The translations under genes were made by a program, and so were the position numbers. The notes under the pieces are model-generated. The model had not been told where the DNA came from. It was given only the letters and a program-made list of their open reading frames with translations, and searched no databases. Shown here piece after piece: positions 1-64,000 of a stretch of 64,000 nucleotides of DNA. Location of the stretch: NCBI GenBank assembly GCA_017676145.1, contig GCA_017676145.1_3628.1; one strand, given 5' to 3'. How positions within the stretch are numbered: position 1 is the stretch's first letter; every line of letters starts with the position of its first letter. This stretch comes from a phage.

Positions 1-966
1 AAAAAACAAAAAGAGCAAGATTGGGCAGAGGATGAAGTGGATTTGTCGCAATCTATTTCAGATTTTGTAACATGCTCAAAGTCAACTTATGACGTGATGG
101 TGCAGACCTTGATGTGGCAATGGGAGGCTGATAGCGTTGCGGCAAGATCGATCATCTGCCTCTTTTCACCATTCATCACTAATAGTGAGCTTTTCACTCT
201 ATTGATGAAACAGTCGGAGATTGAAGTTCTTCACGCGCTAACTTACTCAGAGATTGTTAGACAATGTCTCCCCAATGCCCGTGAGATTATAGAAGAGATT
301 CAGGAAAACCAAAACGTTCTGAGCAGATCCGGCGTTATTGTCAAATACATGCAAGAGCTCGAGGTTATTGGTGCAAAATACCGACTGGATCCTTCTAGTG
401 TTGAAGAAGATGTTGTGCGGAAATGCATTCTTAGAGCGCTTTTTGCACTTTTAGCTCTGGAAAGTATTGAGTTTATTGCAAGTTTTGCATGCACTTTCGC
501 AGTAGCTGAACAGGGTATCTTTGTTCAGGTGGCGCAGCTTGTTCAAAAAATCATGCTTGACGAAATGCTACATTCGAAAGGTGATTTTGCTATCATCGAT
601 ATCCTGCTTGATGATCCTGCATGGGAGCAAAGCTTCCTTGAGATTAAGGGTGAGTTAAAAGAAATTCTTGACGAAGTGCGGACCAAGGAGTACGGTTGGA
701 GTGACTATATTTTCAGCGAAGGAAGAGCGATTATAGGTCTTAATTCACCGTTGCTTAAAGAATGGGTTGACTATAACTGCTCACCGATTTATGATTATTA
801 CGACATCGACAAAGACTTTGTGCCGCCAACAAAAGACCCGCTACCGTTTATGCAGGTGTGGATGAAACCTTCACTGCAACAGACGGCTAACCAGGAAATG
901 TCTAACACCGACTACCGCGTCAACACAACCGTTAACGACGCTGAAGAAGAAATTTGGGAGTTTTAA
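1..966 (+). CDS. nrdB: ribonucleotide reductase small subunit-like protein (class I R2 fold), 5' end outside window
   Basis: Reading frame open from window start (track ORF 37..966). Two E-x-x-H motifs (EVLH, DEMLH) and an IASFACTFAVAE segment resembling the R2 iron-ligand helices. Lies upstream of grx-nrdD-nrdG. Confidence 0.5.
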   Translation, partial: KKQKEQDWAEDEVDLSQSISDFVTCSKSTYDVMVQTLMWQWEADSVAARSIICLFSPFITNSELFTLLMKQSEIEVLHALTYSEIVRQCLPNAREIIEEIQENQNVLSRSGVIVKYMQELEVIGAKYRLDPSSVEEDVVRKCILRALFALLALESIEFIASFACTFAVAEQGIFVQVAQLVQKIMLDEMLHSKGDFAIIDILLDDPAWEQSFLEIKGELKEILDEVRTKEYGWSDYIFSEGRAIIGLNSPLLKEWVDYNCSPIYDYYDIDKDFVPPTKDPLPFMQVWMKPSLQQTANQEMSNTDYRVNTTVNDAEEEIWEF

Positions 967-969
967 TAT

Positions 970-1248
970 ATGAGCTGCGAAAAATCTTTTTTCATCATCA
1001 TTTACGGCAAGGATAACTGCCCACATTGTGTAAGAGCAAAAGAATTTGCAGTCAGCAAAGGCATACCTTTCGTATACAAGACGCTAGGTGAGGGATACAC
1101 AAAAGAAGAGCTTATCGAGAAGTGTAGCCCATTTGTTCCCAGAACGTTGCCTCAGATCTTCTTGGAAAGCAACCTTGACAGTATCCACATAGGTGGTGCT
1201 GACGATTTCATCTCTTTTGTTAAGAATGGTTTTGGAGAGAAAAAGTGA
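970..1248 (+). CDS. glutaredoxin-like redoxin (NrdH/NrdC-like), 92 aa
   Basis: C-P-H-C active-site motif near N-terminus (YGKDNCPHCVRAK), size and fold pattern of glutaredoxin; stop overlaps nrdD start (GTGA). Confidence 0.7.
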   Translation: MSCEKSFFIIIYGKDNCPHCVRAKEFAVSKGIPFVYKTLGEGYTKEELIEKCSPFVPRTLPQIFLESNLDSIHIGGADDFISFVKNGFGEKK

Positions 1249-2105
1249 AAGTTGTAAAACGGGACGGTAGAGAAGAGTTTTATAACGGAATTAAGGTGAT
1301 CAAGGCGGCAGAGTCCGCCTTACTTGAGTCTGGACATACTGAAGAAGAAGCTTACCGGATTGCCTGTGCGGTTAATGAAGTTGTTGCCAACAATCTGCCA
1401 ACCGACCAGTGCACGATCTCTGTAAAAAATATCCATATCCTTGTTGAAGATGCTCTTATGGATATGGGTTTAAAATGTGCAGCCAGAGAATACATCCAGT
1501 ATAGACAGACAAGAGATAATAACAGAGAGGCAGGTGGAAAACTGCTTGCAGATATTAGTGGCTTCTTGGATCGTACTTGTGATGAATTTACAAAAGAAAA
1601 CGCAAATAAGCCTACTAATCATGTACACACTCATCGTGACCTGCTTGCAGGCATCCTTAGCAAACACCTTGCATCAACACAGATCCTGCCAGATCGTGTC
1701 TCAGAAGAGCACAACAAGGGCTTCATCCATGTGCATGATCTTGACTACTTGATCAGCCCGTTAACAAACTGTTGTTTGGTGAATTATCCGGATATGCTGG
1801 AAAACGGATTCAACATTGGCAACGCCCATGTCAGTAAGCCGAAGTCAATAGGGGTTGCAACAACAATCCTTAGCCAAATCTCTAGTGCAGTAGCTAGTGC
1901 TCAATATGGTGGTCAGACCATGAGCCATATTGATCATTATCTGGCACAGTATGCTGAAGCAACCTACGAGAAGAACCTTAAATTTTGTCAGGAACATTGG
2001 TTGCCAGATGCTGAGACTGTTGCAATGCAAATGACAGATAAAGACGTGTTTGATAGTATGCAAACTTTGCTCTACCAAATCAATACGTTAACTTCTGTCA
2101 ACGGT
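1245..2105 (+). CDS. nrdD: anaerobic ribonucleoside-triphosphate reductase NrdD, exon 1 (ATP-cone and N-terminal half)
   Basis: N-terminal ATP-cone (MKVVKRDGREEFYNGIKV). ORF stops at 2106-2108 exactly where the NrdD-like sequence is interrupted; C-terminal half resumes in the same frame at 2904. Confidence 0.8.
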
Positions 2106-2903
2106 TAACAAACTGGCCGTTGTAAAACTCTCCTAACCTCATAAGAGGGGTCGGTAAATCCGGCTAACGGGGAACGCTAAGGCGAAAGCTATGCCAATCC
2201 CGTGACTAGTTCTTACAGGAGTTGGAACGGTTGTAACGACTAACGAAAGGCAGAGATGCTTGACAAACATTTCTGAACCGAGTAGTGTAGGGGTTAGTTG
2301 AAATACTAACTTCGAAAGGGAGAGACTCTATGAAAAAGATCATTCTTAATGGTGAAGAATCGAACTACGTGATTGATGAGGTGGGAAACGTATACGGAAA
2401 ACGTGGAATGCTGCACCCCATATTGTGGGGAGGTTATGGAAAAGGTAACAAGCATGTTAAACGCCGCTATATGTATTCTTTCAACCACAAAGGTAAGAAG
2501 ATTCGAATCCAAACTTCAAGGGTTGTTGCCTTGTATTGTTTGCCAGATGTCCCAGAAGACCCTGAAAACTGGGAAGTGAATCATAAAGATGGCAATACAT
2601 TGAATGATCATCCGTCTAACCTAGAGTGGGTTTTGCCGGAAGATAATAAGAGACATGCTTTCCGAACAGGGCTTTGTCCAGGCAAGTGCTACAGGAAAGT
2701 GCAGGCATACCAAGGGAAAACCTTGGTGGGTGAATATCCTTCACTCTATGCCTGTGCAAAAGCCTTAAATTTGAACGTAGGGAACGTCCATAGGGCTATC
2801 GAAGGAAATGCCGAAGGTAAGCATCTCACAATAAAGGGTTATTATCTTATTGAAGTAGAGTAAGAGATAGTCTGGCCCTGTGGAAACACAGGGGTGGAGA
2901 CAG
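2106..2903 (+). mobile_element. group I self-splicing intron in nrdD carrying an HNH homing endonuclease ORF
   Basis: 798 nt (multiple of 3) between two NrdD halves. Exon 1 ends in U (caacggt) that can pair with downstream ccgttg (P1/IGS-like). Intron ends in G. GACUA / UAGUC P7-like elements flank the ORF. Predicted junction gives ...TSVNG/QTPFITL. Confidence 0.6.
2330..2863 (+). CDS. intron-encoded HNH homing endonuclease, 177 aa
   Basis: HNH motif VNHKDGNTLNDHPSNLEWV; located entirely inside the nrdD intervening sequence; ATG preceded by purine-rich SD. Confidence 0.75.
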   Translation: MKKIILNGEESNYVIDEVGNVYGKRGMLHPILWGGYGKGNKHVKRRYMYSFNHKGKKIRIQTSRVVALYCLPDVPEDPENWEVNHKDGNTLNDHPSNLEWVLPEDNKRHAFRTGLCPGKCYRKVQAYQGKTLVGEYPSLYACAKALNLNVGNVHRAIEGNAEGKHLTIKGYYLIEVE

Positions 2904-4163
2904 CAGACTCCATTCATCACATTAAGTTTAGGGCTAGATACCTCGGTCTTTGGTAGAATGATTACCAAAAACTACTTGAAAGTTCACAAAATGGGTCTTG
3001 GTGAAGAACGGATCACACCTGTGTTCCCTAAAGTGCTGTTCTTCTTAGAGGAGGGTGTCAACATGAACCCTGGGGATCCTAACTACGATTTGAAACGATT
3101 GGCTCTAGAATGTTCTGCAGAGCGGATTTATCCTGACTTTGTTTCTGTTCCGCTGAATCGTAAAGTGACAGGTTCAACAGACGGCAAAGTAACAAGCATG
3201 GGATGTAGGTCGTTCCTTGGCAAATATGTTACACCGGAGGGTGATGAAAAATACCTTGGCAGATTCAACTTGGGTGTTGTTAGCCTTAACCTACCAATGA
3301 TTGCGGCAAAAGCTAAGACGGAAGGTATTGATTTCTTTGCAGTTCTTGACGAATACTTGGATCTTGCATACGAGGCTCACCTTGTAAGGGTTAACCGTCT
3401 AAAAGGAACAAAGGCAGGGCAGAACCCTATCATGTGGTGTGAAGGAGCTCTTGCTCGCCTGGATCCTGAAGAGAGTATCGATAAACTCTTCTATGACGGG
3501 TACGCTTCCATCAGTATTGGGTATATTGGTGTGTATGAAACCTGTCAGATTTTGGGCAGAGAGGGTGACAAGGCTTTAGCTCTTGGAATCCTTCAGCACA
3601 TGAAAGATGCTTGTGAGCGATACAAGAAGGAAAGTGGACTAGCATTTAGCTTGTACGGCACACCTTCTGAGAGTTTATGCTATAAAGCTGCAACCTGTCT
3701 GGATCGTGAATACCCAGAAGTGTTGAAGCACGAGCATGAATACCTCACCAACAGTTTCCATCAGCCAGTATGGATCAATAGCTCGCCTTTTGATAAGTGG
3801 AAGTATGAGGAAGGTTTTGCTATGATCTCCTCTGGTGGTAACATTGGGTACATAGAGACACCAAATCTGAAAAACAACTTAGATGCTTTGGAAGCTCTTG
3901 TTGATTTCGGATATAAACACATTATGTATTTTGGTATTAACCAGCCTGTGGATAAATGTCTTAAGTGTGGATTCTCTGGTGAGTTCAGTGCAACAGCTAA
4001 AGGCTTTGTATGCCCAGAGTGTGGAAACCATGAAGAGGGAACGATCAGTGTGATTAGACGTGTATCCGGGTATCTATCCAGTCCAAACTCCCGTCCTTAC
4101 AATAAAGGTAAGCAAGCGGAGGTTATAGAACGGGTTAAGCACTACGGAAGTTGTGGTTGCTGA
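2904..4163 (+). CDS. nrdD: anaerobic ribonucleoside-triphosphate reductase NrdD, exon 2 (C-terminal half with glycyl-radical domain)
   Basis: C-terminal zinc ribbon (CLKCG...CPECG) and glycyl-radical motif RVSGYL; in frame with exon 1 after removal of 2106-2903. Confidence 0.8.
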   Translation, partial: QTPFITLSLGLDTSVFGRMITKNYLKVHKMGLGEERITPVFPKVLFFLEEGVNMNPGDPNYDLKRLALECSAERIYPDFVSVPLNRKVTGSTDGKVTSMGCRSFLGKYVTPEGDEKYLGRFNLGVVSLNLPMIAAKAKTEGIDFFAVLDEYLDLAYEAHLVRVNRLKGTKAGQNPIMWCEGALARLDPEESIDKLFYDGYASISIGYIGVYETCQILGREGDKALALGILQHMKDACERYKKESGLAFSLYGTPSESLCYKAATCLDREYPEVLKHEHEYLTNSFHQPVWINSSPFDKWKYEEGFAMISSGGNIGYIETPNLKNNLDALEALVDFGYKHIMYFGINQPVDKCLKCGFSGEFSATAKGFVCPECGNHEEGTISVIRRVSGYLSSPNSRPYNKGKQAEVIERVKHYGSCGC

Positions 4164-4166
4164 TAC

Positions 4167-4196
4167 TTGACAAAAGTCACAAGGATGTGGCATATT
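4167..4196 (+). promoter_or_regulatory. sigma70-like promoter (TTGACA, about 17-18 nt spacer, CATATT) with conserved CACAAGGATGTGGCAT box
   Basis: TTGACA at about 4167; spacer contains a box that recurs near 11118-11140. Confidence 0.4.
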
Positions 4197-4226
4197 GTTG
4201 TCACACAGTAAACTAGGAGGTGCAGT

Positions 4227-4343
4227 ATGTCTACAGGTATTTATAAAATTTGCAAGTGTGGTTGTCATTGCAATCTTCGTTGGTGTAAGGCACTGGACGA
4301 TTTTATTTGGCATTGTCCTAAATGCGATGCGGAGTACGTATGA
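4227..4343 (+). CDS. small Cys-rich protein (38 aa, zinc-ribbon-like), translationally coupled to nrdG
   Basis: ATG after strong SD (aggagg); sequence MSTGIYKICKCGCHCNLRWCKALDDFIWHCPKCDAEYV; stop overlaps nrdG ATG (ATGA). Not on ORF track (<60 aa). Confidence 0.4.
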   Translation: MSTGIYKICKCGCHCNLRWCKALDDFIWHCPKCDAEYV

Positions 4344-4813
4344 ATATTGTCGGGTATACAGAGATATCTTACACCGAGGGACCGGGTATTAGGACAGCTT
4401 TGTGGGTATCTGGGTGCCCACACGCTTGCCCTGGTTGCTTTAATCAAGCATTTTGGTCAAAAGATAAAGGAAGGGAGTTCACAGAAGAAGATTTGCAGAA
4501 AGTTTTGTCGGACTTAGACAATGAATCTGTATGCGGTATTTCTTTACTTGGTGGAGAGCCTTTGGCTACTTATAATGAGCCAGGTATTATAGACCTTATG
4601 AGGAGAATTAAGGAAAAGTTTGGTGACAAGAAAACTATTCTTGTGTATACTGGGTTCACATTTGAGCATATCTCTAGTGATGTTCTTAAACTGGCTGATA
4701 TCGTCATTGATGGAAAGTATGTAAAAGATTTACCAACCAAGAAACCATTTCGAGGCAGTGATAACCAAAGAATGTTTAAAAAGGTAGCAGGCGGTTGGGT
4801 TCAGGTTGACTAA
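4340..4813 (+). CDS. nrdG: anaerobic ribonucleotide reductase activating protein NrdG (radical SAM)
   Basis: Radical-SAM cysteine cluster CPHACPGC; small size (157 aa) and position directly after nrdD; ATG at M7 of track ORF 4322..4813. Confidence 0.8.
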   Translation: MNIVGYTEISYTEGPGIRTALWVSGCPHACPGCFNQAFWSKDKGREFTEEDLQKVLSDLDNESVCGISLLGGEPLATYNEPGIIDLMRRIKEKFGDKKTILVYTGFTFEHISSDVLKLADIVIDGKYVKDLPTKKPFRGSDNQRMFKKVAGGWVQVD

Positions 4814-4816
4814 TTG

Positions 4817-4846
4817 TTGACAAAGTCTTGTTAAGTTGGTTATAAT
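4817..4846 (+). promoter_or_regulatory. strong sigma70-like promoter (TTGACA-17-TATAAT)
   Basis: ttgacaaagtcttgttaagttggttataat immediately downstream of nrdG stop. Confidence 0.55.
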
Positions 4847-4875
4847 TAGCGTAATGAAAGCAGAGGAGGTGCCCA

Positions 4876-4989
4876 ATGGCTAAAAAGGCCTTGAAGAAGG
4901 CGTACAAAAAAGAGATTGCGCTTGAGCTTAAGAAAAAACACAAGCGTGAAAAGAAACATCATGAGGATGAAGAGGGGGTGCAGCAGTGA
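4876..4989 (+). CDS. small Lys-rich protein (37 aa)
   Basis: ATG 6-7 nt after gaggaggt SD; MAKKALKKAYKKEIALELKKKHKREKKHHEDEEGVQQ; stop overlaps GTG start of next ORF. Not on track (<60 aa). Confidence 0.4.
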   Translation: MAKKALKKAYKKEIALELKKKHKREKKHHEDEEGVQQ

Positions 4990-5336
4990 CACAAGAACGT
5001 ATCGATTTGGCTAATAAGTTTGTAGATCTCATTTTGCCACGGTTAGTTACTCAACATGCAGACGCTATTTCTACTAATCTTGATGGCTTACGCCTGATGC
5101 TGAATCGCACAGATGACCCTCGTATTCGGGCTGATTTAGAAGCCTCTGCCAACAAACTGGAAAAGTTCTTGCAGGTAGACACGCAAGAAGCCTTGCACAA
5201 AATTATGGTGGAAGGTTTCTCTAAAGAATTTACCATTAAAGAGCTTAAGGAGCTGATCCACCAAGAAGAGATGAATATCCGAGTTCAGGCTGTTGCAAGC
5301 AGCATGGAAGCGGCTATTGAAAAACTATTGCAGTAA
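4986..5336 (+). CDS. hypothetical protein (116 aa)
   Basis: Track ORF; GTG start overlapping upstream stop; no recognised domain. Confidence 0.5.
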   Translation: MTQERIDLANKFVDLILPRLVTQHADAISTNLDGLRLMLNRTDDPRIRADLEASANKLEKFLQVDTQEALHKIMVEGFSKEFTIKELKELIHQEEMNIRVQAVASSMEAAIEKLLQ

Positions 5337-5374
5337 AAGCACTTGGCACATCTCAATCTGAAAGGAGTCCCAAC

Positions 5375-6163
5375 ATGGGTCGAGCTAAAGAAACAAAACG
5401 CATGCGTGATGAAGCTAGAGAGGCTCGCAAATCTGATCGCCTGCGTAAGGCTGCTGAGAAATTTGCTGAAGAACGAGAGCACACAGCTCCAGCTCTCAGA
5501 CCAATGAACAAAAAGCAGCAAAAGTATCTTGATTATCTAGGATCGCGTAAGATTATTATTGTAAACGGTGTGTTTGGATCCGGTAAGACATTCATGGCAT
5601 CCGCATATGCAGGTGATCTTCTGCGTAAGAACGAGATTGATAAGATCATTGTTGCACGCCCTTACGTTCAGACAGGAAAGACTTCAGGATTTAAACCTGG
5701 AAATGCAATGCAGAAACTATGGCCCTATCTTCGAAGCATGATGGACACTATTTGTCGTCGTGTTGGCAAAGGTGCTTTTGCAGCAATGCTTGGGGACGGT
5801 CAGAACAGCCGTATCGAGATTTGTGAGGTTGAAAGCATTCGTGGTCGTAGTTTTGATGAACGATGCTTTGTCCTTATTGATGAAGCACAGCAAACTAACC
5901 CTGAAGAAATGTTGTCAATTATTACAAGGATCTCTGATCAGGCCACCCTTGTAATTATGGGTGATAATAGCCAACGTGACATCCCAGGTAAGTCTGGCCT
6001 TGCATGGGTGACAGATTTCTTTACGCGTCATCCAGACCCTGAGGTTGGAATGATTAGCTTTGATAGTCCAGACGATGTCGTTCGTTCTGGGTTGGGCCGT
6101 CAGATTGCACTCAATCTTATTGAGGATCGTGCAAATCATATTTGGACTCCTGTTTCCGAGTAA
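5375..6163 (+). CDS. phoH: PhoH-like ATPase
   Basis: Walker A GVFGSGKT, Walker B-like LIDEAQ, overall PhoH architecture; ATG after aaaggag SD. Confidence 0.8.
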   Translation: MGRAKETKRMRDEAREARKSDRLRKAAEKFAEEREHTAPALRPMNKKQQKYLDYLGSRKIIIVNGVFGSGKTFMASAYAGDLLRKNEIDKIIVARPYVQTGKTSGFKPGNAMQKLWPYLRSMMDTICRRVGKGAFAAMLGDGQNSRIEICEVESIRGRSFDERCFVLIDEAQQTNPEEMLSIITRISDQATLVIMGDNSQRDIPGKSGLAWVTDFFTRHPDPEVGMISFDSPDDVVRSGLGRQIALNLIEDRANHIWTPVSE

Positions 6164-6167
6164 TACA

Positions 6168-6189
6168 GAAGGGTGGTTATTCCACCCTT
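6168..6189 (+). terminator. stem-loop after phoH (8-bp stem aagggtgg/ccaccctt), weak U-tract
   Basis: Perfect hairpin directly after phoH stop; followed by A-rich rather than T-rich sequence, so termination efficiency uncertain. Confidence 0.3.
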
Positions 6190-6207
6190 AAATATCTAAA
6201 ACAGTTG

Positions 6208-6236
6208 TTGACAAGCAGGTGAGCTTTAGATACTAT
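6208..6236 (+). promoter_or_regulatory. sigma70-like promoter (TTGACA-17-TACTAT)
   Basis: ttgacaagcaggtgagctttagatactat upstream of ORF 6267. Confidence 0.5.
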
Positions 6237-6266
6237 TATTGGAAAAAACAAGGAGAAGGGCACAGT

Positions 6267-6578
6267 ATGGCTACAATACAAGAGAGATTGAATAAAATAT
6301 ACTGCCTGTTTGTCTATAACGGCGAGACAATTTTGGCAAATAAGGGATCCAAGAATGTGTGGACCAAGGACAGTGGTGGTAACATAATCAACTTAGCGTT
6401 GCTACGTGAGCGCAGACACAGATTCTTTATCGAGTCTCGGATTATTGAAAGCAGCACCTGCTACAGAACAGGCGATAAAGTAATTGTTGACAATGATACG
6501 TGGTATGTGGTAGACTGGCAATCATTGAGCTGTGATGCTTCTGACAATCGTAAGTATTCTATAGTGATTGCTAAATAA
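6267..6578 (+). CDS. hypothetical protein (103 aa)
   Basis: In-frame ATG (M17 of track ORF 6219..6578) preceded by aaggagaag SD; no recognised domain. Confidence 0.5.
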   Translation: MATIQERLNKIYCLFVYNGETILANKGSKNVWTKDSGGNIINLALLRERRHRFFIESRIIESSTCYRTGDKVIVDNDTWYVVDWQSLSCDASDNRKYSIVIAK

Positions 6579-6638
6579 AGGTAAATGTGAATCAGGTTTA
6601 AATAAATAGCTTTCAACTTCCAATATTAAGGATTTCTC

Positions 6639-7688
6639 ATGAATTTAACACCTCGCAGCACCATGGTACACGGCATGAAAGAAAAACAGAACGGTTTCGA
6701 ACCTATGAGTAACAAAATGTTCGGCATGCCTGGTGGTATTATGGAAACATACAGCTACCCAACACCTGTTGTTGACCACGTTCTTTATATCGACGATTTG
6801 GACGACCTGCAAGATCATATGTCTCGTCTACAGACGATCCGTATGGCTCAGCCAGAAGAAAGTATCCGTGTAATCATTAACAGTCCTGGTGGTTGCGTTC
6901 ACATTGCTATGGCGTATTTGCAGGCATTCCGCGAGTCTCAGGCAAGCGTTGTTGTACACGCTGAAGGGATGTGCTGCTCGGCAGGAACAATCTTATGGCT
7001 GGGTTGCAAAGAACGAACTGTGGCTCCGGACACAGAATTTATGTTCCACTACTATCAAGGTGGCACCTATGGTAACGGTGTGAACATGAATACCCAGATC
7101 AACTACTGGAAGAAACGTTTTGAACGCCTGATCGAAAAATACTACGGTGGGGTGTTAACAGAGGATGAGATCGCATCCATCACAGCTGGCGGTGAAGTGT
7201 GGTTAGATGGAGAAGAGCTGGCATCTAGAACTGGTGCTATCATTCTGGACGATGAAAACATTCAGCGCATTCAGAATGGACAGAAACCGAAAAAGCTTTT
7301 GGCAAAAAGTGATGAAGAAGGTGTGCTAGGCGAAGCAGGCCTGCCAGAGATTCACCAATGCACATCTCTGGACGAGCTGGTTCATGCTGTTGAGTCTGCA
7401 AAAGCAAATGGTATGAAAGGTGATGTTCACACTGTGTTCCTGAATCTGCAGATGGAGAGTGGTGAGACCGTTAAGATTGCACTGGGTGAGATTACCTCGG
7501 AAGATCTGCAGCGATTCTCTGTGGTAGAGCTTCAGGACATTTTGTCCCAATTGAAAACCACCCTGAACGGCGGCGAAGAAGTTCAGGTGAAAGATAAGAC
7601 CCGTAAGCGTCTGGTGGACAATATTATTAAAACAGCAAAAGAGCTCAATGAAAAAATCCTGGGCGCAGGAATTGTCGAAGAAGCTTAA
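6639..7688 (+). CDS. ClpP-family serine peptidase (S14) with about 150 aa C-terminal extension
   Basis: INSPGG motif, GMCCSAG (active-site Ser context) and MFHYYQGG (His context) aligned by eye with E. coli ClpP; followed by intrinsic terminator. Confidence 0.7.
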   Translation: MNLTPRSTMVHGMKEKQNGFEPMSNKMFGMPGGIMETYSYPTPVVDHVLYIDDLDDLQDHMSRLQTIRMAQPEESIRVIINSPGGCVHIAMAYLQAFRESQASVVVHAEGMCCSAGTILWLGCKERTVAPDTEFMFHYYQGGTYGNGVNMNTQINYWKKRFERLIEKYYGGVLTEDEIASITAGGEVWLDGEELASRTGAIILDDENIQRIQNGQKPKKLLAKSDEEGVLGEAGLPEIHQCTSLDELVHAVESAKANGMKGDVHTVFLNLQMESGETVKIALGEITSEDLQRFSVVELQDILSQLKTTLNGGEEVQVKDKTRKRLVDNIIKTAKELNEKILGAGIVEEA

Positions 7689-7700
7689 ACATTAATTCTA

Positions 7701-7724
7701 AAGCCCTCTTCGGAGGGCTTTTAT
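7701..7724 (+). terminator. rho-independent terminator
   Basis: gccctc-ttcg-gagggc hairpin followed by TTTT, 12 nt after ClpP-like stop. Confidence 0.7.
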
Positions 7725-7739
7725 GATCTGGAGATTTGC

Positions 7740-8273
7740 ATGACTTGTGCTAGAAAACCTGATGAACAACGTAACGCTTACGACGAGTATGTGACACCGG
7801 AGTGGTGTGCAGAAGGGCTGTATGACCTTATTCCGTTCCCAGAAGACTGGACCTACTTAGAGCCTTGCAGGAATAGCGCCTCAGGCGTGTTCTACTCCCG
7901 TATGCCGTTAGGATCTGCATGGGGAGAAATCCAAGAAGGTGTTGACTATCTGAATACAGAATACAACCATGTTGACTGTATTATCACCAACCCGCCGTAC
8001 AGCCTGGCTCGGGAATTTGTGGACAAGGCGTTGAAAGATGCCGACGTAGTTATTATGCTTTTGCGTCTTAATTTTCTGGAAAGCAAGGCCAGATTTGAAT
8101 GGTGGCTTGATAATGCACCTACCACTGTGATCACAATATCTAAGCGACCGTCATTCCAATCCAATGGTAGAACGGATGGGCAGGCATATGCCTATTTTGT
8201 ATGGGACAAGAAAAACCGTCTAGACTTGCCGCCATTTATGTGGTTGGCACCACCAGAGGCAGACTTGAAATGA
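7740..8273 (+). CDS. DNA N6-adenine methyltransferase-like protein (gamma-class motif order)
   Basis: Motif I-like LEPCRNSASGVF followed by catalytic NPPY (IITNPPYSLA); 177 aa. Confidence 0.6.
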   Translation: MTCARKPDEQRNAYDEYVTPEWCAEGLYDLIPFPEDWTYLEPCRNSASGVFYSRMPLGSAWGEIQEGVDYLNTEYNHVDCIITNPPYSLAREFVDKALKDADVVIMLLRLNFLESKARFEWWLDNAPTTVITISKRPSFQSNGRTDGQAYAYFVWDKKNRLDLPPFMWLAPPEADLK

Positions 8274-8554
8274 AAATGAGTGCTAAGGACAAGTTGCACC
8301 AGTTAGCGCTAAAACGCCCTGTAACGCTTCCTGACGAGCTTAACTCTATTTATGATGCGATTGTAGGGGAGATACAAAATAAAGCGTTAGCAGGCTTTCT
8401 GGGATGCGGATTTTCGATAAATCTCCCATCACACCTCTCAGACTACTTCCCACACATCGTTGGGGATTTGAGGGCAGGGGGTCTGCAGGTGGATGTTGTT
8501 GGCATCTCTCCGGAGAAAAATAACACGGTTGCCTACTTGACAGTGACTTGGTAG
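8270..8554 (+). CDS. hypothetical protein (94 aa)
   Basis: ATG overlapping upstream stop (ATGA); M24 of track ORF 8201..8554. Confidence 0.45.
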   Translation: MKMSAKDKLHQLALKRPVTLPDELNSIYDAIVGEIQNKALAGFLGCGFSINLPSHLSDYFPHIVGDLRAGGLQVDVVGISPEKNNTVAYLTVTW

Positions 8555-8591
8555 TAGTGTATTTTGTTTTCAACAAGAGGGGGGGTCATCT

Positions 8592-8831
8592 ATGTATAAG
8601 TCGTTTTCAATTTACTCAAGACAGGCAAAACACTACACAGAGATTCTGATCACTCAGAAAAAATCTGTAGAAGGTGAGTGGGAATATCATCATAAAATGT
8701 TGCGTCCAGATTGGGTTTTTGATAGACTTATTGCTATGATTCCCCTTGGAGAAGTATACCCTCTGACAGGTCATAGGGATGCTTGGGATTTAATTGATTA
8801 CATAGATTCATTTAAGGAGCCCAGTGTATGA
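8592..8831 (+). CDS. hypothetical protein (79 aa)
   Basis: Track ORF with G-rich SD upstream; stop overlaps next start. Confidence 0.5.
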   Translation: MYKSFSIYSRQAKHYTEILITQKKSVEGEWEYHHKMLRPDWVFDRLIAMIPLGEVYPLTGHRDAWDLIDYIDSFKEPSV

Positions 8832-9226
8832 AGATTGAGATCACTAAAGAAGGTAAGAAAGTGTCTGGCGATTATGCAACAGTAATTCGGGATGTAATGT
8901 TCGAAGTCACTAAGATTGGCACATCCAAGGTTGGTCAAACGGTGAGTGTGCAAGGTAATATCGCCTCAGGAGAGAAGATAATCATCGTGATCAAAGGACA
9001 AGACCCTGTGGAAGGAACAGTGGGCCGAGGAGGCTACCTGTGCATTTCTGAAGAACCGCGCATGCTGGTTGCTGATGACTCCACAGGTAAAAAGCGGGTA
9101 TGTAACACTGACGAGGTGATGATTATCTATCCAGTCAACCCGGATGATCCGGCAACATGGATTGTGGGAAATGAAATCTTCTCTTTAGAAGAGTTATCCT
9201 TCCCAGCTCCGCGCTTTGTTCAGTAA
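8828..9226 (+). CDS. hypothetical protein (132 aa)
   Basis: Track ORF; aaggag SD 8 nt upstream of ATG. Confidence 0.55.
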   Translation: MKIEITKEGKKVSGDYATVIRDVMFEVTKIGTSKVGQTVSVQGNIASGEKIIIVIKGQDPVEGTVGRGGYLCISEEPRMLVADDSTGKKRVCNTDEVMIIYPVNPDDPATWIVGNEIFSLEELSFPAPRFVQ

Positions 9227-9265
9227 TAATTTATCTTACCAGGGACGGTAGGAGTAGGAGGTAGC

Positions 9266-9499
9266 ATGAAAGTTAAATTTCTTACAGATTTAGGGTACCC
9301 TTCCTTGGTTGACTGCGTTGGTAAAATTGTGGAAGCAAAACGGCTATCTGCAAACGATAATGTTGTCATGGTTAAGGGAAAAGATTTACTGGCTGCAGGT
9401 GCAGAGTCTGGCAGGATCTCTCCTGACTATACGTATTACCTGTCTTTAAGTAATCTACCAGAACGAGGCGGCAAAGGCCTTGAAGTTGTGGAGGAGTGA
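9266..9499 (+). CDS. small protein, member of MKVK...KGxDLxAAGA...EVVEE paralogous family
   Basis: MKVKFL N-terminus, VKGKDLLAAGA core, C-terminal LEVVEE; ggaggt SD. Confidence 0.55.
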   Translation: MKVKFLTDLGYPSLVDCVGKIVEAKRLSANDNVVMVKGKDLLAAGAESGRISPDYTYYLSLSNLPERGGKGLEVVEE

Positions 9500-9503
9500 C
9501 AGT

Positions 9504-10022
9504 ATGCTATTAGTTGATTGGAAAGATTTTTATGGAGATAAAGACCCGAAAGCCTTTATATATAAGCCATGGAGATACTCAGAGAGTCAAATTGCTGCAA
9601 TAAACCTTACAGCAAAGCGCCGAAAAATTATCGAAAGTAAATATAGATACGCTCAGCTAGTAGCTGGTGTTTCTCCACAGGTAGAGAGTTTTGTGCTCAA
9701 ACTGTACGAAAAGTTTATGAGTTACGATCTGTCATTCGTGAAGGTTGGTGATGATTTATCTCCTGGTAACAACGTAACCCGTTGGAAAGTTTCATGTGAC
9801 AAAAAACTCCCGGTCAGTATTGAGGTGTGCCGATACTGGGGGTATCATGATTGTGGATTGTACGACTATCATGATGTGGAAATAAAGCCACGCAATCATC
9901 TAAGCGACCCAGAAAAAGATTACTTGAAGCATGTGATTCTTTCCATGTTTGGAGGGTACATCACAGAGAAAAATAGCGAAGACAGGGTATCCTTTCTTAA
10001 CAGTTTGAACCAGGAGATGTAG
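9504..10022 (+). CDS. hypothetical protein (172 aa)
   Basis: ATG at M9 of track ORF 9480..10022, preceded by gaggag SD. Confidence 0.5.
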   Translation: MLLVDWKDFYGDKDPKAFIYKPWRYSESQIAAINLTAKRRKIIESKYRYAQLVAGVSPQVESFVLKLYEKFMSYDLSFVKVGDDLSPGNNVTRWKVSCDKKLPVSIEVCRYWGYHDCGLYDYHDVEIKPRNHLSDPEKDYLKHVILSMFGGYITEKNSEDRVSFLNSLNQEM

Positions 10023-10023
10023 T

Positions 10024-10260
10024 ATGACTATAGACACTGTGCTGGTTTGGTATTGCGCATTGACCTTTCTGACAATGGTTGTTTTAGCAACTCTTTGCAT
10101 CATATCTTGTAGAAAAATTAAGTTTGACGACTTCATAACTATAATCACTGCCGCACCTTTTTGGCCTGTTGTTCTCTTCATTGTGGTTATGTGCTTGGTA
10201 GATCACTGTAAAACCGTCAGGAAAATGAAGGAGGCAGATAAGAATGGTAACAGTGCCTGA
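10024..10260 (+). CDS. small membrane protein (78 aa, two predicted TM helices)
   Basis: Hydrophobic stretches LVWYCALTFLTMVVLATLCII and ITAAPFWPVVLFIVVMCLV. Confidence 0.5.
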   Translation: MTIDTVLVWYCALTFLTMVVLATLCIISCRKIKFDDFITIITAAPFWPVVLFIVVMCLVDHCKTVRKMKEADKNGNSA

Positions 10261-10374
10261 AACTGTTTATGCTGTTCTTAGGGAGATTGCATTCTATACA
10301 GACCTTAGTTTAGCATCTTCATGGGAAAAGAGTATGTATTTAAAATGGTGCGTGAAATTAGAGGGGGCCTTCTA

Positions 10375-10494
10375 ATGTTTCAAGCCATGTTTATTGAAAT
10401 GCTCTCTGGAGTATTACTGCTAGTAGCCATTTTGGGTGGCGCGGCACTGATGTATAATTATCTTGAAAAAGGGGACAGTAATGACAAAAAATAA
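10375..10494 (+). CDS. micro-ORF encoding hydrophobic peptide (39 aa)
   Basis: ATG 6 nt after gaggggg SD; MFQAMFIEMLSGVLLLVAILGGAALMYNYLEKGDSNDKK; overlaps next start by 14 nt. Not on track. Confidence 0.35.
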   Translation: MFQAMFIEMLSGVLLLVAILGGAALMYNYLEKGDSNDKK

Positions 10495-10666
10495 ATCCTT
10501 AGAACAGGCTGAAAACCTTCTCCACGAGCTGGTAAAGGAGTGGAAAGTCGAATACTCAGATTTTAATGCAAGAGAGGGGGAAGATTATTGGCCTACGGAG
10601 CGCTCAGAGGGAGAGTGGTATCAAGATTTCATAGAATGGTTATATCAGACGTGCGATGAGGGGTGA
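10481..10666 (+). CDS. hypothetical acidic protein (61 aa)
   Basis: ATG at M7 of track ORF 10463..10666 preceded by aaggggac SD. Confidence 0.45.
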   Translation: MTKNKSLEQAENLLHELVKEWKVEYSDFNAREGEDYWPTERSEGEWYQDFIEWLYQTCDEG

Positions 10667-10668
10667 CG

Positions 10669-11124
10669 ATGTTTGTTAAATATGTAAAAACGTGCCTCAA
10701 CAACCTTGGTAGAGAGCATTGGTACACCCTGCTTGAAAAAGGAGAAATTTTAACAAAATCTGGAAAGATAACTTTGATACCCTTGGATGATAAAGACCCG
10801 TCACTACTTGTCATAGATGATTACGTTACAGGTGTGTCGTACGAAGTCTCTGTGGAGAGGTTAATACGCAGATCTGGAGGGCCTTATGACCGAAGAGAGT
10901 ATGTTTTCGATTCTGTTACAGAGAAGGAGGATCCGTCTCTAATGTTTAGGATGGTAATCAGAGATATGAAATCATCTATACATAGGATCGTAAAGGACAT
11001 TAAAGAGCCTTTTAGGGTAAAAGTTAAGAAGTTTTTTGATTCTAAGATCAACATACTCGCCGTTGTGCTGGGCGTAATTCAACTTCTGTTAATTTTGCAC
11101 TATCTTGAACTGTTGTTCAAGTAG
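10669..11124 (+). CDS. hypothetical protein with C-terminal TM segment (151 aa)
   Basis: ATG at M3 of track ORF 10663..11124; C-terminal ILAVVLGVIQLLLILHYL. Confidence 0.5.
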   Translation: MFVKYVKTCLNNLGREHWYTLLEKGEILTKSGKITLIPLDDKDPSLLVIDDYVTGVSYEVSVERLIRRSGGPYDRREYVFDSVTEKEDPSLMFRMVIRDMKSSIHRIVKDIKEPFRVKVKKFFDSKINILAVVLGVIQLLLILHYLELLFK

Positions 11125-11184
11125 TGTACAACAAGGCACAAAGGATGTGCCATGATCAAATAAACTAAGAAAGAGGTAGAGAGA

Positions 11185-11532
11185 ATGCCAAAGATTAAGT
11201 CGATACTAATGTGGGCAGCTGTTGTGGCTTTTGTAGGATACTGGACTTGGGAAACTGAATTAAAAGATATCGGATATACCAGTCTTGAGAGCAAGGCATG
11301 CATTGGCATAACCGATGCATTCAGGCAAAATGCTATGGATCACGAATGTGTCGATGCAGATATAGATGAGAAACTGTCTAAGGACAAGGATTTTTACCAT
11401 GGTCATGCCTTGCTTGATAGTGGTGACACTGTAGAATTCTGGTCGTGGTTCCGTGAAGATGGAACAATAAAGACAGCAGTAAAGATTTCCAACAAAGAGT
11501 TAATGCTGTTGCAGCAGAAGGAGGTGCAATGA
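11185..11532 (+). CDS. hypothetical protein with N-terminal TM/signal-anchor (115 aa)
   Basis: agaggtagagag SD; N-terminal ILMWAAVVAFVGYWTW. Confidence 0.5.
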   Translation: MPKIKSILMWAAVVAFVGYWTWETELKDIGYTSLESKACIGITDAFRQNAMDHECVDADIDEKLSKDKDFYHGHALLDSGDTVEFWSWFREDGTIKTAVKISNKELMLLQQKEVQ

Positions 11533-11816
11533 TTTGGATATCCTACACTGATGGCACCATGCTGTATACTGCAGGTACTAGGTATGAAGTTCAGGAGGAC
11601 GATAAAAAATTTATCGTAAAAACATTTGACAAGGACGACAACCTTTTGTTAGAATTGACTTACAAGGTTGGGGAGGTATCTAGCATCCAATTGGATTGCG
11701 GTCATAAAGATAACCCGCTCAAGAAACCTGGGGTAGGTAAAGCTTCAGAAGAACGCCTGTCTCGTATTGCAGAAAGTGTTTCTGCACAAAAATCTAAGAA
11801 GGGGACTAGAAAATGA
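11529..11816 (+). CDS. hypothetical protein (95 aa)
   Basis: Track ORF, start overlaps upstream stop (ATGA). Confidence 0.5.
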   Translation: MIWISYTDGTMLYTAGTRYEVQEDDKKFIVKTFDKDDNLLLELTYKVGEVSSIQLDCGHKDNPLKKPGVGKASEERLSRIAESVSAQKSKKGTRK

Positions 11817-12007
11817 AAAACTTACGTTTTAACACTTATTACTACAACACTTTGAATGATTTGTATTATATTGTTCGAAGTAAAAGTCCTGAAACAGTCC
11901 TATTCTGCCGCGAACCTTTCAAAGGGGAGGAAGTAGAGTCTGAGATGAATGTTAGCCATATTACCTCTTTGTTGCTCTCAGGTGCAATGGAAGAAGCAAT
12001 ATTCTAA
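11813..12007 (+). CDS. hypothetical protein (64 aa)
   Basis: Track ORF, start overlaps upstream stop. Confidence 0.45.
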   Translation: MKNLRFNTYYYNTLNDLYYIVRSKSPETVLFCREPFKGEEVESEMNVSHITSLLLSGAMEEAIF

Positions 12008-12025
12008 ACCAGTCGGGAGGGTTCT

Positions 12026-12211
12026 ATGAAGCACTATTGCCTGTCTGGTAGGATGGGTGCAGATTGTGATTGGATTTTCTTAAAACTTGTCAGCATCCGA
12101 GAGTCAATCCCAGAGGAAGAGCAAGAAAGCGAGCTGATGTCATGGATCAACTATTACGGCAACACTTTCCGGTATGTCAAAATGGAAGAGCTGCCAAACG
12201 AGGATGATTGA
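12026..12211 (+). CDS. hypothetical protein (61 aa)
   Basis: Track ORF with gggaggg SD. Confidence 0.45.
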   Translation: MKHYCLSGRMGADCDWIFLKLVSIRESIPEEEQESELMSWINYYGNTFRYVKMEELPNEDD

Positions 12212-12213
12212 TT

Positions 12214-12303
12214 ATGGTCGCATCAATATTAACGTTTATGGGTGGCGTGGCATTCGGATTCATTATTTGTCTGTTTATAGTTATTATGGCTATGCGAGGC
12301 TGA
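12214..12303 (+). CDS. micro-ORF encoding TM peptide (29 aa)
   Basis: MVASILTFMGGVAFGFIICLFIVIMAMRG between two track ORFs; weak SD. Not on track. Confidence 0.3.
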   Translation: MVASILTFMGGVAFGFIICLFIVIMAMRG

Positions 12304-12306
12304 ATT

Positions 12307-12591
12307 ATGAAACTGTTTGAGTGGTTTAAAAAGTTTAAATACCGAGCCGTTGCTGTATCGAAATGGACCGTCCGCTGGGTGGACGATGATGGAACACAAA
12401 TTCCAGGTGATCAGGATACAGGATACTGGGTTATGATGGAGAACGGATTTGGGAAAAGGAAGTTTAAATGTGTTGGTGCTCCTACTCTTTTAAATGTTAG
12501 AAGTGTGCCAGGGTACAGCACTATGGTTGTTTGGGAGCTATCCGGTGTTCCTCCTGCCAATGTGCAATATCTGCCAAACCCAGAAAAATAA
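12307..12591 (+). CDS. hypothetical protein (94 aa)
   Basis: Track ORF. Confidence 0.5.
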   Translation: MKLFEWFKKFKYRAVAVSKWTVRWVDDDGTQIPGDQDTGYWVMMENGFGKRKFKCVGAPTLLNVRSVPGYSTMVVWELSGVPPANVQYLPNPEK

Positions 12592-12603
12592 AAGGAGAAG
12601 ATA

Positions 12604-12888
12604 ATGAGCAATGGTGTCAGTAACAGTGCTGCAGAGTTTAAAGTGATCTGTAAAGGAACTTATTGGATAGTGAAACAGAAGGTGTACCTATTCGGTTTCA
12701 TACCGTTTTGGCAGAGATTTTGCTGGGGAGCTAACGAGCTTAAGAGATACGCTACCAAGTCTATGGCACTTATTGGTATAGCTGAATACATTGCTGCCAG
12801 AGACAGAGAGGGGAAAACTTGTTACTACACTGCTGACGAGATTCGTAACAGTGTTTACGTTCCACAACCGCCCGATGGAGACCGCTGA
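12604..12888 (+). CDS. hypothetical protein (94 aa)
   Basis: Track ORF with aaaaggagaag SD. Confidence 0.5.
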   Translation: MSNGVSNSAAEFKVICKGTYWIVKQKVYLFGFIPFWQRFCWGANELKRYATKSMALIGIAEYIAARDREGKTCYYTADEIRNSVYVPQPPDGDR

Positions 12889-13112
12889 TGAAAGTTAAAG
12901 TTTTAGATTCAAACTTCTATATTGGTCAAGAGCCTTTAGTTGGAAAAGTGTTTACCGCTATCCCTAACGAAGATTATCCTGACCTTTTAAAAATAAAAGG
13001 GGAAGATCTTATTGCCGCTGGCGCGTCTCAGGAATGCTTTGACAGTCAGTGGACCTACAACTTTGCCCTAGGGGAGGATGTGGAGGTAGTGGAGGACGAT
13101 TATGAAGGTTAA
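12888..13112 (+). CDS. small protein, MKVK...EVVEE family member (first gene of duplicated triplet A)
   Basis: MKVKVLDSNFYIGQ..IKGEDLIAAGA...VEVVEDDYEG; ATGA overlap with upstream gene. Confidence 0.55.
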   Translation: MKVKVLDSNFYIGQEPLVGKVFTAIPNEDYPDLLKIKGEDLIAAGASQECFDSQWTYNFALGEDVEVVEDDYEG

Positions 13113-13356
13113 AATTCTTGACTCTAACGTCTACTTGGGACAATCATTCCTGAAGGGAAAGGTCGTACCTGCTGTATACTTCGAAGGGTTGCCGTGGGAT
13201 GATCCTGTGCGGCAAAATCACAGCCATGTAGGCCACAATGTGGTGTTCATTTTGGGATCAGACCTGATCGCGGCTGGTGCCCCGGAATATTATTTCGGAG
13301 ATGACTCGTATTATGCCTTTGGGGTAGGGTCAGATGCAGATATTTTAGAGCCGTGA
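13102..13356 (+). CDS. small protein, MKVK family member (triplet A, gene 2)
   Basis: MKVKILDSNVYLGQ...LGSDLIAAGA; paralogous to 12888 and 9266 ORFs. Confidence 0.55.
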   Translation: MKVKILDSNVYLGQSFLKGKVVPAVYFEGLPWDDPVRQNHSHVGHNVVFILGSDLIAAGAPEYYFGDDSYYAFGVGSDADILEP

Positions 13357-13767
13357 TTGGGGACTGTTGTGAAAAATAAACTGTTCAAAGTTACAATGAA
13401 AATTCGCGGAGCTTGGAGCGTAAAGCAAGGGCGTATCCCGGAATTTGAGAAAGACTTCTACGTAGTCTCTACCTCTGAAGAGGCTGCATGCTGGCAGGCT
13501 GGCTATGCCTACGCAAGAACTTGGTACGAAGGGTACCAGACTGGGGGCTATGACGGAGAAATTGTCAGTAAGGGTGTGGAAGAAATTAATGTGTTGACAA
13601 GTGAAAAAGTTTTTGTTATAGTACATCCTGATTCCAGAGTGAAGCATTACTGGAATGCCAGAACAAAAACCTGGACACCGTTTGCAGATTCTGCTACACC
13701 ACTTTTAAACCAGAAAGCTCTTGACTCTGCCCCGAGCTACGGGGTTGTTGAAGAAAAGATAAGCTGA
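13357..13767 (+). CDS. hypothetical protein (about 130 aa), paralog of 15571..15966 (triplet A, gene 3)
   Basis: Shares HP..S.V.HYW...T.TWTP block with 15571 ORF; exact start uncertain (TTG 13357 / GTG 13369 / ATG 13396). Confidence 0.45.
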   Translation: MGTVVKNKLFKVTMKIRGAWSVKQGRIPEFEKDFYVVSTSEEAACWQAGYAYARTWYEGYQTGGYDGEIVSKGVEEINVLTSEKVFVIVHPDSRVKHYWNARTKTWTPFADSATPLLNQKALDSAPSYGVVEEKIS

Positions 13768-13784
13768 AATAGTGGGGTACTTAC

Positions 13785-14075
13785 ATGATGGATTTAGTTT
13801 TGGATACTGATAACACCGAATCGTTTAAAAAAGATGGTGTAATAAGCATGGACCAATCCTGCCATGCCAAGATTGACTCAAAATGGACCTACAAGTTTGA
13901 CGGTGAGATCTTCGCAAATGATGAGAAGGTCGTGGATGCTGTAGCCATTTTAAAAGCTTTAGGGTATGACCCTGTGAACTCATTGATCAAGGATCCTGTT
14001 GAGTTTGCAGAGTATGTTCGTAAAATGGCAGATCTTGCAGTGGATATTTTAAAAACTATCGACGACAAGCTGTAA
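13785..14075 (+). CDS. hypothetical protein (96 aa)
   Basis: Track ORF with ggggta SD. Confidence 0.5.
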   Translation: MMDLVLDTDNTESFKKDGVISMDQSCHAKIDSKWTYKFDGEIFANDEKVVDAVAILKALGYDPVNSLIKDPVEFAEYVRKMADLAVDILKTIDDKL

Positions 14076-14081
14076 AAACTG

Positions 14082-14110
14082 TTGACACAACATTTGATCT
14101 TTAGTATCAT
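14082..14110 (+). promoter_or_regulatory. sigma70-like promoter (TTGACA-17-TATCAT) upstream of hpf-like gene, followed by 5' UTR hairpin
   Basis: ttgacacaacatttgatctttagtatcat, then gaggg-tttggtt-ccctc hairpin (about 14121-14137), aaggag SD, ATG 14158. Confidence 0.5.
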
Positions 14111-14157
14111 TATTTTCAAAGAGGGTTTGGTTCCCTCTTCTTTAAAAGGAGCACGTT

Positions 14158-14475
14158 ATGCAGATTGAAATCACTGGCAACGTAGAGATCACTGAAGGTA
14201 TGGTGTCTTTCATTTCCCACAAAATGTCCAAACTGGAGCGTTTGCACCCATCTGCCAACTATGCACGTGTGAGTGTAAAAGTTGAAAATGATCACCAGGA
14301 AGTTATGGCTTTTATTTTTGACAATTCTGGGAAAGAAGTTATCGCCAAAGCTAAAGGTAGCGATGCTTACGAGGCAACTGACCGTATGGTGGATGTTGCA
14401 GCACGCCAGTTGGCTAAATGCGGTGGAAAGAAAGGTAAGGGAAAAGGTAAAGTAAAGATTGACTTTTGGGATTGA
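14158..14475 (+). CDS. hpf: ribosome hibernation promoting factor / RaiA (S30AE family) homolog
   Basis: N-terminus MQIEITGNVEITEG and ...AARQLAK closely parallel E. coli HPF (MQLNITGNNVEITEA...LARQLTK); 105 aa with Lys/Gly-rich tail. Confidence 0.75.
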   Translation: MQIEITGNVEITEGMVSFISHKMSKLERLHPSANYARVSVKVENDHQEVMAFIFDNSGKEVIAKAKGSDAYEATDRMVDVAARQLAKCGGKKGKGKGKVKIDFWD

Positions 14476-14484
14476 GGTGCTACA

Positions 14485-14586
14485 ATGGGTATGATTAAGA
14501 AATTAGTCCCAAATGTAGAGATTGCATGCTTTGAAATTATGTTTGCAATCGCAGTTGTAGTTAATGTGTTAGGTTACGGCTATTAA
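14485..14586 (+). CDS. micro-ORF encoding hydrophobic peptide (33 aa)
   Basis: ATG 5 nt after gaggtg SD; MGMIKKLVPNVEIACFEIMFAIAVVVNVLGYGY. Not on track. Confidence 0.3.
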   Translation: MGMIKKLVPNVEIACFEIMFAIAVVVNVLGYGY

Positions 14587-14612
14587 TATCAAATAATTGA
14601 GGAGACCTCTAA

Positions 14613-14882
14613 ATGAAAATTAAATTATTCAAAACTGAGCTGGCAGACAAAAACTGCGGACTGGTTGAAGGCATGATCGTTGAAGCACAACCAGTGGACT
14701 ACATGAAGGTGGTTCGTGATGCTCTGGGTGAAGGTTTTGATCTGATGGAGCCAGCTCTGCGAGAAGATGTCATCGAGATGGCTAAAAAGCACACACCGGA
14801 AGGTTTGGTAGTGTTTGTTGCTCCAGGTAACGGAGAAGAGTTGATTGTAACTCCGGATGTGTATGAGGTTGTAGAGGAGTAA
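14613..14882 (+). CDS. small protein with C-terminal YEVVEE (family-related)
   Basis: MKIKLF start, ends VYEVVEE; gaggagacc SD. Confidence 0.55.
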   Translation: MKIKLFKTELADKNCGLVEGMIVEAQPVDYMKVVRDALGEGFDLMEPALREDVIEMAKKHTPEGLVVFVAPGNGEELIVTPDVYEVVEE

Positions 14883-14970
14883 TCTTGGGTTAGCCATACT
14901 TCCTCGACAAGAAAGGTTTGTAATTATTTGCGGGAAAGGAATCCCCATCTCTTACCAGAGGTGATACTGT

Positions 14971-15234
14971 ATGATTGTTTATTTTAAAACTTCAGGTGGA
15001 TACCCTGATTCTCAAAGCTTGATTGGAAAAACGTGCACAGCATACTCGCCTCTTGATGATGAGGTAAGTGATACCCTACGAAATATGTATCGGATTGATC
15101 CACAAGAAGCTTTTGATCAGAACCTTGTATTTGTCAAGGGCTCAGACATGAAGTCTTTGGGGGCATTTCCTGAAGCAGATGATAATGCTGTTTATTCGTT
15201 TATGACCCCTTTTGAAGCTATGGTTGTTGGGTGA
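14971..15234 (+). CDS. small protein, MKVK family-related (triplet B, gene 1)
   Basis: ...VKGSDMKSLGA... core; gaggtga SD. Confidence 0.5.
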   Translation: MIVYFKTSGGYPDSQSLIGKTCTAYSPLDDEVSDTLRNMYRIDPQEAFDQNLVFVKGSDMKSLGAFPEADDNAVYSFMTPFEAMVVG

Positions 15235-15238
15235 GAAT

Positions 15239-15571
15239 ATGAAAGTACGCTTTATTGGTGAAACAATTCCTGTGCATCTCCGGTCGCCTGAGGATTCTGC
15301 AGATCTTGCATCTCAAAAGGCCAGAGGGTATGATAAGAAAGTAATCTCAACCGATGTAGAGCTTGAGGCTACCAGTCTGCCTGACCCTGCTGCATTCTTT
15401 AATCATTATGGATACTATTTCAGCAATCTGATGAATATCGGTGAGCTTGTGTTTATTAGTGGTGGAGAAATAGTTAGCAAGCTTGGCGGCGATCCGGATG
15501 TCTTTCATGAAACCTGCCCTTTTGCATTTGTGGTAGGTTCAGATGTGGAAGTTATTGAGGAGGTGCGGTAA
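15239..15571 (+). CDS. small protein, MKVK family member (triplet B, gene 2)
   Basis: ATG at M10 of track ORF 15212..15571 (MKVRFIGE); C-terminal VEVIEEVR. Confidence 0.5.
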   Translation: MKVRFIGETIPVHLRSPEDSADLASQKARGYDKKVISTDVELEATSLPDPAAFFNHYGYYFSNLMNIGELVFISGGEIVSKLGGDPDVFHETCPFAFVVGSDVEVIEEVR

Positions 15572-15966
15572 TGGTAAGTCTATACCGTGTTGAGTATAGC
15601 TCAGATACTGTATACAACGTAAGAAGCAAAGATCGTAGCGACAGAGTGCAAGAAATGTATGTTCTTGCCGACAGTCCGTTATCTGCAGCGTTTAAGGCAG
15701 GAGCTCTTGCATCTCGTTGGAAATTCGAGGGTGGATCTTTCTATGAAGAAACTCTTGAAGATTCTGTTGTTATTTCTTCTGTAGAGGTTTCAACTGACTA
15801 CGAAGGGAAAAAGTTCGTAATGCGGCACCCACACAGCAACATTGCGTACTACTGGGATGTTCTGAACAACGAGTGGACTCCAGATCTTCAGAAGGCCACT
15901 GTTCTGACTCCGTTCTTGGCAGATAAGTTCCCACCAGAAGGTAATTTATCTGCACTGTTTCAGTAA
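15571..15966 (+). CDS. hypothetical protein (131 aa), paralog of 13357..13767 (triplet B, gene 3)
   Basis: Shares RHPHSNIAYYW...NEWTP block with 13357 ORF. Confidence 0.5.
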   Translation: MVSLYRVEYSSDTVYNVRSKDRSDRVQEMYVLADSPLSAAFKAGALASRWKFEGGSFYEETLEDSVVISSVEVSTDYEGKKFVMRHPHSNIAYYWDVLNNEWTPDLQKATVLTPFLADKFPPEGNLSALFQ

Positions 15967-15984
15967 TTTTATTCTACACAGGTG

Positions 15985-16013
15985 TTGACAACACCAACCC
16001 TGTGTGCAATAAT
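15985..16013 (+). promoter_or_regulatory. sigma70-like promoter (TTGACA-17-AATAAT) flanked by inverted repeat
   Basis: cacaggtgttgacaacaccaaccctgtgtgcaataat; cacagg/cctgtg inverted repeat brackets the -35 region (possible operator). Confidence 0.45.
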
Positions 16014-16045
16014 ACCTTCATCTTAACAAGACAGGAGACTGATTG

Positions 16046-16303
16046 ATGAAGATTAAATTGAAAAACCTTGAAATGGCAGAGGTTCAGGAAGGTGTTGATT
16101 TCCGCTCTAAAGATGGCGACATCTTAGAGGCGAATATCCCGACCTATAAGTTGATTAAAGGTTTTGGCAACGTTCCTGAAGAGGATATTACAGACATTCT
16201 TATGATGTTGATCCTTGACGGGACCGTGTTTGTAGGTGAAGGTGAGAACGCTATTGCAATCCCAGGCCATTTTTATGAAGTAGTTGACGAAGAGGTGCTG
16301 TAA
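16046..16303 (+). CDS. small acidic protein with C-terminal YEVVDEEVL (family-related)
   Basis: ATG at M2 of track ORF; acaggag SD. Confidence 0.5.
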   Translation: MKIKLKNLEMAEVQEGVDFRSKDGDILEANIPTYKLIKGFGNVPEEDITDILMMLILDGTVFVGEGENAIAIPGHFYEVVDEEVL

Positions 16304-16654
16304 ATGAAAGTAGAGATCACAGGTTTTGATATGAATGTGGTTCCGGAAGATATTTTAGCTAAACTTCCGGAAGGTTTTGGTAACGGTGTTGTGGTGGATG
16401 CTGTCCCTCCTACCAAAGACATTCTGCTGCAGTATGGTGTAGCAGAGGAAGATGTCGATAAAGTTCTTACAATGATGGCAATAGACCGTGTTGTCGTTGT
16501 TAAAGGTCTTGAAGGTTTTGATGACGATCCTCTGATTATTCGTGGTGATGACTATCGCATCATCGACAACGAAGGCCAAGAGTTCTACGAACCTTCTGCT
16601 GAAGATGTTCTTAACTTACTACTGGAAGCAGGCACCGAAGAGGAGGAAGAATAA
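16304..16654 (+). CDS. hypothetical acidic protein (116 aa)
   Basis: Track ORF, ATG directly after upstream stop. Confidence 0.5.
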   Translation: MKVEITGFDMNVVPEDILAKLPEGFGNGVVVDAVPPTKDILLQYGVAEEDVDKVLTMMAIDRVVVVKGLEGFDDDPLIIRGDDYRIIDNEGQEFYEPSAEDVLNLLLEAGTEEEEE

Positions 16655-16983
16655 TGAAAATTGATCCGTTACTAAAGGCTCGTGCAGAAAAAGCATACAC
16701 TATCAAGCTGACCTCTCTGGTCCCTACTTGTCATCCGGATGTAGGTTGGCCTGAAGGCCTGGTAGAGGGGACTGTAACAGCTGCATACCTTCCTAACATC
16801 AAATACCTCATGGAGATCTTGGAGATGGATGAGGAAACGGCAGAACAGTTCCAGTTAGACATGAAGCAAAGTGGGACTCTGGTTATTCACGGGTGGTATA
16901 ATACTAAAGATGCAGAAGATCCCCTGGTAACTTCTAATCTGGCATATGAAATCTTAGGACCTTTGAACTTGGGGGAAGACTAA
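16654..16983 (+). CDS. hypothetical protein (109 aa)
   Basis: Track ORF, start overlaps upstream stop. Confidence 0.5.
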   Translation: MKIDPLLKARAEKAYTIKLTSLVPTCHPDVGWPEGLVEGTVTAAYLPNIKYLMEILEMDEETAEQFQLDMKQSGTLVIHGWYNTKDAEDPLVTSNLAYEILGPLNLGED

Positions 16984-17270
16984 TGAAAGGTTTGGTTAAG
17001 ATCAAGATTAAAGACACCAAGGGAGAACTCAGCCATTTTGGAATTAACGATGGTGACGAGCTGATCGCCCACCTGCCTACCAAGGAAGTTGTAAGCAAAG
17101 CTGTTGCCGGAGAAGAAGATGCAATGCAGGCTGCAGGTGTGGATGAAAACTATGTAGCAATGTGTATGTGCCGAGATCAGGTTGTTCTGTATAAAGCGTA
17201 TCGACCAAATGGAGCACCTGAGTGGCTTGTTTTCCGACCCGAAGGGTATGAAATTTTAGAGACGCTATGA
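16983..17270 (+). CDS. hypothetical protein (95 aa)
   Basis: Track ORF, start overlaps upstream stop. Confidence 0.5.
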   Translation: MKGLVKIKIKDTKGELSHFGINDGDELIAHLPTKEVVSKAVAGEEDAMQAAGVDENYVAMCMCRDQVVLYKAYRPNGAPEWLVFRPEGYEILETL

Positions 17271-17359
17271 TAAATCTTGCCAAGGTTGCAACGGCACTGT
17301 TAATTATTTGCTGGATAGTGACCTTGGCACTATGTCTTGTATTTCATTAAGGGGGCTGT

Positions 17360-17623
17360 ATGAACATCCTGATGTGGGTTGTGGCAGTGGCGTTTGTTGC
17401 GTGCCTCTCTTGTTGGGTTGCTGTGAGGATTTCTATAGCCACTCTTCGGAAATTAGGGTTCTCAGAGTGGGATATTAATATCCTCTCTTTTCGCAATGAG
17501 ACGATCTCAGCTGCCTTACTGTGCAAGAAGTTCAAGTGGAAACCTTGGGAGGTCATGAGCTATCTAAGAACAGGAGATATTCCTGAGAGATTTAAAAAAG
17601 TTCTTGACGGCGAAGATAAATGA
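17360..17623 (+). CDS. small membrane protein (87 aa)
   Basis: N-terminal TM helix MNILMWVVAVAFVACLSCWVAV; gggggctg SD. Confidence 0.5.
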   Translation: MNILMWVVAVAFVACLSCWVAVRISIATLRKLGFSEWDINILSFRNETISAALLCKKFKWKPWEVMSYLRTGDIPERFKKVLDGEDK

Positions 17624-17651
17624 TAGTATAGTTACTAACAAGAGGTGAGGA

Positions 17652-17792
17652 ATGACTGATTTTACTGAAGCTTTAATGATGGCCTTATCTGTTTTAGCGC
17701 TGTCGGTGTGTTTTGGGGCGTTATTCACATCTCTGGTTAAAGTTTTACATACCATATTATCACCCAAGGAGCACAGTAATGACGAAGATTGA
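17652..17792 (+). CDS. micro-ORF encoding TM peptide (46 aa)
   Basis: ATG after gaggtgagg SD; MTDFTEALMMALSVLALSVCFGALFTSLVKVLHTILSPKEHSNDED; overlaps next start by 14 nt. Not on track. Confidence 0.3.
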   Translation: MTDFTEALMMALSVLALSVCFGALFTSLVKVLHTILSPKEHSNDED

Positions 17793-18030
17793 CTTAAATG
17801 CTGGCGACCATGTTGTTGTCAAATGCATCGGGGATTATCTTGGATTCACAATCGGCAATACTTACGAGGCGGTAGTGGCGAAGGTTTACCATGATAAAGT
17901 CCTCAGTCTTGTATTTGACTGCGATGATGATGGGGATGACCGATACGTCTGTGAGGTGCTGGCACGAGACGATAGTGAAGACCAGAAATTCCTGGTTATT
18001 GAACTGAACGGTATTTTTGTAGAACGTTAA
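17779..18030 (+). CDS. hypothetical acidic protein (83 aa)
   Basis: ATG at M23 of track ORF 17713..18030, preceded by aaggagcac SD. Confidence 0.5.
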   Translation: MTKIDLNAGDHVVVKCIGDYLGFTIGNTYEAVVAKVYHDKVLSLVFDCDDDGDDRYVCEVLARDDSEDQKFLVIELNGIFVER

Positions 18031-18058
18031 TTTAAAACAACATAAGGAGACTCTTACT

Positions 18059-18364
18059 ATGGCTAAATCTAAAGTCGAACTGTTCACCTCTCTTCCTTCT
18101 GACACTGCAGAACGTGATCGCCTTCGCAAAACAATCGAAGAACTGGTGGAACTCCAGCTTCAGATTAAAGATCTGAAAGACGCTATCAAGGATATTATTC
18201 TTGTCGAGAAACAGGATCACCTGTACTCTCCTAAGTTTATCAAGTCCTTGGTGGCTACCGAATTCGATATTCGCTATGAGGCTGAAAAACGTCGAGCTAA
18301 AATCGAAGAAGAGGTTGAACACATGTCCGAGGCAGACATTCTGTTCAAACGCTCTGTAGAATAA
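18059..18364 (+). CDS. hypothetical coiled-coil protein (101 aa)
   Basis: aaggagac SD; heptad-like charged sequence; followed by terminator. Confidence 0.55.
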   Translation: MAKSKVELFTSLPSDTAERDRLRKTIEELVELQLQIKDLKDAIKDIILVEKQDHLYSPKFIKSLVATEFDIRYEAEKRRAKIEEEVEHMSEADILFKRSVE

Positions 18365-18373
18365 TGACAAAGA

Positions 18374-18398
18374 GAGGGGCTTGGGCCCCTCTTTTTAC
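18374..18398 (+). terminator. rho-independent terminator
   Basis: gaggggc-ttgg-gcccctc hairpin followed by TTTTT. Confidence 0.65.
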
Positions 18399-18419
18399 TA
18401 TCTATGAAGGAGATTTGAG

Positions 18420-18746
18420 ATGGGTATACCGATCACTGTAAAAGAGTTGAATGAACGTGATGCAGGTGGTCTATGGCCTGCACGAAAAATCCGCTGCGTC
18501 CGTATGAAAGAGAATCTTGAACATCTTGATCAACAGATCGAGGTCGGTGATATTTTTGAGGTCTTCTATTCCAATCGTCGCAACTGGGAAACCATTCAGC
18601 CTTCTGGTTTTGTTCTTGCCAAACTTGATACTGGAGAAGTGATTATCCCTGGGTTAGATATTGTCTTCGAAATTATCCAGGAGTGGGATCCGGATAAGAT
18701 TAGATACGAAGAGTTATTCGGTAAAGGTATTATCAAACCTGTGTGA
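18420..18746 (+). CDS. hypothetical protein (108 aa)
   Basis: gaaggagat SD; track ORF. Confidence 0.55.
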   Translation: MGIPITVKELNERDAGGLWPARKIRCVRMKENLEHLDQQIEVGDIFEVFYSNRRNWETIQPSGFVLAKLDTGEVIIPGLDIVFEIIQEWDPDKIRYEELFGKGIIKPV

Positions 18747-18754
18747 GGTGGATT

Positions 18755-19054
18755 ATGTCTACAAGGGCGGCTAAATACTCCTATATGCCATCAACCTCTG
18801 CAGAGGTAGACTTTAGTTTCGATGTGTTTCCATTGTTTGAGATAGTTCTGGCATACCCAACAATTCTATCTACTCCTGAATCACTTGTGCCTATTAAGTT
18901 GCAGAACGCTATGCATTCCATGCACTACAACAATAAATGTAGACACAGATGGTGTCAGGACGAGGAAAAAGATCTGGACAGTTTGAAAGATTTTGACAGT
19001 CACCTTTTGACCCCTTTCAGTTACTCCAACCTGGACAAGCCCTCATGGGTATAG
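18755..19054 (+). CDS. hypothetical protein (99 aa)
   Basis: ATG at M5 of track ORF 18743..19054. Confidence 0.45.
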   Translation: MSTRAAKYSYMPSTSAEVDFSFDVFPLFEIVLAYPTILSTPESLVPIKLQNAMHSMHYNNKCRHRWCQDEEKDLDSLKDFDSHLLTPFSYSNLDKPSWV

Positions 19055-19079
19055 CAAAATATCAAATTTAAGGCACCTA

Positions 19080-19105
19080 GGACGCTCTGTGGCGTCCTTT
19101 TCTTT
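19080..19105 (+). terminator. rho-independent terminator closing the rightward early-like block
   Basis: ggacgc-tctgtg-gcgtcc hairpin followed by TTTTCTTT. Confidence 0.65.
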
Positions 19106-19267
19106 ATCTGGTGCACGATTGCATACCTTAGATGAATAATCTTATTACAGAGCGTTTAAGGGCGGCCTGTAAACAACTCTCTATTTCGAGCGTAGCGAGA
19201 ACGCACGTCCGTTTTGACCCAAATCACCATACGCTCGGATTTTAACCAAACCCTCGCGGCGTTTCTG

Positions 19268-19296
19268 TTGACACATTCCCGCTCCTGTGATAGTAT
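19268..19296 (+). promoter_or_regulatory. sigma70-like promoter (TTGACA-17-TAGTAT)
   Basis: ttgacacattcccgctcctgtgatagtat; drives region with two coupled micro-ORFs (about 19329-19591). Confidence 0.45.
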
Positions 19297-19710
19297 CCTC
19301 ACATAGTTTGTAGAATATGGAATACGCAATGAAAACATTATCCGAGGTTTTGGTGGTGATCCTGATGATCATTACGTCCATAGCAGTTGTTGCCGGAATA
19401 CTCACGGGTGGAACATGACCAACACACATGCATCTGAAGAGGTGACTATAGAGAAAAACTTCAATTCTGAGGATTCTCTATCTCCGTCCCAGGTGGACCC
19501 TGAGGCTGATGACCTGACGTGGGAGGACATCATAGCCATCTGGTTCTCTATCATGCCTGAGAACGAAGAGTTCAGAGGTGGCAGACTATGAAGCACCGAG
19601 CCCACACAAGTTTATCATGCTAAAGCATGGCCTGAAGAGGCAAACGTGCATAATTCCTGTGCATTGGAACGTATAACCCTGTTCACACTCTCATTTCCAG
19701 AGGAGATTTT

Positions 19711-19926
19711 ATGAAGATAGAAATATTTGGTGGAGCTGACAACACTCGTGGCCTGATTTACCTTGAATTCGATGAATCATACCTGCCAGAGGTGTTAAAT
19801 ATAGACTCTGTTGCTGAGGCTTTGGGAGTAAACCCTAAAGAACTCCACTCTTGTGCTGAGATCGATGGTTGGGAAGAGACCCTGAACATCGATTTCAGTG
19901 AAGTAGAGGATGAACCGCTGGACTGA
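19711..19926 (+). CDS. small acidic protein (71 aa)
   Basis: agaggag SD; MKIEIF start similar to other small ORFs in block. Confidence 0.45.
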   Translation: MKIEIFGGADNTRGLIYLEFDESYLPEVLNIDSVAEALGVNPKELHSCAEIDGWEETLNIDFSEVEDEPLD

Positions 19927-20053
19927 CACACAATTAGCTGCCCGGCTAAAGTGCTGGAAGCACCTATAACACATCTTTCAACTAAATTTCCTACCACCAC
20001 AATCACTTACCTCCCACACATGACTGTTTGCTTGTTTAGTGAGCAGTCATGCC

Positions 20054-20081
20054 TTGACATTCTTACCTATCCTGATAAAAT
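20054..20081 (+). promoter_or_regulatory. sigma70-like promoter (TTGACA-16-TAAAAT) followed by hairpin + T-run within about 50 nt
   Basis: ccttgacattcttacctatcctgataaaat, then ccgagtaattcggg hairpin and T-rich tract (about 20110-20135): possible very short transcript or attenuator. Confidence 0.35.
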
Positions 20082-20499
20082 TAAGTTCTTCTCTTTTCTT
20101 TTACCGAGTAATTCGGGTTTTCTGTTCTCTTCGGTTTGAAGGGGTATGGAGATACACCTGAGTGAACAGGGTGAACAACCGAACAGTTAGCTATGGCATT
20201 AGCATGGCGAAGCGGACGGGTGACGAAAGAGGGGCCGGAGGACACCAGTCACTGCCATATGGTATATGGGTGATAACCTGAAGAGTCTGAATAAGTGTTT
20301 AAGTACCAGTCAGAGGAAAAGGTGAATGGTAGCCGAAGGGGGAGGGGGGTTTCTTGTATCTTTAATTTGTATACTTTATATACACTTGTAAACCAATTCA
20401 ATTAGAATCTGTTTACCACACAAAGTGGATACAGGCAAATATTCCCTATTAAACTTGAATTATTTATAGAAAATACCACAACACCACTTAAGTCTTTGA

Positions 20500-20660
20500 T
20501 TTTACACACAAATCTTACAGATATTCAACCTCCATATTTAACATACCTGTAACATATCCCATACTCTACCTGCCTGATCAATTTCCCAAACTACATCCCC
20601 ATATTTTCCCTTCCTGTACTACCCCTGCCCCGCCGGGAGTCCCGTCATATCTGGCTTTCC
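20500..20660 (+). other. strongly strand-biased pyrimidine-rich (C+T) tract in non-coding hub
   Basis: About 160 nt with very few G on + strand (aacctccatatttaacatacctgtaacatatcccatactctacc...). Confidence 0.5.
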
Positions 20661-21044
20661 AGCAAATATCACACCCACAAATATCATCACCTGAAGAGTG
20701 ATTCCTCCCATAATCCACACCCTGCCTGAAGAGCGCTTCATACACCGCGTAAATTTTTTAATTGATCCCTCCCCGCCGCCGGAGAGGTTGGCTTTTCCCA
20801 CACAGGCCTGAAGAGTCAGCCAGAAATATCTGAAGGGTGTCCAGTTCTACCACGATTTTGACCTGACCTACAGGAGTGCTGCCCTGTCAGGAGCCGTAGC
20901 GACTGGAGTGCTGCCAGGCGGACGAAATGGGAATACTTCTCATTCTTATAACAATTCTCAAATATCGGGGCAGTGAGGCAAATTAATAGGCGAGGCCGCT
21001 CACACAGTGGCACAACATTTGCAGGCTATTTTGTGGGGGTGAAT

Positions 21045-21078
21045 GAGAATACCTATCATTGTGAGAATAGTTATCATT
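21045..21078 (+). repeat. tandem pair of 16-bp motif GAGAAYRNYTATCATT
   Basis: gagaatacctatcatt and gagaatagttatcatt 2 nt apart; same motif recurs at about 31924 and 32050. Confidence 0.55.
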
Positions 21079-21473
21079 ACGGGCAATTTAACATAATACC
21101 CATTATGCGCACCACTGTCGATACATACAGGGATTGATAACATGGGTTACTGTTTACGCATATAACAATTGTATTTCTTATTATTTGTGGGGGATATAGT
21201 TAGCAACCAATAGATTAGTTATTAACCTGCGGACTTCTGACCGTCTAGACGTCCAAACGCCCACACCACAAGGATTATACATACACTCCTGAATGTAAAC
21301 AGGTCCGAAAAAATGCTACCATACCAGTTTGTAAATTTTCCATGCAGCACTTGACAAAGAGGAGAAAAACTTGTCTGACACCTTATACACACCGGGCACC
21401 TTATACACTTTCGACACAATAACGACTGTTATTATTTCATGTTTCATTATTCACGTGCAGATTGTTCCTGCGT

Positions 21474-21535
21474 AGACTGTTTACGCCTGGATAGTTTGCA
21501 CCTGAATAGTTTACACCCTGACAGTTTACGCATAG
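21474..21535 (+). repeat. array of four AGTTTAC(G/A)C-type iterons spaced 14-15 bp
   Basis: ctgtttacgcc / tagtttgcacc / tagtttacacc / cagtttacgca in direct orientation. Confidence 0.55.
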
Positions 21536-21543
21536 ATGATAAG

Positions 21544-21562
21544 CCATGACATTCGTTTGCAT
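21544..21562 (+). repeat. 19-20 bp direct repeat copy 1 (gccatgacattcgtttgcat)
   Basis: Exact second copy at 21837..21855; the pair brackets iteron/palindrome-rich segment. Confidence 0.6.
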
Positions 21563-21594
21563 GATAACACCCTTGAGACGAGGGCTATGCTCCC

Positions 21595-21660
21595 GAGTTT
21601 AACAATTAACAAGATAACAATTGACAAGCTAACAGCCAACAAGCTGACAATTAACAGGTT
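21595..21660 (+). repeat. array of AACAATTAACAAG-like iterons
   Basis: taacaattaacaag ataacaattgacaag ctaacagccaacaag ctgacaattaacagg: four direct repeats. Confidence 0.5.
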
Positions 21661-21836
21661 AATAATATATGACATAATATAAAAGCAGGGCAACTATTAG
21701 CAGATCTATAGTTGCCTTGCTTATTATGTCATGATTAACTGAATACAAGGCAACTATGATCTGATTAATAGATTGCAGACAAACTATCACGGGGGTGATT
21801 GTTACTGCTTTTATATTATGTCGCGACTCCGTCGCG

Positions 21837-21855
21837 CCATGACATTCGTTTGCAT
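21837..21855 (+). repeat. 19-20 bp direct repeat copy 2 (gccatgacattcgtttgcat)
   Basis: Identical to 21544..21562. Confidence 0.6.
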
Positions 21856-22470
21856 AGTTGCCTTATTGTTACAGGTAAAATAATTACATTGTTAACTATT
21901 TCTTATCTTTCTCTTAGTCATCTAATGATTCCAGTCAGTATAGTTATGTGCAGTAAACATTAGACGACTAAAGATTTCTCTGATTATAGTAACCTATCGT
22001 GACAATTTCGGACTGTTTACGAAAAATGTTGACACCTGGGCAGGTTTATGTTATGCAGTTTGTACGAATAATTATTTTGTACAGGTATTGACTATTCCGT
22101 TATTCTGTGGTTGGAATAAATACTTTGCAGGCTATAGAATGGTGATCGTACGTGGATTCTGAGATCTGTCGGCTATAGTTACACCCGATTTTTCACGTAG
22201 GACGCGCTTTTTGGTTTGTGTAAGTGTATGACTTATAAGGGTTTTTAATTGTTGACAGTATACTGAAAATGTGCATCAGGTTAAATTTTGCGCAATAGCT
22301 GCATTACGTGCAATTTTGGGAGAGAAAACAGGTAAAAATAGCACCGCTACCACACAATGAAAGGTTATGCAATAGTTATTTTACATGTATATTTGTACAG
22401 TGTGCTGGATTAATGGCTCGTCAATTATTCCACTTGTCAGGTAGGGCCGTTTATGGTAGGAAAAGAGCAG

Positions 22471-22497
22471 ACAAAAAAGAAAGGGGCCTAAGCCCCC
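22471..22497 (-). terminator. rho-independent terminator at the 3' end of the leftward block
   Basis: On - strand ggggc-ttag-gcccc hairpin followed by TTTCTTTTTT; 15 nt after stop of 22512..22775. Confidence 0.6.
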
Positions 22498-22511
22498 TTG
22501 ATAATGTTGTA

Positions 22512-22775
22512 TTATTTGTTGCTCATCCAGTTTTCCCAAGCTGCCTGATAATCTGCCTCACTGCGGCGGATCTCTTCTTGTTCTTCAAGCCGGATCTCTT
22601 CTTCCAGGTACCCAAGGATATCGGATTTTTTGGTCTGGCGTAACATCCAATCATCTTTTTTACGAGTAAAGATCTTGTACGCTTTCTCGCAAACCTCTTT
22701 TTTACTACCTTTTTGGACTTCAAGAACTTTGTAGGCCATGTACTGAACTAGTTTGAGCTGATCAAGACGTTTCAT
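22512..22775 (-). CDS. hypothetical charged protein (87 aa)
   Basis: Track ORF; aagaggta SD; last gene of leftward block. Confidence 0.5.
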   Translation of the reverse strand: MKRLDQLKLVQYMAYKVLEVQKGSKKEVCEKAYKIFTRKKDDWMLRQTKKSDILGYLEEEIRLEEQEEIRRSEADYQAAWENWMSNK

Positions 22776-22838
22776 GATGTTTACCTCTTTATGGGGTTCT
22801 GGTTTGGTGTGGGCCTTTTGGCCCGTGTCATTATCTTA

Positions 22839-23111
22839 TTACTTGCGGCGGCAAAATTCAAGCGTTTTTAATTGATAATCTTCCTCAGCCTGGAGTACAA
22901 CCGCCTCGATCATTTCGTTGGCATTGGTGAAGCCATACCCTTGAGCGAACTCATCCGCGCCACCTTCGTGATCATGTTCTGCGTTCATCGCTTCCACAAA
23001 ATGGAATTCAAGATTATTGAGGTAAGGGCTTGATGTTCCGTCCTCTTTTTCGATGAGATCCCAAATAGCGTTGAAACGTGATTCGACTTCTTGGTTAATC
23101 CAGCTTGACAC
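22839..23111 (-). CDS. hypothetical acidic protein (90 aa)
   Basis: Track ORF (GTG start) downstream of promoter 23166..23194 and 5' UTR hairpin. Confidence 0.45.
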   Translation of the reverse strand: MSSWINQEVESRFNAIWDLIEKEDGTSSPYLNNLEFHFVEAMNAEHDHEGGADEFAQGYGFTNANEMIEAVVLQAEEDYQLKTLEFCRRK

Positions 23112-23165
23112 GGCGTTTTCCTCTCTTCTGGTTGTTGTGTGGGCACTTTTGCCCCTTCAAGGTAA

Positions 23166-23194
23166 ATGCTACCCCACCACCTGGCAGATGTCAA
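23166..23194 (-). promoter_or_regulatory. sigma70-like promoter (TTGACA-17-TAGCAT) with CCAGGTGG spacer box
   Basis: - strand ttgacatctgccaggtggtggggtagcat; the spacer box gccaggtgg is shared with the + strand promoter at 31824. Confidence 0.4.
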
Positions 23195-23224
23195 CGGTTT
23201 TTATAGTTTTTTATATAACAGGCA

Positions 23225-23246
23225 CCCCCGGTGATTGTCTCCCCCC
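23225..23246 (-). promoter_or_regulatory. GC-rich conserved element GGGAGACAATCACCGGGGG (copy 1 of 3)
   Basis: - strand ggggggagacaatcaccggggg about 30 nt upstream of the -35; near-identical copies at 31886 and 32002 on + strand. Confidence 0.45.
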
Positions 23247-23280
23247 GTCGCCAGGTGCCGCCCGTAAAACAAGTATAACA

Positions 23281-23310
23281 AAAAACAGGACCATTGCAAG
23301 CCCTGTTTTA
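23281..23310 (-). terminator. putative intrinsic terminator (short stem)
   Basis: - strand acagg...cctgt stem followed by TTTTT, after stop of 23324..23515. Confidence 0.3.
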
Positions 23311-23323
23311 TAGTTTATAAAGA

Positions 23324-23515
23324 TTATATTTTTTCGCCTATGTAGTCCGGTCGGTTTTTCTCTGTCATGCGCTTGAGCAATTCTTGCATGTTGCTTATGG
23401 CTTGCAGTGTATCCCCTTCCAGACTTGAATCAACATAATCAGGATCGTCTATAACCTTTTTATGATTATGATAACGCAGTACCGCCAGTACTTTTTTAAC
23501 CTCTTCTGCTGTCAT
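23324..23515 (-). CDS. hypothetical protein (63 aa)
   Basis: Track ORF; taggtg SD. Confidence 0.45.
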   Translation of the reverse strand: MTAEEVKKVLAVLRYHNHKKVIDDPDYVDSSLEGDTLQAISNMQELLKRMTEKNRPDYIGEKI

Positions 23516-23523
23516 TATCGCAC

Positions 23524-23658
23524 CTAAAACAATGAGTTAATATATAACACCAGATCGCTGACTACCAGGACAACACCGATCAGCACATACCTAACCATAA
23601 AGGGAAAGATCGCCAATATTGCCGCCACGATCCCTATGGTAATAATTATCTTTCTCAT
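23524..23658 (-). CDS. micro-ORF encoding TM protein (44 aa)
   Basis: ATG 3 nt after stop of upstream gene; MRKIIITIGIVAAILAIFPFMVRYVLIGVVLVVSDLVLYINSLF. Not on track. Confidence 0.35.
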   Translation of the reverse strand: MRKIIITIGIVAAILAIFPFMVRYVLIGVVLVVSDLVLYINSLF

Positions 23659-23660
23659 GG

Positions 23661-23945
23661 TTAACGGTTCACGTAAGTTTTCCCGTTTACGGTTATCGGC
23701 AGATCCTCCAGGTCTGGATCTTCTTTAAGGTCGCGAGCAAGCTCACCGCACCGGATACCTTCGAATCCGTAGTACTCTGTTGTGCCGTCCTTAAAAGTTT
23801 TTGCGGCAAGGCATAACCGATAAGTAACACCGATTTGATTGACGGCATGGATATCAGTTAGATCTACCTCTTTTGCCAGCTCTTTAGCCATTACAGGCGC
23901 ATTAAGTCCAATAACCAGGGCAACTACTGCGATCATCTTTTTCAT
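23661..23945 (-). CDS. small secreted protein (94 aa) with N-terminal signal peptide
   Basis: MKKMIAVVALVIGLNAPVMA signal-like N-terminus followed by two Cys. Confidence 0.55.
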   Translation of the reverse strand: MKKMIAVVALVIGLNAPVMAKELAKEVDLTDIHAVNQIGVTYRLCLAAKTFKDGTTEYYGFEGIRCGELARDLKEDPDLEDLPITVNGKTYVNR

Positions 23946-24034
23946 GTTGTCTATTCTCTTTCTGCTGCGTTTAAGGCGGTCACCGCCGCCTGTTTATGCT
24001 TTGTTAGTTAATGGGGCGTACGGTATAGATTAAA

Positions 24035-24250
24035 CTATGCTGTACGCTCAACTATAACAACGGCTTGAGGGATCTCACCTTCCACCACTATCAAGGCTTT
24101 TTTCTGCGTGATAGATATCTTTACCCGCTTCAGCGTGGCGGTAAAATCTTTCATTTCGTCACGTGGTGTTTTAGTGCAATACCAGATCTCAGGCTTACCT
24201 ATTTGCAAGCCGCGTAAAAATTCCGTTTTGCCTGTTTTGTTCGTGATCAT
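24035..24250 (-). CDS. hypothetical protein (71 aa)
   Basis: ATG at M4 of track ORF 24035..24259; aaggtga SD. Confidence 0.45.
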   Translation of the reverse strand: MITNKTGKTEFLRGLQIGKPEIWYCTKTPRDEMKDFTATLKRVKISITQKKALIVVEGEIPQAVVIVERTA

Positions 24251-24260
24251 TTGTTTCACC

Positions 24261-24365
24261 TTACCCGATACCGTGGGAAGATAGGATCATGTTAGCCATA
24301 GTTGCAACCACTCCAACCGATAATGCCATGCCAACTACTACAACCGTGAAAATTTTTTCTAACAT
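24261..24365 (-). CDS. micro-ORF encoding TM peptide (34 aa)
   Basis: MLEKIFTVVVVGMALSVGVVATMANMILSSHGIG; not on track. Confidence 0.3.
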   Translation of the reverse strand: MLEKIFTVVVVGMALSVGVVATMANMILSSHGIG

Positions 24366-24437
24366 GATTCCACCATCATTAATGGGCGTTGCCTTATTGC
24401 CCCGCCCTATGTCGTACATTTTTCTTCTGATCCTCTG

Positions 24438-24701
24438 TTAGCATACGATAGCGATCACGCCGCCACAAATAAAAGGTAAATCAAAACGGTCTACCTTGCA
24501 AGCTATTTTTAAACGAAAGGCAACATAAAAGAAAAGTTGCAAACAATCGATCATTGTGTTAGCTGTTGAAACGCTGCCAGCATTAAACATCGCCCCGCCC
24601 ACGGCGTTAAACGTTGCGTTACTCACGAAAGCGAAAAGGCAAGCGATCACGGTGGCGATCATAATGTTGCGTTTTGTCAATCTGTAAATGATGTTTCTCA
24701 T
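24438..24701 (-). CDS. small membrane protein (87 aa)
   Basis: Track ORF with hydrophobic segments; start uncertain (alternative internal ATG at about 24662). Confidence 0.4.
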   Translation of the reverse strand: MRNIIYRLTKRNIMIATVIACLFAFVSNATFNAVGGAMFNAGSVSTANTMIDCLQLFFYVAFRLKIACKVDRFDLPFICGGVIAIVC

Positions 24702-24765
24702 TCTGTCATGTTGGCGGCATCGCTGCCGCCTTATGTATTATGCTTTGTTAGATTGTTGTTTGTTG

Positions 24766-24999
24766 TCAACTATTTTCAAAAAATTTTTCTGCTGTAATAT
24801 TTTTCCCGGTAGGGTTCGCTACTTTCAAAATTTTATCATGCACTGGACGCCCAAAAGAATAAGCGCCGTACACAGTACACCAATAATCGCCGTCAGGCTG
24901 TACTATTACCGCCGCATAGGGTACGCCTTTTTCGTTTTTGCTGACAAAATAGATCACATTGCCATTAATAGCCTCAGCGCGTTTAATTTGTTCCATCAT
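24766..24999 (-). CDS. hypothetical protein (77 aa)
   Basis: Track ORF; aggtga SD. Confidence 0.5.
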   Translation of the reverse strand: MMEQIKRAEAINGNVIYFVSKNEKGVPYAAVIVQPDGDYWCTVYGAYSFGRPVHDKILKVANPTGKNITAEKFFENS

Positions 25000-25062
25000 G
25001 ATGATTCACCTATCTTTATTTTTTCATAGTTTCAGGAGGGGCCTTTTTCGGCCCCGCCAGGC

Positions 25063-25347
25063 TTATTTATTGATGGCGTGCAGCGGGAAAGGTACGCCAG
25101 GTTGATAGATAACTTTTACAACCTCATCAGGGCAAAAGAAGTTACAAAATTCACCCTGATAAGCCTCATCCTCTTTTAATTCTTCACCAACATACTGGAA
25201 AAAGTAGTCAATGCTTGGATAATCCTGGCCGGGATTATAGTCGACCATTGTCAGGACTAACTCAAGATCGTTGCGTAGGATATGCATGCCCGCTTTTAAG
25301 TATTTTGCTTCCATTTCTACTACATCGCCAAAGGTAACAATAGCCAT
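25063..25347 (-). CDS. hypothetical acidic protein (94 aa)
   Basis: Track ORF; agaggag SD; downstream of promoter 25404..25432. Confidence 0.5.
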   Translation of the reverse strand: MAIVTFGDVVEMEAKYLKAGMHILRNDLELVLTMVDYNPGQDYPSIDYFFQYVGEELKEDEAYQGEFCNFFCPDEVVKVIYQPGVPFPLHAINK

Positions 25348-25403
25348 GATTTTAACTCCTCTCTATCCGGTTAATGATTGGGGGCCGCCCCCCTGATACG
25401 TCC

Positions 25404-25432
25404 TATTATCCATATTGTAGGGCTTGATGCAA
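25404..25432 (-). promoter_or_regulatory. sigma70-like promoter (TTGCAT-17-ATAATA)
   Basis: - strand ttgcatcaagccctacaatatggataata; shares AATATGGATAATA with promoter 26223..26251. Confidence 0.45.
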
Positions 25433-25571
25433 GTACTTTTTAAAAATTTTTTAAACGCCTTGGGGGCCGCTGTAGCGCTAAAATAAAAAAGGCCATGCAA
25501 CCGCATAGCCTTTGTGCGATTATATCGCTGCAGGCCCTGCCACGGGCCTTATTTTGCATCATTTGCCGGAA

Positions 25572-25877
25572 TTATCTGGAGAAAACATCGTTCACAATAG
25601 CGATCACAATGCCGCCCACCTTGTCACGGTCAACAATGCACAAATCACCATAGATCATGTGGTAGTCTGGATGATCTTTCACGGAATAGTCAATAAGTGT
25701 CTTCTTATCATCCAGCTTTTTAACTTCCACAGTCATTGTAATAAATTGATCGTTAAAGGCACTATTGCGGAAGATCATTACCTGGCCGCCTTGACATCCA
25801 GTGATCTCAACTTCCACGCCGTCTACGATCTGACCATCAAAGAAATAAAGATTATTGGCGGGTATGAACATGATCAT
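25572..25877 (-). CDS. hypothetical protein (101 aa)
   Basis: Track ORF; aaaaggag SD. Confidence 0.5.
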   Translation of the reverse strand: MIMFIPANNLYFFDGQIVDGVEVEITGCQGGQVMIFRNSAFNDQFITMTVEVKKLDDKKTLIDYSVKDHPDYHMIYGDLCIVDRDKVGGIVIAIVNDVFSR

Positions 25878-25915
25878 TGCTCCTTTTTGCGCTGATTATT
25901 TTAGCAGGGTTTAAA

Positions 25916-25961
25916 TTTACTTTATTTGATGGCCCTGGAGTCAAGGCCATCTAAAAATAAA
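25916..25961 (-). repeat. 46-bp conserved intergenic element, copy A
   Basis: tttactttatttgatggccctggagtcaaggccatctaaaaataaa immediately 3' of stop codon of 25964..26164; near-identical to copies at 29635 and 30257. Confidence 0.6.
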
Positions 25962-25963
25962 CT

Positions 25964-26164
25964 TTACAGGCCTACAATGTCTTTAATTCGTTTTACTGCT
26001 GCCTCAGCGCCTTGAGGGTAAAAATTATGGTAACCAATCACGCGGGTAATACTGATCGCCGCCTGATGATCTTCGTAATACCCCTTGAATATTTCTTGAC
26101 CATCAACCAGCACAGCAATTTTTTCTTCTTTTTTGAAGTTAATAACGCGGATATTGTTGCTCAT
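25964..26164 (-). CDS. hypothetical protein (66 aa)
   Basis: Track ORF; aaaaggag SD; own promoter and 5' UTR hairpin upstream. Confidence 0.5.
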   Translation of the reverse strand: MSNNIRVINFKKEEKIAVLVDGQEIFKGYYEDHQAAISITRVIGYHNFYPQGAEAAVKRIKDIVGL

Positions 26165-26207
26165 TTTGTTTCTCCTTTTGGAACTTTGTCTGTGTGGTGG
26201 GGAGTGT

Positions 26208-26222
26208 CTCCCCGTTGATTGT
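26208..26222 (-). promoter_or_regulatory. 5' UTR stem-loop GGGGAGACACTCCCC between promoter and SD
   Basis: Perfect palindrome located between -10 of promoter 26223..26251 and the RBS of 25964..26164. Confidence 0.45.
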
Positions 26223-26251
26223 TATTATCCATATTCAGGACCGGATTGCAA
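26223..26251 (-). promoter_or_regulatory. sigma70-like promoter (TTGCAA-17-ATAATA)
   Basis: - strand ttgcaatccggtcctgaatatggataata. Confidence 0.45.
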
Positions 26252-26261
26252 CACCCCGGAA

Positions 26262-26306
26262 GAAAAATTTTTTGAAAAAAGTTAGGCCCCCCAGGGATCG
26301 GGGGCC
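26262..26306 (-). terminator. rho-independent terminator
   Basis: - strand ggcccccgatccctggggggcc hairpin followed by long T-rich tract. Confidence 0.55.
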
Positions 26307-26310
26307 GTTA

Positions 26311-26430
26311 TCAGGTACGTACAGCGATAAAATACATCCCTACGCCTAACAATATTTCAAGGGCGAGGATCTCCAGCCATACCATAACACGGCGCGCCTT
26401 ATCGGTGCGGAGCTTATCCTTGGGTGTCAT
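26311..26430 (-). CDS. micro-ORF encoding TM protein (39 aa)
   Basis: ATG after strong SD (aggaggaaaggggga); MTPKDKLRTDKARRVMVWLEILALEILLGVGMYFIAVRT. Not on track. Confidence 0.4.
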   Translation of the reverse strand: MTPKDKLRTDKARRVMVWLEILALEILLGVGMYFIAVRT

Positions 26431-26450
26431 CGTCTCCCCCTTTCCTCCTG

Positions 26451-26672
26451 TTAGCGGTTACGTGGTTTGCAATGGCCCCCAGTAGTCCGATCACGACACA
26501 CACCGCAAGAAAAATTATCTCTGTCGTTGTTCGATCCATTGTTATAAAATTCCTCAAGATCAGGCCTAAAAGTAAATCCTTCGTTATTGAATCCATCCCG
26601 CCAGGCGGCTGGCTTCAAATCTTCACTAAATGGATTAATTAACGTGGTATTATTTAAACGGCTGGCCCACAT
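26451..26672 (-). CDS. hypothetical Asn-rich protein (73 aa), uncertain
   Basis: ATG at M7 of track ORF 26451..26690 with gaggag SD; competes with alternative frame 26414..26596. Confidence 0.3.
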   Translation of the reverse strand: MWASRLNNTTLINPFSEDLKPAAWRDGFNNEGFTFRPDLEEFYNNGSNNDRDNFSCGVCRDRTTGGHCKPRNR

Positions 26673-27021
26673 ATTTTCTACTCCTCTCAAATAAGCGATC
26701 CGCCTCAGTTAAACAAATCTCATGGGCGTGATCTCTGGTTTTAGCCTCATCGAAAACCTGTTGCGCAAGGCTGCAACGTAGGGAGATCGGGAGATCACTA
26801 TAATAGGCGTTGACAAACGTTTGAGCGTCGTACAGGTCTGAAAATACTTTACCCTTTCTATTATTCCCCTTGTCAACAATTGCAAGGATAATTAATACAA
26901 TAGTTGCAACCACCCCCAGGAAAATAGATATAATAAACCATAAAAAGGCGGATCTTCCCATCTTGCCAGCGATCCAGGCGTTAAATAAGGCGACCAACAC
27001 AGTCAAAATAATAAATTCCAT
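26650..27021 (-). CDS. membrane protein (123 aa, two N-terminal TM helices)
   Basis: ATG at M12 of track ORF; aagaggta SD; MEFIILTVLVALFNAWIAG...FLWFIISIFLGVVATIVLIILAIV. Confidence 0.5.
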   Translation of the reverse strand: MEFIILTVLVALFNAWIAGKMGRSAFLWFIISIFLGVVATIVLIILAIVDKGNNRKGKVFSDLYDAQTFVNAYYSDLPISLRCSLAQQVFDEAKTRDHAHEICLTEADRLFERSRKYVGQPFK

Positions 27022-27085
27022 TCTATGTACCTCTTTTGCAGTTCTTATCAACAATAAGGCGGCAAATATGCCGCCTGCTACCTGA

Positions 27086-27466
27086 TTAAAAATTATCGCC
27101 GTAAATCTTTCCGCTTTCTACCCATACCACCACGCGAGGCATACTATCCCACACGTCTTGTTTTAGATTGAGCGCGTGCAATTCTTCGGTGGTGCTCATA
27201 CCAGGCACGGGCTGATTGTATACTGCAAAACGACCGCCTGCATAATCATAGGCCAGGGTTAAATCACACTGGATCATCTTTTTGATCATGGCATTAAGCA
27301 TGGCGTTAGCCGCATATTGATCACGTTTTAAAGGCAACTCTTTGATTAGTTTGCGATAGTTTTCGATATGGTCGCACACTGTTTCACGCGGAAGATCTTT
27401 CATATCTTCACGGAATGTGACCAGGTTAAACATAACGGTGTCAATAGCCTTGGTGGTGTTTTTCAT
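27086..27466 (-). CDS. hypothetical protein (126 aa)
   Basis: Track ORF; agagga SD; promoter and 5' UTR hairpin (ggggcaagacgtttgcccc) upstream. Confidence 0.5.
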   Translation of the reverse strand: MKNTTKAIDTVMFNLVTFREDMKDLPRETVCDHIENYRKLIKELPLKRDQYAANAMLNAMIKKMIQCDLTLAYDYAGGRFAVYNQPVPGMSTTEELHALNLKQDVWDSMPRVVVWVESGKIYGDNF

Positions 27467-27519
27467 GATGTTATCCTCTATGTTTTGTGTTGGGGCAAAC
27501 GTCTTGCCCCTTGAGTTTT

Positions 27520-27547
27520 AATATAGCAGGTTTTTAGGTTATTGCAA
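27520..27547 (-). promoter_or_regulatory. sigma70-like promoter (TTGCAA-16-TATATT)
   Basis: - strand ttgcaataacctaaaaacctgctatatt upstream of 27086..27466. Confidence 0.45.
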
Positions 27548-27551
27548 CACT

Positions 27552-28178
27552 TTATTTATGAAAACTCATTTCCCCATATTCATCCACATCAAACCTCCAA
27601 TCATTGGCCGCGATAAGGCCGATCAGGTTTTCTGCGGTGAACTGCTCTAGATAGGCCTCCTCTAGGTCTACGTAAACCTTGCGGGATAGCTCCCGTACCG
27701 TCTCGGTGATCAGCTCCTCCAGGTCTTCCACTTTGTTTTCTTGTTTAGCGGTCAGATCTAGCCATGTGGTATCAATGTACCCGCTTACAGTGTTTTCATG
27801 GCTGTAACGGCTGTACTTGTCGCGTTCAATACTGGCGGATAGTTCGCCATCGTGCATTGTGCCGAACAAGTGACGAATTGATCGGAACTTGGTCAGGGCC
27901 TTGACTTTACGCAAGAATTTTTCTAAGTCTACATTTTCAGCACTGATCGATGCGCCATCGCCTTGACACCAAAAGCCGGACCAATGTACTTCAGTATCTT
28001 CAAGGCCGTACTCTGGAAAAACTTGTTCTTTATAGTATTCAATTACATTTTCTGAGAAAAAATCATCCTCGCTGCGTTCTTCTCTTTCGCGGACCATTTC
28101 AATGGCTTTTTCTTTTTGTTCGTCGGTCAGCACGTCGAAAGATAAATTGTAACCTGTGGTAATGTTAACGGTGGTCAT
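27552..28178 (-). CDS. hypothetical acidic protein (208 aa)
   Basis: Track ORF; acaggagaaaa SD; no domain recognised by eye (HWSGFWCQGDGAS segment noted). Confidence 0.55.
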   Translation of the reverse strand: MTTVNITTGYNLSFDVLTDEQKEKAIEMVREREERSEDDFFSENVIEYYKEQVFPEYGLEDTEVHWSGFWCQGDGASISAENVDLEKFLRKVKALTKFRSIRHLFGTMHDGELSASIERDKYSRYSHENTVSGYIDTTWLDLTAKQENKVEDLEELITETVRELSRKVYVDLEEAYLEQFTAENLIGLIAANDWRFDVDEYGEMSFHK

Positions 28179-28206
28179 GATATTTTCTCCTGTTTTCTTT
28201 GTTAAT

Positions 28207-28225
28207 GGCGGGAAGTTTTCCCGCC
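28207..28225 (-). promoter_or_regulatory. 5' UTR stem-loop GGCGGGAAAACTTCCCGCC between promoter and SD
   Basis: 8-bp perfect stem; sits between -10 of promoter 28236..28263 and RBS of 27552..28178; related hairpins at about 30728, 24713, 23972. Confidence 0.5.
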
Positions 28226-28235
28226 TATGTTTTTA

Positions 28236-28263
28236 ATTATACTTATTGAGATTTACTTGTCAA
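28236..28263 (-). promoter_or_regulatory. sigma70-like promoter (TTGACA-16-TATAAT)
   Basis: - strand ttgacaagtaaatctcaataagtataat. Confidence 0.5.
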
Positions 28264-28513
28264 CACTATTTTTTAAATTATTGTGGCGCAAAATGTTTAA
28301 AATCTCCTCAACGTCATCAACACGGCGGCAATTTTTAAACGCTACCAATTGCCCCATGATTTTAATCACTGGGCGGCCTTGCCAGTGCCCTTGAAGAAAG
28401 CGCGCTTTGACTTTATCGGTGGAACTATCCCGCCACCAGATAGCTTTATTGTTGCAGTAGTAAAAATTATTCAGGATAACATCAACTTTATCAAAATTTT
28501 TTAATTTACGCAT
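28253..28513 (-). CDS. hypothetical protein (86 aa)
   Basis: Track ORF; aaaggag SD. Confidence 0.5.
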   Translation of the reverse strand: MRKLKNFDKVDVILNNFYYCNNKAIWWRDSSTDKVKARFLQGHWQGRPVIKIMGQLVAFKNCRRVDDVEEILNILRHNNLKNSVDK

Positions 28514-28544
28514 GGCGTTTACTCCTTTCTCTCTTTGATGTGGT

Positions 28545-28572
28545 TATTATAGCTAACCTGTTGACGATGTCA
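28545..28572 (-). promoter_or_regulatory. sigma70-like promoter (TTGACA-16-TATAAT)
   Basis: - strand ttgacatcgtcaacaggttagctataat upstream of 28253..28513. Confidence 0.5.
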
Positions 28573-28694
28573 ATGATATTTTTAACGCTATAAAACGGCC
28601 CTAGGCGATGCTTTCAGGTTAAAGGGGGGCGATTGCATAGGTGGGGGCCTTTTTGGCGCTTACAGGGCCAACCAGGGGCGCTATTCGTAGGATA

Positions 28695-28724
28695 GAAATA
28701 AAAAGCCCCGCACAATGGCGGGGC
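28695..28724 (-). terminator. rho-independent terminator
   Basis: - strand gccccgc-cattgt-gcggggc followed by TTTTTATTTC. Confidence 0.6.
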
Positions 28725-28732
28725 GTTGGTTG

Positions 28733-28930
28733 TTATTTGTCTTTATGGCGGTATCGTTCTGCCTGTCGTTCACGTTCCAAAAGTAGGCCGGGCAATTTAC
28801 GATCATAATGATTCCGCCAGATCTTCCCAAACCTTTTTGGCTTATTCAGTTTATTGTTGCGCTGTCGGCGTTCTGGCAGATCTTCGGAATCATGAGGGCG
28901 CTTTATAATTTTCTCGAAATTAATTTTCAT
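28733..28930 (-). CDS. small basic protein (65 aa)
   Basis: ATG at M9 of track ORF 28733..28954; aagggggg SD. Confidence 0.45.
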   Translation of the reverse strand: MKINFEKIIKRPHDSEDLPERRQRNNKLNKPKRFGKIWRNHYDRKLPGLLLERERQAERYRHKDK

Positions 28931-29273
28931 ATATTCCCCCCTTGCTAACTTCAATATTGGCCTGAATAGCCCGGATACGGCGCTTTATACCTTCCCGATC
29001 TGTGTGATCGTATCCCCAAAAGTCAACAATTTTTGCGCCGCCCGCCTCCAAGCGGTATAGTGTTTCCTGCATTTTGTAAGCCGGGATCGGTCGCGGTGTT
29101 ACTTGGTCACCTTCTTTATTTTTATACTTTATAATATAATCTTCGTTATCGTTGAATGTCCAAAATGGATATTCTGCAAGGGCGGTACTTCCTCTTTCCT
29201 TTTTATCCTGGATCTTGTTTACAATTAAAGCCGTAGCAATAGCGCCAATAATAAAACTAGTCCCGCTAATCAT
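28920..29273 (-). CDS. membrane-anchored protein (117 aa, N-terminal TM helix)
   Basis: ATG at M3 of track ORF; aaaggagaaa SD; MISGTSFIIGAIATALIV. Confidence 0.5.
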   Translation of the reverse strand: MISGTSFIIGAIATALIVNKIQDKKERGSTALAEYPFWTFNDNEDYIIKYKNKEGDQVTPRPIPAYKMQETLYRLEAGGAKIVDFWGYDHTDREGIKRRIRAIQANIEVSKGGIYEN

Positions 29274-29349
29274 GTGCACTTTCTCCTTTCATGGTGTTAA
29301 TAAATTATCTTTATAGATGGCCCTGCAACCAGGACCACCGAAAAAATAA

Positions 29350-29595
29350 CTATTTCACAATACCTACAAAACAGATCCCGCCTTCACCTATGTAAGCAAT
29401 ATCGGTTACTTTGTAGTCGGTTAAGATCTGTTTATTCAGATCATTAATAAAATCAGTCATTACGTTGGTATAATTGTCTTCCATATCTAGGGAATAGTCC
29501 CAGGTGTAGACCTTTTTACGTCCGAAGCCTTTTACCATGATACGGGCGCTTTTGGTGTTGGTGGGCGCATAATATTTTGTGATTAGTGCTGCCAT
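29350..29595 (-). CDS. hypothetical protein (81 aa)
   Basis: Track ORF; gaggag SD. Confidence 0.5.
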   Translation of the reverse strand: MAALITKYYAPTNTKSARIMVKGFGRKKVYTWDYSLDMEDNYTNVMTDFINDLNKQILTDYKVTDIAYIGEGGICFVGIVK

Positions 29596-29634
29596 GGTTT
29601 TAACTCCTCATTAGTTCAGTGTTAACAGTGTAAA

Positions 29635-29680
29635 GTTTACTTTATTGATGGCCCTGGAGTCAAGGCCATCTAAAAATAAA
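29635..29680 (-). repeat. 46-bp conserved intergenic element, copy B
   Basis: gtttactttattgatggccctggagtcaaggccatctaaaaataaa directly after stop of 29683..30024; identical to copy C. Confidence 0.6.
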
Positions 29681-29682
29681 TT

Positions 29683-30024
29683 TTACTCGTTTTCTTCCAG
29701 CTCTGAAAGCTCCTCTTTCACTTCTTCCAGCTCTGTCTGCAATTCCTGGTATTCCTCATCGTCCTCAATATCCAGGCTGTCGATGTAGTCGCTAAATCCG
29801 CAGCGGTAAGCGATAGGATCTAACTCCTTGAGGATACGCGACGGAAGAAAAGAAATGTTACCGATCATAATTTCGCCGTGGATCTCGTCTAACCATTCAT
29901 CATAGTTTTCGTCGTACTTGTCCTCGTCGATTTCAAAGTTATCGATCTTGTTCTCAAGATCTGCGATCTGTTTTTTCAGCGCGGCGATCTGCATAGCTTT
30001 TTCTGCGGCGGTCATAGTAGTCAT
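29683..30024 (-). CDS. hypothetical acidic coiled-coil protein (113 aa)
   Basis: Track ORF; aaaaggagaaaa SD. Confidence 0.5.
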   Translation of the reverse strand: MTTMTAAEKAMQIAALKKQIADLENKIDNFEIDEDKYDENYDEWLDEIHGEIMIGNISFLPSRILKELDPIAYRCGFSDYIDSLDIEDDEEYQELQTELEEVKEELSELEENE

Positions 30025-30074
30025 GGTGTTTTCTCCTTTTTTGTGTTTTGGGAAGTTTTCCCGTTTACGTGTTT

Positions 30075-30103
30075 AAGTATACTGATTTGGGTTAGCTTGT
30101 CAA
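30075..30103 (-). promoter_or_regulatory. sigma70-like promoter (TTGACA-17-ATACTT)
   Basis: - strand ttgacaagctaacccaaatcagtatactt upstream of 29683..30024. Confidence 0.4.
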
Positions 30104-30256
30104 TTAAAAATTTAAGAAAAATTTTGCAAAACTGTTGGCGCTACTCATTAACATTTGCGCCAGGATGTAACCGACAACGCAAACGATAATAGTTACCTTT
30201 GTGTATTGGCGTGTAGTGCTCATCTTAAAGCCCCCTTTTTCGCTTAGTTGAGACTA

Positions 30257-30302
30257 GTTTACTTTATTGATGGCCCTGGAGTCAAGGCCATCTAAAAATA
30301 AA
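30257..30302 (-). repeat. 46-bp conserved intergenic element, copy C
   Basis: Identical to copy B; directly after stop of 30304..30708. Confidence 0.6.
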
Positions 30303-30303
30303 C

Positions 30304-30708
30304 TTAATAAGTTTTCAGTACTTTCCCGTCCAACCTGTCAAGCTGGATCTCAATAGCTGCAGAAAACCTATTGTACACCACGTCGCCCATAGAATCCAAC
30401 CAATCTATGACGTTATATACCTGCTCTTTATTCTTACAGGTCCGGATCCGTTTCATGATGTAAGCCGGATCAATATTGGTACTCTCGTTGGTGTTCTCCT
30501 GTGCCTGGTTTGCCGTATTAGTTACATCTTTAATGGCCTTTACCACCACCTGGAACGGCTTTAAGGTGCCTTTTGCGTTCATCTCACGCGCTTTTGCGGC
30601 GCGGTTGTTATATGTTACACAACGGCGGCAAATGTTGATCAAATGCATGTCAATAATTTTTTCATCGTTTGCCAGCTCGTTCATGATGCGGCGTACGTTC
30701 TTATTCAT
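30304..30708 (-). CDS. hypothetical protein (134 aa)
   Basis: Track ORF; 5' UTR hairpin ggcgggaatgtctcccgcc upstream. Confidence 0.5.
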   Translation of the reverse strand: MNKNVRRIMNELANDEKIIDMHLINICRRCVTYNNRAAKAREMNAKGTLKPFQVVVKAIKDVTNTANQAQENTNESTNIDPAYIMKRIRTCKNKEQVYNVIDWLDSMGDVVYNRFSAAIEIQLDRLDGKVLKTY

Positions 30709-30727
30709 GATCTTTTTCCTTTGTTCT

Positions 30728-30746
30728 GGCGGGAGACATTCCCGCC
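30728..30746 (-). promoter_or_regulatory. 5' UTR stem-loop GGCGGGAATGTCTCCCGCC
   Basis: Perfect 8-bp stem between putative promoter and RBS of 30304..30708. Confidence 0.45.
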
Positions 30747-30790
30747 TTTTGTGCCTAGTTTACTTGAATTTTGCAGCGTGTCAATGATTT

Positions 30791-31189
30791 TTATTCGTGG
30801 GCACATGTCACAATGTGCTTTTTATAGCCCAGGCGGTCAGCAAGTGCCGCCAAAAACTCTTCTTCGTAGATCCAGCCGTCGGCAGTGATCCCCATAGCAT
30901 TTAATGCGCTCTCAAGTGCTGCGTTGGCTTTATCATAACCGTGACCGCTCGCCTTGCCGCCAGTATAGCCGTACTTATTGTTCTTGTTGTCGTGTATCCA
31001 AAAAACGCAGTAGTAAGTGTTCCCGCTGGCGGCGGCATAATACCGGATCTCAGCTACTTCGTGCAAATTATTGTCATCGTCCAGGCCCACCAGATTATAG
31101 GCCTTGTAAAATCCACGATCACGGCGGCAGTTCTTGACATCAGAAAAAGAAAAGTCCGCATTATCAAAATTAAAGGTGGTGGTTTTCAT
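30791..31189 (-). CDS. hypothetical protein (132 aa)
   Basis: Track ORF; gagagga SD. Confidence 0.5.
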   Translation of the reverse strand: MKTTTFNFDNADFSFSDVKNCRRDRGFYKAYNLVGLDDDNNLHEVAEIRYYAAASGNTYYCVFWIHDNKNNKYGYTGGKASGHGYDKANAALESALNAMGITADGWIYEEEFLAALADRLGYKKHIVTCAHE

Positions 31190-31253
31190 GATTTTATCCT
31201 CTCAGTGTCTTTTGTGCTTTTAGTGTATTTGGTGTCGGCCTATATGTCAATAC

Positions 31254-31451
31254 TTATTTTTTATTAAACCAGTGGTTGATCTGGCCTTTTGTCAGGGCGC
31301 AACGATTAAGCTGTTGCCGGGTATAGCTCTGACCGCGACGGAATTTATAAAGGCCTTGCCCGTTGTTGATGGTCACATCCACCTGGCAAATCATTTGATC
31401 GGTGACCACCTGGCGAGTGCTGCGACGTACTTTAATTCCGTAGGCGTTCAT
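31254..31451 (-). CDS. hypothetical basic protein (65 aa)
   Basis: Track ORF; gagagga SD. Confidence 0.45.
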   Translation of the reverse strand: MNAYGIKVRRSTRQVVTDQMICQVDVTINNGQGLYKFRRGQSYTRQQLNRCALTKGQINHWFNKK

Positions 31452-31487
31452 GATTTTTATCCTCTCTGTTAATTAGTGTGGTGTTGT

Positions 31488-31712
31488 TCACCTTGCGAGG
31501 ATAAGAATAACAAAAACTGTCCTAGCTGTCAACCACCAGTTAAAATTATTTTTTGGGTAGAATTCTCCAGCCGCCGCCCCTGCCAGGTTGACCATCATTT
31601 TTTCGTACTCTTCTTTATGTTCCAACGCTCCCGCCATAGCCTTTTCAACCAGGGCGATGGCCTCCGCGTTATTAATAGCTACATTTTCCAGGAGGATCCT
31701 ATTACCTTTCAT
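31488..31712 (-). CDS. hypothetical protein (74 aa) with C-terminal hydrophobic segment
   Basis: Track ORF; gaggagg SD. Confidence 0.5.
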   Translation of the reverse strand: MKGNRILLENVAINNAEAIALVEKAMAGALEHKEEYEKMMVNLAGAAAGEFYPKNNFNWWLTARTVFVILILAR

Positions 31713-31823
31713 TTTTGTACCTCCTCTTCAATTGTTACCTATCCTATAGCATAGGCCCACCAGGCTGGCCCCGCCAGGTTGCAGCGGTCAGCGCATCAGG
31801 TTAGAAAAATTTTTTGAAAAGTG

Positions 31824-31852
31824 TTGACAGCGGCCCCGCCAGGTGGCATAAT
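31824..31852 (+). promoter_or_regulatory. strong sigma70-like promoter on + strand inside the leftward block (TTGACA-17-CATAAT)
   Basis: ttgacagcggccccgccaggtggcataat; no ORF of 60 aa or more downstream on + strand; transcribes conserved GGGAGACAA / GAGAA-TATCATT elements. Confidence 0.5.
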
Positions 31853-31885
31853 ATACATATCGAAAGGACGGCAGGCACCGGTGAC

Positions 31886-31906
31886 GGGGGAGACAACCAC
31901 CGGGGA
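31886..31906 (+). promoter_or_regulatory. GC-rich conserved element GGGGGAGACAACCACCGGGG (copy 2 of 3)
   Basis: About 35 nt downstream of -10 of promoter 31824; followed by GAGAACGATTATCATT at about 31924. Confidence 0.45.
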
Positions 31907-31923
31907 TGGGCGCTGCATGAAAT

Positions 31924-31939
31924 GAGAACGATTATCATT
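31924..31939 (+). repeat. 16-bp motif GAGAACGATTATCATT
   Basis: Third of four copies of GAGAAYRNYTATCATT. Confidence 0.5.
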
Positions 31940-32001
31940 ATCGTCTAAAAATTTATGCAAAAACTTCTTGCTTTCTTTGTCCTGTGTGGTACTATAATAA
32001 C

Positions 32002-32020
32002 AAGCCGGGGCAGTAGGGGC
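32002..32020 (+). promoter_or_regulatory. GC-rich conserved element GGGAGACAATCACCGGGGG (copy 3 of 3)
   Basis: Preceded by TACTATAAT -10-like element; followed by GAGAATGATTATCATT at about 32050. Confidence 0.45.
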
Positions 32021-32049
32021 CGGGAGACAATCACCGGGGGTGCCCGTTA

Positions 32050-32065
32050 TTCTGCAAACGAGAAT
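32050..32065 (+). repeat. 16-bp motif GAGAATGATTATCATT
   Basis: Fourth copy of GAGAAYRNYTATCATT. Confidence 0.5.
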
Positions 32066-32696
32066 GATTATCATTCAAAATTCTAAATGAGAACTTTTCG
32101 CATTTCATAAATTTAGTTAGCATGCTAATTACCTACCGTGACAATTCTATATAAAATAATAACTCCTAAAATATTCCCATATAGAAATTTTAAAAATCCA
32201 TTTCTGAAAACGAAAAATCGATTTAGTCCCCAAAAATTTCAGGTCGAGCGCCGGAACGATTTCCAGAAAATCTGATTCAGAAAACGAAAAACAGATCGAG
32301 TACTGAGAGATTTATCGAGAAAAATTTTCAGAAAATCCAATCTTTGAAACGAAAAACAGATCGAGTACTGGGAAAGATGTATCAAAACCTATTGATAATA
32401 ATTAACTTATTGTTATAAAAGGTCAGAAGTAAGTTGGGAAAGTTCTGGTAGAAGGGTGAGAGTGTGTGCGGAAAATCTGGAACGGTGATTTGAAGTACGG
32501 TGCGAACGATAGGATGATCAGCACAGCTTATCGTGCCTGTCTTGAAAAATCCATTTTAGTTTTCGATCCATTTTCTGATTTTCTAAGGATTTCCAAATAT
32601 CTGCAAATATCTGATAAATAAGGGAAAATCCATTACATATTTTCCCTCATCGCCTAAAATTTTTATAATTTTAAAATAAATACTACCATAAATATC

Positions 32697-33341
32697 TTAA
32701 ATAAATTTCACCAATGTTATAGTCTCCTTATTATTTTTCAAATCATTCTCAAGGATAGTTATTGCACGTTTAATGGCGAACAGCCAAATCTCATCTTTGT
32801 TTTTAATAGCCTGAAGTTTCATCTCCTCAAGTTTCATTTCTTGCCACACCTTGTGTGCTGTCTGTGGATCATCGAAATGACCGCCATGAACAATTTTTCC
32901 ATCTCGATGACAATGCACGAGATACTTGTTTACATCTTTTCTAAGTGTCACACCCAAAGGTAAATCCCCTCGTGCTGCCTGTCTTATGCCAAATAGGGTG
33001 TTTATTTGTGGTGGAACAAACATGCATGTTTCTGGGGAGTATATTCTGTTTCCAGGGATTTTCAGATCTTTGTCAAGAGTGAACTTCTTAGCGTCTCTTT
33101 TCCACTCTTGTGTATCCATCCATTTCCAGAATTCTGAGAACAACCACCAATCTTCTACAACTTCACAACCTGTATGGTACTTTGAGTTATCGCCGTAGCA
33201 CCTCTGGAATAATGCTTTCCATGTAGCATAGTGGGGTTCTGGTACTCTCTTACCATTAACAGATTGGTACATTGGGACTTTGTCTTTTAAATCGTTTACT
33301 CCACGACCACATACTTTTCTGTCTTTAACAGGTATTCCCAT
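32697..33341 (-). CDS. putative homing endonuclease-like protein (degenerate HNH-like segment plus AP2-like DNA-binding segment)
   Basis: ATG at M18 of track ORF; LDKDLKIPGNRIYSPETC (HNH-like) and KYLVHCHRDGKIVHGGHFDDPQTAHKVWQE (AP2-like pattern); flanked by AT-rich repeat region. Confidence 0.35.
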   Translation of the reverse strand: MGIPVKDRKVCGRGVNDLKDKVPMYQSVNGKRVPEPHYATWKALFQRCYGDNSKYHTGCEVVEDWWLFSEFWKWMDTQEWKRDAKKFTLDKDLKIPGNRIYSPETCMFVPPQINTLFGIRQAARGDLPLGVTLRKDVNKYLVHCHRDGKIVHGGHFDDPQTAHKVWQEMKLEEMKLQAIKNKDEIWLFAIKRAITILENDLKNNKETITLVKFI

Positions 33342-33666
33342 CAATCCCACCTTTTCCTTTGTACATGCGTAGAGGTATAGTCTTTGTAACATTCCATCTC
33401 CCCAACCCTTCCCAGTTCCAATTGTGGGCGTGGTACCCAGTTATGCATGCACTGCTGGAGTGATCATAGGCATAGGAGAACGCTATGCGTAACAGATGAG
33501 GCCAGTCTTTCCACGGCTGTGGTCCGTAAGCCTTTCTCCAACACCGACACAAACTAAATGTCTCAAGAATAGGCAGGATAACAAATCCATACACCACCAC
33601 CAAGATGATCAGCGCAATGATTGTCAGGAATACATACCCTGCAGTTGAAATGATGATCTCTGTCAT
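33325..33666 (-). CDS. membrane protein (113 aa, N-terminal TM helix)
   Basis: Track ORF; ISTAGYVFLTIIALIILVVVYGFVILPI. Confidence 0.4.
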   Translation of the reverse strand: MTEIIISTAGYVFLTIIALIILVVVYGFVILPILETFSLCRCWRKAYGPQPWKDWPHLLRIAFSYAYDHSSSACITGYHAHNWNWEGLGRWNVTKTIPLRMYKGKGGIDGNTC

Positions 33667-33857
33667 TTGTCATCCCCTTTACGAATATAGATGTGTGAGC
33701 CTGCCTGTATATAAATTTCTCGACCATCTTCTGCAAAAATATGGAATACACGGTCACCTTCGTATTCAATACGGGATATCTTCATAACGGTCTTCCCACC
33801 CGGAATGCGGATCTCATCGCCTACAGCAATGTTCCATGCAGATTTAAGCTTAAACAT
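33663..33857 (-). CDS. hypothetical protein (64 aa)
   Basis: ATG at M3 of track ORF; aaaggaggg SD. Confidence 0.45.
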   Translation of the reverse strand: MFKLKSAWNIAVGDEIRIPGGKTVMKISRIEYEGDRVFHIFAEDGREIYIQAGSHIYIRKGDDK

Positions 33858-34095
33858 CAGCACCCTCCTTTGGTAGCTTGAACTCTGGCATAGCCATATA
33901 CGCTACAACAGGGTTGTGATCAAAGTAGAACTGACCGTTAATTATCCCGGTTTTACTCACATAGTTACCAGATCCTGCAAGAACAACCTCGCAAGCTCCG
34001 AAATCTACATTGCCATCCTCATCAGTCATGGCTACGATATACTTTCCTAGAGGCATGTTTTTAACTCCGTCTACAAATGTCCACCCTTTGTTCAT
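33850..34095 (-). CDS. hypothetical protein (81 aa)
   Basis: Track ORF; caggagat SD. Confidence 0.5.
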   Translation of the reverse strand: MNKGWTFVDGVKNMPLGKYIVAMTDEDGNVDFGACEVVLAGSGNYVSKTGIINGQFYFDHNPVVAYMAMPEFKLPKEGADV

Positions 34096-34115
34096 ACTTT
34101 ATCTCCTGCACTTTC

Positions 34116-34448
34116 TTAAGGTAACCAGTAAACAATCTCGCCTTTCAGCCTCATGTCGTTTCCAACATAAATTTCCCAGCCATCCATCTTAGCAACTGTA
34201 GGCCCAAAGTCATCCGCACCCCTTACCTCTTTCCAGGCTCCGTAGTCAGGTTGCCAGATATAGAATCCACCTTCTTTGTCCCATGCTCCGTACACTACGT
34301 TTAACAGGTTTCCCATTGCAACAATGGTGGGCCGTGGGAATAATACATCTACAGATGCGCCACAATTTCGGGTATCTTTTAAGTTGCAATCCCAAAAGAT
34401 GTCTGCCAGTGTGGCGGCGATAGCTTTACGTCTTTCCAATGTTACCAT
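34116..34448 (-). CDS. hypothetical protein (110 aa)
   Basis: Track ORF; weak SD. Confidence 0.45.
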   Translation of the reverse strand: MVTLERRKAIAATLADIFWDCNLKDTRNCGASVDVLFPRPTIVAMGNLLNVVYGAWDKEGGFYIWQPDYGAWKEVRGADDFGPTVAKMDGWEIYVGNDMRLKGEIVYWLP

Positions 34449-34458
34449 GGCACGATAC

Positions 34459-34650
34459 TCACTTGTTGTTAATAAGTTCTAAAACTTTCTGTCTTACTTT
34501 GTCAAGGTCTGTTGATTCAAAAACTGTGCGATATCCCCAACTTTGCCCATAGGAGTGACTGCAATCTCCGTAGCACCATTGCTCAATTTGATAGTATTCA
34601 AGGAAGGGGTGCTGTCTAACTATGATGCCATCCCGGTTAAAAATTACCAT
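34459..34650 (-). CDS. hypothetical protein (63 aa)
   Basis: Track ORF downstream of promoter 34682..34709. Confidence 0.45.
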   Translation of the reverse strand: MVIFNRDGIIVRQHPFLEYYQIEQWCYGDCSHSYGQSWGYRTVFESTDLDKVRQKVLELINNK

Positions 34651-34681
34651 AATACGTCGCTCTCTGTTAGTCTGTGCGTAT

Positions 34682-34709
34682 ATTATACACTGTAGTTTTC
34701 AGATGTCAA
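34682..34709 (-). promoter_or_regulatory. sigma70-like promoter (TTGACA-16-TATAAT)
   Basis: - strand ttgacatctgaaaactacagtgtataat. Confidence 0.5.
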
Positions 34710-34713
34710 TCTT

Positions 34714-34908
34714 TTACAGGTTACTCCAGTATACTCGGCATTTACATTTCGGGCAATGAGGCTCTTTTATGTAATAACCATCAGTCTTTGGAACACTTTT
34801 TGGTGCAGTTTTAAGATTGTACCGAGTAAAACACCGGAAGCAGGTTACCTCTCCAACCTGTTGATCGTTTATCCACGCGCCAGAGTAAAGCTCTCTCTTG
34901 TTTCTCAT
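34714..34908 (-). CDS. small Cys-rich protein (64 aa, C-x2-C...C-x2-C zinc-ribbon-like)
   Basis: ATG at M20 of track ORF 34714..34965 with gggagag SD; CFRCF...CPKCKC. Confidence 0.4.
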   Translation of the reverse strand: MRNKRELYSGAWINDQQVGEVTCFRCFTRYNLKTAPKSVPKTDGYYIKEPHCPKCKCRVYWSNL

Positions 34909-34934
34909 AATTCTCTCCCAAATCCTCTGCAATC

Positions 34935-35105
34935 TTATACCAAAATCTCCAGCCAGAAAGCACACGGGAACACTTTGATGATTGAATCTTTACCTGGTTC
35001 AGAAGTTCTTTTTCCGTAGGGTAGGTAGAAATGCCCTCCTGCAGATTCGAATATAGCTCCTTCGGTTGTATCTATCACAGCCAGAATTAAGATTTTAGTC
35101 TCCAT
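34935..35105 (-). CDS. micro-ORF (56 aa)
   Basis: ATG after acaggggaac SD downstream of promoter 35135..35163; not on track. Confidence 0.3.
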   Translation of the reverse strand: METKILILAVIDTTEGAIFESAGGHFYLPYGKRTSEPGKDSIIKVFPCAFWLEILV

Positions 35106-35134
35106 AGTGTTCCCCTGTTTTAGTCGTTGTGGTG

Positions 35135-35163
35135 ACTATACCACCTCAGAAGATGGTCGTCAA
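35135..35163 (-). promoter_or_regulatory. sigma70-like promoter (TTGACG-17-TATAGT)
   Basis: - strand ttgacgaccatcttctgaggtggtatagt overlapping stop of macro-domain gene. Confidence 0.45.
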
Positions 35164-35618
35164 CACTTTTTGTACTCCACCACAATCACATCAATGTCTG
35201 TGGTGGCAAGATTAATAACGTCTTCCACGTGTTCCCACTTTAGACCACCAATACCGCATCCGATTTTAGGAATGTAGAACGGTAATGACATACCTTTGAA
35301 TACCTCGTTGACTCGCTCAAAGCCTTTCATGATTGAGAAGTATTCAGCATTGGGCCCTGGGTAGAACTGGGTATACAGGTTGATTCCATATACGACCCTG
35401 TTCTTGGCAAAATGCTCCCAACAAGAAAACATGCCCAGCTTGTCTAGATTACCATAAGCAGTTTCTTTGTCGGCTGCCAGTGCTTGAGGGAACTCACGGG
35501 CAATATCTTTCGCTATACCTGCACCCATTGTGTGAAAGCAGTTACAACCGTGGATCATGTGGCCTGACCCTTTCTTGAAAATGGAGATTAGATCTCCACC
35601 TATAGTATCAATAATCAC
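35160..35618 (-). CDS. macro domain protein (ADP-ribose binding / de-ADP-ribosylation family)
   Basis: GDLISIF...HMIHGCNCFHTMGAGIAKDI and IGCGIGG segments match the macro-domain nucleotide-binding pattern by eye; start set at in-frame GTG (V34 of track ORF), because upstream gene occupies 35608..36033; exact start uncertain. Confidence 0.65.
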   Translation of the reverse strand: MIIDTIGGDLISIFKKGSGHMIHGCNCFHTMGAGIAKDIAREFPQALAADKETAYGNLDKLGMFSCWEHFAKNRVVYGINLYTQFYPGPNAEYFSIMKGFERVNEVFKGMSLPFYIPKIGCGIGGLKWEHVEDVINLATTDIDVIVVEYKKC

Positions 35619-36033
35619 GGTATGCCAGCTCCTCTTCCGCAATTTCAAAAAACTCAGTCCAGCACTGTGGCATATTGGAGTTACCGAAGTGGCTTTCATA
35701 GTAAAGGTTCTCACCACTCGGAAGATAGAAATCTGTTACCTCGTAGAATCCACAATCGTCGCACTCACCTTCTTCAAACTTGGCCTCAACCTTGATACCG
35801 AGGAAGGTGAAAAGTTTATGGATATCTTCAGTTTCGAACTCCCAGTGAATGTTGTTTTCCGCATCGGTGTAGAACTGGATCAGCAGACCATTGTCCAGTT
35901 TACCAAAATACTCTGTGAAGTAACTTCCTTCCCAGAAATCTTTATGACAAATAATATCCATGCGTTTGCCCATAATAATGGTGTGAGCGTTTTGGGCATC
36001 ATCACGAATCAGTTTTGGCATTTCATAGGTCAT
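35608..36033 (-). CDS. hypothetical acidic protein (141 aa)
   Basis: Track ORF; ggaga SD. Confidence 0.5.
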   Translation of the reverse strand: MTYEMPKLIRDDAQNAHTIIMGKRMDIICHKDFWEGSYFTEYFGKLDNGLLIQFYTDAENNIHWEFETEDIHKLFTFLGIKVEAKFEEGECDDCGFYEVTDFYLPSGENLYYESHFGNSNMPQCWTEFFEIAEEELAYRDY

Positions 36034-36101
36034 CTTAGTTCTCCGGGTTCAACAGGTGGTGGCGCTATAGGAAGATCATAAAACATGGCTATCACATCCT
36101 C

Positions 36102-36299
36102 TTACACAGGAATTGCTTCAAATAGACCGTTATCTATACCGTCCTTCAGATAGAGATTATATTCTATGTCTGTATCTGTATAAAGGGCAGCATCCAGCAT
36201 TCTATCTGTGAGTCCATCCATCGGGTGGAGAAACCACCACCCACGCCAGTCAAAGTAACAGCCTGGTGCATCTTCTCTTACACGGATTCGATAAATCAT
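36102..36299 (-). CDS. hypothetical protein (65 aa)
   Basis: Track ORF; caggagg SD. Confidence 0.45.
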   Translation of the reverse strand: MIYRIRVREDAPGCYFDWRGWWFLHPMDGLTDRMLDAALYTDTDIEYNLYLKDGIDNGLFEAIPV

Positions 36300-36395
36300 G
36301 GGCAGTGGCCTCCTGTTAGTTATACATCCCAGTTTTCTTCGTTCATCACGTCCTCCCGTTCTATGAAGTTATAATTGCACACCTTTCAATCTGTG

Positions 36396-36812
36396 TCAAC
36401 AGAAAACTTCAACAAATTCTTCCACAGTTTTAATGTCGTGGGAAAAAGGTTTACGGCTATAACGGGCAATAGCACTATCAACCATCGCCCGGTACTCCAA
36501 ATCTTCAGAATATTTCATGAAGCATTGTAGCGTCTCTGGACAGATAGCTAAATAGCTCCACCACCCCTCTTCAGATTGGTAGTCGAATCCCATACTCTCC
36601 AACCACGAAGCATATACGCCTGCACCCTCAAGCCAGTGAGTATTTTCATCCAGAAACTTGTTAATAGACATGTGAGCTTCTAAGCATTTATCCAGCTCTT
36701 TTCCGTTAACCAGCCACGCACTGACAGTGGCGCATCCAAGGTCCACAGATTGAGTTGATAGATTGTATTGGTCATAGTTCTCAGGTTTAACAATGATATC
36801 TTCTAATGTCAT
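36396..36812 (-). CDS. hypothetical acidic protein (138 aa)
   Basis: Track ORF; aaggaga SD immediately after terminator 36829..36859. Confidence 0.55.
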   Translation of the reverse strand: MTLEDIIVKPENYDQYNLSTQSVDLGCATVSAWLVNGKELDKCLEAHMSINKFLDENTHWLEGAGVYASWLESMGFDYQSEEGWWSYLAICPETLQCFMKYSEDLEYRAMVDSAIARYSRKPFSHDIKTVEEFVEVFC

Positions 36813-36828
36813 TTTTCAGATCTCCTTA

Positions 36829-36859
36829 TACAAAAATGCCCCACCCTTTCGGGCAGGGC
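36829..36859 (-). terminator. rho-independent terminator with GAAA tetraloop (copy 1 of identical pair)
   Basis: - strand GCCCTGCCC-GAAA-GGGTGGGGC followed by ATTTTTG; identical 22-nt hairpin at 48641..48662. Confidence 0.65.
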
Positions 36860-36874
36860 TATGTCAGTTAGGTG

Positions 36875-37498
36875 CTAAAAGTATTCATAGAGGTATCCAT
36901 CGGGAGCTGGAATTTTTTCATGAATGTAGTAATCAACACATATTCCTGTTTCTCTTCTACAAGAATTGTGGGATACCCATTCTTTAAGAACGTTGCCATT
37001 CATGTCCAACCTCCTTACATTTTTACACCGTCTACCGCTGGTGCTTCTATGCAACAGAATATCCTCCGTCTGCTTGTCTTTATTTTCTCCCCAGGTCGTT
37101 AAACGGATATTATCAAAAGAGTACCCTTTGAAATCATCTATCCTGTCACAAGAGGGCTTTTTCCTTTTGTCGTATCCGCTGGCTACCCACTGGTCATACA
37201 ACTCTTTGTAACCGTTCAGGTATAGCCACTCCTTAAACTCTTTTTTGGTGTAAGTCGGAGGAGGGTGACCTCTTTGCTTGCTGTTGCACTTTTGAGCCTT
37301 GTACAACACGCGTATTACACCTTTTTCTGAAGAGTCGTGGGAAAACTGGTCAGCCTCCCTACTGGCCTTCTTACAACACTCTTTGCACTTATTAAGATGA
37401 CCGTCAGACATCTTTGGGTGTTTGTAGAACTCGGAGAGGTTTTTCACCTCTCCGCACTTGATGCACCTCTTACAATGCGTGGATTCTACTTTTGCCAT
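36875..37498 (-). CDS. Cys-rich protein with degenerate HNH-like C-terminal motif (possible free-standing homing endonuclease)
   Basis: ATG at M30 of track ORF; N-terminal CKRCIKCG...CKECC zinc ribbon; C-terminal [15 protein letters not shown] resembling HNH tail; overlaps 3' end of 37470..38741. Confidence 0.35.
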
Positions 37499-38741
37499 AT
37501 TGCAAACCCACCGGAGCGAAAGGTATGTCATCACAGAAGTCATACTGTGCTGGATTCTGATCCATTGGGTCATCTTCCGCATCATCTACAGGAGGGGCGT
37601 CTACAGTGTTTTGCTGTGGAGTGGCTTCCTGTTTGGCAGCTTGAGGTTCTTGATGCTCAGTAGTCCCCGCACCATTCTTGATCCAATCGTACAACGGTTC
37701 AGCAAGATTAGTCAAGACATCTTTTGCCTCTGCAGTAATTGCTGCTGCAAAATCATCAACTTTCGTTTTCTTGTCAATACGGCGACAAGCGTTCAATACC
37801 GCGTTACCAACACTGGCACCTACTTCATCTTCAGTCCGGTTGGTGGCTTGAGCGTACTCTTTCTTAAGCTCGATGGTGACCACGTGCAATGTTTTAGCCA
37901 CATCTAAAGGGCTGTCAATCTTAAACCCGCGATCCAGAATGATCTGCAACGCATTGATACTGTGCCCTGTCTCTACACCAATGGGGTCGTAAGAGGATTT
38001 ACGCTTACCACCAGAACCTTGTGTACCGTTCTCTGCTTTAGGCGGGTAGGCCTTGAAGCCGCTGATAATATTCCCGGTGTCTTTGTCAACAATAGCTGCA
38101 ACACGACCGCCAACCACCAGATCTTTAAGCTGCTCATCAGTGACAACCATGGCACCTTCGCCAATCTTGTGGTCATTAACAGTAACCACGTTGCCAACAA
38201 TCTGAGTCACATCGCCATAGATGCGTAAAACGTCCTGATTGGCATTCTGCTGAGGTTTCTGCTTCTGACCTTGTGATTGTGCACCTTGTTGCTGTTTTTG
38301 TTGCTGTGGAGCTGCTGGAGCCTCTCCTGCACCCAGTTTGACCATCTTAGCCAGTGAGCCTTTGTAATAGGTCTTACCGTTATGCTCATTTGCCTTTAAA
38401 GGGATATTTACGATCCATCCTGGCGTTACTGTTTCCCACTTGTCATCAATTTTAACAGAGACGGAATCTTGATGACCAGGTTTGAGCAATTTATCACCCA
38501 TGCTGATCCAAACTTCTTCACCACCTTGAAGTAGGTTATCAGAAGAATCCAGTTCAGAAATCAGTAAAGAGATGGTATGGCTGGACTCGATTTTCTTACC
38601 TTGCCACACAGTGGTTTTAATACCTGTTGTAGGATCGGCACCTTTGATAGGCTTGATGCTGACACGTTTAATCATGCCGTGAGCCAGTAAAACAGTTTCA
38701 CGCGGATTCATCGGGTTAGCGAATTGTTGAATAACGCTCAT
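37470..38741 (-). CDS. putative ssDNA-binding protein-like protein (423 aa) with Gln-rich linker and acidic DDIPF motif
   Basis: Low-complexity Q-rich linker and C-proximal acidic DFCDDIPF resembling SSB tail; aaggaga SD. Function call is tentative. Confidence 0.35.
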
Positions 38742-39106
38742 TATTTATCTCCTTGTTCTTCGTTAGTGTTTGCCGTGTGTGCAAACCCTGCTTGAATTAA
38801 TTTGTCCTGAACTTGAGCCAACAGGCCCATTGCAAAACTTGTGGTCCCAGAGAGGGCCATCAGCATATCTCGTTGTTGAGCTACCCAACCTAAGGCATAG
38901 TCCAAACGACGATATTTTTCTTCTTCACGCAGAGCCTGGAATAATTGTTCAGCCTCTGGCTGTTGTGTAAGCTCCTGAAGTCTTCCCATGAAAGAAGAAA
39001 GCACTAGCAGAAGAGACACTTGATCTTTACTTAACCCTAAGAAAAATTCTTGAGGTTGTTCTTGCTCGTTCATCGCAACCGACGCTTGATCGTTCATTTG
39101 TTCCAT
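38741..39106 (-). CDS. hypothetical protein (121 aa)
   Basis: ATG at M16 of track ORF 38741..39151 (ggaga SD); 5' UTR hairpin aggaga...tctcct upstream. Confidence 0.4.
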   Translation of the reverse strand: MEQMNDQASVAMNEQEQPQEFFLGLSKDQVSLLLVLSSFMGRLQELTQQPEAEQLFQALREEEKYRRLDYALGWVAQQRDMLMALSGTTSFAMGLLAQVQDKLIQAGFAHTANTNEEQGDK

Positions 39107-39188
39107 TGTGGAATCTCCGATTTTATTTGAACAACATAAAGGAGACACCATTTTAGCATCTCCTTCTGTAAATTACAACAGGTATTTG

Positions 39189-39434
39189 TTAGCCAATTAC
39201 TTCGAAAGTACCCCAACTCCCGTTCAGCAGGCAGGTGATCGGATCACCATCATCGTCAATTATTTCAAAGTTTTCAACATCCAGAATATGGTCATCGAAC
39301 ACAATACTTTCGTCACCACCGCCAGAAACAACAGTGTATTCCTTACCTTGAGTCAAGTTTTGACACCCTTTGCCACCAAAACCCACTTCAACACAACGCA
39401 CTTTCTGTCCTGCACGAGCAACTACTTCAGCCAT
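39189..39434 (-). CDS. hypothetical acidic protein (81 aa)
   Basis: Track ORF; caggagacc SD. Confidence 0.5.
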   Translation of the reverse strand: MAEVVARAGQKVRCVEVGFGGKGCQNLTQGKEYTVVSGGGDESIVFDDHILDVENFEIIDDDGDPITCLLNGSWGTFEVIG

Positions 39435-39451
39435 CTTAAGGTCTCCTGATA

Positions 39452-39754
39452 TTAATCGTCAAGTTCAAAATAGATTTTAACAGCTTCATCAAAGATTGGA
39501 ATCCCGATGTTGTTGATAAGCTGCCAAACTACCATATCTTTTCCTGGATCTGGGAGAATGTCAACCTTTCTCCATGCGCTGTATACCCAGTTCGGACCAC
39601 CTTCTGCGCTAATTGGAAGATTTTCACCAGCTTCCTGCAGATACTTATACAGCAAAAGATATTCTGGGTACTCTAAAACACTATCCTCTGTGGTATACAA
39701 TAGTTCACGGTATACTTTCAGAAATCCTTCTGGGGTAATGTTTTCAGTCTTCAT
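39452..39754 (-). CDS. hypothetical protein (100 aa)
   Basis: ATG at M7 of track ORF 39452..39772; aggagaag SD. Confidence 0.45.
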   Translation of the reverse strand: MKTENITPEGFLKVYRELLYTTEDSVLEYPEYLLLYKYLQEAGENLPISAEGGPNWVYSAWRKVDILPDPGKDMVVWQLINNIGIPIFDEAVKIYFELDD

Positions 39755-40145
39755 TTGCTGCTTCTCCTGCATTCATCAGATCTGCCATAGCGTCACCCAC
39801 GAAGAGGACAACCACGTCGTTGACAGCGTCAGCATCATCTTTATTAATGTTGCTGAATTTGGGGCACACTGCAATGACCATATATACCCCGTTGCCCAAC
39901 TGAACAGTGCGTGTAGTGCACATCAGTGTGGTGTTTGTGCCTTCTTTAAAGGCAAATCCTTGCAGACGTTCTTCCAGAGAGTCGCCTGTTGATTTCAACA
40001 AGGCAAGATCGCCCAATGAGTAGGTAGTGTCCTCATAGGTCAGTCCAGAGGTCAGTGTTGCCTTTCCATCAGAAACTATAATAACCCCATCGGCACCGTC
40101 AAGCTCAGAGGCTTCAAAGATATTGATATCCCAAATGTTTTTCAT
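39744..40145 (-). CDS. hypothetical acidic protein (133 aa)
   Basis: ATG at M2 of track ORF; overlaps upstream stop. Confidence 0.5.
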   Translation of the reverse strand: MKNIWDINIFEASELDGADGVIIVSDGKATLTSGLTYEDTTYSLGDLALLKSTGDSLEERLQGFAFKEGTNTTLMCTTRTVQLGNGVYMVIAVCPKFSNINKDDADAVNDVVVLFVGDAMADLMNAGEAANED

Positions 40146-40417
40146 CACTCTGCCTCATCATCTAAGTAATCATCAAGAGAGGTGAAGATTTCACCGAAGT
40201 ATTCTAAGATCTCTAGCTCGCGTGTGGTGCAGCAAACATAATCTCCCTGGTCGTCCTTGATAGTAGCCTCTTTACCCAGAACATCTACTTCAAATTCATC
40301 GTTCAACAGGACGGCCCCTGTGTAAACTTTGTCAGCTGTGCAGTCCCGAAAAGCAGAGTCCTTTTCCAGATAGTCTGGCTTAACCTTGGCTTTAATTCGT
40401 TGATATTGTTTGGTCAT
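40145..40417 (-). CDS. small Cys-containing protein (90 aa), paralog of 40481..40735
   Basis: ATG at M21 of track ORF 40145..40477 (aaagggga SD) downstream of promoter 40449..40477; shares KP.Y...AF.DCT...Y...DDQGD.V.CTT pattern with neighbour. Confidence 0.5.
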   Translation of the reverse strand: MTKQYQRIKAKVKPDYLEKDSAFRDCTADKVYTGAVLLNDEFEVDVLGKEATIKDDQGDYVCCTTRELEILEYFGEIFTSLDDYLDDEAE

Positions 40418-40448
40418 TGCTGTGGTCCCCTTTCGTTTTGATAGGGCC

Positions 40449-40477
40449 ATTATATTAGGCCCCATCACTGTTGTCAA
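40449..40477 (-). promoter_or_regulatory. sigma70-like promoter (TTGACA-17-TATAAT)
   Basis: - strand ttgacaacagtgatggggcctaatataat. Confidence 0.55.
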
Positions 40478-40480
40478 GTA

Positions 40481-40735
40481 TTAATGTTCAGGTTTTACAA
40501 AAACTACTTCATTAACAGTGCACCAGACAGAGTCTCCTTCATCATCTTTAAAGGTAAGGCACTGGGCTGAGTTTTCCAGCTCATCAATCTCTTCTTGTGA
40601 TAAAGGGGCCCCTTCTTCCAGAAGGGCTTTTACCAGAGGGTTCTCACAAAACTCTGCTTCATAAATTGCACCGACTGTGCAATCCTTAAAAGCCCGGTCA
40701 TTTGCAACACATTCTGGCTTCAAAGTAATTTTCAT
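40481..40735 (-). CDS. small Cys-containing protein (84 aa), paralog of 40145..40417
   Basis: Track ORF; aaggaga SD. Confidence 0.5.
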   Translation of the reverse strand: MKITLKPECVANDRAFKDCTVGAIYEAEFCENPLVKALLEEGAPLSQEEIDELENSAQCLTFKDDEGDSVWCTVNEVVFVKPEH

Positions 40736-40811
40736 CTTGGCAGTCTCCTTAGTTATTTAAAAATCAACGCTCTGTTTGTGTGAAGCATCTTATACCTAAT
40801 CTTACTTCTTG

Positions 40812-41183
40812 TCAATGACTATTTTCAATCATCCACACAGGGTCTAGGTAAATCTGTTGGCGTTTTGCCCAATGACAAACTTCATTGTACATCTGAATCT
40901 CTTTGTCCGTCAGTTCACGAATAGGCTCATCTATACCCTCATTTTTGTGGTAATCCCATTCGGCATCGATTTCCCACAACCATGACTTACGATCTTCACG
41001 TTTACGCACACAGAAGTCCCCAGGACGGCCTGCCAGTGCATTTAAGAACTCGTTCTCCGCTCGCTCCTGGAGAATACTGAGGAGCAAAACGTTGGAGCAC
41101 GACCGTAAGATATGCTTCAGCTCACAATCATCAATCTCAACTTCAATACGTTGCTTGACTGTGTGGGTACCTTTTACTAACAT
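40812..41183 (-). CDS. hypothetical protein (123 aa)
   Basis: ATG at M10 of track ORF 40812..41210 preceded by aggagg SD. Confidence 0.5.
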   Translation of the reverse strand: MLVKGTHTVKQRIEVEIDDCELKHILRSCSNVLLLSILQERAENEFLNALAGRPGDFCVRKREDRKSWLWEIDAEWDYHKNEGIDEPIRELTDKEIQMYNEVCHWAKRQQIYLDPVWMIENSH

Positions 41184-41193
41184 TCTGCCTCCT

Positions 41194-41388
41194 CTAGACA
41201 AACTCTGCAAGGGTTGTGTTGTTCACTGCACCGCAGTAGATGGAATACCCCAACCCATTATGGTGCAGAAACCACGGCACACCTTGGTCATCCTTCACGT
41301 ATACATCTCCATTTTCCGTAAAGGGCCAATACTCCTCTCCGATGGTAAAATACCTACTCATACCTTCAGCCAGATACTTTACTTTCAT
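41194..41388 (-). CDS. small protein (64 aa), member of tandem paralog trio
   Basis: YW.F.ENGDVYVKDDQGVPWFLHHNG.GY.IY pattern shared with 41385 and 41609 ORFs. Confidence 0.5.
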   Translation of the reverse strand: MKVKYLAEGMSRYFTIGEEYWPFTENGDVYVKDDQGVPWFLHHNGLGYSIYCGAVNNTTLAEFV

Positions 41389-41612
41389 AGATCCTCTTCA
41401 ACAGCTACAAACTTGGCAAGTAGGGTGGTTCCATAGATATGATACTCACCATTTGCCAGATGGGAGATAAACCAGGCAACACCTTCCTCGTCTTCGATCA
41501 TATTGTTCCTGCGATCCTTATCGTAGTAAACCTTGTAGACCTTACCTTCTTCAAAGAATGACAGGTCTGTCATCTTTTCTTCTACAAACGTCGCTTTAAC
41601 CAAAGTTGTCAT
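41385..41612 (-). CDS. small protein (75 aa), member of tandem paralog trio
   Basis: KVYKVYYDKD...EGVAWFISHLANGEYHIY; start overlaps upstream stop. Confidence 0.5.
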   Translation of the reverse strand: MTTLVKATFVEEKMTDLSFFEEGKVYKVYYDKDRRNNMIEDEEGVAWFISHLANGEYHIYGTTLLAKFVAVEEDL

Positions 41613-41920
41613 TGATCTGCCTCCTTCTTGTTGAGCCGGAACACTGCAATAATAGCATTTCCAAGATGCAGTGTCAAATCATTTCCCAGATACCATAACA
41701 TTCCACGGTCATCTTTAATGAAAGGGTAACAATCCGGTGCCTTCCAGACATTATACACTTTGCCGACCTGAAAGAAATCAGGCCCTGTTGGAATTTTAGT
41801 ACCTGGCCACACTTGAGACACCTGAACGCACTCTACCTGCATAATAACAGGAATAGTCATGGAGGTAAATGTTTTTGTCGGTTCTACTACCATAAAAGTC
41901 TCCTCTCTATCTAACAACAC
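41609..41920 (-). CDS. small protein (103 aa), member of tandem paralog trio
   Basis: KVYNVWKAPD...RGMLWYLGNDLTLHL. Confidence 0.5.
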   Translation of the reverse strand: MLLDREETFMVVEPTKTFTSMTIPVIMQVECVQVSQVWPGTKIPTGPDFFQVGKVYNVWKAPDCYPFIKDDRGMLWYLGNDLTLHLGNAIIAVFRLNKKEADQ

Positions 41921-41952
41921 TTCCGTGTGTTGATAGTTTACATTAGTGACAA

Positions 41953-42609
41953 TCAGCTTACCGAGAAATTCTGCTCGGACATACTCTTCGGGGACCTCTT
42001 CCCTTTGTTTTTACACCTTGCGGTTTTAGGTATCCCAGTGTACCATGCCCAACTCCTCCCAGTCAAGATATTGGAAATGGTTATTTGATTAACACCGAAA
42101 AGATCTGCTATAGCTTGCTGTGACATACCTGTTTTGGAAAGCTTTAATATTTCGTCAACATCTCTCTCTTTAAGTTTTGCACAGTATGATCTTTCCCCTC
42201 TTGTTTTACAGTAATCGTAGTCCACATCTTGGGCATTTTTTGAAGGCGAGGCCCATTCAAGGTTATCAGCAGCATTGTTTAGACGATTATGGTCTTTATG
42301 ATTAATCGGCACATAATCCAGCCCTGCTGCCTTACACTCTTCTACAAGCTCTTTTGAGGGAGGCTCTAGAAAGGTCTCGGCAATTAACCTGTGAAGCAAT
42401 TCCGATCTTCCATCCACATTTACTTGAATGTAACCGCTACTGTCTACGCTACCTTTTAAAATCCTGTCAGGGACAGCTTTGAAAGTAACTTTACCTGTTT
42501 GGTTACTGTACTTTCTCAGGTAAGACAGCCTTTTAATCCTTCCTTTGCTGCTAACTTCATAGTCGGCCTCCTTGCCAACCAGTTTTCTCCATTCCTCCAT
42601 AGCAAACAT
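41953..42609 (-). CDS. free-standing HNH homing endonuclease (NUMOD4-like N-terminus, HNH core, C-terminal HTH)
   Basis: EEWRKLVGKEADYEVSSKGRIKR (NUMOD4-like), INHKDHNRLNNAADNLEW (HNH), GMSQQAIADLFGVNQITISNIL (HTH); located 12 nt downstream of DNA polymerase exon 2. Confidence 0.75.
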   Translation of the reverse strand: MFAMEEWRKLVGKEADYEVSSKGRIKRLSYLRKYSNQTGKVTFKAVPDRILKGSVDSSGYIQVNVDGRSELLHRLIAETFLEPPSKELVEECKAAGLDYVPINHKDHNRLNNAADNLEWASPSKNAQDVDYDYCKTRGERSYCAKLKERDVDEILKLSKTGMSQQAIADLFGVNQITISNILTGRSWAWYTGIPKTARCKNKGKRSPKSMSEQNFSVS

Positions 42610-42620
42610 CTCTTATCAGA

Positions 42621-42974
42621 TCAATGGCAACTACCCCAATTAGCCCCACACAAGTATTCACCTGTGATCTGGAACGGAACGCCCATCATTTTAGAAGCTT
42701 GCCAGAAGCAATGTACCACCATTTCGCCCACAGGGCTCCAGATAAGTTCAAGCTTTCCGTCCTCGTTCAAGATAGGATCGTATACCGTATTTCCATCCTT
42801 GTCAACCACTTCGTTTCCGTCCTCATCCTTGCGTGCCTTTTTGTACTTATGACCGTCGAACACATGAAGTTTAGCCTCTTGCTGGGCTTTAAATGTTTCC
42901 AGCTCTTCAATTGTGTCGAAGGTGTATACAGTTTTATACTTAGGTGTGTCAGGTACTTGAAGTTGGTACTCATC
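42621..42974 (-). CDS. DNA polymerase (family A), exon 2 (C-terminal 117 aa)
   Basis: Begins DEYQLQV (completing motif C HDE with H from exon 1) and ends ...GANWGSCH, matching the conserved C-terminal His of T7-type polymerases. Confidence 0.6.
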   Translation of the reverse strand, partial: DEYQLQVPDTPKYKTVYTFDTIEELETFKAQQEAKLHVFDGHKYKKARKDEDGNEVVDKDGNTVYDPILNEDGKLELIWSPVGEMVVHCFWQASKMMGVPFQITGEYLCGANWGSCH

Positions 42975-43302
42975 CAATAGTTCAGGTAGGTCGTTAAGCT
43001 ACCCCGCACCATTACGTGCATAGCCATACAGTTTCCCGTATGGATCGGACTATCTCACTGCCTTGTCACCAAGGCACCTCTCATTTCGACCGCACTTGCT
43101 GGCCTACTCTACTCGCTTCTTCACCCCAAACTGTGTTGGAGCTATGCTTTCGATAGTCTCTGAACGTTCATCCTCTCGGATGCTTCGCTGCGGATTAGCA
43201 TATTGAGCTTTTACCATGGTTAGGTGTAAAAGTCAACTTAGCCTTCCCGTCAATTAAAGAGGTTTTCGACGTGCATCACTGCACGAAGCCACAATGTTAT
43301 TT
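42975..43302 (-). mobile_element. ORF-less group I intron interrupting DNA polymerase motif C
   Basis: 328 nt between H and DE codons of motif C; exon 1 ends in U, intron ends in G; P7-like pairing AGACUAU / AUAGUC present; in-frame stop 1 codon into intron. Confidence 0.55.
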
Positions 43303-45726
43303 ATGGTAATAAATAATCCGACGAACACCCTCATCATACCATCCACGCTTCACCAGCTGGTGGTGCATGAGGATTCCCACCAAGTCGCACAACGAGGCAC
43401 CGCCATTTTGCTGATATGCATTAAGCAAAGAGTGTTTAGAGCGGGTCCAAATGGCATGACCGTCAAAAGAGTAGATGAATTTCTTACCTGTTGCTTCCCA
43501 GAATTTCTCCAGATCCTCTTTACGCCCCTTAAGACCTGGGTTGGCATCCCAGAGAGCATCGATTACTCTCTGCCCCAGCTCTGGAGAGATATCCAGCATA
43601 TCTGCAACTTTATCTTTTTGTGCCCCGTACATAACCCCATACGTGACAGGCTTACCATCGTTACGAGACACCTCCCTGCCTGCTACTTTTGTATATGCCT
43701 CAGCATTGTTTTGGTGCGCATCTCCGTTACTTACAACATCATAGTACAGACCGTTGTCGAACTCAAAGGCACCCCAAGCCCCGATAAGCTGCTCTAAGTT
43801 GGACCCGTCAATACCGATCTCAAAGTATCCGGGAGGAACACCCCACAGACTACGCATCTCTTTACCCATAACCACTTTAGGAGATGGTTTAGGCATGTTT
43901 GCACAAATGCTGTGTTTCTGTCTGGAAGTGTTTGTTAATCCAGAACTTTTAGCAGGAAGCTTATGGTCAATCTTCAAACGTGGATGATTAAGAAGACCAG
44001 TATCAACCTTATCCTCCTTGATTGGATCAAGGACCGATCTACGGTTTCGCAAGGATAACCACAAGACGATATCTTTAGCCATCTCTCCGTTCAACTTTTC
44101 AAGATTCGGACATAGGTGTCCAAACGTATCTTTCAGTTGCGGAGAAGTAATAAGCGCTCTGGCTTTTCTACGTATCTTCCCAAACACTTCCTTTTTAATC
44201 CTTTCTGAGTTAGGGAAGCTTCGGAACTTGTGCACGGTTGTCTGAAACTTAGCATCAGTTTTGTTCCAGAAGTTTATAATTAGGTCACAATACTCTGACT
44301 CTAAAAGCTCGTCCATATATGCATATACTCGTGCATCAACATCAGCATCAGGCAGAGCTTTCTTCTTGCTGTCTTTAGTTACATCCTTAGTTCTCCACAT
44401 TGTTGGGAGCCAACCAGCACTAATCAGGTATCGCTTAATGTCGTCCTGATTGCTGATTTTCATAGGTATCTTGCAGTCAGGCATTCGCTTCTGCTGTAGG
44501 TCACTTATTGCCTGATCCATTAGCTCTTTAGGTAAAGGGTGTGGTGTAGAAGTTCCTTTGATATACCCCCTCAAGAAATCAGCCATCTTATCTGGGTCTT
44601 TACAGCCCATCTCTTCACACCATTTTATCCCCATTTTGCTGACATCCCCTGCAGAGGTAAATGCTCGCTTAGGAGGGGCTTTGAACTCTAAAGCGCTCAT
44701 GTCCACAGGATAGCCAAGCTTGTCTTTTAACCATTTCCAACCATTATTGGAGATTGTCCCATCCTGGTTAAACGGCTTTTCAGGGAACTTAGGCCGCTGA
44801 GACATTGATAACTCTTTTAAAGGAAGTTGTGGTTCAACACGATCAGCGATCTCTTTCATCCACGCATCGCAGCGGTCACGTAAAGCAATAGCCCCATCTA
44901 TGTCGAAATACACACCCTGTCGAGCCTGCAGCTCCATCAGGAAATGCTGCAGCATGCCTCGGCGTAATGCATTCTTCCAGGTAATCTTCTTGAATCCTTT
45001 AGGCTTCTCTTTGGCAGGGTCATACATAAAGTTCTGCATGTCAGATTTGCCGTAGAATACACCTTTTGATTCCGCTACCAACTCTTTCCAGAGCAACTCC
45101 TGGATGATAACGTCCTCGAACACACGATCCACATATTTCCACAGTGGAAGCTCACGCCAGTCATCGATTTGAACTTTCTGGTTACCAAGGGCATAGCCCC
45201 ATGCCATAAGGCCATGAGGCCCAACAGGTTGCATTTTCTTGGTAACTGGATTGAATACTGCGTCCGGACAACCTTTTGGCAAAGGGCGGTCAGGCCACAA
45301 GATTCGGCTCATAGCTAACGTATCAAACAGATTAACCTGGTGGTCGTTGATAGTTCCCATGCATTTAGGGTCACGGAACATATCAAAATGAATACCAGAT
45401 AATCTCTCCATCAGCATAAAGTCATAACTGTAGCAGTTATGGCAGTTCAAAGCTGTTGGTGACCAGTCGGAATTGCCTGTAAGCCAACCTTCCAACTCCG
45501 AAAAATCTGCTATGCGGACTTCAAAATCTTTATAAAGAGTTTTCTTTGCTAGAATAAAGTTCTTAGCCTTCTCTACATCCTCTTCAGAGTAGTGTGTGCG
45601 GTCATTTAGAGGAAGGAACAGCATAAAACGGTTCTTATTCAGCTCTTTAAACAAACCGCAGTGATAATAAAGATCTGGATCTTCCAGCAAGCCCGAGGCC
45701 TCCAGATCGAAAGACCACATACTCAT
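43303..45726 (-). CDS. DNA polymerase (family A, T7-like, with 3'-5' exonuclease domain), exon 1
   Basis: Exo I motif FDLEASG; motif A-like GIDGSNLEQ; motif B RNDGKPVTYGVMYGAQ; ORF terminates right after ...IIYYH, immediately before motif C acidic residues. Confidence 0.8.
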
Positions 45727-45784
45727 ATACAGTTCTCCTTAAAGGGGAGGCGGTTGTACTACCCCTCCCACTCTTGGTTAAACA

Positions 45785-47863
45785 TTAAAAAGGTGTTTCG
45801 TCGTCTTCAAAACCAGGAACGTGGTTAGAGGACGGATCATCATACTGAAGGTCTTCCTGTGTGTCAACAGGGTTAACAGTAGGAGTTATAACCTTATCAG
45901 CCACAACCTTGCCAACAGGTGTTTCTACAACTGCATGCTCCTGATCCTCAAACATAGCTTGAGGTCTCCAAACAACCTCTCCACCTTCCCCGTCTGTAAA
46001 CATCTGCATTTCTTTATCCCAATACCAATTGCTGGCATCGTGGAACTTGCCTGTGTGAGGATCCATAACTAAAGTGTCCGCAATACCTAACGTTTTTGCT
46101 GGGCGGTTTTTAAGACCTACTAGACGGACACGTCCACGGGAACGATCCACCATCTCTTCTGCCTCTACCCCAACAACTACCCAGCTAAGTTGCTCCAATC
46201 CGGCACTACCACGAAGGTTCTCTTTTCGTACAGGGTACCAGAAAGGCAACGGATTCCCATCCTTATCCTTAGGAGGTACAATCTCTGTGCGTTTCAGGTG
46301 GGCGATCACCAGGATAAACACATTAAACTGCTTACAGAACGCAGCTAGTTGAGTCATAGCCATGTCAAGCTCTTTGCGCTCATCCTTAACATTAAGCCCT
46401 GAAATCACCATAGACAAGTGATCCAGCACAATGTAACGGCAGTGATACAGGCACACCATTTGTTTAAGCTTAGTGATCAGCTCATCCACAGGGATGGAGC
46501 CGAAATGCTTGAACACTTTAATTTTTCCTGCCTTGGCCCAAGATTGATGAATCTCAGCGTGCTCCTGATCGGTCAGGAACTGACTGGGGTCTTCAACAAA
46601 CTCTTTAACATCAAATCCCAGCTGGTTAGCGTATAGAGAGTTGATTGCTTCCTCAGGATCCTCTTCAAGGTGAATCAGGCACAGGCGATCATCCTCTTCA
46701 TAGTCATCAGCTTTAGGGCATGTTGGATCCATCAAGTATCTTGCAATACAGTGTTCCAGCTTCTTGGCTACAGTTGTTTTACCACCGCCAGATGGGCCTG
46801 TCAGCATCATCAAGGTGCCTTTGTGGAGCCCTTTCAGCATCTTCTGCAATTTAGGGAACTCCGCACTGATATCTACGCCATTGGAAGTCTTCTTACGAAG
46901 AGACTCAATGGAGAAGTCTTCTAAATCAGATACAGCATCAGGCACATATTTGACTGGGTGACGGAACATGTTGACAATATCTTCCAGCTTTTTAGCCTTC
47001 AGCATGTCACGAATATCTTTTACACCATCAGGGTCGTTTACCTCACCTGGATATTCCACGTGGTAAACGTTATCAGCCATCAAAAATGCTGCGATATTAT
47101 GTGTGGCCTCAACACCTTTGATAACGTGTTTTTGCTTCTCTACCTCGTTAGCTGCATCGTTGTCCATTGCAAGGACCACTGTTCCGTAGCTACGGATAAA
47201 TTTCTCATTGTTCGCAAAAGTGTCTACGGCGTTTGCACACCCGCAGTTAATTCCAACAAAAGGCAGGCAGGGTTTTCCTGCCAGATCACCACCATTGATA
47301 ACTGCATCGATCCCATCCTGAACTTCTTTAGCCCACTGCTTCACCTTTGCTGGGGCTTTAGCATTGGTGAGAATCCCTTTTACTTGTATCTGATATGCAG
47401 CTTGCCATGCTGCAATAACATCACCCTCCCCCTCGCAAACGTTAATCTGTTTACGGTTGTTGGAGGATGCACACAGCTTTTGACCAAACATCTGAGAGTT
47501 GGCCTTTACTATGCCAACAACTGAGAAATGGCCCCTTTGCTCTTTAGGGATTGTCCAGTCGCGCTTTTTAAAGCCAGATAGATTACCGTAGCGGTCGTAA
47601 TATGGGAAATATGTTGCAGTGACCGTTACCCCATCTTCTTGAGACAATGCTGATCGCACACCGAAGTATTGTGCAGCCATCAGTCCGATATTTTGTTGTG
47701 GAACAGGGACAATTTTAGTATTTTCTAAAACAGTCTCTACAGTTTCGACCTCTTTTTCATCACGATAGTCTCGTTTCACACTCCCCCCACTTTTATATTT
47801 GGTTGCTTTCGGGTTTGGCTCACCGAAACGGTTGTATGCAGATGCCATGAATTTACTGCCCAT
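45785..47863 (-). CDS. bifunctional DNA primase / replicative helicase (TOPRIM + DnaB-like)
   Basis: TOPRIM acidic motifs (CEGEGD, DNDAAN), Walker A GPSGGGKT, Walker B-like IVLDHL; 692 aa. Confidence 0.8.
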   Translation of the reverse strand: MGSKFMASAYNRFGEPNPKATKYKSGGSVKRDYRDEKEVETVETVLENTKIVPVPQQNIGLMAAQYFGVRSALSQEDGVTVTATYFPYYDRYGNLSGFKKRDWTIPKEQRGHFSVVGIVKANSQMFGQKLCASSNNRKQINVCEGEGDVIAAWQAAYQIQVKGILTNAKAPAKVKQWAKEVQDGIDAVINGGDLAGKPCLPFVGINCGCANAVDTFANNEKFIRSYGTVVLAMDNDAANEVEKQKHVIKGVEATHNIAAFLMADNVYHVEYPGEVNDPDGVKDIRDMLKAKKLEDIVNMFRHPVKYVPDAVSDLEDFSIESLRKKTSNGVDISAEFPKLQKMLKGLHKGTLMMLTGPSGGGKTTVAKKLEHCIARYLMDPTCPKADDYEEDDRLCLIHLEEDPEEAINSLYANQLGFDVKEFVEDPSQFLTDQEHAEIHQSWAKAGKIKVFKHFGSIPVDELITKLKQMVCLYHCRYIVLDHLSMVISGLNVKDERKELDMAMTQLAAFCKQFNVFILVIAHLKRTEIVPPKDKDGNPLPFWYPVRKENLRGSAGLEQLSWVVVGVEAEEMVDRSRGRVRLVGLKNRPAKTLGIADTLVMDPHTGKFHDASNWYWDKEMQMFTDGEGGEVVWRPQAMFEDQEHAVVETPVGKVVADKVITPTVNPVDTQEDLQYDDPSSNHVPGFEDDETPF

Positions 47864-48617
47864 TAATTCTGCTCCTTACTGCAGGCTCGTTTGCTAAGAA
47901 TACAGCTTTAGCCCAGCCACGTGGTGTAAGGCTTCGAATCATCTTCGTCCTTGCACTCTTTCCACCTAGCTTAGCGTGTTGCATAGAATAACCACTAACC
48001 GCATCCACTATCTGCGGGACAGGTTTTGTGGCTGGGATTATAAATCCATTACCTATCCAACCGCAAGTTATTTTTGGGTAGGCATCACGTGGAGCTATAA
48101 ATTCAGGAAACCACGGGTTTACATCATCATCAGGTAAATACCCGCCATAATCTGAAGGATGAAAACGATAATCAGGTTTACGCCACAGTGTTGACATAAC
48201 CCCTACAGGGTTCTCTACATGCCACGGGCAATCATAAATCTCTCCCAACTCTTCTGCAACCCGAGCATCTTTTACAGCATTAATTTGGATCAGAGGGTCC
48301 TTAGCCAGCTTTTTCTTAAAATGTGCAGCACCTGATACTGCTAAATGCGTGCACGGAGGAAATGCAAGAATAAAGTCTGGAGCTGGGTACATGCAAAAAG
48401 TTTCTTGAGGGAACCACGGGTCAATCCAATAATCCACGTAGTGAATGTTGGGATGATCGGTTATCACCTCTGCATAGCTACCATGGTCAGCACCTTCTGC
48501 ATTAAAGCACAGGCACAGATACCCAGCTTTTGCCCAGTCAATGACTGCACCACCAGACCCATCAAATAGACTCCACACAACACCTTTGTGGTGGTGTTCT
48601 TTGTAGATAAATTTCAA
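47853..48617 (-). CDS. putative SAM-dependent DNA methyltransferase (C5-cytosine MTase-like motifs)
   Basis: Motif I-like LFDGSGG near N-terminus and PPC (AFPPCTHLAVSG) candidate catalytic motif; start placed at TTG (L11 of track ORF) 7 nt after aggaga SD because the track's GTG lies inside the upstream terminator hairpin. Confidence 0.4.
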   Translation of the reverse strand: MKFIYKEHHHKGVVWSLFDGSGGAVIDWAKAGYLCLCFNAEGADHGSYAEVITDHPNIHYVDYWIDPWFPQETFCMYPAPDFILAFPPCTHLAVSGAAHFKKKLAKDPLIQINAVKDARVAEELGEIYDCPWHVENPVGVMSTLWRKPDYRFHPSDYGGYLPDDDVNPWFPEFIAPRDAYPKITCGWIGNGFIIPATKPVPQIVDAVSGYSMQHAKLGGKSARTKMIRSLTPRGWAKAVFLANEPAVRSRINGQ

Positions 48618-48632
48618 TTTGCTGTCTCCTAA

Positions 48633-48662
48633 TGCAAAAAGCCCCACCCTTTCGGGCAGGGC
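48633..48662 (-). terminator. rho-independent terminator with GAAA tetraloop (copy 2 of identical pair)
   Basis: - strand GCCCTGCCC-GAAA-GGGTGGGGC followed by TTTTTG; identical to hairpin at 36838..36859. Confidence 0.65.
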
Positions 48663-48668
48663 CTAGTG

Positions 48669-49151
48669 TTAAACCCGGATACCTATTGTATACTCGGTGG
48701 ATACCAATGTCAAATCTAAATTTAAAATTTCTTGCATCTCATAGTATGCGTCCAGGGTGAGATACATTTCCCCATCCTTTTCTACATACTTGTCAAGGTG
48801 TTTGAGGCACTTTGGATAACTATCAAGAGCCGCCTTTAAGCACTCAAACTCTGTGCTGTTGATAAATCCTTCCATCTTGGCTACCCGTTCTGGGGTAACG
48901 ATAGCACTGTAGTGAGATTTAGCTTCCTGAATGCAATGGGTCCAAGCATCGACTTTCTCTTCGAAAAGTCCGAAGAACTTCTTCTTGGTGAGCTTCAGAT
49001 TCTTTAAGTGCTTAAGCACTCGGTTGCCGATCACAGACACATCACGAAACTTAAGGATCACTTTGTCAATATCCTCGCGGCCTATTTTCACAAAGCAAGC
49101 CTCACACATTTCAGGAGAGGCATAGCCTACCTTCCACATAAAATCTGACAT
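48669..49151 (-). CDS. hypothetical protein (160 aa)
   Basis: Track ORF; agaggag SD. Confidence 0.5.
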   Translation of the reverse strand: MSDFMWKVGYASPEMCEACFVKIGREDIDKVILKFRDVSVIGNRVLKHLKNLKLTKKKFFGLFEEKVDAWTHCIQEAKSHYSAIVTPERVAKMEGFINSTEFECLKAALDSYPKCLKHLDKYVEKDGEMYLTLDAYYEMQEILNLDLTLVSTEYTIGIRV

Positions 49152-49163
49152 AGCACTCTCCTC

Positions 49164-49559
49164 TTATTCCTGAAAAGCAACGATATCATATGAACTTGCA
49201 GACGAGCCTGGTGAAGAGTGACTCCAGTCTAGGTCATCAGAGTAGTCAGCATACTGTGCACCACTCCTCAGTTTGTATTTTACCCACTTACCTGGTGCAG
49301 GGTTTTCACCACCTTCCCATGCTTCCCAGCCTTCTGGCAGGCCATCCTGAGAGTAATCGTCCACCTCGCTAATAATCTTAGGGTTTGGCACCAAGACCCA
49401 TGCAGGCTCTTCCTTCTTAGCAAGTGTCCACACAATGTATGTGTCTGAGCAGGAGCATGTCAGTAAAGTATACCCACTGTTCAGAACTTCTGCAAGCTCT
49501 TTTTCAGCATCTTCTAATTTGGTTAGGTGGTATTGGATAATCTTCACATCTGTAATCAT
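49164..49559 (-). CDS. hypothetical acidic protein (131 aa)
   Basis: Track ORF; aggagg SD; start overlaps upstream stop. Confidence 0.5.
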   Translation of the reverse strand: MITDVKIIQYHLTKLEDAEKELAEVLNSGYTLLTCSCSDTYIVWTLAKKEEPAWVLVPNPKIISEVDDYSQDGLPEGWEAWEGGENPAPGKWVKYKLRSGAQYADYSDDLDWSHSSPGSSASSYDIVAFQE

Positions 49560-49864
49560 TAGAAGCCTCCTACTTCTTCAGCAAATGCTGCTGCTGTTGT
49601 TGCTGCATCCAGATAGGACTCTAGTTCACGTGCTGCACGTTTATAAATCGAGTGGCGCAGATCGTTTGGCAGCTGGTGAAAATCCACCTCTTCTCCGTTG
49701 TGGTAAACATGCACATCCGTAATCTGTCTAAATCCATAATAATCAACATCAGAATCACGGCACTCTGGATCTGGCAACTGGACAACTGCCTGAGCCTCTA
49801 CAGTGAGCATATCGTCAAGTTCGAAATCTATTTCAAAAGTGTATGGTTTATAACGCTTCATCAT
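49559..49864 (-). CDS. hypothetical acidic protein (101 aa)
   Basis: Track ORF; 5' UTR palindrome ggggaggaactcctcccc upstream. Confidence 0.5.
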   Translation of the reverse strand: MMKRYKPYTFEIDFELDDMLTVEAQAVVQLPDPECRDSDVDYYGFRQITDVHVYHNGEEVDFHQLPNDLRHSIYKRAARELESYLDAATTAAAFAEEVGGF

Positions 49865-49921
49865 TCGGTGTTCTCTTCGGTTTTGTGGGGAGGAGTTCCT
49901 CCCCTATATACTCACATCTTA

Positions 49922-50260
49922 CTACTGAAGGTCTTCAGAGTCAAGCTCAAAAAGAATCAAACTATGCATGTTTGCAGAGAGCTCAACACACTCTGCAACG
50001 ATAAGGGTCTGATAGTAAGGTTCAGCACCCTCGATGTCTTCGTTAAAATCCACAACAAGGTAGTCACCTTTGTTAAAGGTGTATTTGTCAGATGTAAACG
50101 CAAACCCTGCCCAGTCCCCTACAGGGTCTTTATCGATCACCTTTGTTAGCAGGAGGTCTTTTTCACGAGATCTTTTAGTAAAATCGTGAATCACAACAGC
50201 CTTCTCTTCAGGATTTGGATTTCCACACACGTAGTTAACTATATTTCTCCACAAACTCAT
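49922..50260 (-). CDS. hypothetical protein (112 aa)
   Basis: Track ORF; start overlaps helicase stop. Confidence 0.5.
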   Translation of the reverse strand: MSLWRNIVNYVCGNPNPEEKAVVIHDFTKRSREKDLLLTKVIDKDPVGDWAGFAFTSDKYTFNKGDYLVVDFNEDIEGAEPYYQTLIVAECVELSANMHSLILFELDSEDLQ

Positions 50261-51627
50261 ACGTCCCCCTTTTCTGCTCTAGTTTCAAAATCTTTCCTGA
50301 CTTTCTCGTCTAAGCCAGGGAAAGTTGTATTATAAAACTCTACGACTCTCGGGTCAACAATAATATCCACCTCTCTTAATGGACGCAACAAGTTTATTCC
50401 TTGTATCGTCTTAACCCGACTCAAGGCAACATACGTCATTCCGGGAGAGAAAGCTCCGCTCTTTCCGAGGTCTAGGTTGTAACAATCTAACGTAAGTCCT
50501 TGACTTTTATGAGATGTTACTGCGTACCCCGATTTCAAAGGGAGTTGCTCATAAGACCCGATCACAACCCTCTCTATGAACTTCTCCATCTTCCTTTCGG
50601 CAATATTGTACCTCTGGGAAGGTTTGTACTCGTTATTCTCCCACAATCTCGGCTCAATTTCAACCTGTGTCCCATCTTCTAGCTCAACTACCACGGATTT
50701 GGTCTTGAATTTTACCACTGTGGCACGTGTCCCGTTGACATAATACGGAACTTTGTGAGTAGGGTCAACATCGTTTGAGGTTATCATAACCTTCATCCCT
50801 ATCTTCAGCCTCATTTCCTGCTCCACAGGCAGTGTGGAAGGGAACTTACCCTTCATTTTACCAATGTAGGTCTTCTCTGGGGCCTTGATGGCATCATAGA
50901 AACGTCTGTTCACCTCCTCTGCTTGCTTATTGGTGGCACAGATGGTCAAGGCATCTGTTGGGACACCGCCATGATAGCAACGAGTGTTAAGCTCTGCTAC
51001 AACCTCTTTTATGCGACGACCTTCACGAACACAGTTCAACATTGTGGCGAAGCGAACAGATTCCTGACGGAACTGGTCTACTAAGGCTATATTGTGAAGA
51101 TTAAGATCCTCCCAAGATTCTGTATAGCAACACAGATCTGTGTGGTAGAAGTTGAAGTAGGCTTCTTTCTCCATGGAAGAGACAACTGGAGGTGCTTGGT
51201 AGAAATCTCCAAACAATAACACCTGAATGCCTCCGAAAGGTTTGTCATTTTTCCGAAGAAAGCGGAGTTTTCTGTCCATCTCTATGAACTTGTCAGCACG
51301 GATCATAGAGATTTCATCGATAATTAGGATGGTAAATGCCTTGCTTTTCAGAGGCTTTGCTGTTTTTGCCCTTATTGCTGTCCAGTCTGACTCCATGCTC
51401 ACACCTGCGGCAAGATCGAAAGTTCGGTGCGCTGTTGCTCCATTAACGTTTAAAGCGGCTACCCCTGTCGGGGCAACCGTTATGCAAGAGTCTCCATACA
51501 TGGACTGGATCATGTTGATAAGATATGTCTTCCCGGTTCCACCCGGTCCACTTACGAAGACATTCTCACCACTCATAATTGCAACAAGGGCAGCATCTGT
51601 GCCTACATCGTACTGCCCTTTTTCCAT
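50257..51627 (-). CDS. SF1B DNA helicase (Dda / RecD / Pif1-like)
   Basis: Walker A VSGPGGTGKT, Walker B IIDEISM, overall RecD-like motif order; 456 aa. Confidence 0.75.
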   Translation of the reverse strand: MEKGQYDVGTDAALVAIMSGENVFVSGPGGTGKTYLINMIQSMYGDSCITVAPTGVAALNVNGATAHRTFDLAAGVSMESDWTAIRAKTAKPLKSKAFTILIIDEISMIRADKFIEMDRKLRFLRKNDKPFGGIQVLLFGDFYQAPPVVSSMEKEAYFNFYHTDLCCYTESWEDLNLHNIALVDQFRQESVRFATMLNCVREGRRIKEVVAELNTRCYHGGVPTDALTICATNKQAEEVNRRFYDAIKAPEKTYIGKMKGKFPSTLPVEQEMRLKIGMKVMITSNDVDPTHKVPYYVNGTRATVVKFKTKSVVVELEDGTQVEIEPRLWENNEYKPSQRYNIAERKMEKFIERVVIGSYEQLPLKSGYAVTSHKSQGLTLDCYNLDLGKSGAFSPGMTYVALSRVKTIQGINLLRPLREVDIIVDPRVVEFYNTTFPGLDEKVRKDFETRAEKGDV

Positions 51628-52832
51628 TACGCCTCCTCGTAGATAATGTCGATAGTGTTACCGTCGCGGTCAACCACGTACTCGATTGGGTCTCCATCTT
51701 TGCGCGATTCTGGAGCTACTACGATTTCGTAGCGGCATGCACGGCACTTAGCGCTGTTGTGTTGGTAAGGTACACTGACTACATCAGCAGGGTCAACCAT
51801 AACCGTCATCACAGTGCCGTAGCTCTTTGCATACTCTTTGCTGGCACAGTGCAGGCCATAAGAGCATGCAGCTTCCGGATCATCCTCTACAAAGTTACGA
51901 GGCATGGATACAAAAGCGCCCTGGTATTGTGGGACTTTACCACTGTGCCAATCCACCCACTTGTCGCCGTTAAACTGAACCCCTTTGTAGCAAATGATTC
52001 GACCATCTTCTGCAATCTGAATGTCGTTTGCCTGCATAAAATCGTAGAGCATGTTTACAGATTTTGCAGACGGATTGCGTAACAGGCGAACTAGGAATTT
52101 CACATAGCGGTCATCCAGTGTTCCATCTGCATAATCTTTCTCAATTTTCTTTGCAATGGTAGATCGCATCTCTACACCGTAGTAGTAGAGCTTACCATCT
52201 TTCATAATCAGGTTGTCTGCCAGTGTAGTGAACTCATTCTTACGTTCCAGCCAGATAAGGATTTCACCAATTGCCTCGTCATATTCCTGAACAGAGATAT
52301 GGTCGAAGACTTTCTGGTAAACTTCCTCACTTTCGCTACGGCGAATTTCAAAAATACCTTCGTTGCAGGTGATCTGGAGAAGTTCTCCGCAAATAACTAC
52401 CAAAGGCTCGATGCTTCGAGTCTGTTGCTGAGACACACTGCTCACCACCTCCAGCACCGGGTCTTTGACTTCTACCGAAGGTTCTTCTGACTTAACTGCT
52501 ACCCCAGTGAACCCCACACCGTGAACAACACACAGTGGGTATACCACGCTCCAACGTTTAACGGAACCTTCGCCTAAGTCTAGGATCATGGCGTACTTAC
52601 CGTTATCTTCCAACCCATATCGAAATAAACGGGCCTCTTCACGGGTTTCAAAATCCTCACGGGTGTAGCAGACGCTGTCACGGTCAGGATCGAACACCTC
52701 TGGGGCACCAACTGCCAGTGTCCAGGTTGTGTCACCTTTCTCAATAGCGCATGTGAAACCTTTCTTCTCAAGTTCTGCACGGCGGTCTCGTGCTTCTTTA
52801 CGGGTTTTGAAATGTTCGTAGATGAAAATCAT
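51627..52832 (-). CDS. rIIB: rIIB-like protein (by synteny with rIIA-like gene)
   Basis: 401-aa ORF immediately downstream of rIIA-like gene, as in T4-type rIIA-rIIB pairs; no independent motif evidence. Confidence 0.4.
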   Translation of the reverse strand: MIFIYEHFKTRKEARDRRAELEKKGFTCAIEKGDTTWTLAVGAPEVFDPDRDSVCYTREDFETREEARLFRYGLEDNGKYAMILDLGEGSVKRWSVVYPLCVVHGVGFTGVAVKSEEPSVEVKDPVLEVVSSVSQQQTRSIEPLVVICGELLQITCNEGIFEIRRSESEEVYQKVFDHISVQEYDEAIGEILIWLERKNEFTTLADNLIMKDGKLYYYGVEMRSTIAKKIEKDYADGTLDDRYVKFLVRLLRNPSAKSVNMLYDFMQANDIQIAEDGRIICYKGVQFNGDKWVDWHSGKVPQYQGAFVSMPRNFVEDDPEAACSYGLHCASKEYAKSYGTVMTVMVDPADVVSVPYQHNSAKCRACRYEIVVAPESRKDGDPIEYVVDRDGNTIDIIYEEA

Positions 52833-52842
52833 CTTGGTCTCC

Positions 52843-54825
52843 TTATTTGATGTTATTCTTTGTATCGATCAGTTCACGGTATTCAATCATAGCAGGGGTG
52901 TCCCAATATTTCAAGCCTACATGCTTTAAAAGTGGATATTTCTTTTCCAATCTTGCAATATAGGCCTTCCCGCACTTAACTCGGTTGGCGATTAAGACTT
53001 TGGCACGATGATTCAGCTCACCATACTTCCACGTGGTGCTACCTTCCCACTTGTGGAAATGTGGCTGATAATTTCCAAAATCCTGCATGGGTATAATTTT
53101 ACCTAACTGTCTGTACAGGCTGTCATATGAAGTTTCATTTGCTGCGCGAGTCAGTAAGAATTTCCAAGCATCCTCTTTCAGCAAATGTTCCACATTCTTC
53201 TCTGTAACATATTGGCAATTAGGATCAGTCCAAAGCAGACGAGATTCTGATACCAGGTACAGATCTTCACCTTCAGGGATCTGGAGTGCCGCACGCACAC
53301 GGTCATAATTTTGCTGGTAGATGTTACTCATCTGCCCTAGCCAACAACTTCCGCGTTGGATATCCCCCTCATACGGTATGCAGTGCTTAATCTTCCTGAA
53401 CTCTGCCTTAGTAATACGCTCACGCCGGAAGTAACCATCCTTCTCAAGTTTTTTAACCCAATAACCTGGTTCGTAACGGGTTTTGGTTTCACCTTTCTTC
53501 GTAGGTCGGCGTGGAAGCTCCGATAACAATTTGACCGTATCTGCAAAAAACGGATGGTGTGCCGCCTCTTTAAACTCTTTCACCAGATCCGTGTTACGGC
53601 AATAGAAAACGTTGCGTCCGGTGATCTCGCTTAAGTAGTTACACTTATTTCGGTTATATTTACCGTCTCCGTCGTTAAATACTAAATAAACTCCCCGTAA
53701 GAATTCTACCTTTCCGTAGCAGGCGTAACCTATGCGGCCTTTATTTAAGCCGCCAGCGAAGATCTCGCAGTCCCCCAAATTCCCTAGCCCTGTTTCTTCC
53801 CAGCGGTCATACATAAAATTCTTACCGAAGATGTGCCCGAACACTCCACTGTTCTTCATCATCTCGCGTGCTTCTGAGGATGTTTTTGCTGTCTTCAGTT
53901 CTGCAACAACTTCTGCTCCACGAAGGCGAATGCCTTCTTTGACAAAAGCTTCCAAACGCTCTTGGAATCCACCATCATCGTGACCTTCTATGGTCCATTC
54001 ACGCCCTGGGTTAATATTGCAATCTCCGATAGGGATCTCTACACAAATTGCAGGATAATCTGTTAGTGTTTCCAGGAACTTAGAACGGTAAGGTTGGTGA
54101 CCCATTACCACACGACTCTCGTCAGAACTGGTATAGCCCTTCAGGATGGTCATCTTCCAACCATCTTTTTCATAATAATACTGCGCCTCTACTTTGTCTC
54201 CCTCCAGCATCTTGCTCGTCATCGGATCGGTGACAGTGAACGGAAATTTTGCATAGCGCAAACATGATGCAATAGCAGTGCGATATTTCAGAACATGCTC
54301 TTTCTTAACATGAAACTGAACTTTTACCCCGTTGTGCTCTTCAGTCTTCCGCTCACGGATCTTGGTGACATTTGGGATGCCCTGATCCAAGAACAATAGA
54401 TATGTGCTTTCCACACCATTGTGCACACTGATTACATCGAAAGTGTCTACCATGCTGAACGGGGCCTTTGAACCAACACCCTTATTACCAACCAGAGCGT
54501 TGCTATTGCGCTTGGTTGACTCACCGAGGTTCATGAAGGTGTTGCGGACCATCTCTTCTGACATGCCTAGGCCAACGTCCTGCACAAAGAAGTAGGGTTC
54601 AAGATCTGTAGGAGAGTGAATAATGATCGGTACATCACCCCGTCCAGACTCAACATGGGAGTCTACAGCATTGAAGATTGGTTCACGGCAGCTTGCCAGC
54701 ACCTTATCTTCATAAATCCCTTTAATGATTAACCCAAAAGTCTCTTTATTCAGAGAAATTGATCCCCTTGTGACCTCCATATTCCCAGTTAGCACTGCTT
54801 TAGTTTCATTACTGTTTACAATCAT
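52843..54825 (-). CDS. rIIA: rIIA-like protein with N-terminal GHKL-type ATPase motifs
   Basis: N-box-like EPIFNAVDS, G1-like VQDVGLGMSEE, G2-like GNKGVGSKA in first 120 aa; 660 aa total, size and motif order as in rIIA family. Confidence 0.55.
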   Translation of the reverse strand: MIVNSNETKAVLTGNMEVTRGSISLNKETFGLIIKGIYEDKVLASCREPIFNAVDSHVESGRGDVPIIIHSPTDLEPYFFVQDVGLGMSEEMVRNTFMNLGESTKRNSNALVGNKGVGSKAPFSMVDTFDVISVHNGVESTYLLFLDQGIPNVTKIRERKTEEHNGVKVQFHVKKEHVLKYRTAIASCLRYAKFPFTVTDPMTSKMLEGDKVEAQYYYEKDGWKMTILKGYTSSDESRVVMGHQPYRSKFLETLTDYPAICVEIPIGDCNINPGREWTIEGHDDGGFQERLEAFVKEGIRLRGAEVVAELKTAKTSSEAREMMKNSGVFGHIFGKNFMYDRWEETGLGNLGDCEIFAGGLNKGRIGYACYGKVEFLRGVYLVFNDGDGKYNRNKCNYLSEITGRNVFYCRNTDLVKEFKEAAHHPFFADTVKLLSELPRRPTKKGETKTRYEPGYWVKKLEKDGYFRRERITKAEFRKIKHCIPYEGDIQRGSCWLGQMSNIYQQNYDRVRAALQIPEGEDLYLVSESRLLWTDPNCQYVTEKNVEHLLKEDAWKFLLTRAANETSYDSLYRQLGKIIPMQDFGNYQPHFHKWEGSTTWKYGELNHRAKVLIANRVKCGKAYIARLEKKYPLLKHVGLKYWDTPAMIEYRELIDTKNNIK

Positions 54826-55322
54826 TTATTGCGCTCCTTGTAGTAGATATGACTCCCGAATTGAGCTGTCCTCTGCATCTTTTTTGCCCATTCCGGTCGT
54901 ACTTTTGTTGTATGATAGTGTGTTGCTCCACCTGTTATATCCATAGCCATGTATGCAACATGGTTGTTATTATAGACCTTTAGAAGCATCTTTGCAAGAC
55001 TTTTAGCGTGATCCCATGAATCTTTTTCTGTCACCTTAAAAGTTTTGCCGTGGTTTGTCCACGAAAACTGGTTAGGTTGGTAGACAATCTTTCTTATAGT
55101 GTCTGGGTATTTAGGGTGAGATTTCCTGTTTAGTGTGGCAAACCCAGATGCCAACATACCCATCGTGCCATCTCCTCTGGCTTCCCTGTAGATATTGCAT
55201 GCCAGAATGTTCTCCTTAGTATCCGATGGCTTGCAGGTGTGATATACTTTTTGTTTTGGTGCTGCAACAACAGGCAGCGATAAAAGTGCGCTCAAAATAA
55301 TAGCAAAGATCTTAATTTTCAC
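54822..55322 (-). CDS. secreted SleB/CwlJ-family cell wall hydrolase
   Basis: N-terminal signal peptide MKIKIFAIILSALLSLPVVAAP; catalytic-domain motifs NIYREARGD, LNR, IVYQPNQFSW match SleB/CwlJ. Confidence 0.65.
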   Translation of the reverse strand: MKIKIFAIILSALLSLPVVAAPKQKVYHTCKPSDTKENILACNIYREARGDGTMGMLASGFATLNRKSHPKYPDTIRKIVYQPNQFSWTNHGKTFKVTEKDSWDHAKSLAKMLLKVYNNNHVAYMAMDITGGATHYHTTKVRPEWAKKMQRTAQFGSHIYYKERNK

Positions 55323-55332
55323 AATAACTCCA

Positions 55333-55359
55333 AATAGAAAATCCCCGCCGAAGCGGGGG
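55333..55359 (-). terminator. rho-independent terminator
   Basis: - strand ccccgc-ttcg-gcgggg hairpin followed by ATTTTCTATTT. Confidence 0.6.
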
Positions 55360-55371
55360 TGGTCTTAGAAA

Positions 55372-55752
55372 TTAGTCGTAGTGTGCCAAAATCTCTCCAT
55401 CGTTGCAAGTTCCCTCTACGAAGTTGTGAAGATTCATGCACTCGTCTTGGTAGAAGAATTTACCGCTTTTCAGCCGTAGACCAAACAACTCCGCATCTCC
55501 ACGATGGCAAGCCTCTACAAGTTCATAGATTTCATACGGTAACTCTCCATCGTCATGGAAGAACCCCGCTTTATCGTTGACATAGATGAAGAAATAGTCA
55601 CTGCTGTCGCAAGCGTCTAATATTTTAAACCAGATTTCATCTACATCTTTTTCTCTGATATCGATCACGCAAGTGGAGCTGCATTCGTACTCCTTCTCCG
55701 GCTCCTCGGTCAATACCACCAGGTAGTTTCCCCGCTTACCTACTTTAGCCAT
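55372..55752 (-). CDS. hypothetical Cys-containing protein (126 aa)
   Basis: Track ORF. Confidence 0.5.
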   Translation of the reverse strand: MAKVGKRGNYLVVLTEEPEKEYECSSTCVIDIREKDVDEIWFKILDACDSSDYFFIYVNDKAGFFHDDGELPYEIYELVEACHRGDAELFGLRLKSGKFFYQDECMNLHNFVEGTCNDGEILAHYD

Positions 55753-55761
55753 ACAACCTCC

Positions 55762-56946
55762 TCAAGCTTTAGCTAAAATGGCGCTAAACTCTTCACCAAA
55801 CTCTTTTACAATCTTCATCAGGTTTGGGTATGCTTTGATCAGCTGAGCAACGATCTTGTCCCGGCCTTTACCAATAAGTAAGGCATTTCCTAGGGCGTTG
55901 GGTTTCATCATCGCCATAAAGACTGAGAATACAAAGTCTCGGTTCTCATCCTTGAAATTTTCCCAAAGGAAATCAAGGAAGTTTGCCACGCAGCTAACAA
56001 GATCTTCGTCTGAGACACTTGCATTTTCCATCATATTCCGAATAGCAATACAACCTTCAGACCCAAGAATCCACAAAATATCTGGCTGCTTAGGACCTAC
56101 ATACTCTTTGCAACCCCCTGCCATAATCCGACCGATTTCTGGCAAGTTTCGTTTCTTGGTGTGGTAGGTCCAGATTTCTACCGCTGCAGTGTGACCAATA
56201 GCACCTTGCAGAAGAACACGAGCCATAGCGTCAGAAATAATACCGCTGTCAAAATCGTGCAGGATGTCAGATGCAGCAACCCAAGATCGCGGTGTAGCAA
56301 AAGATGGACAATTAATCTCAGCCATAGCCTCATAATTATCGATAGCTGATGGAACTCTTTTCAGATATCCAATTACAGAGGAATGCACACCATTAAGGAA
56401 TGCGTAGTCCTCAATAAATACCTCTGCACTGCTTGTAACTTCTACAATGATAAAGCGGTTAGCCAGAGGGGCTTCGAGCGCTGAAAGAACAGCACCATCC
56501 GTAGCACGGTTACCTGCAGCTACAAAAACAGAGCCCTTAGGAAATGCATAGGTGCCGCACTTGTGGTCGAGCATAATTTGCATTGCAACCTTCTGCAGGT
56601 AGTTATCTGCATGAGTAAGCTCATCCAGAAAGATAATTCCGCTCCAGTCCGAGTCTGCAGGCCAAAATTCTGGAATTGCAAACACTGTGCGTGTAGTTCC
56701 ATCTGCCTCTACAGGGATAGGTAGTCCAGACAAGTCAGCAGGATCTTTATCTGACAGCCGCACGTCAACCAGGTTGTCATCTCGCTCACCGAACATATTA
56801 TCAGCAATCTGCTTCATCACCTGGCTCTTCCCCACACCCATCGGTCCTAAAATCAGGACAGATCGGTTATGACGCTGGGCAAATTGAATAATAGCTGGCA
56901 ACTCGCGGACAGTGATTTGACCACTTTCGAATACGTTTCTTGACAT
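55762..56946 (-). CDS. MoxR-like AAA+ ATPase
   Basis: Walker A ILGPMGVGKS, Walker B IIFLDELTHA, sensor-1-like VAAGNR; 394 aa. Confidence 0.75.
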   Translation of the reverse strand: MSRNVFESGQITVRELPAIIQFAQRHNRSVLILGPMGVGKSQVMKQIADNMFGERDDNLVDVRLSDKDPADLSGLPIPVEADGTTRTVFAIPEFWPADSDWSGIIFLDELTHADNYLQKVAMQIMLDHKCGTYAFPKGSVFVAAGNRATDGAVLSALEAPLANRFIIVEVTSSAEVFIEDYAFLNGVHSSVIGYLKRVPSAIDNYEAMAEINCPSFATPRSWVAASDILHDFDSGIISDAMARVLLQGAIGHTAAVEIWTYHTKKRNLPEIGRIMAGGCKEYVGPKQPDILWILGSEGCIAIRNMMENASVSDEDLVSCVANFLDFLWENFKDENRDFVFSVFMAMMKPNALGNALLIGKGRDKIVAQLIKAYPNLMKIVKEFGEEFSAILAKA

Positions 56947-57215
56947 TAGTAAAAGTCCTCTACTTGTGTGTAAGTGTTTTCAAAGTTTTCCAAAACAGAC
57001 ATCACATCGGATCTGTCAATATCATACGCAACTCTCCAGCCATATGCAACCCTTTCTGCTGTTGCCTCTTCTGGAGCTAGTCGTCTGCTGGCATGAAAGA
57101 GTGTTGGAGTACACTTTCTTGCTTGCCCTCTAACTTTCCCATAATAATATCTGTGAATATCTTTGTCAAAATTTAATTCTTTTTCTGCACGAAGTTCGTA
57201 CTGCTGGTATAACAT
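56946..57215 (-). CDS. hypothetical protein (89 aa)
   Basis: Track ORF; start overlaps upstream stop. Confidence 0.45.
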   Translation of the reverse strand: MLYQQYELRAEKELNFDKDIHRYYYGKVRGQARKCTPTLFHASRRLAPEEATAERVAYGWRVAYDIDRSDVMSVLENFENTYTQVEDFY

Positions 57216-57259
57216 CTCTACTGCTCCTTAAGCAGCATCCTTGCCGCCATCCCTACCCA

Positions 57260-57640
57260 CTAAAATGCAGTCCGAATCCAGACAAGGTTCTTATCTGCCC
57301 AATCATAAAGGCAAGTCATTGCACTATTGAATTGCTCACACGGAGGGTAATCTTCTTCCATCCGGCGCATAGCGGATCCTTGTGGGTATAACTCCAGTGC
57401 TGCAAACCACGCATCGTAGTCATCCACGGTGTCGAAGTAGTATACAACATCCTCCAACTCAGGATCGAACTTTGAACTATCAGGATCCAGTTGTTCAGGG
57501 AACTTGGAGCGTAACTTGCCAGCCACAATACTTGCCAACTCGCTAACATGCTTGTTGTCCCACTCTACCAGTTTCCCGTCTTCAGCTATGCGTCCTAACC
57601 ACTGATCATGAAGGTCAACTGTTGTCTTCCACTGGGCCAT
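57260..57640 (-). CDS. hypothetical acidic protein (126 aa)
   Basis: Track ORF; agaggtga SD. Confidence 0.5.
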   Translation of the reverse strand: MAQWKTTVDLHDQWLGRIAEDGKLVEWDNKHVSELASIVAGKLRSKFPEQLDPDSSKFDPELEDVVYYFDTVDDYDAWFAALELYPQGSAMRRMEEDYPPCEQFNSAMTCLYDWADKNLVWIRTAF

Positions 57641-57642
57641 TA

Positions 57643-57900
57643 TCAGTTCACCTCTTCTTCTCGTTGCAGTTCAAGATACCCGTAGGTCTGGATATCTTCA
57701 AGGGTGTGGAACTCCCCATCTGCCGCTAAGGCACGGACAACCTGGCATAGGGTTTTATAAGGTACTTTCTCCAAACCTAGATTCAGCGCAGGAAAAACCT
57801 TATCTAAGTCAACAAAATATACAAACTGTAGCTCACCAGTTTCAAAAGGCGTATCTTCGATAAACATCTTCTCGGCATTGGTTAAGATTTGCACTTTCAT
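57643..57900 (-). CDS. hypothetical protein (85 aa)
   Basis: Track ORF; start overlaps upstream stop. Confidence 0.45.
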   Translation of the reverse strand: MKVQILTNAEKMFIEDTPFETGELQFVYFVDLDKVFPALNLGLEKVPYKTLCQVVRALAADGEFHTLEDIQTYGYLELQREEEVN

Positions 57901-58256
57901 TATTCTACCTCCTCTTCTTTTTCTTCAGTATTAGTTTCAGTGCTACCCCACTCTGGAGTTTCCACCTCGATAGTAAACTCACGCACTACACGGTAATTGC
58001 CCATGAAGCGCTCCACTTCTTCAAGGCTTATGGAGAGGCCATTGGCAACCAAGTCTGCAGCACCCTTCTCTACCAGGTAGTCCAGATTGGCTTCCAAGGC
58101 TTCAGGCTCAAACCCTGTCAATGCAATCATATAACCTTCCCCTTCATCAAGGAGGGCAATACAGCCCAACTGATTTTCTTTAAAAAAGCAGTGACCATCA
58201 CTATTGATTGGGTGTTCATTACAGTAAATAGCTGCACGATAAGTAACTTTAGACAT
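57900..58256 (-). CDS. hypothetical acidic protein (118 aa)
   Basis: Track ORF; aaggagg SD. Confidence 0.5.
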   Translation of the reverse strand: MSKVTYRAAIYCNEHPINSDGHCFFKENQLGCIALLDEGEGYMIALTGFEPEALEANLDYLVEKGAADLVANGLSISLEEVERFMGNYRVVREFTIEVETPEWGSTETNTEEKEEEVE

Positions 58257-58268
58257 TGGTAGGCCTCC

Positions 58269-58547
58269 TTAGGCAACTGTCATTTTACATTCTTGAAATT
58301 TTAACACAAGACGGTGATTGTGTCTAGTGTCTAAAAAGATTTTTTCAACCATCAGGCACACGGTATAACCGTCCGTCTTGTTGACAACAAAATCCCCAGG
58401 GTGAGGGAGAATGTCTCCGGGATTGGGGAAACATAACCCGCTCAAGAAGGCATCATCGGTGGTGGACTTAATGGATTTCCACACACTATCTGCCTGAACA
58501 TTCTCACCCACATAGTATACACTACCACATGCCTTCATCATAGTCAA
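58269..58547 (-). CDS. hypothetical protein (92 aa)
   Basis: Track ORF; start overlaps upstream stop. Confidence 0.45.
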   Translation of the reverse strand: MTMMKACGSVYYVGENVQADSVWKSIKSTTDDAFLSGLCFPNPGDILPHPGDFVVNKTDGYTVCLMVEKIFLDTRHNHRLVLKFQECKMTVA

Positions 58548-59443
58548 ATCTCCGCGTAAATTAAACTGGAATCAGTATACTTCTTTAACGGGTAAATATC
58601 CTGTCCATAGATGCCGTCATTAAACACCTCATCTACCCAAAGGCTACACTTATATCCCATCATTTCTAAAACGCCCATCTCTTCTTCGGTAAACTTATCA
58701 CCACTCTTGCAAGATGTCAATACCTCATTCTGCACTCTTGCTACCTCGAAGCGGTTATTGGCAATATCACTATTGGCAATCAAATACTCACCTAAAGGGT
58801 GTGCAGCATTAAAGATGCACAGTGGACGGTTGACGTAATAGTCTCCCGGTGTATAAAAATTGTTGAGATCCTTCACCAGAACATTCTTATCAGTCACTTC
58901 ATTTATAACATCATGCATATCACACATCTTTATATGTTTGAGGATTCCATCCCCCATCACAAAATAAAAACTTGCTGAGACACTCTCGGCATAGATCTTA
59001 CTAGATCCGTTGTAGTTGTATTTTACGCGAATGCTCACAGGGGTTTTGCCTGTCGCGTTAGCCATCATCCAAAGGAACGGAAGTTCAAACTTCTCCTCTG
59101 AGGAAACAAAAGGTGAAGTTGCCAGAGATCGGAAACCACCAGAGAAGTTGAAAGTTACAGAGCCGCTCCGGCGATATGATACCGCATATTCTACTTTTAT
59201 ATCGACATAGCCGTTGGAGTAAGTGTGGCCTCCATTATCCAGATATGTCCACTTATCAGATCCGGATACCAGCCTACGCTCAATAACCTTCATTACTATA
59301 GGAATTAGCGGGTTGGTACAAACCGATTTTGAAGTAGCTTTATCATCCAAAGCCTCGTAAATTGCAGAAAGGATATCGCCTGCTGAGAGATTAGTTGTGA
59401 TATCTTGTTTCCATCGAGTGCTAAAGCTGTTAAGATTTGCCAT
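58544..59443 (-). CDS. hypothetical protein (299 aa)
   Basis: ATG at M15 of track ORF 58544..59485 (caggag SD), chosen because the - strand promoter -10 lies at about 59484-59489. Confidence 0.5.
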   Translation of the reverse strand: MANLNSFSTRWKQDITTNLSAGDILSAIYEALDDKATSKSVCTNPLIPIVMKVIERRLVSGSDKWTYLDNGGHTYSNGYVDIKVEYAVSYRRSGSVTFNFSGGFRSLATSPFVSSEEKFELPFLWMMANATGKTPVSIRVKYNYNGSSKIYAESVSASFYFVMGDGILKHIKMCDMHDVINEVTDKNVLVKDLNNFYTPGDYYVNRPLCIFNAAHPLGEYLIANSDIANNRFEVARVQNEVLTSCKSGDKFTEEEMGVLEMMGYKCSLWVDEVFNDGIYGQDIYPLKKYTDSSLIYAEI

Positions 59444-59483
59444 GATTAAGTACTCCTGTGTTCGTTTTCTTTCGAATGGGTGC

Positions 59484-59512
59484 ACTATATCGTGGATTTA
59501 GAGTAAAGTCAA
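59484..59512 (-). promoter_or_regulatory. sigma70-like promoter (TTGACT-17-TATAGT), leftward arm of divergent pair
   Basis: - strand ttgactttactctaaatccacgatatagt. Confidence 0.5.
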
Positions 59513-59525
59513 CACGTTTTTGAGG

Positions 59526-59554
59526 TTGACATATTCCCAGGCACTTGATAAGAT
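59526..59554 (+). promoter_or_regulatory. sigma70-like promoter (TTGACA-17-TAAGAT), rightward arm of divergent pair
   Basis: ttgacatattcccaggcacttgataagat. Confidence 0.5.
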
Positions 59555-59585
59555 TTCTCCACCTACAGAGCACAAGAGACAACTC

Positions 59586-60575
59586 ATGAATCTTGAAAAA
59601 TATTATACACCAGAAGAGTTAGAGCGCCTGCTCAAAAAATACAGACGCAAACAAAATAATGCACGGAAACGAGATATAGAGTTCAACCTGTCGTGGGAAG
59701 AATACCTCCTATTTGGTAAAAAACTTTTAGGAGAGGGGGTATGCGACTATACCCTTATACCTTTCGACATGCACACAGATGAAAACGGGCTGGGGAATCC
59801 TTTCTACCCATCTCTGGAGCGGATAGATGATGAAGGTCCTTACGCAATTGATAACTGTTGTGTGGTAGGATTGAGGTGTAACTCTCTGAAAGACTGCCTG
59901 GTAGATAAAAAGACCGCAATCTTGATTAAAGACAAAACTGATCGAAAAATTGTCCAGCAGATGATGCTCCACCTGAGCGAAGAGCGCATGGAGAAATTGA
60001 AAGGTGATTACACTTTTGAAGATTTCATCTTGCAATATGGGACGGAAGAGGATAAACTGGCACTCTTTGACGAAGAATGGGAGGAAGATATGTCACCAAT
60101 GCAGGATTTTAAAAACTTCATGGCTAACCGTGGAGCCAACAAGCACATTTCTGACATTGTAAACGAGCCTGCAGCAGAGGAGATTGAAGAAGTGGAGCAA
60201 CAGGCTTACGAAGAGGAAAAAGAGCCTCAAGGGGACGAAGAAGAGCTTACAGAAGAGGTTCCTGCACTGCCTGACGATGTTGAGATTGCCAAAGCTTACA
60301 CTTTCTATTGTCAGACGTTCTACGATGCAGGTATGAAAGTTGATCTGTCATTCAGTCAATTTAAGAGCACGTACATTCGAAAATGTTGTGCTTTAACTGG
60401 TGAGCGTCTCGGGGTCGGACTTAAACCACTATTAGTGACCGACTGGAATAAAGGTTTCACCAAGGGCAACTTTATGGTAGTATCTCCAATTATGGAGAAG
60501 GCTATGACAGACCTTATGAAGACCACTCGCATGACAATGACCGAGTTGGCTGGTATTTTCAAGCACGTTAAATAA
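59586..60575 (+). CDS. acidic protein with two HNH-like nuclease-type motifs (330 aa)
   Basis: ATG at M23 of track ORF 59520..60575; two segments resembling SxxRID..GY..xN..V...N..K (PSLERIDDEGPYAIDNCCVV...NSLKD and LTGERL...DWNKGFTKGNFMVVS); long Glu-rich linker. Confidence 0.35.
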   Translation: MNLEKYYTPEELERLLKKYRRKQNNARKRDIEFNLSWEEYLLFGKKLLGEGVCDYTLIPFDMHTDENGLGNPFYPSLERIDDEGPYAIDNCCVVGLRCNSLKDCLVDKKTAILIKDKTDRKIVQQMMLHLSEERMEKLKGDYTFEDFILQYGTEEDKLALFDEEWEEDMSPMQDFKNFMANRGANKHISDIVNEPAAEEIEEVEQQAYEEEKEPQGDEEELTEEVPALPDDVEIAKAYTFYCQTFYDAGMKVDLSFSQFKSTYIRKCCALTGERLGVGLKPLLVTDWNKGFTKGNFMVVSPIMEKAMTDLMKTTRMTMTELAGIFKHVK

Positions 60576-60587
60576 TGACAGGGGCCA

Positions 60588-62069
60588 ATGGCCCCTTCTG
60601 GAGTTTTAATGGATAGCAGAAGTTCAGAAATCATTGCCGCACAAAAAGATGACGCCTTGCGAATGCTGCAGGCAGCACGCATGTATCTTCTTGAAAAGCT
60701 GCCGTTTTATGGCACACTGTTGTCAGGGTTGCAGTTCGTAGAAAACCACACATGGTGCTCCACTATGGCAACAGACCATAAACGCATTTATTACAGCCCT
60801 GAGTTCATTATGGGGTTGGCGGATGAGCGCAAAACCATTCTTAAAGCATCTTTGACTGACAAGCAGTTTGAGATGGCTGAGGTTTTCTATTCCCCAAAAT
60901 CTGTGAAAGAGGTGGCATTTCTTCTATCGCATGAGGTGGGGCATATTATCTGTGATCATCTGGTCCGTGGCAAAAGTTTTGAGCCGGAGCTGTTCAATAT
61001 TGCCTGTGATCATGTTATCAACACAGGTCTTGTGGTTGACTTTAGCAAGCCTCCTTGTGTTTTCTTCCCGAAGGGGAAAAGCACTACGTTTGTAAAAGGT
61101 AAGCCTTTTGGCTTCTTAGCTAGTTGCTACTGTGACATGAGGTTCCATGGATGGATTGCTGAGAACGTCTATGCGGTTCTTGATAAGCAAAGAGATCAGA
61201 ATAGCGGTAAAAGTAAGAACGGTAAAGGCGAGAGCTCTCAAGGAGATAAACGACAAACCGATGATCACATGAGTGGTAACGGTGGCACTAGCGATGATCT
61301 TGGAAAGGCGATGGGGTATGATCAGCCACAACCAGTGATCAGTCAATCTGATAAAGATCAAGCCATGCAGGACTCTGGTGACATGTTGGAAGCAGCAATG
61401 CAGGCTTCCGGAGGTCGTTGCCCTGAGGCTGTGCGTGAGTTTGTCAAGAACAGAGGTAAGCCTGTAATCAATTATATAGACATCATTAAGCAACGTATGC
61501 TGTCTAAACGAAAGGCTGAACTAACCTATAGAAAACCCGGTCGCCGATCTGGGTCTTTGACCAGCACAATGCGAAAAGTTGGGGCTATAAACAAGAATCA
61601 GCACGTTGTTGTTCCAGGTCGTAATCCGGAAAACACTATAGATATTGTGGTGGCTCTAGACGTTTCTGGATCGATCTCCCAAAGAACTTTAAAGAAAATG
61701 TTCAATGAGATCACTGGGTTGTGCAATCTGTATAAAGAGTTCAAGGTTACGATGTTCTGCTGGTCAACCGAGGTTGGAGAGGTTAAAGTATACACTCGTG
61801 GGAACATCGACGAGATGATCAACTATGAGGTCCACTCAACATGGGGAACAACAGCCGCTTGCGTGTTCGAGTATCTGGACGCTAACATACCAAATGCAAA
61901 AGATGTCATCGTCCTGACCGACCTATACTTTGAGCATAACTTTGAACAAAAGGCTGTTGACAACAAGTGGAAAAAGTACGATACTCTATGGGTCCTCACT
62001 GAAGGGTATAATAAAAATTATATCCCGAGCTTTGGGAAAACTGTGGAATTAATCGAGTACGCTAAGTAA
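60588..62069 (+). CDS. von Willebrand factor A (vWA) domain protein with N-terminal HExxH metallopeptidase-like domain
   Basis: HEVGH zinc-binding-type motif in N-terminal half; MIDAS motif VVALDVSGS in C-terminal half; 493 aa; typical partner architecture of MoxR AAA+ ATPases. Confidence 0.7.
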   Translation: MAPSGVLMDSRSSEIIAAQKDDALRMLQAARMYLLEKLPFYGTLLSGLQFVENHTWCSTMATDHKRIYYSPEFIMGLADERKTILKASLTDKQFEMAEVFYSPKSVKEVAFLLSHEVGHIICDHLVRGKSFEPELFNIACDHVINTGLVVDFSKPPCVFFPKGKSTTFVKGKPFGFLASCYCDMRFHGWIAENVYAVLDKQRDQNSGKSKNGKGESSQGDKRQTDDHMSGNGGTSDDLGKAMGYDQPQPVISQSDKDQAMQDSGDMLEAAMQASGGRCPEAVREFVKNRGKPVINYIDIIKQRMLSKRKAELTYRKPGRRSGSLTSTMRKVGAINKNQHVVVPGRNPENTIDIVVALDVSGSISQRTLKKMFNEITGLCNLYKEFKVTMFCWSTEVGEVKVYTRGNIDEMINYEVHSTWGTTAACVFEYLDANIPNAKDVIVLTDLYFEHNFEQKAVDNKWKKYDTLWVLTEGYNKNYIPSFGKTVELIEYAK

Positions 62070-62084
62070 GAGAGGGGGTTATTT

Positions 62085-62348
62085 ATGGCAACAGAGTTAA
62101 AATTTGCATCAAACCGTAAAACTAAGAAATATCTGTCCTCAGTGGCTCCAGGCACTGTGGTGATGTTTGTTGATGAACTTGGGGATGTGAATACAGCACT
62201 TGTTGTAAAATCACATCCTGCAAACATATATGTTGGGGTATTTGACCTGTTCAGAAAAGTGTTTGTAGAACTACCCCACAGTTTAGTTGTTACAGAAATG
62301 GATGCCTGCATAGAAATTCTTGGCGAAGTTATGGTGGAGGAACAATAA
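62085..62348 (+). CDS. small protein (87 aa), paralog array member 1, C-terminal GEVMVEEQ
   Basis: Same length and K-rich N-terminus/GTVV core as next two ORFs; C-terminal tail resembles EVVEE family of block 1. Confidence 0.55.
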   Translation: MATELKFASNRKTKKYLSSVAPGTVVMFVDELGDVNTALVVKSHPANIYVGVFDLFRKVFVELPHSLVVTEMDACIEILGEVMVEEQ

Positions 62349-62611
62349 TGGCTACTAGCATTGTATTCAATTCTAAGGTGAAGAACAAAAAGCGTGCAGA
62401 CAGCTTTCCGTGTGGGACCGTGGTAAGTTGCGACGGAGACGGCATTCAAAACATAGTTATGATTGTCAAAACAGGAGAACATTGTGTGTGGGGGTTCGAT
62501 TTAGAAAATAATGAGTTGTACGATCTGCCACCAAACATGAAAGTTACAGAGCTTGACACCAAAATTACCATCCTTGGAGAGACAAGCTATTCAAAAGAAG
62601 GAGGAGAATAA
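62348..62611 (+). CDS. small protein (87 aa), paralog array member 2
   Basis: MATSIVFNSKVKNKK...CGTVV; start overlaps upstream stop. Confidence 0.55.
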   Translation: MATSIVFNSKVKNKKRADSFPCGTVVSCDGDGIQNIVMIVKTGEHCVWGFDLENNELYDLPPNMKVTELDTKITILGETSYSKEGGE

Positions 62612-62874
62612 TGACCACAAAAATCACTATCGCAGAACCGAAAGCTAACACTCAACCTATCGAAAAGTTTAAATGCGGGGAGGTGGTAACATTTACACCA
62701 GATAATGAAGATGCTAAGATTTTCGCCATGGTCACAGCTGAGTGGATGTGTGACAATACCACACAGGTTCTGCGTTTTGACACCTATCTTACAGATGAAA
62801 TCAGGAACGATAAGATCGTGACTGGTGTGGATACTGAGATTATTTTCTACAAGAGCTTTTTAGAGGGTTTCTGA
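62611..62874 (+). CDS. small protein (87 aa), paralog array member 3
   Basis: MTTKITIAEPK...CGEVV; start overlaps upstream stop. Confidence 0.55.
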   Translation: MTTKITIAEPKANTQPIEKFKCGEVVTFTPDNEDAKIFAMVTAEWMCDNTTQVLRFDTYLTDEIRNDKIVTGVDTEIIFYKSFLEGF

Positions 62875-62875
62875 T

Positions 62876-63109
62876 ATGGCAAAAATTCGTAAATTATCCA
62901 GCAATCAAGTTGTGAAAGACTTTGAATCTGGAGAGATTCTGTATGTTCGTGATGCAGATGACGAAGGTGAAGATCTTGTTATGCTAGTAGGACACGCTGA
63001 AGACGGATGCATACAGGCTGTTTTTCTTGAAACAGCTATGGTGCACTGGATAGAGCTGGACCTGAAAGCACGAAAACCTAAAGCAGAGATCCTGATTTAC
63101 GAAGATTAA
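62876..63109 (+). CDS. small acidic protein (77 aa), paralog array member 4 (divergent)
   Basis: MAKIRKLSSNQVV...GEILYV; immediately follows member 3. Confidence 0.5.
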   Translation: MAKIRKLSSNQVVKDFESGEILYVRDADDEGEDLVMLVGHAEDGCIQAVFLETAMVHWIELDLKARKPKAEILIYED

Positions 63110-63124
63110 CAAAAGGAGAGAGCC

Positions 63125-63574
63125 GTGTTGAGCAAACGTGAATGCGACAGCATCAGCCTGAATTCTTATAAAAAACAATGGTTTGGGGTAGAAGTTTGCC
63201 GACTGCGGCTAGGCTCCTACCTGAACTTCGTTTATTACGAGAGCGACAGTCGTATAGTTTCTTATGAAGTGTTCTACACTAAGAATACATTCGAACTACG
63301 CCGTAAAGTGGACGGAGGGAGAACTACCACCCAGAATAATTGGGAAACTATTCTGCCCCCGGATGTTATAGGTAGTCCCCTGAATGTATCTGAAGATGAA
63401 AATCTTATGGTTCATGCTATGATGGGACTTGACAGCTTAGAGCTGGCGATCTATGATATGTCCATCGAAGCAGTTAAGCTGGACTACATCGAAAACACTT
63501 TAGAGGAAGGTATCAAGAAGTTTCTCGGTGAGAAATTGAAAGCCCACTTTCATAAGGAGCTATATCTGTTATGA
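63125..63574 (+). CDS. hypothetical protein (149 aa)
   Basis: Track ORF (GTG start) after aaaaggagag SD. Confidence 0.5.
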   Translation: MLSKRECDSISLNSYKKQWFGVEVCRLRLGSYLNFVYYESDSRIVSYEVFYTKNTFELRRKVDGGRTTTQNNWETILPPDVIGSPLNVSEDENLMVHAMMGLDSLELAIYDMSIEAVKLDYIENTLEEGIKKFLGEKLKAHFHKELYLL

Positions 63575-63816
63575 AGACCCGTAAAGAACGTAACAAGATT
63601 TTACCTGGCGCTCTCGAACACATGATGAAGTGCAGATCTATCTGGCACTCTGCCAAGGAGGGGCAGCATGTGGTCGTGGTTAGTGATAATGCCAACCCAT
63701 TCGGTGATTATGTCACCATGATGACTCCATACATCCGCGACGGTGTTGTGGAAGTGGTTCCTTATAGCGGTCTGCATGAGAGGCATTTTGAGAGCACTTT
63801 GCTAGTGGAGCTATAA
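63571..63816 (+). CDS. hypothetical protein (81 aa)
   Basis: Track ORF; start overlaps upstream stop. Confidence 0.5.
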   Translation: MKTRKERNKILPGALEHMMKCRSIWHSAKEGQHVVVVSDNANPFGDYVTMMTPYIRDGVVEVVPYSGLHERHFESTLLVEL

Positions 63817-63818
63817 TT

Positions 63819-64000
63819 ATGGCGGTCAATGTGTCTTACAACACAGGAAAGCTTGACAGGGACATTGGGTGTCTTGTCCTTTCAGATACAGAGGAGTATT
63901 GGGGTTATGGGTTGCTGTCAGACCCACACCCGAGCAATCTTGTATCAACAGTGCTATATCGCTACGACCCTGTGCCAACGGTACACGACAAAGATATTCA
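63819..64000 (+). CDS. hypothetical protein, 3' end outside window
   Basis: ATG 3 nt after upstream stop; frame open to window end (MAVNVSYNTGKLDRDIG...). Confidence 0.4.
   Translation, partial: MAVNVSYNTGKLDRDIGCLVLSDTEEYWGYGLLSDPHPSNLVSTVLYRYDPVPTVHDKDI

Follow-up and report, generated by a model that had tools for sequence, protein, structure and literature searches.

A td-like group I intron with an HNH endonuclease reading frame probably interrupts nrdD of an rV5-like coliphage

In the DNA of an rV5-like coliphage (Vequintavirus), the class III ribonucleotide reductase gene nrdD, 98.7% identical to that of phage FV3, is broken at 2106..2903, after the Gly codon and before the Gln codon of the conserved motif NGQTPF. 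Does the phage carry a split or disabled reductase gene, or is the interruption removed before NrdD is made? We analysed the locus within a 64-kb stretch of phage DNA (the window), to which all positions refer; every feature described below lies on its plus strand. We conclude that 2106..2903 is very probably a group I intron that splices itself out and is mobile; it falls in subgroup IA, and its core resembles the one in T4 td. The intron is already known, in that GenBank records of relatives annotate it through a joined CDS, and it is a standard phage element.

The two halves of nrdD share one reading frame

Exon 1 (1245..2105) starts at a GTG, encodes the ATP-cone and the N-terminal part of the NrdD catalytic domain and ends in ...SVNG, with the stop codon of its open reading frame (ORF), TAA, at 2106–2108. 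Exon 2 (2904..4163) opens with QTPF... and encodes the active-site Cys, the Zn ribbon and the glycyl-radical domain. Pfam matches place the ATP-cone at residues 1–91 and positions 1–154 of the NRDD profile in exon 1, and NRDD positions 156–562 plus Gly_radical in exon 2, so no part of NrdD is missing or duplicated. Because the gap measures 798 nt (266 × 3), the two halves share one frame, as the initial annotation had claimed. Cutting out exactly these 798 nt restores ...SVNG|QTPF... in a frame of 706 codons from the GTG at 1245, which carries all the hallmarks of a class III NrdD (ATP-cone, catalytic domain, Cys, Zn ribbon and glycyl-radical motif).

Exon 1 can be aligned both with T4 NrdD and with the full-length NrdD 9D3X. 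The initial annotation had predicted the junction ...SVNG-QTPF... and proposed an alignment of the joined protein with NrdD; in that alignment the protein is continuous across the junction for both references. It matches T4 NrdD (1H78, E 2e-167) with no gap at NG|QTPF and with the NGQTPF motif conserved, and 9D3X (E 1e-163) over the full length, again continuous at NG|QTPF. Exon 2 has neither an ATG nor a Shine–Dalgarno sequence at its start, and the sole in-frame start is GTG 2880, which lies inside the P9 hairpin described below; no plausible start for separate translation of exon 2 is left. We rejected independent translation of the two NrdD halves on this ground.

Intronless alleles fix both boundaries

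In the intron (2106..2903, 798 nt), the first three bases are an in-frame UAA and the last is a terminal G (ωG) at 2903, the final G that had been noted at the outset. The predicted ligated exon junction reads ...GTCAACGGT|CAGACTCCA..., and the uninterrupted site in nrdD of phages rV5 and EPFV3-03/2025 reads ...AACGGGCAAACT..., that is, AACGGG|CAAACT exactly at the predicted junction. This base-exact match indicates that the resemblance is not due to chance. Together with a 257-nt, ORF-less form of the intron found at the same site in 14 relatives, the intronless alleles fix the boundaries independently. Their Gly-Gln-Thr sequence also rules out G2906 as an alternative 3′ splice site.

Across 300 nt, EPFV3-03/2025 and the joined window exons differ at two positions (99.3% identity), −1 and +3 relative to the insertion site. 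Position −1 is G in intronless alleles and T in intron-bearing ones; position +3 is G only in ORF-carrying alleles and A in both intronless and ORF-less alleles. The ORF-less allele shows a cluster of synonymous flank changes, and the amino acids around the insertion site are identical in all ten alleles compared.

A complete group I core can be drawn

Every helix of the core (P3 and P4–P9, with the P3/P7 pseudoknot) could be placed. P1 (2099..2122) pairs the exon sequence CAACGGU (2099–2105) with the internal guide GCCGUUG (2116–2122); its 7 bp include a U2105–G2116 wobble at the 5′ splice site and enclose a 10-nt loop, UAACAAACUG. The adjoining guide bases CUG (2113..2115) can form a 3-bp P10 with CAG (2904–2906), the first three bases of exon 2. 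P3 joins CUCUCC (2128..2133) to GGAGAG (2319..2324), the latter doubling as the Shine–Dalgarno sequence of the ORF. Two small hairpins (2137..2164) stand between P3 and J3/4, namely CCUC-AUAA-GAGG at 2137–2148 and GUCGG-UAAAU-CCGGC at 2150–2164; P2 is absent from the intron as drawn by helix placement over 2106..2903. The same two-hairpin layout is found in about a dozen td-like introns of viral contigs.

Helix placement and the minimum-free-energy (MFE) fold both give the P4–P6 domain (2167..2232), with P4 ACGGGG/UCCCGU (2167–2172/2198–2203), P5/P5a with a GAAA loop (2176–2194), P6 GACU/GGUU (2204–2207/2229–2232) and P6a (2209–2228), as well as P7.1 CAGAGAUG/CAUUUCUG (2251–2275) and P7.2 GGUUAGU/ACUAACU (2292–2311). 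P7.1 and P7.2 are extra hairpins typical of subgroup IA. P7, the helix with the guanosine-binding site of group I introns, is formed by GACUA (2238..2242) and UAGUC (2868..2872), the latter preceded by J8/7 AAGAGA, and both strands match the Rfam consensus AGACUA...AUAGUCU. P8 pairs ACUCUAU (2325..2331) with GUAGAGU (2855–2861) and encloses the whole ORF: the 5′ strand contains the start codon, and the 3′ strand overlaps the stop codon. The P9 hairpin, CCCUGUG-GAAA-CACAGGG, occupies 2876..2893. The initial annotation had read the gap as a group I intron from a P1-like pairing of the exon 1 end and from GACUA/UAGUC elements flanking the ORF; both elements keep their place, the P1 pairing including its wobble, and the reading is now supported by a complete secondary structure that an unconstrained fold recovers. 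With the ORF deleted, the unconstrained MFE fold contained 73 of the 73 proposed nested pairs (z = −6.5 against shuffles); the 257-nt ORF-less form folded with z = −3.9.

Several helices are maintained by compensatory changes, a comparison that draws on two closely related intron forms and on helices placed by hand in a few more distant introns. Between the ORF-carrying and ORF-less forms such changes occur in P1 (first pair C–G in the window, A–U in the ORF-less form), P3, the second of the extra hairpins between P3 and P4, P6a (several) and P9 (third pair C–G in the window, U–A in the ORF-less form). P7.1, P7.2 and P8 are unrelated in sequence between the two forms, which nonetheless have equivalent hairpins there. 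The P3 equivalent covaries in related introns, with six distinct sequence pairs and all six positions complementary in seven of eight cases. P7 is invariant (GACUA/UAGUC), and covariation therefore gives no test of it. Pairs were read from explicit helix tables, from which rows with strands mislocated by string search were set aside (P5a, and P7.1 and P8 in some introns); a MAFFT alignment of five introns was unreliable in its 3′ half and was not used. Relative to the phage phita32, the 224-nt non-coding 5′ part of the intron differs at three positions, which are unpaired or change A–U to G–U.

An alternative layout, that of the Rfam alignment, would make the two hairpins after P1 into P2 and P2.1 and put P3 just before the UAA-P4 segment; it leaves that P3 with no complementary 3′ strand. 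We dropped it because the segment after J7.2/3 pairs with CUCUCC at 2128–2133 and covaries with it in related introns. On its predicted P7.1 and P7.2 and its td-like P4 and J8/7, we assign the intron to subgroup IA. It receives no finer IA1, IA2 or IA3 label because it departs from the td layout by its missing P2 and its two hairpins after P3.

The Rfam group I model scores the intron below threshold

The initial annotation had also proposed a covariance-model scan, and its outcome was divided. A local scan with RF00028 detected the window intron (25.1 bits, E 6.6e-4), and the whole ORF-less intron scored slightly higher (29.8 bits, E 2.2e-4); both values lie below the gathering score of 50, which is an operational threshold and not a defining property of group I introns. 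The local window hit covers the 3′ end of the intron, where J8/7, P7′ and P9 are aligned with high posterior probability. The scan of the full 64-kb window gave no hit to the nrdD intron at E ≤ 0.01. RF00028 pushes the second extra hairpin into P3, and it misplaces P3 because the real P3 5′ strand lies 34–37 nt further upstream. The low score probably reflects two traits of this intron class, the absence of P2 and a pair of extra hairpins separating P3 from P4. The class also shares a P1 loop fixed at 10 nt (UAAYAWAAUG) followed by GGCC. The Rfam group I model can thus miss real phage introns of this architecture. In the same scan of the window, RF00028 did pick up another intron, a canonical one, which lies in the DNA polymerase gene.

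The intron ORF encodes a predicted I-HmuI-like endonuclease

The complete HNH ORF that had been recognized in the gap (2330..2863, 177 amino acids, within the P8 loop) is present and is predicted to encode an I-HmuI-like homing endonuclease. Pfam HNH_3 matched at 29.4 bits (cut-off 24.8), PHROG 59 (HNH endonuclease) at 2e-26 and I-HmuI (PDB 1U3E) by phmmer at E 5e-4 over residues 8–160, near full length; the Pfam I-HmuI_NUMOD-like profile reached 18.4 bits, below its cut-off of 27. The HNH motif is intact, with NHKDGN...SNLEW...EDNKRH aligned to DHKDGN...TNLRW...KINVEN of I-HmuI. Codon differences from the phita32 ORF number 19 synonymous and 2 non-synonymous, and a second ORF comparison gave 15:2, a pattern that shows purifying selection on the ORF.

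The Shine–Dalgarno sequence GGAG (2319–2322) lies 7 nt ahead of the AUG. Within the P7.1 loop, a promoter-like TTGACA-17 nt-TAGTGT (2260–2288), weak and recognized by eye, can be discerned; a consensus promoter scan made no call at 2260–2288, and the −10 hexamer is poor. The window contains 14 TTGACAAA sites against 4.9 expected, few of them with a usable −10 hexamer. An internal promoter in the intron is at most a weak possibility.

Intron and ORF are polymorphic among close relatives

We surveyed 121 related records, of which 28 have the intron with its ORF and 14 the intron without it, all at the same site. About 80 are intronless there, a figure derived by subtracting the 14 ORF-less records from the 94 whose coverage of the joined junction is 80% or more. 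Presence or absence of both the intron and the ORF therefore varies among close relatives. The HNH protein is 98–100% identical across the intron-carrying records listed, and at 95% identity or more it was found in 28 records, only at this nrdD site. Phages that are otherwise near-identical thus provide a natural homing series of intronless, ORF-less and ORF-carrying alleles, in which one pair differs in the flanks only at −1 and +3. In some relatives, a second intron lies at the active-site cysteine codon.

A proposed route for splicing and homing

We infer catalysis by the intron, its homing and a link between translation and folding as follows; the splicing steps follow general knowledge of group I introns. 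The last bases of exon 1 and the internal guide would form P1 in the pre-mRNA, with U2105 in a wobble pair with G2116. An exogenous guanosine bound at P7 would attack after U2105, and the guide would then line up exon 2 through P10 (CUG/CAG). The freed 3′-OH of exon 1 could next attack after the terminal G2903, joining the exons into the 706-codon nrdD. The UAA at the intron start would keep ribosomes out of the ribozyme. During mixed infection, the HNH enzyme may cut or nick intronless nrdD, by analogy with I-HmuI, and repair would copy the intron into the cut allele (homing).

The P3 3′ strand serves as the ribosome-binding site of the ORF, and P8 contains the start codon; an RNA folded as a ribozyme should therefore not be translated into endonuclease, and vice versa. 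Unfolded RNA or a separate transcript may instead be the template for the endonuclease. A broader idea, which we put forward as speculative and rather improbable, is that introns lacking P2, or having P2, with two hairpins between P3 and J3/4 constitute an under-described IA variant that RF00028 systematically misses, and that the ribosome-binding site in P3 and the start codon in P8, with a possible promoter in the P7.1 loop, could make splicing and expression exclusive. A literature search for a name for the hairpins between P3 and P4 (P3.1, P3.2) returned nothing relevant.

Alternatives to a mobile, splicing intron

The insertion might not splice at all, being either the remains of an intron or what amounts to a free-standing endonuclease cassette, with NrdD made as two polypeptides that assemble after translation or with nrdD inactivated. 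Several GenBank records, including that of FV3, annotate two separate NrdD CDSs and an HNH gene, the Rfam score is below threshold, and the report on Pectobacterium phage CB7 describes one unspliced HNH-containing insertion and cites the NrdA of Aeromonas phage Aeh1, which is split by mobE (PMC7344957). We nevertheless consider a non-splicing insertion very improbable. A second polypeptide would have to start without an ATG or Shine–Dalgarno sequence, since the annotated GTG 2880 falls within the P9 stem, and the break lies inside an invariant motif around which both exons encode the same residues as intronless alleles. Decay fits poorly with ribozyme helices kept through compensatory changes and with a non-coding intron part that is more conserved than the synonymous sites of the ORF, and an endonuclease cassette leaves unexplained why an ORF-less version persists at the same site.

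Loss of mobility in an intron that still splices seems to us somewhat less improbable, but still unlikely. The HNH protein would then be inactive or recruited to another role (a maturase, or a nuclease in competition between phages), and the patchy distribution would come from recombination among co-infecting phages, not homing. T4 I-TevIII provides a precedent for a defective intron HNH protein (database annotation), and the window and EPFV3-03/2025 differ over a very short converted tract (−1, +3), which would suit ordinary recombination or precise loss. Against this, the ORF is full length, keeps its HNH catalytic motif and aligns with I-HmuI over 8–160; synonymous changes exceed non-synonymous ones by 19:2 and 15:2; and the near-identical endonuclease (at least 95%) of the 28 records is confined to the nrdD site. 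Removal at the protein level, as by an intein, would be in keeping with how common inteins are in phage ribonucleotide reductase genes (PMC3653736), but we discount it entirely: an in-frame UAA (2106–2108) opens the gap, the HNH ORF (2330), with a start and a stop codon to itself, is out of the nrdD frame (1245), and Pfam found no intein domains. A mobile, self-splicing group I intron remains our preferred reading.

Relation to known introns

The closest counterparts are in BASEL phages. Bas54 MaxBurger (MZ501093), WalterGehring and EmilHeitz have the same intron at the same site, about 97% identical, and Bas56 AlexBoehm (MZ501048) has the ORF-less form there. The BASEL records join nrdD from two pieces into one CDS, annotate a ‘putative homing endonuclease’ within it and differ in nothing material from the window; their intron boundaries were set by comparative genomics (PMC8594841). 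The paper on rV5 describes terminase introns only. Our literature search found no paper that describes this intron for FV3 or rV5-like phages, and likewise no structure and no RNA, splicing or cleavage data on it.

The T4 nrdD (sunY) intron, of group IA and with I-TevII, interrupts the same host gene with the same kind of element and also begins with an in-frame UAA. Both nrdD introns lie in a conserved stretch just before or at NGQTPF, but the T4 site, after the first base of the Tyr180 codon, is 32 nt upstream of the window site, which corresponds to T4 Gly190|Gln191. The T4 intron is longer (1033 nt against 798 nt) and its endonuclease is of the GIY-YIG type, whereas that of the window is HNH.

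In its core, the window intron is very similar to the T4 td intron (with I-TevI): J8/7-P7′ contains GAUAGUC in both, and the P4 motif CGGGGAAC...CAAUCCCGUG is common to the window intron and T4-like td introns. The td intron also shares P7.1, GUA, P7.2 and the GAAAC before the P3 3′ strand. In td the order is the usual P1-P2-P3-P4; the window intron lacks P2 and, between P3 and P4, contains two hairpins. The td ORF, which lies in P6a, encodes a GIY-YIG protein, unlike the HNH protein of the window.

For the endonuclease, the nearest comparison is the DNA-polymerase intron of Bacillus phage SPO1, whose ORF also lies in P8 and whose enzyme, I-HmuI, nicks one strand. I-HmuI (1U3E) belongs to the same endonuclease family and is of similar length (174 against 177 amino acids), and its layout is an N-terminal DNA-binding sheet, the HNH motif and a C-terminal NUMOD-like helix-turn-helix; the window protein may have such a helix-turn-helix after its HNH motif, although the Pfam score there is below the cut-off. 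The SPO1 intron is in another gene and another host, and the protein similarity is weak (phmmer E 5e-4).

Splicing of HNH introns has been demonstrated by RT-PCR and cDNA sequencing in CB7 (Vequintavirinae, Certrevirus; PMC7344957). CB7 is of the same subfamily as the window phage and carries HNH introns in replication and nucleotide-metabolism genes. They lie in terL, the DNA polymerase gene, nrdA and nrdB, and CB7 nrdD is uninterrupted.

The finding leaves general knowledge of group I introns and homing endonucleases unchanged, and its value is for annotation: in the window genome, FV3 and many relatives, nrdD is best given as one joined CDS, not as two fragments and an HNH gene. Several records also lose the ATP-cone through a later ATG start.

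A split nrdD and its joined product

Over nrdD, the window has 98.7% identity to Escherichia phage FV3 and 94–96% identity to many other Vequintavirus (rV5-like) coliphages. Locally, nrdB, for the class I small subunit, and glutaredoxin come before nrdD, and a small ORF and the activase gene nrdG come after it. The initial annotation had placed the two halves of NrdD in the same frame, with the joined sequence reading SVNG-QTPF, and both points held. Exon 1 starts with GTG (1245) and ends at 2105, directly followed by TAA (2106–2108), and the second piece starts at 2904; the 798-nt gap (2106..2903) keeps both pieces in one frame. Pfam detected the ATP-cone and NRDD profile positions 1–154 in exon 1, and NRDD positions 156–562 and Gly_radical in exon 2, so the pieces abut with no loss and no repeat. 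The joined protein (706 aa) aligned continuously with T4 NrdD (1H78, E 2e-167), gapless across the junction, where the T4 counterpart reads SSNGQTPF, and full-length with the ATP-cone-bearing NrdD 9D3X. With translation from GTG 1245, a start that overlaps the stop codon of glutaredoxin, the ATP-cone aligns from residue 1. In the records of several relatives (BASEL phages, phita32, 241Ecol014PP), nrdD starts at an internal ATG equivalent to window 1458, which removes the ATP-cone from the annotated gene.

A 300-nt joined-exon query matched uninterrupted nrdD in a single piece, with 99.3% identity in EPFV3-03/2025 and 92–94% in rV5 and many others. At the sequence level, these matches are independent proof of the predicted intron boundaries and of the junction. 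Intronless alleles read AACGGG/CAAACT, whereas the window reads AACGGT and CAGACT on either side of the intron. Over the 300 nt, the window differs from EPFV3 only at exon positions −1 (G to T) and +3 (A to G) relative to the insertion point, both synonymous. Each change creates a pairing that the ribozyme is predicted to require: −1 T provides the uridine in the P1 U·G pair, and +3 G completes the third P10 pair.

Architecture of the predicted ribozyme

A whole-window Rfam scan at E ≤ 0.01 did not report the nrdD intron. The Rfam group I model (RF00028, gathering score 50 bits) scored 25.1 bits (E 6.6e-4) at the intron 3′ end and 29.8 bits (E 2.2e-4) over the entire ORF-less intron found at the same site in relatives; since these scores are below threshold, the structure was worked out directly. 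The core is td-like. The P1-like exon pairing noticed initially corresponds to P1 (2099–2105 with 2116–2122), with its U·G pair at the splice site, and P10 pairs 2113–2115 with 2904–2906. P3 (2128–2133 with 2319–2324), two small hairpins (2137–2148 and 2150–2164), J3/4 (UAA), P4 (2167–2172 with 2198–2203), P5/P5a (2176–2194) and P6/P6a (2204–2232) precede P7, whose strands (2238–2242 and 2868–2872) are the P7-like elements reported to flank the ORF. P7.1 (2251–2275), P7.2 (2292–2311), P8 (2325–2331 with 2855–2861; the ORF enclosed within), P9 (2876–2893, with a GAAA loop) and the expected terminal G (2903) complete the intron. When the ORF was swapped for a tetraloop, the unconstrained minimum-free-energy fold contained all 73 nested pairs proposed, with an energy 6.5 s.d. 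below shuffled sequences; the ORF-less intron fold was 3.9 s.d. below dinucleotide shuffles.

Compensatory differences between the ORF-carrying and ORF-less forms occur in P1 (C-G versus A-U), P3 (C-G versus G-C), the second extra hairpin (G-C versus A-U), P9 (C-G versus U-A) and, several times, P6a. The 224-nt non-coding 5′ part of the intron differs from that of phita32 by three substitutions, which fall at unpaired positions or turn an A-U pair into G·U. The P3 5′ strand is unusually placed, directly after P1 and 34–42 nt 5′ of P4. Among related introns, retrieved from viral contigs by a shared P4 motif, seven of eight sequences contain a perfect 6-bp complement of this strand, comprising six different sequence pairs, immediately 3′ of a td-like GAAAN/GAAGC segment and just 5′ of P8; these comparisons support the predicted placement. 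This layout probably accounts for the poor Rfam score, as the model takes the second hairpin for P3.

Two hairpins between the P3 5′ strand and J3/4, with or without P2, recur in a class of td-like group I introns (viral contigs L017, L018, L020, L026, L034, L040, L042, L052, L055 and L061, and window 2128–2167). In many members the P1 loop is a fixed 10-mer (UAAYAWAAUG) and GGCC comes next; RF00028 misaligns P3 in introns of this class. A literature search found no name for the layout.

The HNH endonuclease and allele types

The complete HNH endonuclease ORF proposed for the gap was confirmed at 2330..2863 (177 aa). It matches Pfam HNH_3 above cut-off, an I-HmuI NUMOD-like domain below cut-off and PHROG 59 (HNH endonuclease), and its sole solved-structure match is I-HmuI of SPO1, whose type it shares (1U3E, E 5e-4, residues 8–160). 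Copies at least 95% identical were found at the nrdD site only; the other relatives listed were all less than 50% identical. The Shine–Dalgarno sequence GGAG (2319–2322) is part of the P3 3′ strand and the AUG lies within the P8 5′ strand, so the endonuclease should not be translated while the ribozyme is folded, and ribosomes translating the ORF should in turn open the ribozyme structure; each would exclude the other. A TTGACA-17 nt-TAGTGT site in the P7.1 loop has a poor −10 hexamer and was not called by a promoter consensus scan; speculatively, transcription from this site could supply the ORF with a separate RNA lacking the P3 5′ strand.

Among 121 related records, 28 carry the 797–798-nt intron with the ORF, 14 carry a 257-nt ORF-less intron at the same site, and about 80 are intronless (derived as the 94 records spanning the joined junction minus the 14 ORF-less ones). 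Simple ORF insertion or deletion does not link the two intron forms (window 2243–2867 versus 1506–1585 of L002, a sequence with the ORF-less form). Identity between them is about 86% over the P1–P7 stretch, and likewise between J8/7 and the 3′ end, whereas the module of P7.1, P7.2, the P3 3′ strand and P8 is unrelated in sequence, although both forms fold the same set of hairpins there. This pattern, with a matching compensatory change in the P3 5′ strand, suggests that two related introns recombined. In the ORF-less alleles, synonymous exon changes also cluster between about −42 and +12, and this cluster resembles a tract co-converted from a more distantly related donor.

Group I splicing and homing by I-HmuI-type enzymes are established mechanisms, and the fitting sequence features lead us to propose that this intron would follow the standard splicing pathway and spread by endonuclease-driven homing. 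Boundaries, helices, covariation and ORF family together support the original reading of a group I intron with an HNH homing endonuclease, the activity of which is predicted, and we consider it very probable that the intron is functional. A split gene that does not splice, as in Aeh1 NrdA, is unlikely: exon 2 lacks a start signal, the break interrupts an invariant motif, and structural constraint acts on the ribozyme. The in-frame stop codon rules out an intein, as does the ORF reading frame, which differs from that of nrdD. That the intron splices but its endonuclease is dead is less probable, given the intact NHKDGN...N...N catalytic motif and the purifying selection on the ORF, which has no internal stops and synonymous to non-synonymous codon differences of 19:2 from phita32 and 15:2 from MaxBurger.

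Known systems, other introns and neighbouring features

The T4 nrdD intron occupies the same gene at a different site and carries the GIY-YIG enzyme I-TevII. In the reconstructed T4 junction, it interrupts the Tyr180 codon after its first base, 32 nt 5′ of the T4 counterpart of the window site (between Gly190 and Gln191). In GenBank, nrdD of the BASEL-collection phages MaxBurger (with ORF) and AlexBoehm (without ORF) is a two-piece joined CDS, whereas FV3 and many others are annotated with two NrdD fragments. The BASEL collection used comparative genomics to set intron boundaries (PMC8594841), and in CB7, a related subfamily member, HNH introns in terL, the DNA polymerase gene, nrdA and nrdB splice (PMC7344957). 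A literature search found no description of the nrdD intron structure and no splicing test. As the element is of a well-known kind and this instance is already publicly annotated, its interest is low; what modest interest it has lies in its distinct insertion site, a three-allele natural series with minimal flank conversion and an architecture missed by the Rfam model.

A second group I intron lies on the minus strand at 43312..~43001 (3′ end approximate), with an RF00028 match well above threshold (43025..43312, 75.2 bits, E 2.8e-17). It has no ORF and is preceded by an 809-aa ORF (43297..45726, minus strand) with a Pfam DNA_pol_A match below threshold (27.8 bits, cut-off 34.3); a 118-aa ORF (42621..42977) and a NUMOD4, HNH_3 and HTH endonuclease ORF (41953..42609) follow. 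Separately, an additional nrdD intron containing another HNH ORF is present in some relatives, namely phita32 (~2468–3217), 241Ecol014PP, JEP1 and 'Campylobacter phage C2'. Its site, between window 3203 and 3204 and empty in the window, separates the Gly and Cys codons of SMG/CRSF directly 5′ of the active-site cysteine. This intron has a canonical td-like layout and ends in ...AACAUAAUG; divergent exon sequence just 3′ of it suggests a co-conversion tract.

Some 19–23 MG0656xx records titled 'Campylobacter phage' (host Campylobacter jejuni) are 93–95% identical to E. coli Vequintavirus across nrdD, and their host labels look doubtful on this comparison. Strong sigma-70-like promoters of the form TTGACAAA-N17/18-TATAAT-like occur at 4167–4196, 4817–4846 and 57140–57169 (minus strand), including in the intergenic gaps 3′ of nrdD and 3′ of nrdG; TTGACAAA is enriched in the window (14 sites observed, 4.9 expected).

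Follow-up and report, generated by a model that had tools for sequence, protein, structure and literature searches.

Do the small open reading frames (ORFs) that crowd positions 9266 to 17270 of a phage genome form one expanded family, and what do they contribute to infection? The window, i.e., the whole stretch of 64,000 nucleotides that was analysed, stems from a Vequintavirus, and phage FV3 is 98.5% identical. A sequence-only reading had singled out seven ORFs (9266, 12888, 13102, 14613, 14971, 15239, and 16046) as paralogs with a common start, core block, and tail. All seven are real genes, and each corresponds to an annotated FV3 coding sequence (FV3_00119, 132, 133, 138, 139, 140, and 142, respectively). 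The shared termini also go far beyond what chance would produce. Of the 136 ORFs of the window, 6 begin with MK[VI][KR]h, five of them in the group, and seven carry the C-terminal motif [ED][VI][VIL][ED], all of them in the group. The core block VKGxDL(L/I)AAGA is less general: it is present in 9266, 12888, and 13102, degenerate in 14971 and 15239, and absent from 14613 and 16046.

Profile searches divided the genes differently. An iterative HMM search starting from the core converged on exactly 9266, 12888, 13102, 14971, and 15239 (family A), the first round yielding E-values of 5e-6 and 3e-5, compared to 0.7 or worse for decoys. Leave-one-out profiles of 14613, 16046, 16304, 16654, and 16983 (family B) regained all five members (E = 2e-7 to 7e-5), and their best matches outside the family were at 0.06 or worse. 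This rV5-like Escherichia coli phage thus carries ten small genes for acidic proteins (74-116 aa, pI 4.0-5.4) that form two five-member families. Family A genes occur twice as a pair with a family D gene behind them (12888-13102-13369 and 14971-15239-15571). The genes, with their orthologs in phage Bas54, are:

9266..9499, plus strand: family A, 77 aa (MKVKFL...VKGKDLLAAGA...LEVVEE); phrog_5009 E = 2.5e-36; blastp E = 3.9e-7 and hhalign 97.5% to 12888; ortholog bas54_0166, 96% identical.
12888..13112, plus strand: family A, 74 aa, structure query; its 3' end shares 11 nt with the start of 13102; ortholog bas54_0159.
13102..13356, plus strand: family A, 84 aa, in tandem to 12888, 16-aa insert between strands 2 and 3; blastp E = 5.7e-14 and hhalign 98.9% to 12888; ortholog bas54_0158.
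13369..13767, plus strand: family D (phrog_7379), about 132 aa, directly 3' of the 12888-13102 pair; blastp E = 4.4e-7 and hhalign 96.4% to 15571; ortholog bas54_0157.
14613..14882, plus strand: family B, 89 aa (MKIKLF...YEVVEE); leave-one-out E = 7.1e-5, hhalign 62% to 16983 over 84 columns, not recovered by the family A profile search; ortholog bas54_0153.
14971..15234, plus strand: divergent family A, 87 aa, VKGSDMKSLGA, insert between strands 2 and 3; core-profile E = 5.4e-6, phrog_5009 weakly (1.4e-4); ortholog bas54_0152.
15239..15571, plus strand: divergent family A, 110 aa, insert of about 50 aa; core-profile E = 2.9e-5, hhalign 94.5% to 13102; ortholog bas54_0151.
15571..15966, plus strand: family D, 131 aa, its translation coupled to that of 15239; aa identity of at least 95% in 119 of 119 Vequintavirus records; ortholog bas54_0150.
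16046..16303, plus strand: family B, 85 aa, structure query, heads a four-gene tandem array; ortholog bas54_0149.
16304..16654, plus strand: family B, 116 aa, acidic C-terminal extension (…EEEEE), net charge -22; hhalign 92.6% to 16046 and 86% to 16654, leave-one-out E = 2.1e-7; ortholog bas54_0148.
16654..16983, plus strand: family B, 109 aa, 15-aa N-terminal extension; leave-one-out E = 9.6e-6; ortholog bas54_0147.
16983..17270, plus strand: family B, 95 aa; leave-one-out E = 5.5e-5; ortholog bas54_0146.

The sequence-only reading had united all these motifs, together with an array around 62085, in a single family that diversifies under selection as decoys, e.g., against host defence. We regard this as improbable, although the shared start and end motifs are exclusive to this set, and A and B agree in fold class and in the position of the insert. 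In addition, the whole-family hhalign comparison of A and B, which places strand 1, loop, and strand 2 in register, has a score of 25.1, the highest found for family A, compared to at most 18.7 for about 30 unrelated ORF groups. However, its probability is 24% over 30 columns at the N-terminus only, and the all-versus-all comparison yielded significant links within A and within B, but no A-B pair above 10%. Neither family's HMM finds the other. Therefore, A and B are treated here as two separate sequence families that share an SH3-like fold class and are linked only weakly. The proposed connection to 62085 is not supported: its HMM E-values of 1.8-8.4 resemble those of its reversed decoy, hhalign gives 7.6% over 25 columns, and an embedded Shine-Dalgarno site accounts for its VEEQ end. 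Terminal Glu codons often serve at the same time as Shine-Dalgarno site for the gene that follows. Where phage operons are tightly packed, tails rich in Glu are partly a coding by-product of the next ribosome-binding site, and they call for caution when families are defined from motifs. The acidic C-terminal tail that had been proposed as a family feature is likewise only partly a tail, since in the models it consists mainly of the final beta-strand (EVVE), after which only a few disordered residues follow.

AlphaFold models of one member per family, 12888 (A) and 16046 (B), had pLDDT values of 92 and 89, and both are predicted to be five-stranded SH3-like beta-barrels. Strand order, barrel, and SH3-, KOW-, and PsaE-type neighbours of these predicted models agree with the SH3-like small beta-barrel class. 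The expectation of a common fold was thus borne out for the fold class, in one modelled member of each family, while the sequence families remain separate. The variable part of family A is the loop that joins strand 2 to strand 3; it carries no insert in 9266 and 12888 and inserts of 16, about 20, and about 50 aa in 13102, 14971, and 15239, respectively. Family B has a two-helix insert at the same site. In the family A alignment, the columns M1, V3, Y11, G19, K20, G38, D40, G45, and Y57 are invariant or nearly so, and none of the conserved residues is Trp or Pro. Pfam gave no match at E-values up to 1. By the hallmarks of a canonical peptide-binding SH3 domain, i.e., ALYDY-type and Trp/Pro residues for ligand binding or a Pfam SH3 match, the proteins do not belong to that class.

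The genes of both families are arranged in tightly packed operons 3' of conserved sigma-70-like promoters, and they are partly translationally coupled. Two promoters lie within the cluster:

14082..14110, plus strand: sigma-70-like promoter, TTGACA-N17-TATCAT, upstream of a RaiA/HPF homolog.
15985..16013, plus strand: sigma-70-like promoter, TTGACA-N17-TGTGCAATAAT with an extended -10 element, upstream of the family B array.

Both are conserved in L013 and L002. The promoter at 15985 matches the consensus at 11 of 12 positions and is embraced by a 7-nt inverted repeat, the only such palindrome among the promoters of the window, and L009 has compensatory changes in the arms. The RaiA/HPF homolog (14158-14475; Pfam PF02482, E = 1.8e-12) lies inside the cluster. 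A further reading is that the small proteins, as KOW/SH3-like barrels resembling L24 and the KOW domains of Spt5/NusG and encoded around a ribosome-hibernation-factor homolog, act on translation or RNA and modulate host ribosomes. We judge this highly improbable. The KOW motif (Pfam PF00467; NusG/Spt5/L24) gave no Pfam match, and the proteins are acidic.

Families A and B are almost confined to the genus Vequintavirus, and A also has rare homologs in lambdoid prophages of E. coli. In tblastn, two family A queries matched only 119 Vequintavirus records and MagusPhagus. A word-indexed protein search with a single sequence retrieved only 8 close orthologs, and alignment queries yielded 43 matches for A and 35 for B, all of the Vequintavirus type save rare prophage or small-contig homologs of A. 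A scan of IMG/VR gave one locus. Lambdoid prophages and MagusPhagus have a single family A homolog, which is flanked by the Q antiterminator and the holin. In other genera of the Vequintavirinae (PVP-SE1, KB57), the syntenic regions contain no members of A, B, or D. The full-length HMM of phrog_5009 matched 9266, 12888, and 13102 (E = 7e-32 to 5e-38), but neither 15239 nor any family B member. Sequence searches of Pfam, NCBIfam, and PDB gave no match for A, B, or D, the libraries searched hold no functional annotation for A and B, and no characterised relative was found in the literature.

The proposal of diversifying selection did not hold for the orthologs, which are under purifying selection. 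Between the window and L002, dN/dS values were 0.05-0.14 for A, 0.07-0.16 for B, and 0.03-0.18 for neighbouring genes; comparisons between paralogs were saturated and thus uninformative. The genes are kept in a lineage with 27-75% aa identity, and even divergent lineages agree in copy set and gene order. Low dN/dS values that equal those of the neighbours, as well as this stability, also argue against an array of diversifying decoys. The paralogs are old duplications that have been retained, and tandem copies still recombine. For example, in L015 and L016 a single chimeric gene (P0006/P0007) replaces the 12888-13102 pair. This chimera is the true collapse of the pair, and not the class of tblastn matches with 84% query coverage, which had been considered as such, because AlexBoehm has both genes. 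A simple segmental duplication of three genes, with the two A-A-D units as its copies, could not be shown by hhalign, since 12888 and 13102 are closest to one another and are not the counterparts of 14971 and 15239; their mutual closeness is possibly due to gene conversion. The family D gene 13369 is absent from lineage L009-L011.

Published transposon insertion data (HIDEN-SEQ) for phage Bas54, grown on K-12 and on the uropathogenic clinical isolate CFE311, bear on function (10.1101/2025.11.20.689424); in the supplement, the CFE303 comparison is a duplicate of the CFE311 run. The Bas54 orthologs of the ten A and B genes are 92-98% identical. In K-12, all ten are non-essential or, in the case of 0151-0153 (15239, 14971, and 14613), intermediate (10.1101/2025.11.20.689424). 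Judged from the Bas54 data, the ten genes are thus dispensable or nearly so in this permissive laboratory host. In CFE311, insertions dropped to 0.0 in three adjacent genes, from 142.2 in 0152 (14971; log2FC -7.16), from 71.0 in 0151 (15239; -6.17), and from 108.3 in 0150 (15571; -6.77), with q = 0 in each case (10.1101/2025.11.20.689424). The other eight A and B genes showed no effect in CFE311. By these data the trio 14971-15239-15571 is needed to infect this isolate, with polarity onto 15571 as a possible cause in the case of the two A genes.

That the ORFs are non-functional filler or mis-annotated, with compositional similarity only, would fit the dispensability of most of them in K-12 and the lack of functional annotation in the libraries searched. 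This view is effectively refuted by profile E-values far from those of reversed or shuffled decoys, confident fold predictions, dN/dS values well below 1, conservation in the lineage with 27-75% aa identity, and the conditional phenotype.

A more serious alternative, which we nevertheless consider rather unlikely, is that only family D (15571 and 13369) functions in CFE311, that insertions in 14971 and 15239 are lost through an artefact of polarity or translational coupling, and that A and B have an unrelated accessory role. Both D paralogs are depleted in CFE311, 0157 (13369) with a log2FC of -2.14 (q = 0), while the family A genes upstream of it are not (0158, -0.30; 0159, +0.98), and depleted genes occur in runs elsewhere, i.e., 0123-0129 and 0132-0134 (10.1101/2025.11.20.689424). 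The stop codon of 15239 overlaps the start codon of 15571 (TAATG), 15571 is unusually conserved, and family A homologs exist without any D gene in prophages and in L012. However, the authors of the data set argue that polar effects are not widespread (10.1101/2025.11.20.689424), and the strongest depletion is that of 14971, which is a full gene away from 15571. Moreover, TA-site saturation in K-12 was 0.69-0.73 for 0151-0153 versus 1.0 for 0150 (10.1101/2025.11.20.689424). The lower tolerance of insertions could indicate that the A and B genes have an effect that goes beyond polarity onto 0150.

Families A and B are real accessory families. We favour, with moderate confidence, the explanation that they are lineage-specific SH3-like proteins that bind macromolecules, and that the A-A-D module has a host-strain-specific function, most likely in overcoming a defence that is present in CFE311 and lacking in K-12. 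The proteins would be expressed early in infection and would bind host or phage macromolecules. The conserved strand 3-helix motif (KGxDLIAAGA) and Tyr57 may provide a shared surface for interactions, with specificity set by the variable loop. A bolder and rather speculative version is that the coupled trio is a new multi-component counter-defence module against an immune system of CFE311. In it the A proteins would confer specificity as adaptors, and the remaining A and B paralogs would be a repertoire of adaptors directed against other host systems. From CFE311, only DS-28 and Gao_Tmn have been cloned, and knockouts of 0063 and 0140 were the only ones tested (10.1101/2025.11.20.689424). V5-like phages are therapy candidates with a broad host range, and for most of their early genes no function is known. 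Here, ten anonymous ORFs are resolved into two structural families with a defined architecture, and one module is tied to a published but undiscussed host-specific phenotype; following up the CFE311 lead could reveal a new counter-defence function.

Comparison with known systems places these results at three levels. In PHROGs, the proteins of the window belong, over their full length and with high scores (E = 1e-32 to 1e-75), to phrog_5009, 13920, and 13661 (A), phrog_11868, 12359, 12155, 12457, and 12794 (B), and phrog_7379 (D). PHROGs already unites 9266, 12888, and 13102, but it has eight clusters, devoid of fold or function information, where the present analysis reveals two five-member families. 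At the level of structure, the class includes classical SH3 domains, the KOW domains of Spt5/NusG, PsaE, and the C-terminal domain of retroviral integrase. The family A model also resembles small uncharacterised proteins of other lytic phages in BFVD (65-88 aa, TM 0.7-0.87, 14-26% identity), e.g., of Citrobacter phage Merlin, Escherichia phage RB49, Shigella phages pSf-1 and Sf20, and Cronobacter phage CS01, phages that gave no tblastn match to the two family A queries. At the level of function, the closest parallel is bas54_0140, the validated anti-DS-28 counter-defence gene of Bas54, the ortholog of which is located at 18755-19054 (10.1101/2025.11.20.689424). It differs in that it belongs to phrog_12072, is not similar in sequence to A, B, or D, and has a target defence that was identified experimentally. 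Like the trio, this small gene is part of the plus-strand block, in which it follows the A/B cluster at a distance of 1.5 kb. Its behaviour is also that of the trio, since it is not essential in K-12 and insertions in it are depleted in CFE311 (-5.48), a phenotype that is surpassed by all three genes of the trio.

The 8.5 kb around the small-gene cluster are 98.5% identical to Escherichia phage FV3, and the 122 phage records that match this region belong essentially all to the genus Vequintavirus (rV5-like myoviruses). In the cluster, small plus-strand genes are tightly packed between a gene for a ClpP-like protease and an ORF-free zone of about 2 kb. The ORFs listed in the sequence-only reading are all present, and their FV3 counterparts (FV3_00119, 132, 133, 138, 139, 140, and 142) are annotated as 'hypothetical protein'.

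That reading had united these ORFs, named here by their start coordinates, in one expanded family. In an all-vs-all blastp of the 136 window ORFs, 12888 was linked to 13102 (5.7e-14) and to 9266 (3.9e-7), 14971 and 15239 had weaker links to this group, and 16046 and 16304 matched each other (1e-4) apart from it. A core-derived HMM, iterated over the window ORFs together with reversed and shuffled decoys, converged on exactly five genes, 9266, 12888, 13102, 14971, and 15239 (family A); 14971 and 15239 had round-one E-values of 5e-6 and 3e-5, compared to 0.7 for the best decoy. All-vs-all hhalign of ortholog-enriched profiles (780 pairs) upheld family A at 66-99% probability and uncovered a second family, B (14613, 16046, 16304, 16654, and 16983), seven of whose ten pairs were among the 21 best and aligned over nearly their full length. 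Leave-one-subfamily-out profiles recovered each B member at E = 2e-7 to 7e-5, and the best non-family matches were at least 0.06. The shared motifs are real, and those at the ends are nearly confined to the two families (MK[VI][KR]h start in 6 of 136 ORFs, five of these in A or B; C-terminal [ED][VI][VIL][ED] in 7 ORFs, each of them an A or B member), but the similarity splits into separate groups, and in the alignments the VKGxDLIAAGA block is limited to family A. The proposed single family is in fact two five-member sequence families of SH3-like proteins, which had been conflated and wrongly linked to a third array.

The profile alignment yielded links within A and within B, but none of the A-B pairs exceeded 10% probability. 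Whole-family profiles of A and B aligned at 24% probability (E = 8e-4), limited to 30 columns at the N-terminus, yet B is the best-scoring partner of family A (25.1 versus at most 18.7 for about 30 unrelated ORF groups), and the alignment stays in register from strand 1 through the loop to strand 2. Judged by these profiles, A and B cannot be demonstrated to be one family, and remote homology is, for the same reasons, plausible but unproven. One AlphaFold2 model for each family was compared. The model of 12888 (37-sequence family alignment; pLDDT 92.3, pTM 0.80) has strands at residues 2-5, 21-23, 33-37, 56-61, and 65-69, and its short helix 38-43 is the DLIAAGA motif. The model of 16046 (28-sequence alignment; pLDDT 89.1, pTM 0.76) has the same strand order, and its strands 2 and 3 are separated by an insertion of two helices (34-38, 45-57), at the site of variable inserts in the A members 13102, 14971, and 15239. 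The equal strand order and the corresponding insertion site place A and B in a common predicted fold class.

The 'EVVE' ending, previously described as an acidic tail, is the fifth strand in the models, and disorder is limited to the last few residues of the proteins. Every A and B protein is acidic, with a pI of 4.0-5.4 and a net charge between -1 and -22, as the small ORFs of the window generally are (median pI 5.4). Window-wide, a Shine-Dalgarno-like motif is present in the last 21 nt of 55% of the genes with a successor start within 12 nt, versus 10% of the others, and at least two Glu in the last six residues are found in 29% versus 10%. Glu-rich C-termini arise in part as a by-product of coding, and this constraint at gene ends can mimic a common 'acidic tail' motif. 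Examples are:

Embedded Shine-Dalgarno motifs, and the third paralog array
13090-13105, plus strand: GGAGGA within 12888, 5' of the 13102 start
15555-15575, plus strand: GAGGAGG before the TAATG junction 15239/15571
62330-62350, plus strand: GGAGGAA at the end of 62085
62085-62874, plus strand: three paralogs of 87 aa in tandem (62085/62348 blastp 3e-10, phrog_10698; 62611 weaker, phrog_12861)

Because a Shine-Dalgarno motif is coded in the gene end, the 'VMVEEQ' of 62085 resembles the family tails without homology. The supposed link of this array to family A does not hold: similarity is at background level in HMM and hhalign searches, and no sequence relation to A or B was found. The array 62085/62348/62611 is a third, unrelated family.

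Diversifying selection had also been proposed, but comparison of the window with L002, a relative of about 90% identity, revealed dN/dS values of 0.05-0.14 for A and 0.07-0.16 for B versus 0.03-0.18 for neighbours, i.e., purifying selection. With 12888 as query, and in the reciprocal search with the most divergent member, tblastn found only 119 Vequintavirus records and the unrelated, lambdoid-type MagusPhagus. Profile-based protein searches added rare homologs of family A in E. coli prophages, where one copy lies between the genes for the Q antiterminator and the holin; of 5,426 complete E. coli genomes, 13 have it. Two tandem copies are found on a short unrelated phage contig. Other Vequintavirinae genera (PVP-SE1, KB57) have none of A, B, or the neighbouring family D in their syntenic regions. 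In L009-L011, a divergent Vequintavirus-like lineage with 27-75% amino acid identity, all five A genes are retained in order, as are the B genes, but there is only one D gene. In two metagenomic Vequintavirus contigs the tandem pair 12888-13102 is replaced by a 70-aa chimeric gene (L015:2501-2713 and L016:2501-2713), which joins a 12888-type N-terminal to a 13102-type C-terminal part at the DLIAAGA motif. As read from these sequences, this replacement shows that unequal recombination is ongoing and that copy number is still changing. Small-gene paralog expansion is a general feature of the window genome. Other small paralog sets lie in the minus-strand early block at 40145-40735 (40145/40481 blastp 1e-7) and 41194-41920 (41194/41385/41609, 1e-4 to 6e-4).

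Each of two family A pairs is followed by a family D paralog (phrog_7379; 13369-13767 and 15571-15966, blastp 4e-7, hhalign 96%). The stop of 15239 overlaps the start of 15571, which is at least 95% identical across 119 of 119 genomes. Further elements of the region are:

Regulatory and neighbouring elements
14082-14110, plus strand: conserved sigma-70-like promoter, 5' of the RaiA/HPF homolog
14158-14475, plus strand: RaiA/HPF ribosome hibernation factor homolog inside the cluster (Pfam PF02482, E = 1.8e-12)
15975-16013, plus strand: 7-nt inverted repeat ACACAGG...CCTGTGT, enclosing the family B array promoter
15985-16013, plus strand: conserved sigma-70-like promoter with extended -10, 5' of the family B array
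20140-22300: ORF-free zone, about 2 kb, between plus-strand and minus-strand gene blocks
21543 / 21836: exact 20-nt direct repeat in this zone
21602-21666: four tandem 15-nt iteron-like repeats in this zone
21671-21688 / 21805-21822: perfect 18-nt inverted repeat in this zone
About 21850-22150: AT-rich stretch (GC 0.33) in this zone

From the conserved sigma-70-like promoters we infer early transcription by the host RNA polymerase. Of the 11 strong promoter-like sites in the window, the family B array promoter alone has an enclosing inverted repeat. In L009 the arms of this repeat are changed compensatorily (GGCACAC...GTGTGCC), and it may be an operator. L009 also carries an extra 98-aa gene (L009:11092-11388; Pfam PF27050, Phage_P22_Y8K6), which separates the 15571 ortholog from the family B array and directly follows the conserved promoter. 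The ORF-free zone contains no tRNA and no Rfam match; since the equivalent region of phage Bas54 has zero transposon insertions (10.1101/2025.11.20.689424), this zone is a candidate for a replication origin or a regulatory hub.

The HIDEN-SEQ preprint provides a genome-wide transposon insertion map of Bas54 (Escherichia phage MaxBurger), in which bas54_0146-0159 and bas54_0166 share 92-98% identity with window genes. In K-12, insertions are tolerated in all ten A/B orthologs and both D orthologs (10.1101/2025.11.20.689424). The RaiA/HPF ortholog is non-essential in K-12 and unaffected in the clinical uropathogenic E. coli CFE311. The K-12 versus CFE311 resampling sheet, recognised by its console line, yielded:

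Mean insertion counts of Bas54 genes, K-12 to CFE311
0150 (ortholog of 15571, D): 108.3 to 0.0, log2FC -6.77, q = 0
0151 (15239, A): 71.0 to 0.0, log2FC -6.17, q = 0
0152 (14971, A): 142.2 to 0.0, log2FC -7.16, q = 0
0153 (14613, B): 142.2 to 19.8, log2FC -2.78, not significant
0157 (13369, D): 255.9 to 57.4, log2FC -2.14, q = 0
0140 (18755-19054, none of A, B, or D; validated anti-DS-28 gene): 490.3 to 10.0, log2FC -5.48, q = 0

No effect in CFE311 was seen for 0146-0149, 0158, 0159, and 0166, and the 015x genes are not mentioned in the preprint's main text. The window gene 18755-19054 (plus strand, phrog_12072, 95% identity to bas54_0140) is unrelated to A, B, and D; experiments have validated bas54_0140 as a gene that counters the DS-28 defence system of CFE311 (10.1101/2025.11.20.689424). 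In the deposited file (Extended Data Table 8, Data S6/S7) the K-12 versus CFE303 sheet has the console command and final rows of the CFE311 sheet, and the CFE303 resampling output therefore appears to be missing.

The trio 14971-15239-15571 would supply a host-strain-specific function, which is probably counter-defence. A serious alternative for the two A genes is polarity onto 15571, because depleted genes occur in runs, the 0150-0152 run stops at the coupled D gene, and in the other A-A-D module only D is depleted; the function may then reside in D alone. However, the preprint's authors report little polarity overall, and in K-12 the A genes tolerate insertions less than 0150 (0151, 0152, and the B gene 0153 'Intermediate', saturation 0.69-0.73, versus 1.0; 10.1101/2025.11.20.689424).

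A and B are best read as accessory proteins that are conserved, non-essential, expressed early, and active by binding other macromolecules. Their interest is moderate and lies mainly in the sharply testable lead from the A-A-D trio. Among predicted viral structures, the family A model resembles many small, uncharacterised proteins of unrelated phages, including Merlin, RB49, pSf-1, and CS01 (TM 0.7-0.87, 14-26% identity), and its best 50 matches contain no family B protein. The two uncharacterised families are of a kind already known, namely, the lineage-specific families of small accessory proteins of large lytic phages.

Follow-up and report, generated by a model that had tools for sequence, protein, structure and literature searches.

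Short reading frames with hydrophobic cores lie between the annotated genes of an rV5-like E. coli myophage, and they raise the question of whether they are translated genes or products of chance, whether they are new, and what their peptides could do. The window, a stretch of 64,000 nucleotides, is from a Vequintavirus and is 98% identical to phage FV3. Seven such ORFs, here called A to G, had been listed in an earlier note made from the letters alone. We confirmed their positions, strands, and lengths: A (10375..10494, +, 39 aa), B (12214..12303, +, 29 aa), C (14485..14586, +, 33 aa), D (17652..17792, +, 46 aa), E (23524..23658, −, 44 aa), F (24261..24365, −, 34 aa), and G (26311..26430, −, 39 aa), all with ATG starts. 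The hydrophobic core claimed for them was found in each, as a 17-residue window with a mean Kyte-Doolittle value (KD17) of 2.34-2.81. Two further ORFs were considered, X (17267..17350, +, 27 aa), which is absent from that list, and Y (19317..19418, +, 33 aa). KD17 was 2.3-3.0 for all of the peptides, with one hydrophobic stretch of about 17-23 residues that could span a bilayer.

The abundance of such ORFs was examined in the region 9480-27500, where transmembrane (TM)-like small ORFs were defined as those of 25-59 aa with KD17 of at least 2.0. There were 20 of them, compared with 3.65 +/- 1.7 in 100 dinucleotide shuffles of the same region. The recurrence from which the earlier note argued is real as an excess over shuffles and does not reflect paralogy, as the peptides are unrelated in sequence. 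A Smith-Waterman shuffle test gave z = 5.6 for D and G and z = 3.4 for C and Y, and BLASTP returned no D-G alignment; these scores were treated as effects of TM composition. Hydrophobicity alone is insufficient to identify a gene, because three TM-like ORFs, at 25440-25562 (−), 22791-22871 (+), and 26133-26285 (+), are broken in most relatives and were rejected.

Coding status was assessed by four features: an open frame, indels in multiples of three, third-position bias, and pN/pS below 1 in the proposed frame. Relatives were drawn from GenBank records, and an IMG/VR scan with two neighbouring proteins gave 5 loci only. Integrity counts refer, for each ORF, to the loci carrying its DNA, and prevalence counts to about 120 genomes or records. 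The conservation in related phages that the earlier note had proposed as a check was found, each of A to G, X, and Y being intact in every relative that carries its DNA, and the indels within the ORFs (+3, +3, and −3 nt) are all multiples of three. Among these genomes, which are only about 5-13% diverged and phylogenetically non-independent, substitutions at codon positions 1, 2, and 3 of the seven ORFs pooled were 78:43:125 (p = 1e-9), in comparison with 127:69:374 in accepted genes and a flat 233:226:216 in ORFs that failed. Taken singly, A and F show a clear bias and B, D, E, and G a marginal one, whereas that of C is non-significant. In the proposed frame the pN/pS ratio of the seven was 0.07-0.49, with mostly higher values in the alternative frames; that of failing gap ORFs was 0.7-1.4. 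For most of the peptides it was 0.27-0.49, looser than in neighbouring genes (0.06-0.23). As judged from these substitution patterns, the comparison shows that the coding status and the hydrophobic character of the peptides are under purifying selection, and the claim that they are real genes rather than chance holds.

That some or all of them are chance hydrophobic ORFs in conserved non-coding spacers, kept as regulatory DNA or RNA, is a reading to which C gives the most direct access, as its coding signal is the weakest of the seven. Its substitutions (6/3/6, p = 0.38) show no codon-position bias, and its pN/pS of 0.43 is similar to that in the +1 frame. The DNA in which C lies shows unusually little synonymous divergence (pS 0.067), so that constraint on the nucleotides themselves could play a part, and its region forms a slightly more stable fold than shuffled sequence (z = −2.6), with too little variation to test the fold. 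X likewise lacks an individually significant bias (5/4/9, p = 0.11). An open frame is itself weak evidence at such divergence, because the clearly non-coding nearby ORFs 19132 and 19214 are also unbroken in all relatives. A chance origin would nevertheless have to account for the pooled third-position bias where failing ORFs are flat, for indels confined to multiples of three, for exchanges of ATG with GTG starts and of TAA with TGA stops, and for alleles of F only 56-59% identical that keep both length and TM character. An Rfam scan of 9.4-27.6 kb gave no match, nor did a tRNA scan of the region, and a hairpin at X is not maintained. We consider a chance origin scarcely credible. C itself, directly 3' of a phage HPF/RaiA gene, is present at full length with at least 91% aa identity in 118 of 118 records, behind a strong SD (GAGGT, spacing 6; GAGGTG conserved).

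The SD-like sequences that had been attributed to all seven ORFs precede A, B, C, D, and G, and also F, where the match is weak in the window and clear in relatives; E has none. In the window, GAGG/AGGA motifs lie at 9-10 nt from A and B. The single-TM peptide A is intact in 14/14 loci with one +3-nt indel, and has codon-position counts of 3/4/24 and a pN/pS of 0.07; most genomes use GTG as its start codon, and GGAG lies 8-9 nt ahead of it. The 57-aa form called in FV3, starting at 10321, was rejected, as a 1-nt indel upstream breaks its frame in most genomes, and the 39-aa start is supported by the alignment over this longer GenBank call. D, a TM peptide with acidic termini, is intact in 15/15 loci and found at full length in 118 records, each from a Vequintavirus (13/5/17; pN/pS 0.30). 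It has a strong SD (GAGGTGAGGA), and just upstream is a sigma-70-like promoter motif, TTGACG-17-TATAGT (17604..17632, +), predicted from its consensus match (10/12) only.

F occurs as two alleles, both of 34 aa with the TM segment retained (20/7/26; pN/pS 0.40) and with a conserved C-terminal ATM(A/S)NMILSS(H/N)GIG. The window carries the phi92-type allele, which shares 91-94% identity with its counterparts in phi92, Schickermooser, and ZCKP1, whereas rV5 carries the other. Its SD is GATGGTGGA in the window and GAGGGTGGA in relatives. Longer forms of F (52 aa, and 46 aa as called in rV5) were rejected: substitutions in the extension are flat (7/7/5), and a 4-nt indel also marks it as non-coding. 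The 34-aa start is thus the one supported by this comparison. A GGGCG...CGCCC leader hairpin lies upstream of F (24384..24407, −), and at its position the locus L007 has another stem, GCGGGA...TCCCGC. TTGACA-N17-TAAAGT is found upstream of F in the relatives L015, L024, and L007 and not in the window allele.

Several of the junctions between these ORFs and their neighbours are very tight (ATGA, TAATG, or 2-3-nt spacers), as would be expected if the ORFs were translated only as spacers that hand ribosomes on to the gene behind them, with no function for the peptide itself. B, whose TM peptide has a GxxxG motif (G11-G15), is one example. Its last codons provide the SD for the gene that follows, and B is flanked by two copies of the stop/SD/start junction, CGAGGATGATTGATT before its own start (12199..12213, +) and CGAGGCTGAATT before the start of the next gene (12295-12306, +). 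Genomes without B have a single junction, consistent with B having been lost or gained precisely, as a cassette. B is intact in the 11/11 loci carrying it (5/0/7; pN/pS 0.27); a clean absence was seen in 3 loci, and 91 of about 121 records contain it. E, a very hydrophobic peptide, has no SD of its own, and its ATG stands 2 nt after the upstream stop (TAACCATG), a position that fits translational coupling. E is intact in 13 loci, with one −3-nt indel, and missing from MiataMamis (24/16/30; pN/pS 0.49). Genomes without B or E, however, join the flanking genes directly, and G, with nothing to couple to, stands last ahead of a terminator: an intrinsic-terminator-like hairpin of 7 G-C pairs followed by TAACTTTTTT (26285..26306, −) comes immediately 3' of its stop. 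Amino-acid-level purifying selection and a TM core kept in diverged alleles would also be unexpected if translation alone mattered, and a pure coupling role is in our judgement quite improbable. The G peptide is basic at its N-terminus and has two Glu within its C-terminal TM segment, and its gene is preceded by a strong SD (AGGAGG...GGGGGAG). G is intact in 13/13 loci with one +3-nt indel (7/8/15; pN/pS 0.31), and the 119 records with a full-length copy are all Vequintavirus.

Homologues of E of 44 aa with 55-59% identity are found in the Phapecoctavirus phages ZCKP1 (gp224) and Schickermooser. Alignments of these and of the F alleles show that E and F have been exchanged with phi92/phAPEC8-like phages, as far as allele identity can tell. 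These orthologues of E and F belong to another subfamily, and the diverged alleles of both keep length and TM character. As judged from distribution, C, D, G, and X are shown to be genus core, and B and E to be dispensable cassettes. The charged residues of E are only at 2, 3, 23, and 35, and it could form a two-helix hairpin instead of a single TM helix.

The novelty that the earlier note implied did not hold. All seven ORFs are already known: six were published for rV5 in 2013, and B is annotated in newer genomes. Table S3 of the rV5 paper (Kropinski et al. 2013, PMC3606486) lists A, C, D, E, F, and G as "membrane protein, 1 TMD" by TMHMM/Phobius, as gp126, gp140, gp151, gp165, gp168, and gp176 (ORFs 131, 145, 156, 170, 173, and 181 of that paper). 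These and FV3_00123, 137, 147, 157, 160, and 167 are syntenic and the same genes, with 82-100% aa identity for most. The description of the ORFs as invisible to a 60-aa ORF track applies to that threshold only; six are CDS in FV3 and rV5, and B is a CDS in AlexBoehm, MiataMamis, NHEP1, and other BASEL phages, in few recent records only. The same six have full-length PHROG matches (15251, 15151, 16755, 16005, 14631, and 13629, in the above order; E = 1e-19 to 1e-35, Y with 34195 included), and all the families matched are labelled "unknown function". For B the best PHROG hit was a partial match (E = 0.0011) to an unrelated family. Searches of Pfam, NCBIfam, and PDB gave sub-threshold noise only, E having a weak DUF7396-like match, and no characterised homologue was found there or via PHROGs. 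A literature search found no Vequintavirus transcriptome, infection-time Ribo-seq or proteome, or functional work specific to these peptides; the published rV5 mass spectrometry data are from virions.

We regard it as highly probable, from the comparative evidence, that these are genuine translated small genes encoding inner-membrane peptides of 27-46 residues in the Vequintavirus accessory block, the region described for rV5 as "88 mainly small ORFs". Each peptide would enter the inner membrane of the host as one helix, with a hairpin as a possible form for E. Their genes appear to sit in tightly packed operons with sigma-70-like promoters, so the peptides are probably expressed early, and their translation would start at an SD of their own or be coupled to that of the adjacent gene. 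Helix-helix contact with larger membrane proteins is the way in which characterised micro-membrane proteins of bacteria and phages work. By analogy, the peptides may contact a larger host or phage membrane protein helix to helix and thereby change processes at the envelope, for example superinfection exclusion, transport, division, or the timing of lysis, a tentative proposal that singles out no target. MgrB, AcrZ, MgtS, SgrT, KdpF, and SidA are bacterial small inner-membrane regulators. They resemble the peptides in having 27-49 aa and a single TM helix and, for some of the peptides, in features such as the GxxxG of B or the polar residues within the TM segment of G, but there is no sequence relationship, and the likeness is one of analogy, not membership. 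T4 Imm, Sp, and Ac are early membrane proteins with roles in superinfection exclusion and related processes, and are similarly small envelope proteins from early or accessory regions of a large lytic coliphage. Imm and Sp, at 83-97 aa, are larger than the peptides here and without homology to them, no Pfam or PHROG match to Imm/Sp-type superinfection exclusion being found; Sp is the subject of a structure paper (PMC7677548). The modulation of host membrane or cell division suggested in the earlier note is a role that is inferred only, homology and literature having given no functional link.

A role in lysis or toxicity, as holin/antiholin-like proteins, type I toxin-like depolarising peptides, or single-gene lysis proteins, would suit small hydrophobic peptides, two of which (A and D) end in a charged C-terminal tail. 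The 78-aa 2-TMD protein put forward as holin by the authors of the rV5 paper (PMC3606486) is encoded about 115 nt upstream of A, and G adjoins a membrane protein annotated as putative holin in BASEL. However, none adjoins the lysin (rV5 gp89, at 71.5 kb, about 22 kb away and outside the window), and the genes are spread over 16 kb in sigma-70-promoter operons. Pfam, NCBIfam, and PHROG gave no match to holins, to Hok, Ldr, TisB, or Ibs toxins, or to other curated families, and the Rfam scan gave no antitoxin RNA. Nine unrelated peptides are also too many for one lysis function, and we think this role unlikely. Within the helix-contact proposal, a wider scheme for which support is at the gene level is rather doubtful: the core peptides C, D, G, and X, expressed early, and the dispensable cassettes B, E, and F might each be a TM-helix ligand of a different host inner-membrane complex, in the manner of MgrB, AcrZ, or SidA, and be moved as precise cassettes via duplicated stop/SD/start junctions.

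For genome scanning, the locus serves as a clean positive control: hydrophobic micro-ORFs that fit exactly into the spaces separating phage genes of one orientation are in most cases real, and look-alikes, such as the three that fail here, can be told apart from them by a simple test of frame conservation. The general pattern resembles that of Fremin/Sberro-type phage small-gene surveys and of the E. coli small membrane proteome (e.g. bioRxiv 10.1101/494179), which differ in being catalogue-level, none specific to these families. The gain for phage biology is modest, consisting of a confirmed share of membrane peptides among micro-genes (9-10 of about 14-15 genuine ones here, or about two-thirds), a few corrected start-codon calls, and the addition of X.

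X is a candidate gene that has apparently never been annotated before. Its start overlaps the upstream stop (ATGA), and it is intact in 18/18 loci, with ATG/GTG start and TAA/TGA stop swaps, and conserved in 118/121 genomes, at a pN/pS of 0.26. RNA structure was rejected as the cause of this conservation, as the 8-12-bp hairpin of the window is disrupted without compensation in most alleles. None of 40 sampled records annotates X, neither of its alleles is among about 15 billion called proteins, and no PHROG family contains it. Prodigal has a 90-nt minimum, as is common in gene finders, and it is probably for this reason that pipelines do not call X, with its 84 nt. The TM peptide Y, in contrast, is annotated as bas56_0133; it is intact in the 12/12 loci carrying it, with codon-position counts of 6/5/15 and a pN/pS of 0.29, and a promoter-like site lies ahead of it at 19268-19296.

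The coordinates, lengths and ATG starts of seven short ORFs, proposed in the earlier note to encode small membrane peptides, all held on inspection of the window: A (10375..10494, +, 39 aa), B (12214..12303, +, 29 aa), C (14485..14586, +, 33 aa), D (17652..17792, +, 46 aa), E (23524..23658, −, 44 aa), F (24261..24365, −, 34 aa) and G (26311..26430, −, 39 aa). The best 17-residue mean Kyte-Doolittle hydropathy in each is 2.34-2.81. The SD-like sequences also claimed for them stood in part, being strong for C, D and G, acceptable for A and B, weak for F in the window and absent for E. In relatives the SD of F reads GAGGGTGGA, and the start of E lies 2 nt past the upstream stop codon. Between 9480 and 27500 there are 20 short ORFs (25-59 aa) with TM-like cores, versus 3.65 ± 1.7 in dinucleotide-preserving shuffles.

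On nucleotide identity, the window is assigned to Vequintavirus as an rV5-like E. coli myophage. Megablast of 10.0-18.5 and 22.5-27.5 kb against GenBank phages retrieved about 120 related records at 87-98% identity, the closest being FV3 (98.3% and 96.8% over the two intervals, respectively). Homologous DNA was collected from 19-26 loci across the genus and two neighbouring genera, and each ORF was aligned and scored. All seven ORFs were intact in every locus carrying the DNA, and the sole indels were of +3 nt in A, −3 nt in E and +3 nt in G. Minimum substitutions by codon position, pooled over the seven, were 78:43:125 (chi-square p = 1e-9), compared with 127:69:374 in accepted neighbouring genes and 233:226:216 (p = 0.72) in twenty ORFs that failed the test or lie in an ORF-free stretch. 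The pN/pS ratios in the proposed frames were 0.07 (A), 0.27 (B), 0.43 (C), 0.30 (D), 0.49 (E), 0.40 (F) and 0.31 (G), against 0.06-0.23 for accepted genes and 0.7-1.4 for most failing ORFs. These results demonstrate that A-G are coding sequences under selection, and that the peptides they specify are very hydrophobic.

The strength of this support differs among the seven. The codon-position signal is clear for A and F, and marginal for B, D, E and G taken singly. C is the least secure, because its codon positions (6/3/6) show no bias and the surrounding DNA is low in synonymous divergence; it is full length in 118 of 118 records with at least 91% amino acid identity, and its GAGGTG SD is perfectly conserved. 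Full-length D and G were found in 118 and 119 records, respectively, both only in this genus. The case for real genes rather than chance is thus strong for A and F, good for B, D, E and G, and weak for C. Three further TM-like ORFs, at 25440-25562 (−), 22791-22871 (+) and 26133-26285 (+), were rejected as genes, being broken in most relatives with flat codon positions.

Longer forms of A and F have been annotated elsewhere. The 57-aa start of A (10321, FV3_00123) is not conserved, most genomes having a 1-nt indel upstream; the 39-aa start is GTG in most genomes, with GGAG 8-9 nt before it. For F (24261-24419 with the longest start), substitutions in the extension of the 52-aa (Schickermooser gp142) and 46-aa (rV5 gp168) forms are spread 7/7/5 over the codon positions, and one relative, L007, carries a 4-nt indel there. 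Since the longer starts are unsupported, the 39-aa and 34-aa calls of the earlier note are the better ones. An annotation irregularity of another kind was seen in rV5 (locus L017, 7526-7796), where the 95-aa gene at window 16983-17270 is split into overlapping gp148 and gp149; this points to a frameshift there or to a mistake in sequencing.

F occurs as two alleles with a mutual identity of only 56-59%, both of 34 aa with the TM segment kept and with a common C-terminal ATM(A/S)NMILSS(H/N)GIG. The window allele is 91-94% identical to its counterparts in phi92, Schickermooser and ZCKP1 (Stephanstirmvirinae); the last two phages also carry 44-aa homologues of E at 55-59% identity. The rejected extension, in the leader of F, contains a hairpin (24384-24407, −) whose position is taken by another stem in the same relative, L007, a compensatory-type change. 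A promoter-like TTGACA-N17-TAAAGT motif precedes the hairpin in L007 and two other relatives (L015 and L024), and the window allele is without the −35 motif. Promoter plus stem-loop cassettes have been described in T4-type hyperplastic regions, and the F leader appears to resemble these.

None of the seven genes is new, all being already annotated and six of them published. All but B are CDS features in the 2008 record of rV5 and in FV3, and each of these six matches over its full length a PHROG family of its own, of unknown function. Table S3 of the rV5 paper (Kropinski et al. 2013, PMC3606486) lists as 'membrane protein, 1 TMD' ORFs 131 (39 aa), 145 (33 aa), 156 (46 aa), 170 (44 aa), 173 (46 aa) and 181 (39 aa). 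Public protein collections contain identical copies of A, C, D, F and G under the name 'hypothetical protein'. B is unannotated in rV5, FV3, I29 and many others, and annotated in BASEL phages, NHEP1 and MiataMamis.

B is flanked by a duplicated stop/SD/start junction (CGAGG[A/C]TGA..T-ATG; 12199-12213 and 12295-12306, +), of which a single copy is present in the genomes without B (about 30 of 121). This suggests that small genes of the block are gained or lost precisely via such micro-homologies. E is cleanly absent from MiataMamis, and the natural occurrence of B-less and E-less phages shows that both genes are dispensable.

The same test yielded further micro-genes and a candidate. X, a 27-aa TM ORF (MINLAKVATALLIICWIVTLALCLVFH; 17267-17350, +), occupies the space left by two accepted genes, and its ATG overlaps the stop of the first of them (ATGA). 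X was unbroken in 18 of 18 loci, with ATG/GTG and TAA/TGA swaps and a pN/pS of 0.26, and is present in 118 of about 121 Vequintavirus records, being annotated in none of 40 sampled; neither allele was found among about 15 billion called proteins. The length of X, 84 nt, falls below the usual gene-caller minimum of 90 nt. Its codon-position signal (5/4/9) is not significant alone, which makes X a good candidate for a gene but not a proven one. Y, a 33-aa TM peptide (19317-19418, +; bas56_0133), passed the conservation test, as did two non-membrane micro-genes encoding a Cys-rich 38-mer (4227-4343, +; pN/pS 0.13) and a highly basic 37-mer (4876-4989, +; pN/pS 0.06). Between 4 and 30 kb, TM peptides make up about 9-10 of about 14-15 genuine micro-genes (<60 aa) by this test, the others being these two and acidic peptides. 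Another, putative 39-aa TM peptide, rV5 ORF 193 ('1 TMD'), lies outside the original set at 30104-30223 (−). The analysis thereby adds one new candidate micro-gene, corrections to a few start sites, and a test that works in telling such ORFs from look-alikes.

The peptides are encoded in operons with sigma-70-like promoters that match those annotated in rV5, for example directly 5' of D, of Y and of a gene for an HPF/RaiA ribosome hibernation factor (S30AE family; 14158-14475, +; pN/pS 0.06, strong purifying selection). The last gene is directly 5' of C and has its own sigma-70-like promoter at 14082-14110. The gene junctions favour coupled translation, and a strong terminator at G marks the end of a transcription unit. 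The peptides are not paralogues of one another, and none matched a holin, a type I toxin, an exclusion protein or any other curated family; a PDB search with E gave no solved structure, and a literature search found no work on the function of the peptides. The host-membrane or cell-division modulator function suggested in the earlier note is plausible by analogy. Early in infection the peptides would enter the inner membrane, where they may act on larger membrane proteins of host or phage through contacts between TM helices. A GxxxG motif in B and two conserved Glu in the TM segment of G are compatible with such contacts, without being proof of them.

Up to about 19.95 kb the genes are on the + strand, and beyond about 22.3 kb they are on the − strand; the two blocks meet at an ORF-free stretch of about 2.3 kb (~19950-22300) without conserved ORFs, where the GC skew changes sign. 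This gap, also remarked on in the rV5 paper (PMC3606486), contains four iteron-like repeats spaced by 15 nt (21602-21666) and a perfect 18-nt inverted repeat (21671-21688 / 21805-21822), gave no Rfam or tRNA match, and is a possible origin or terminus. At 21.2-22.6 kb the window aligns with only 2-4 relatives. Other short direct repeats are also present, and the small CDS calls that fill the stretch in some records (MiataMamis) look spurious. Among the related records, about 18-22 GenBank MG0656xx entries labelled 'UNVERIFIED: Campylobacter phage' (e.g. L010-L013 and L023) are genomes of Vequintavirus that share about 90-92% identity with E. coli phages, and their Campylobacter host label looks doubtful.
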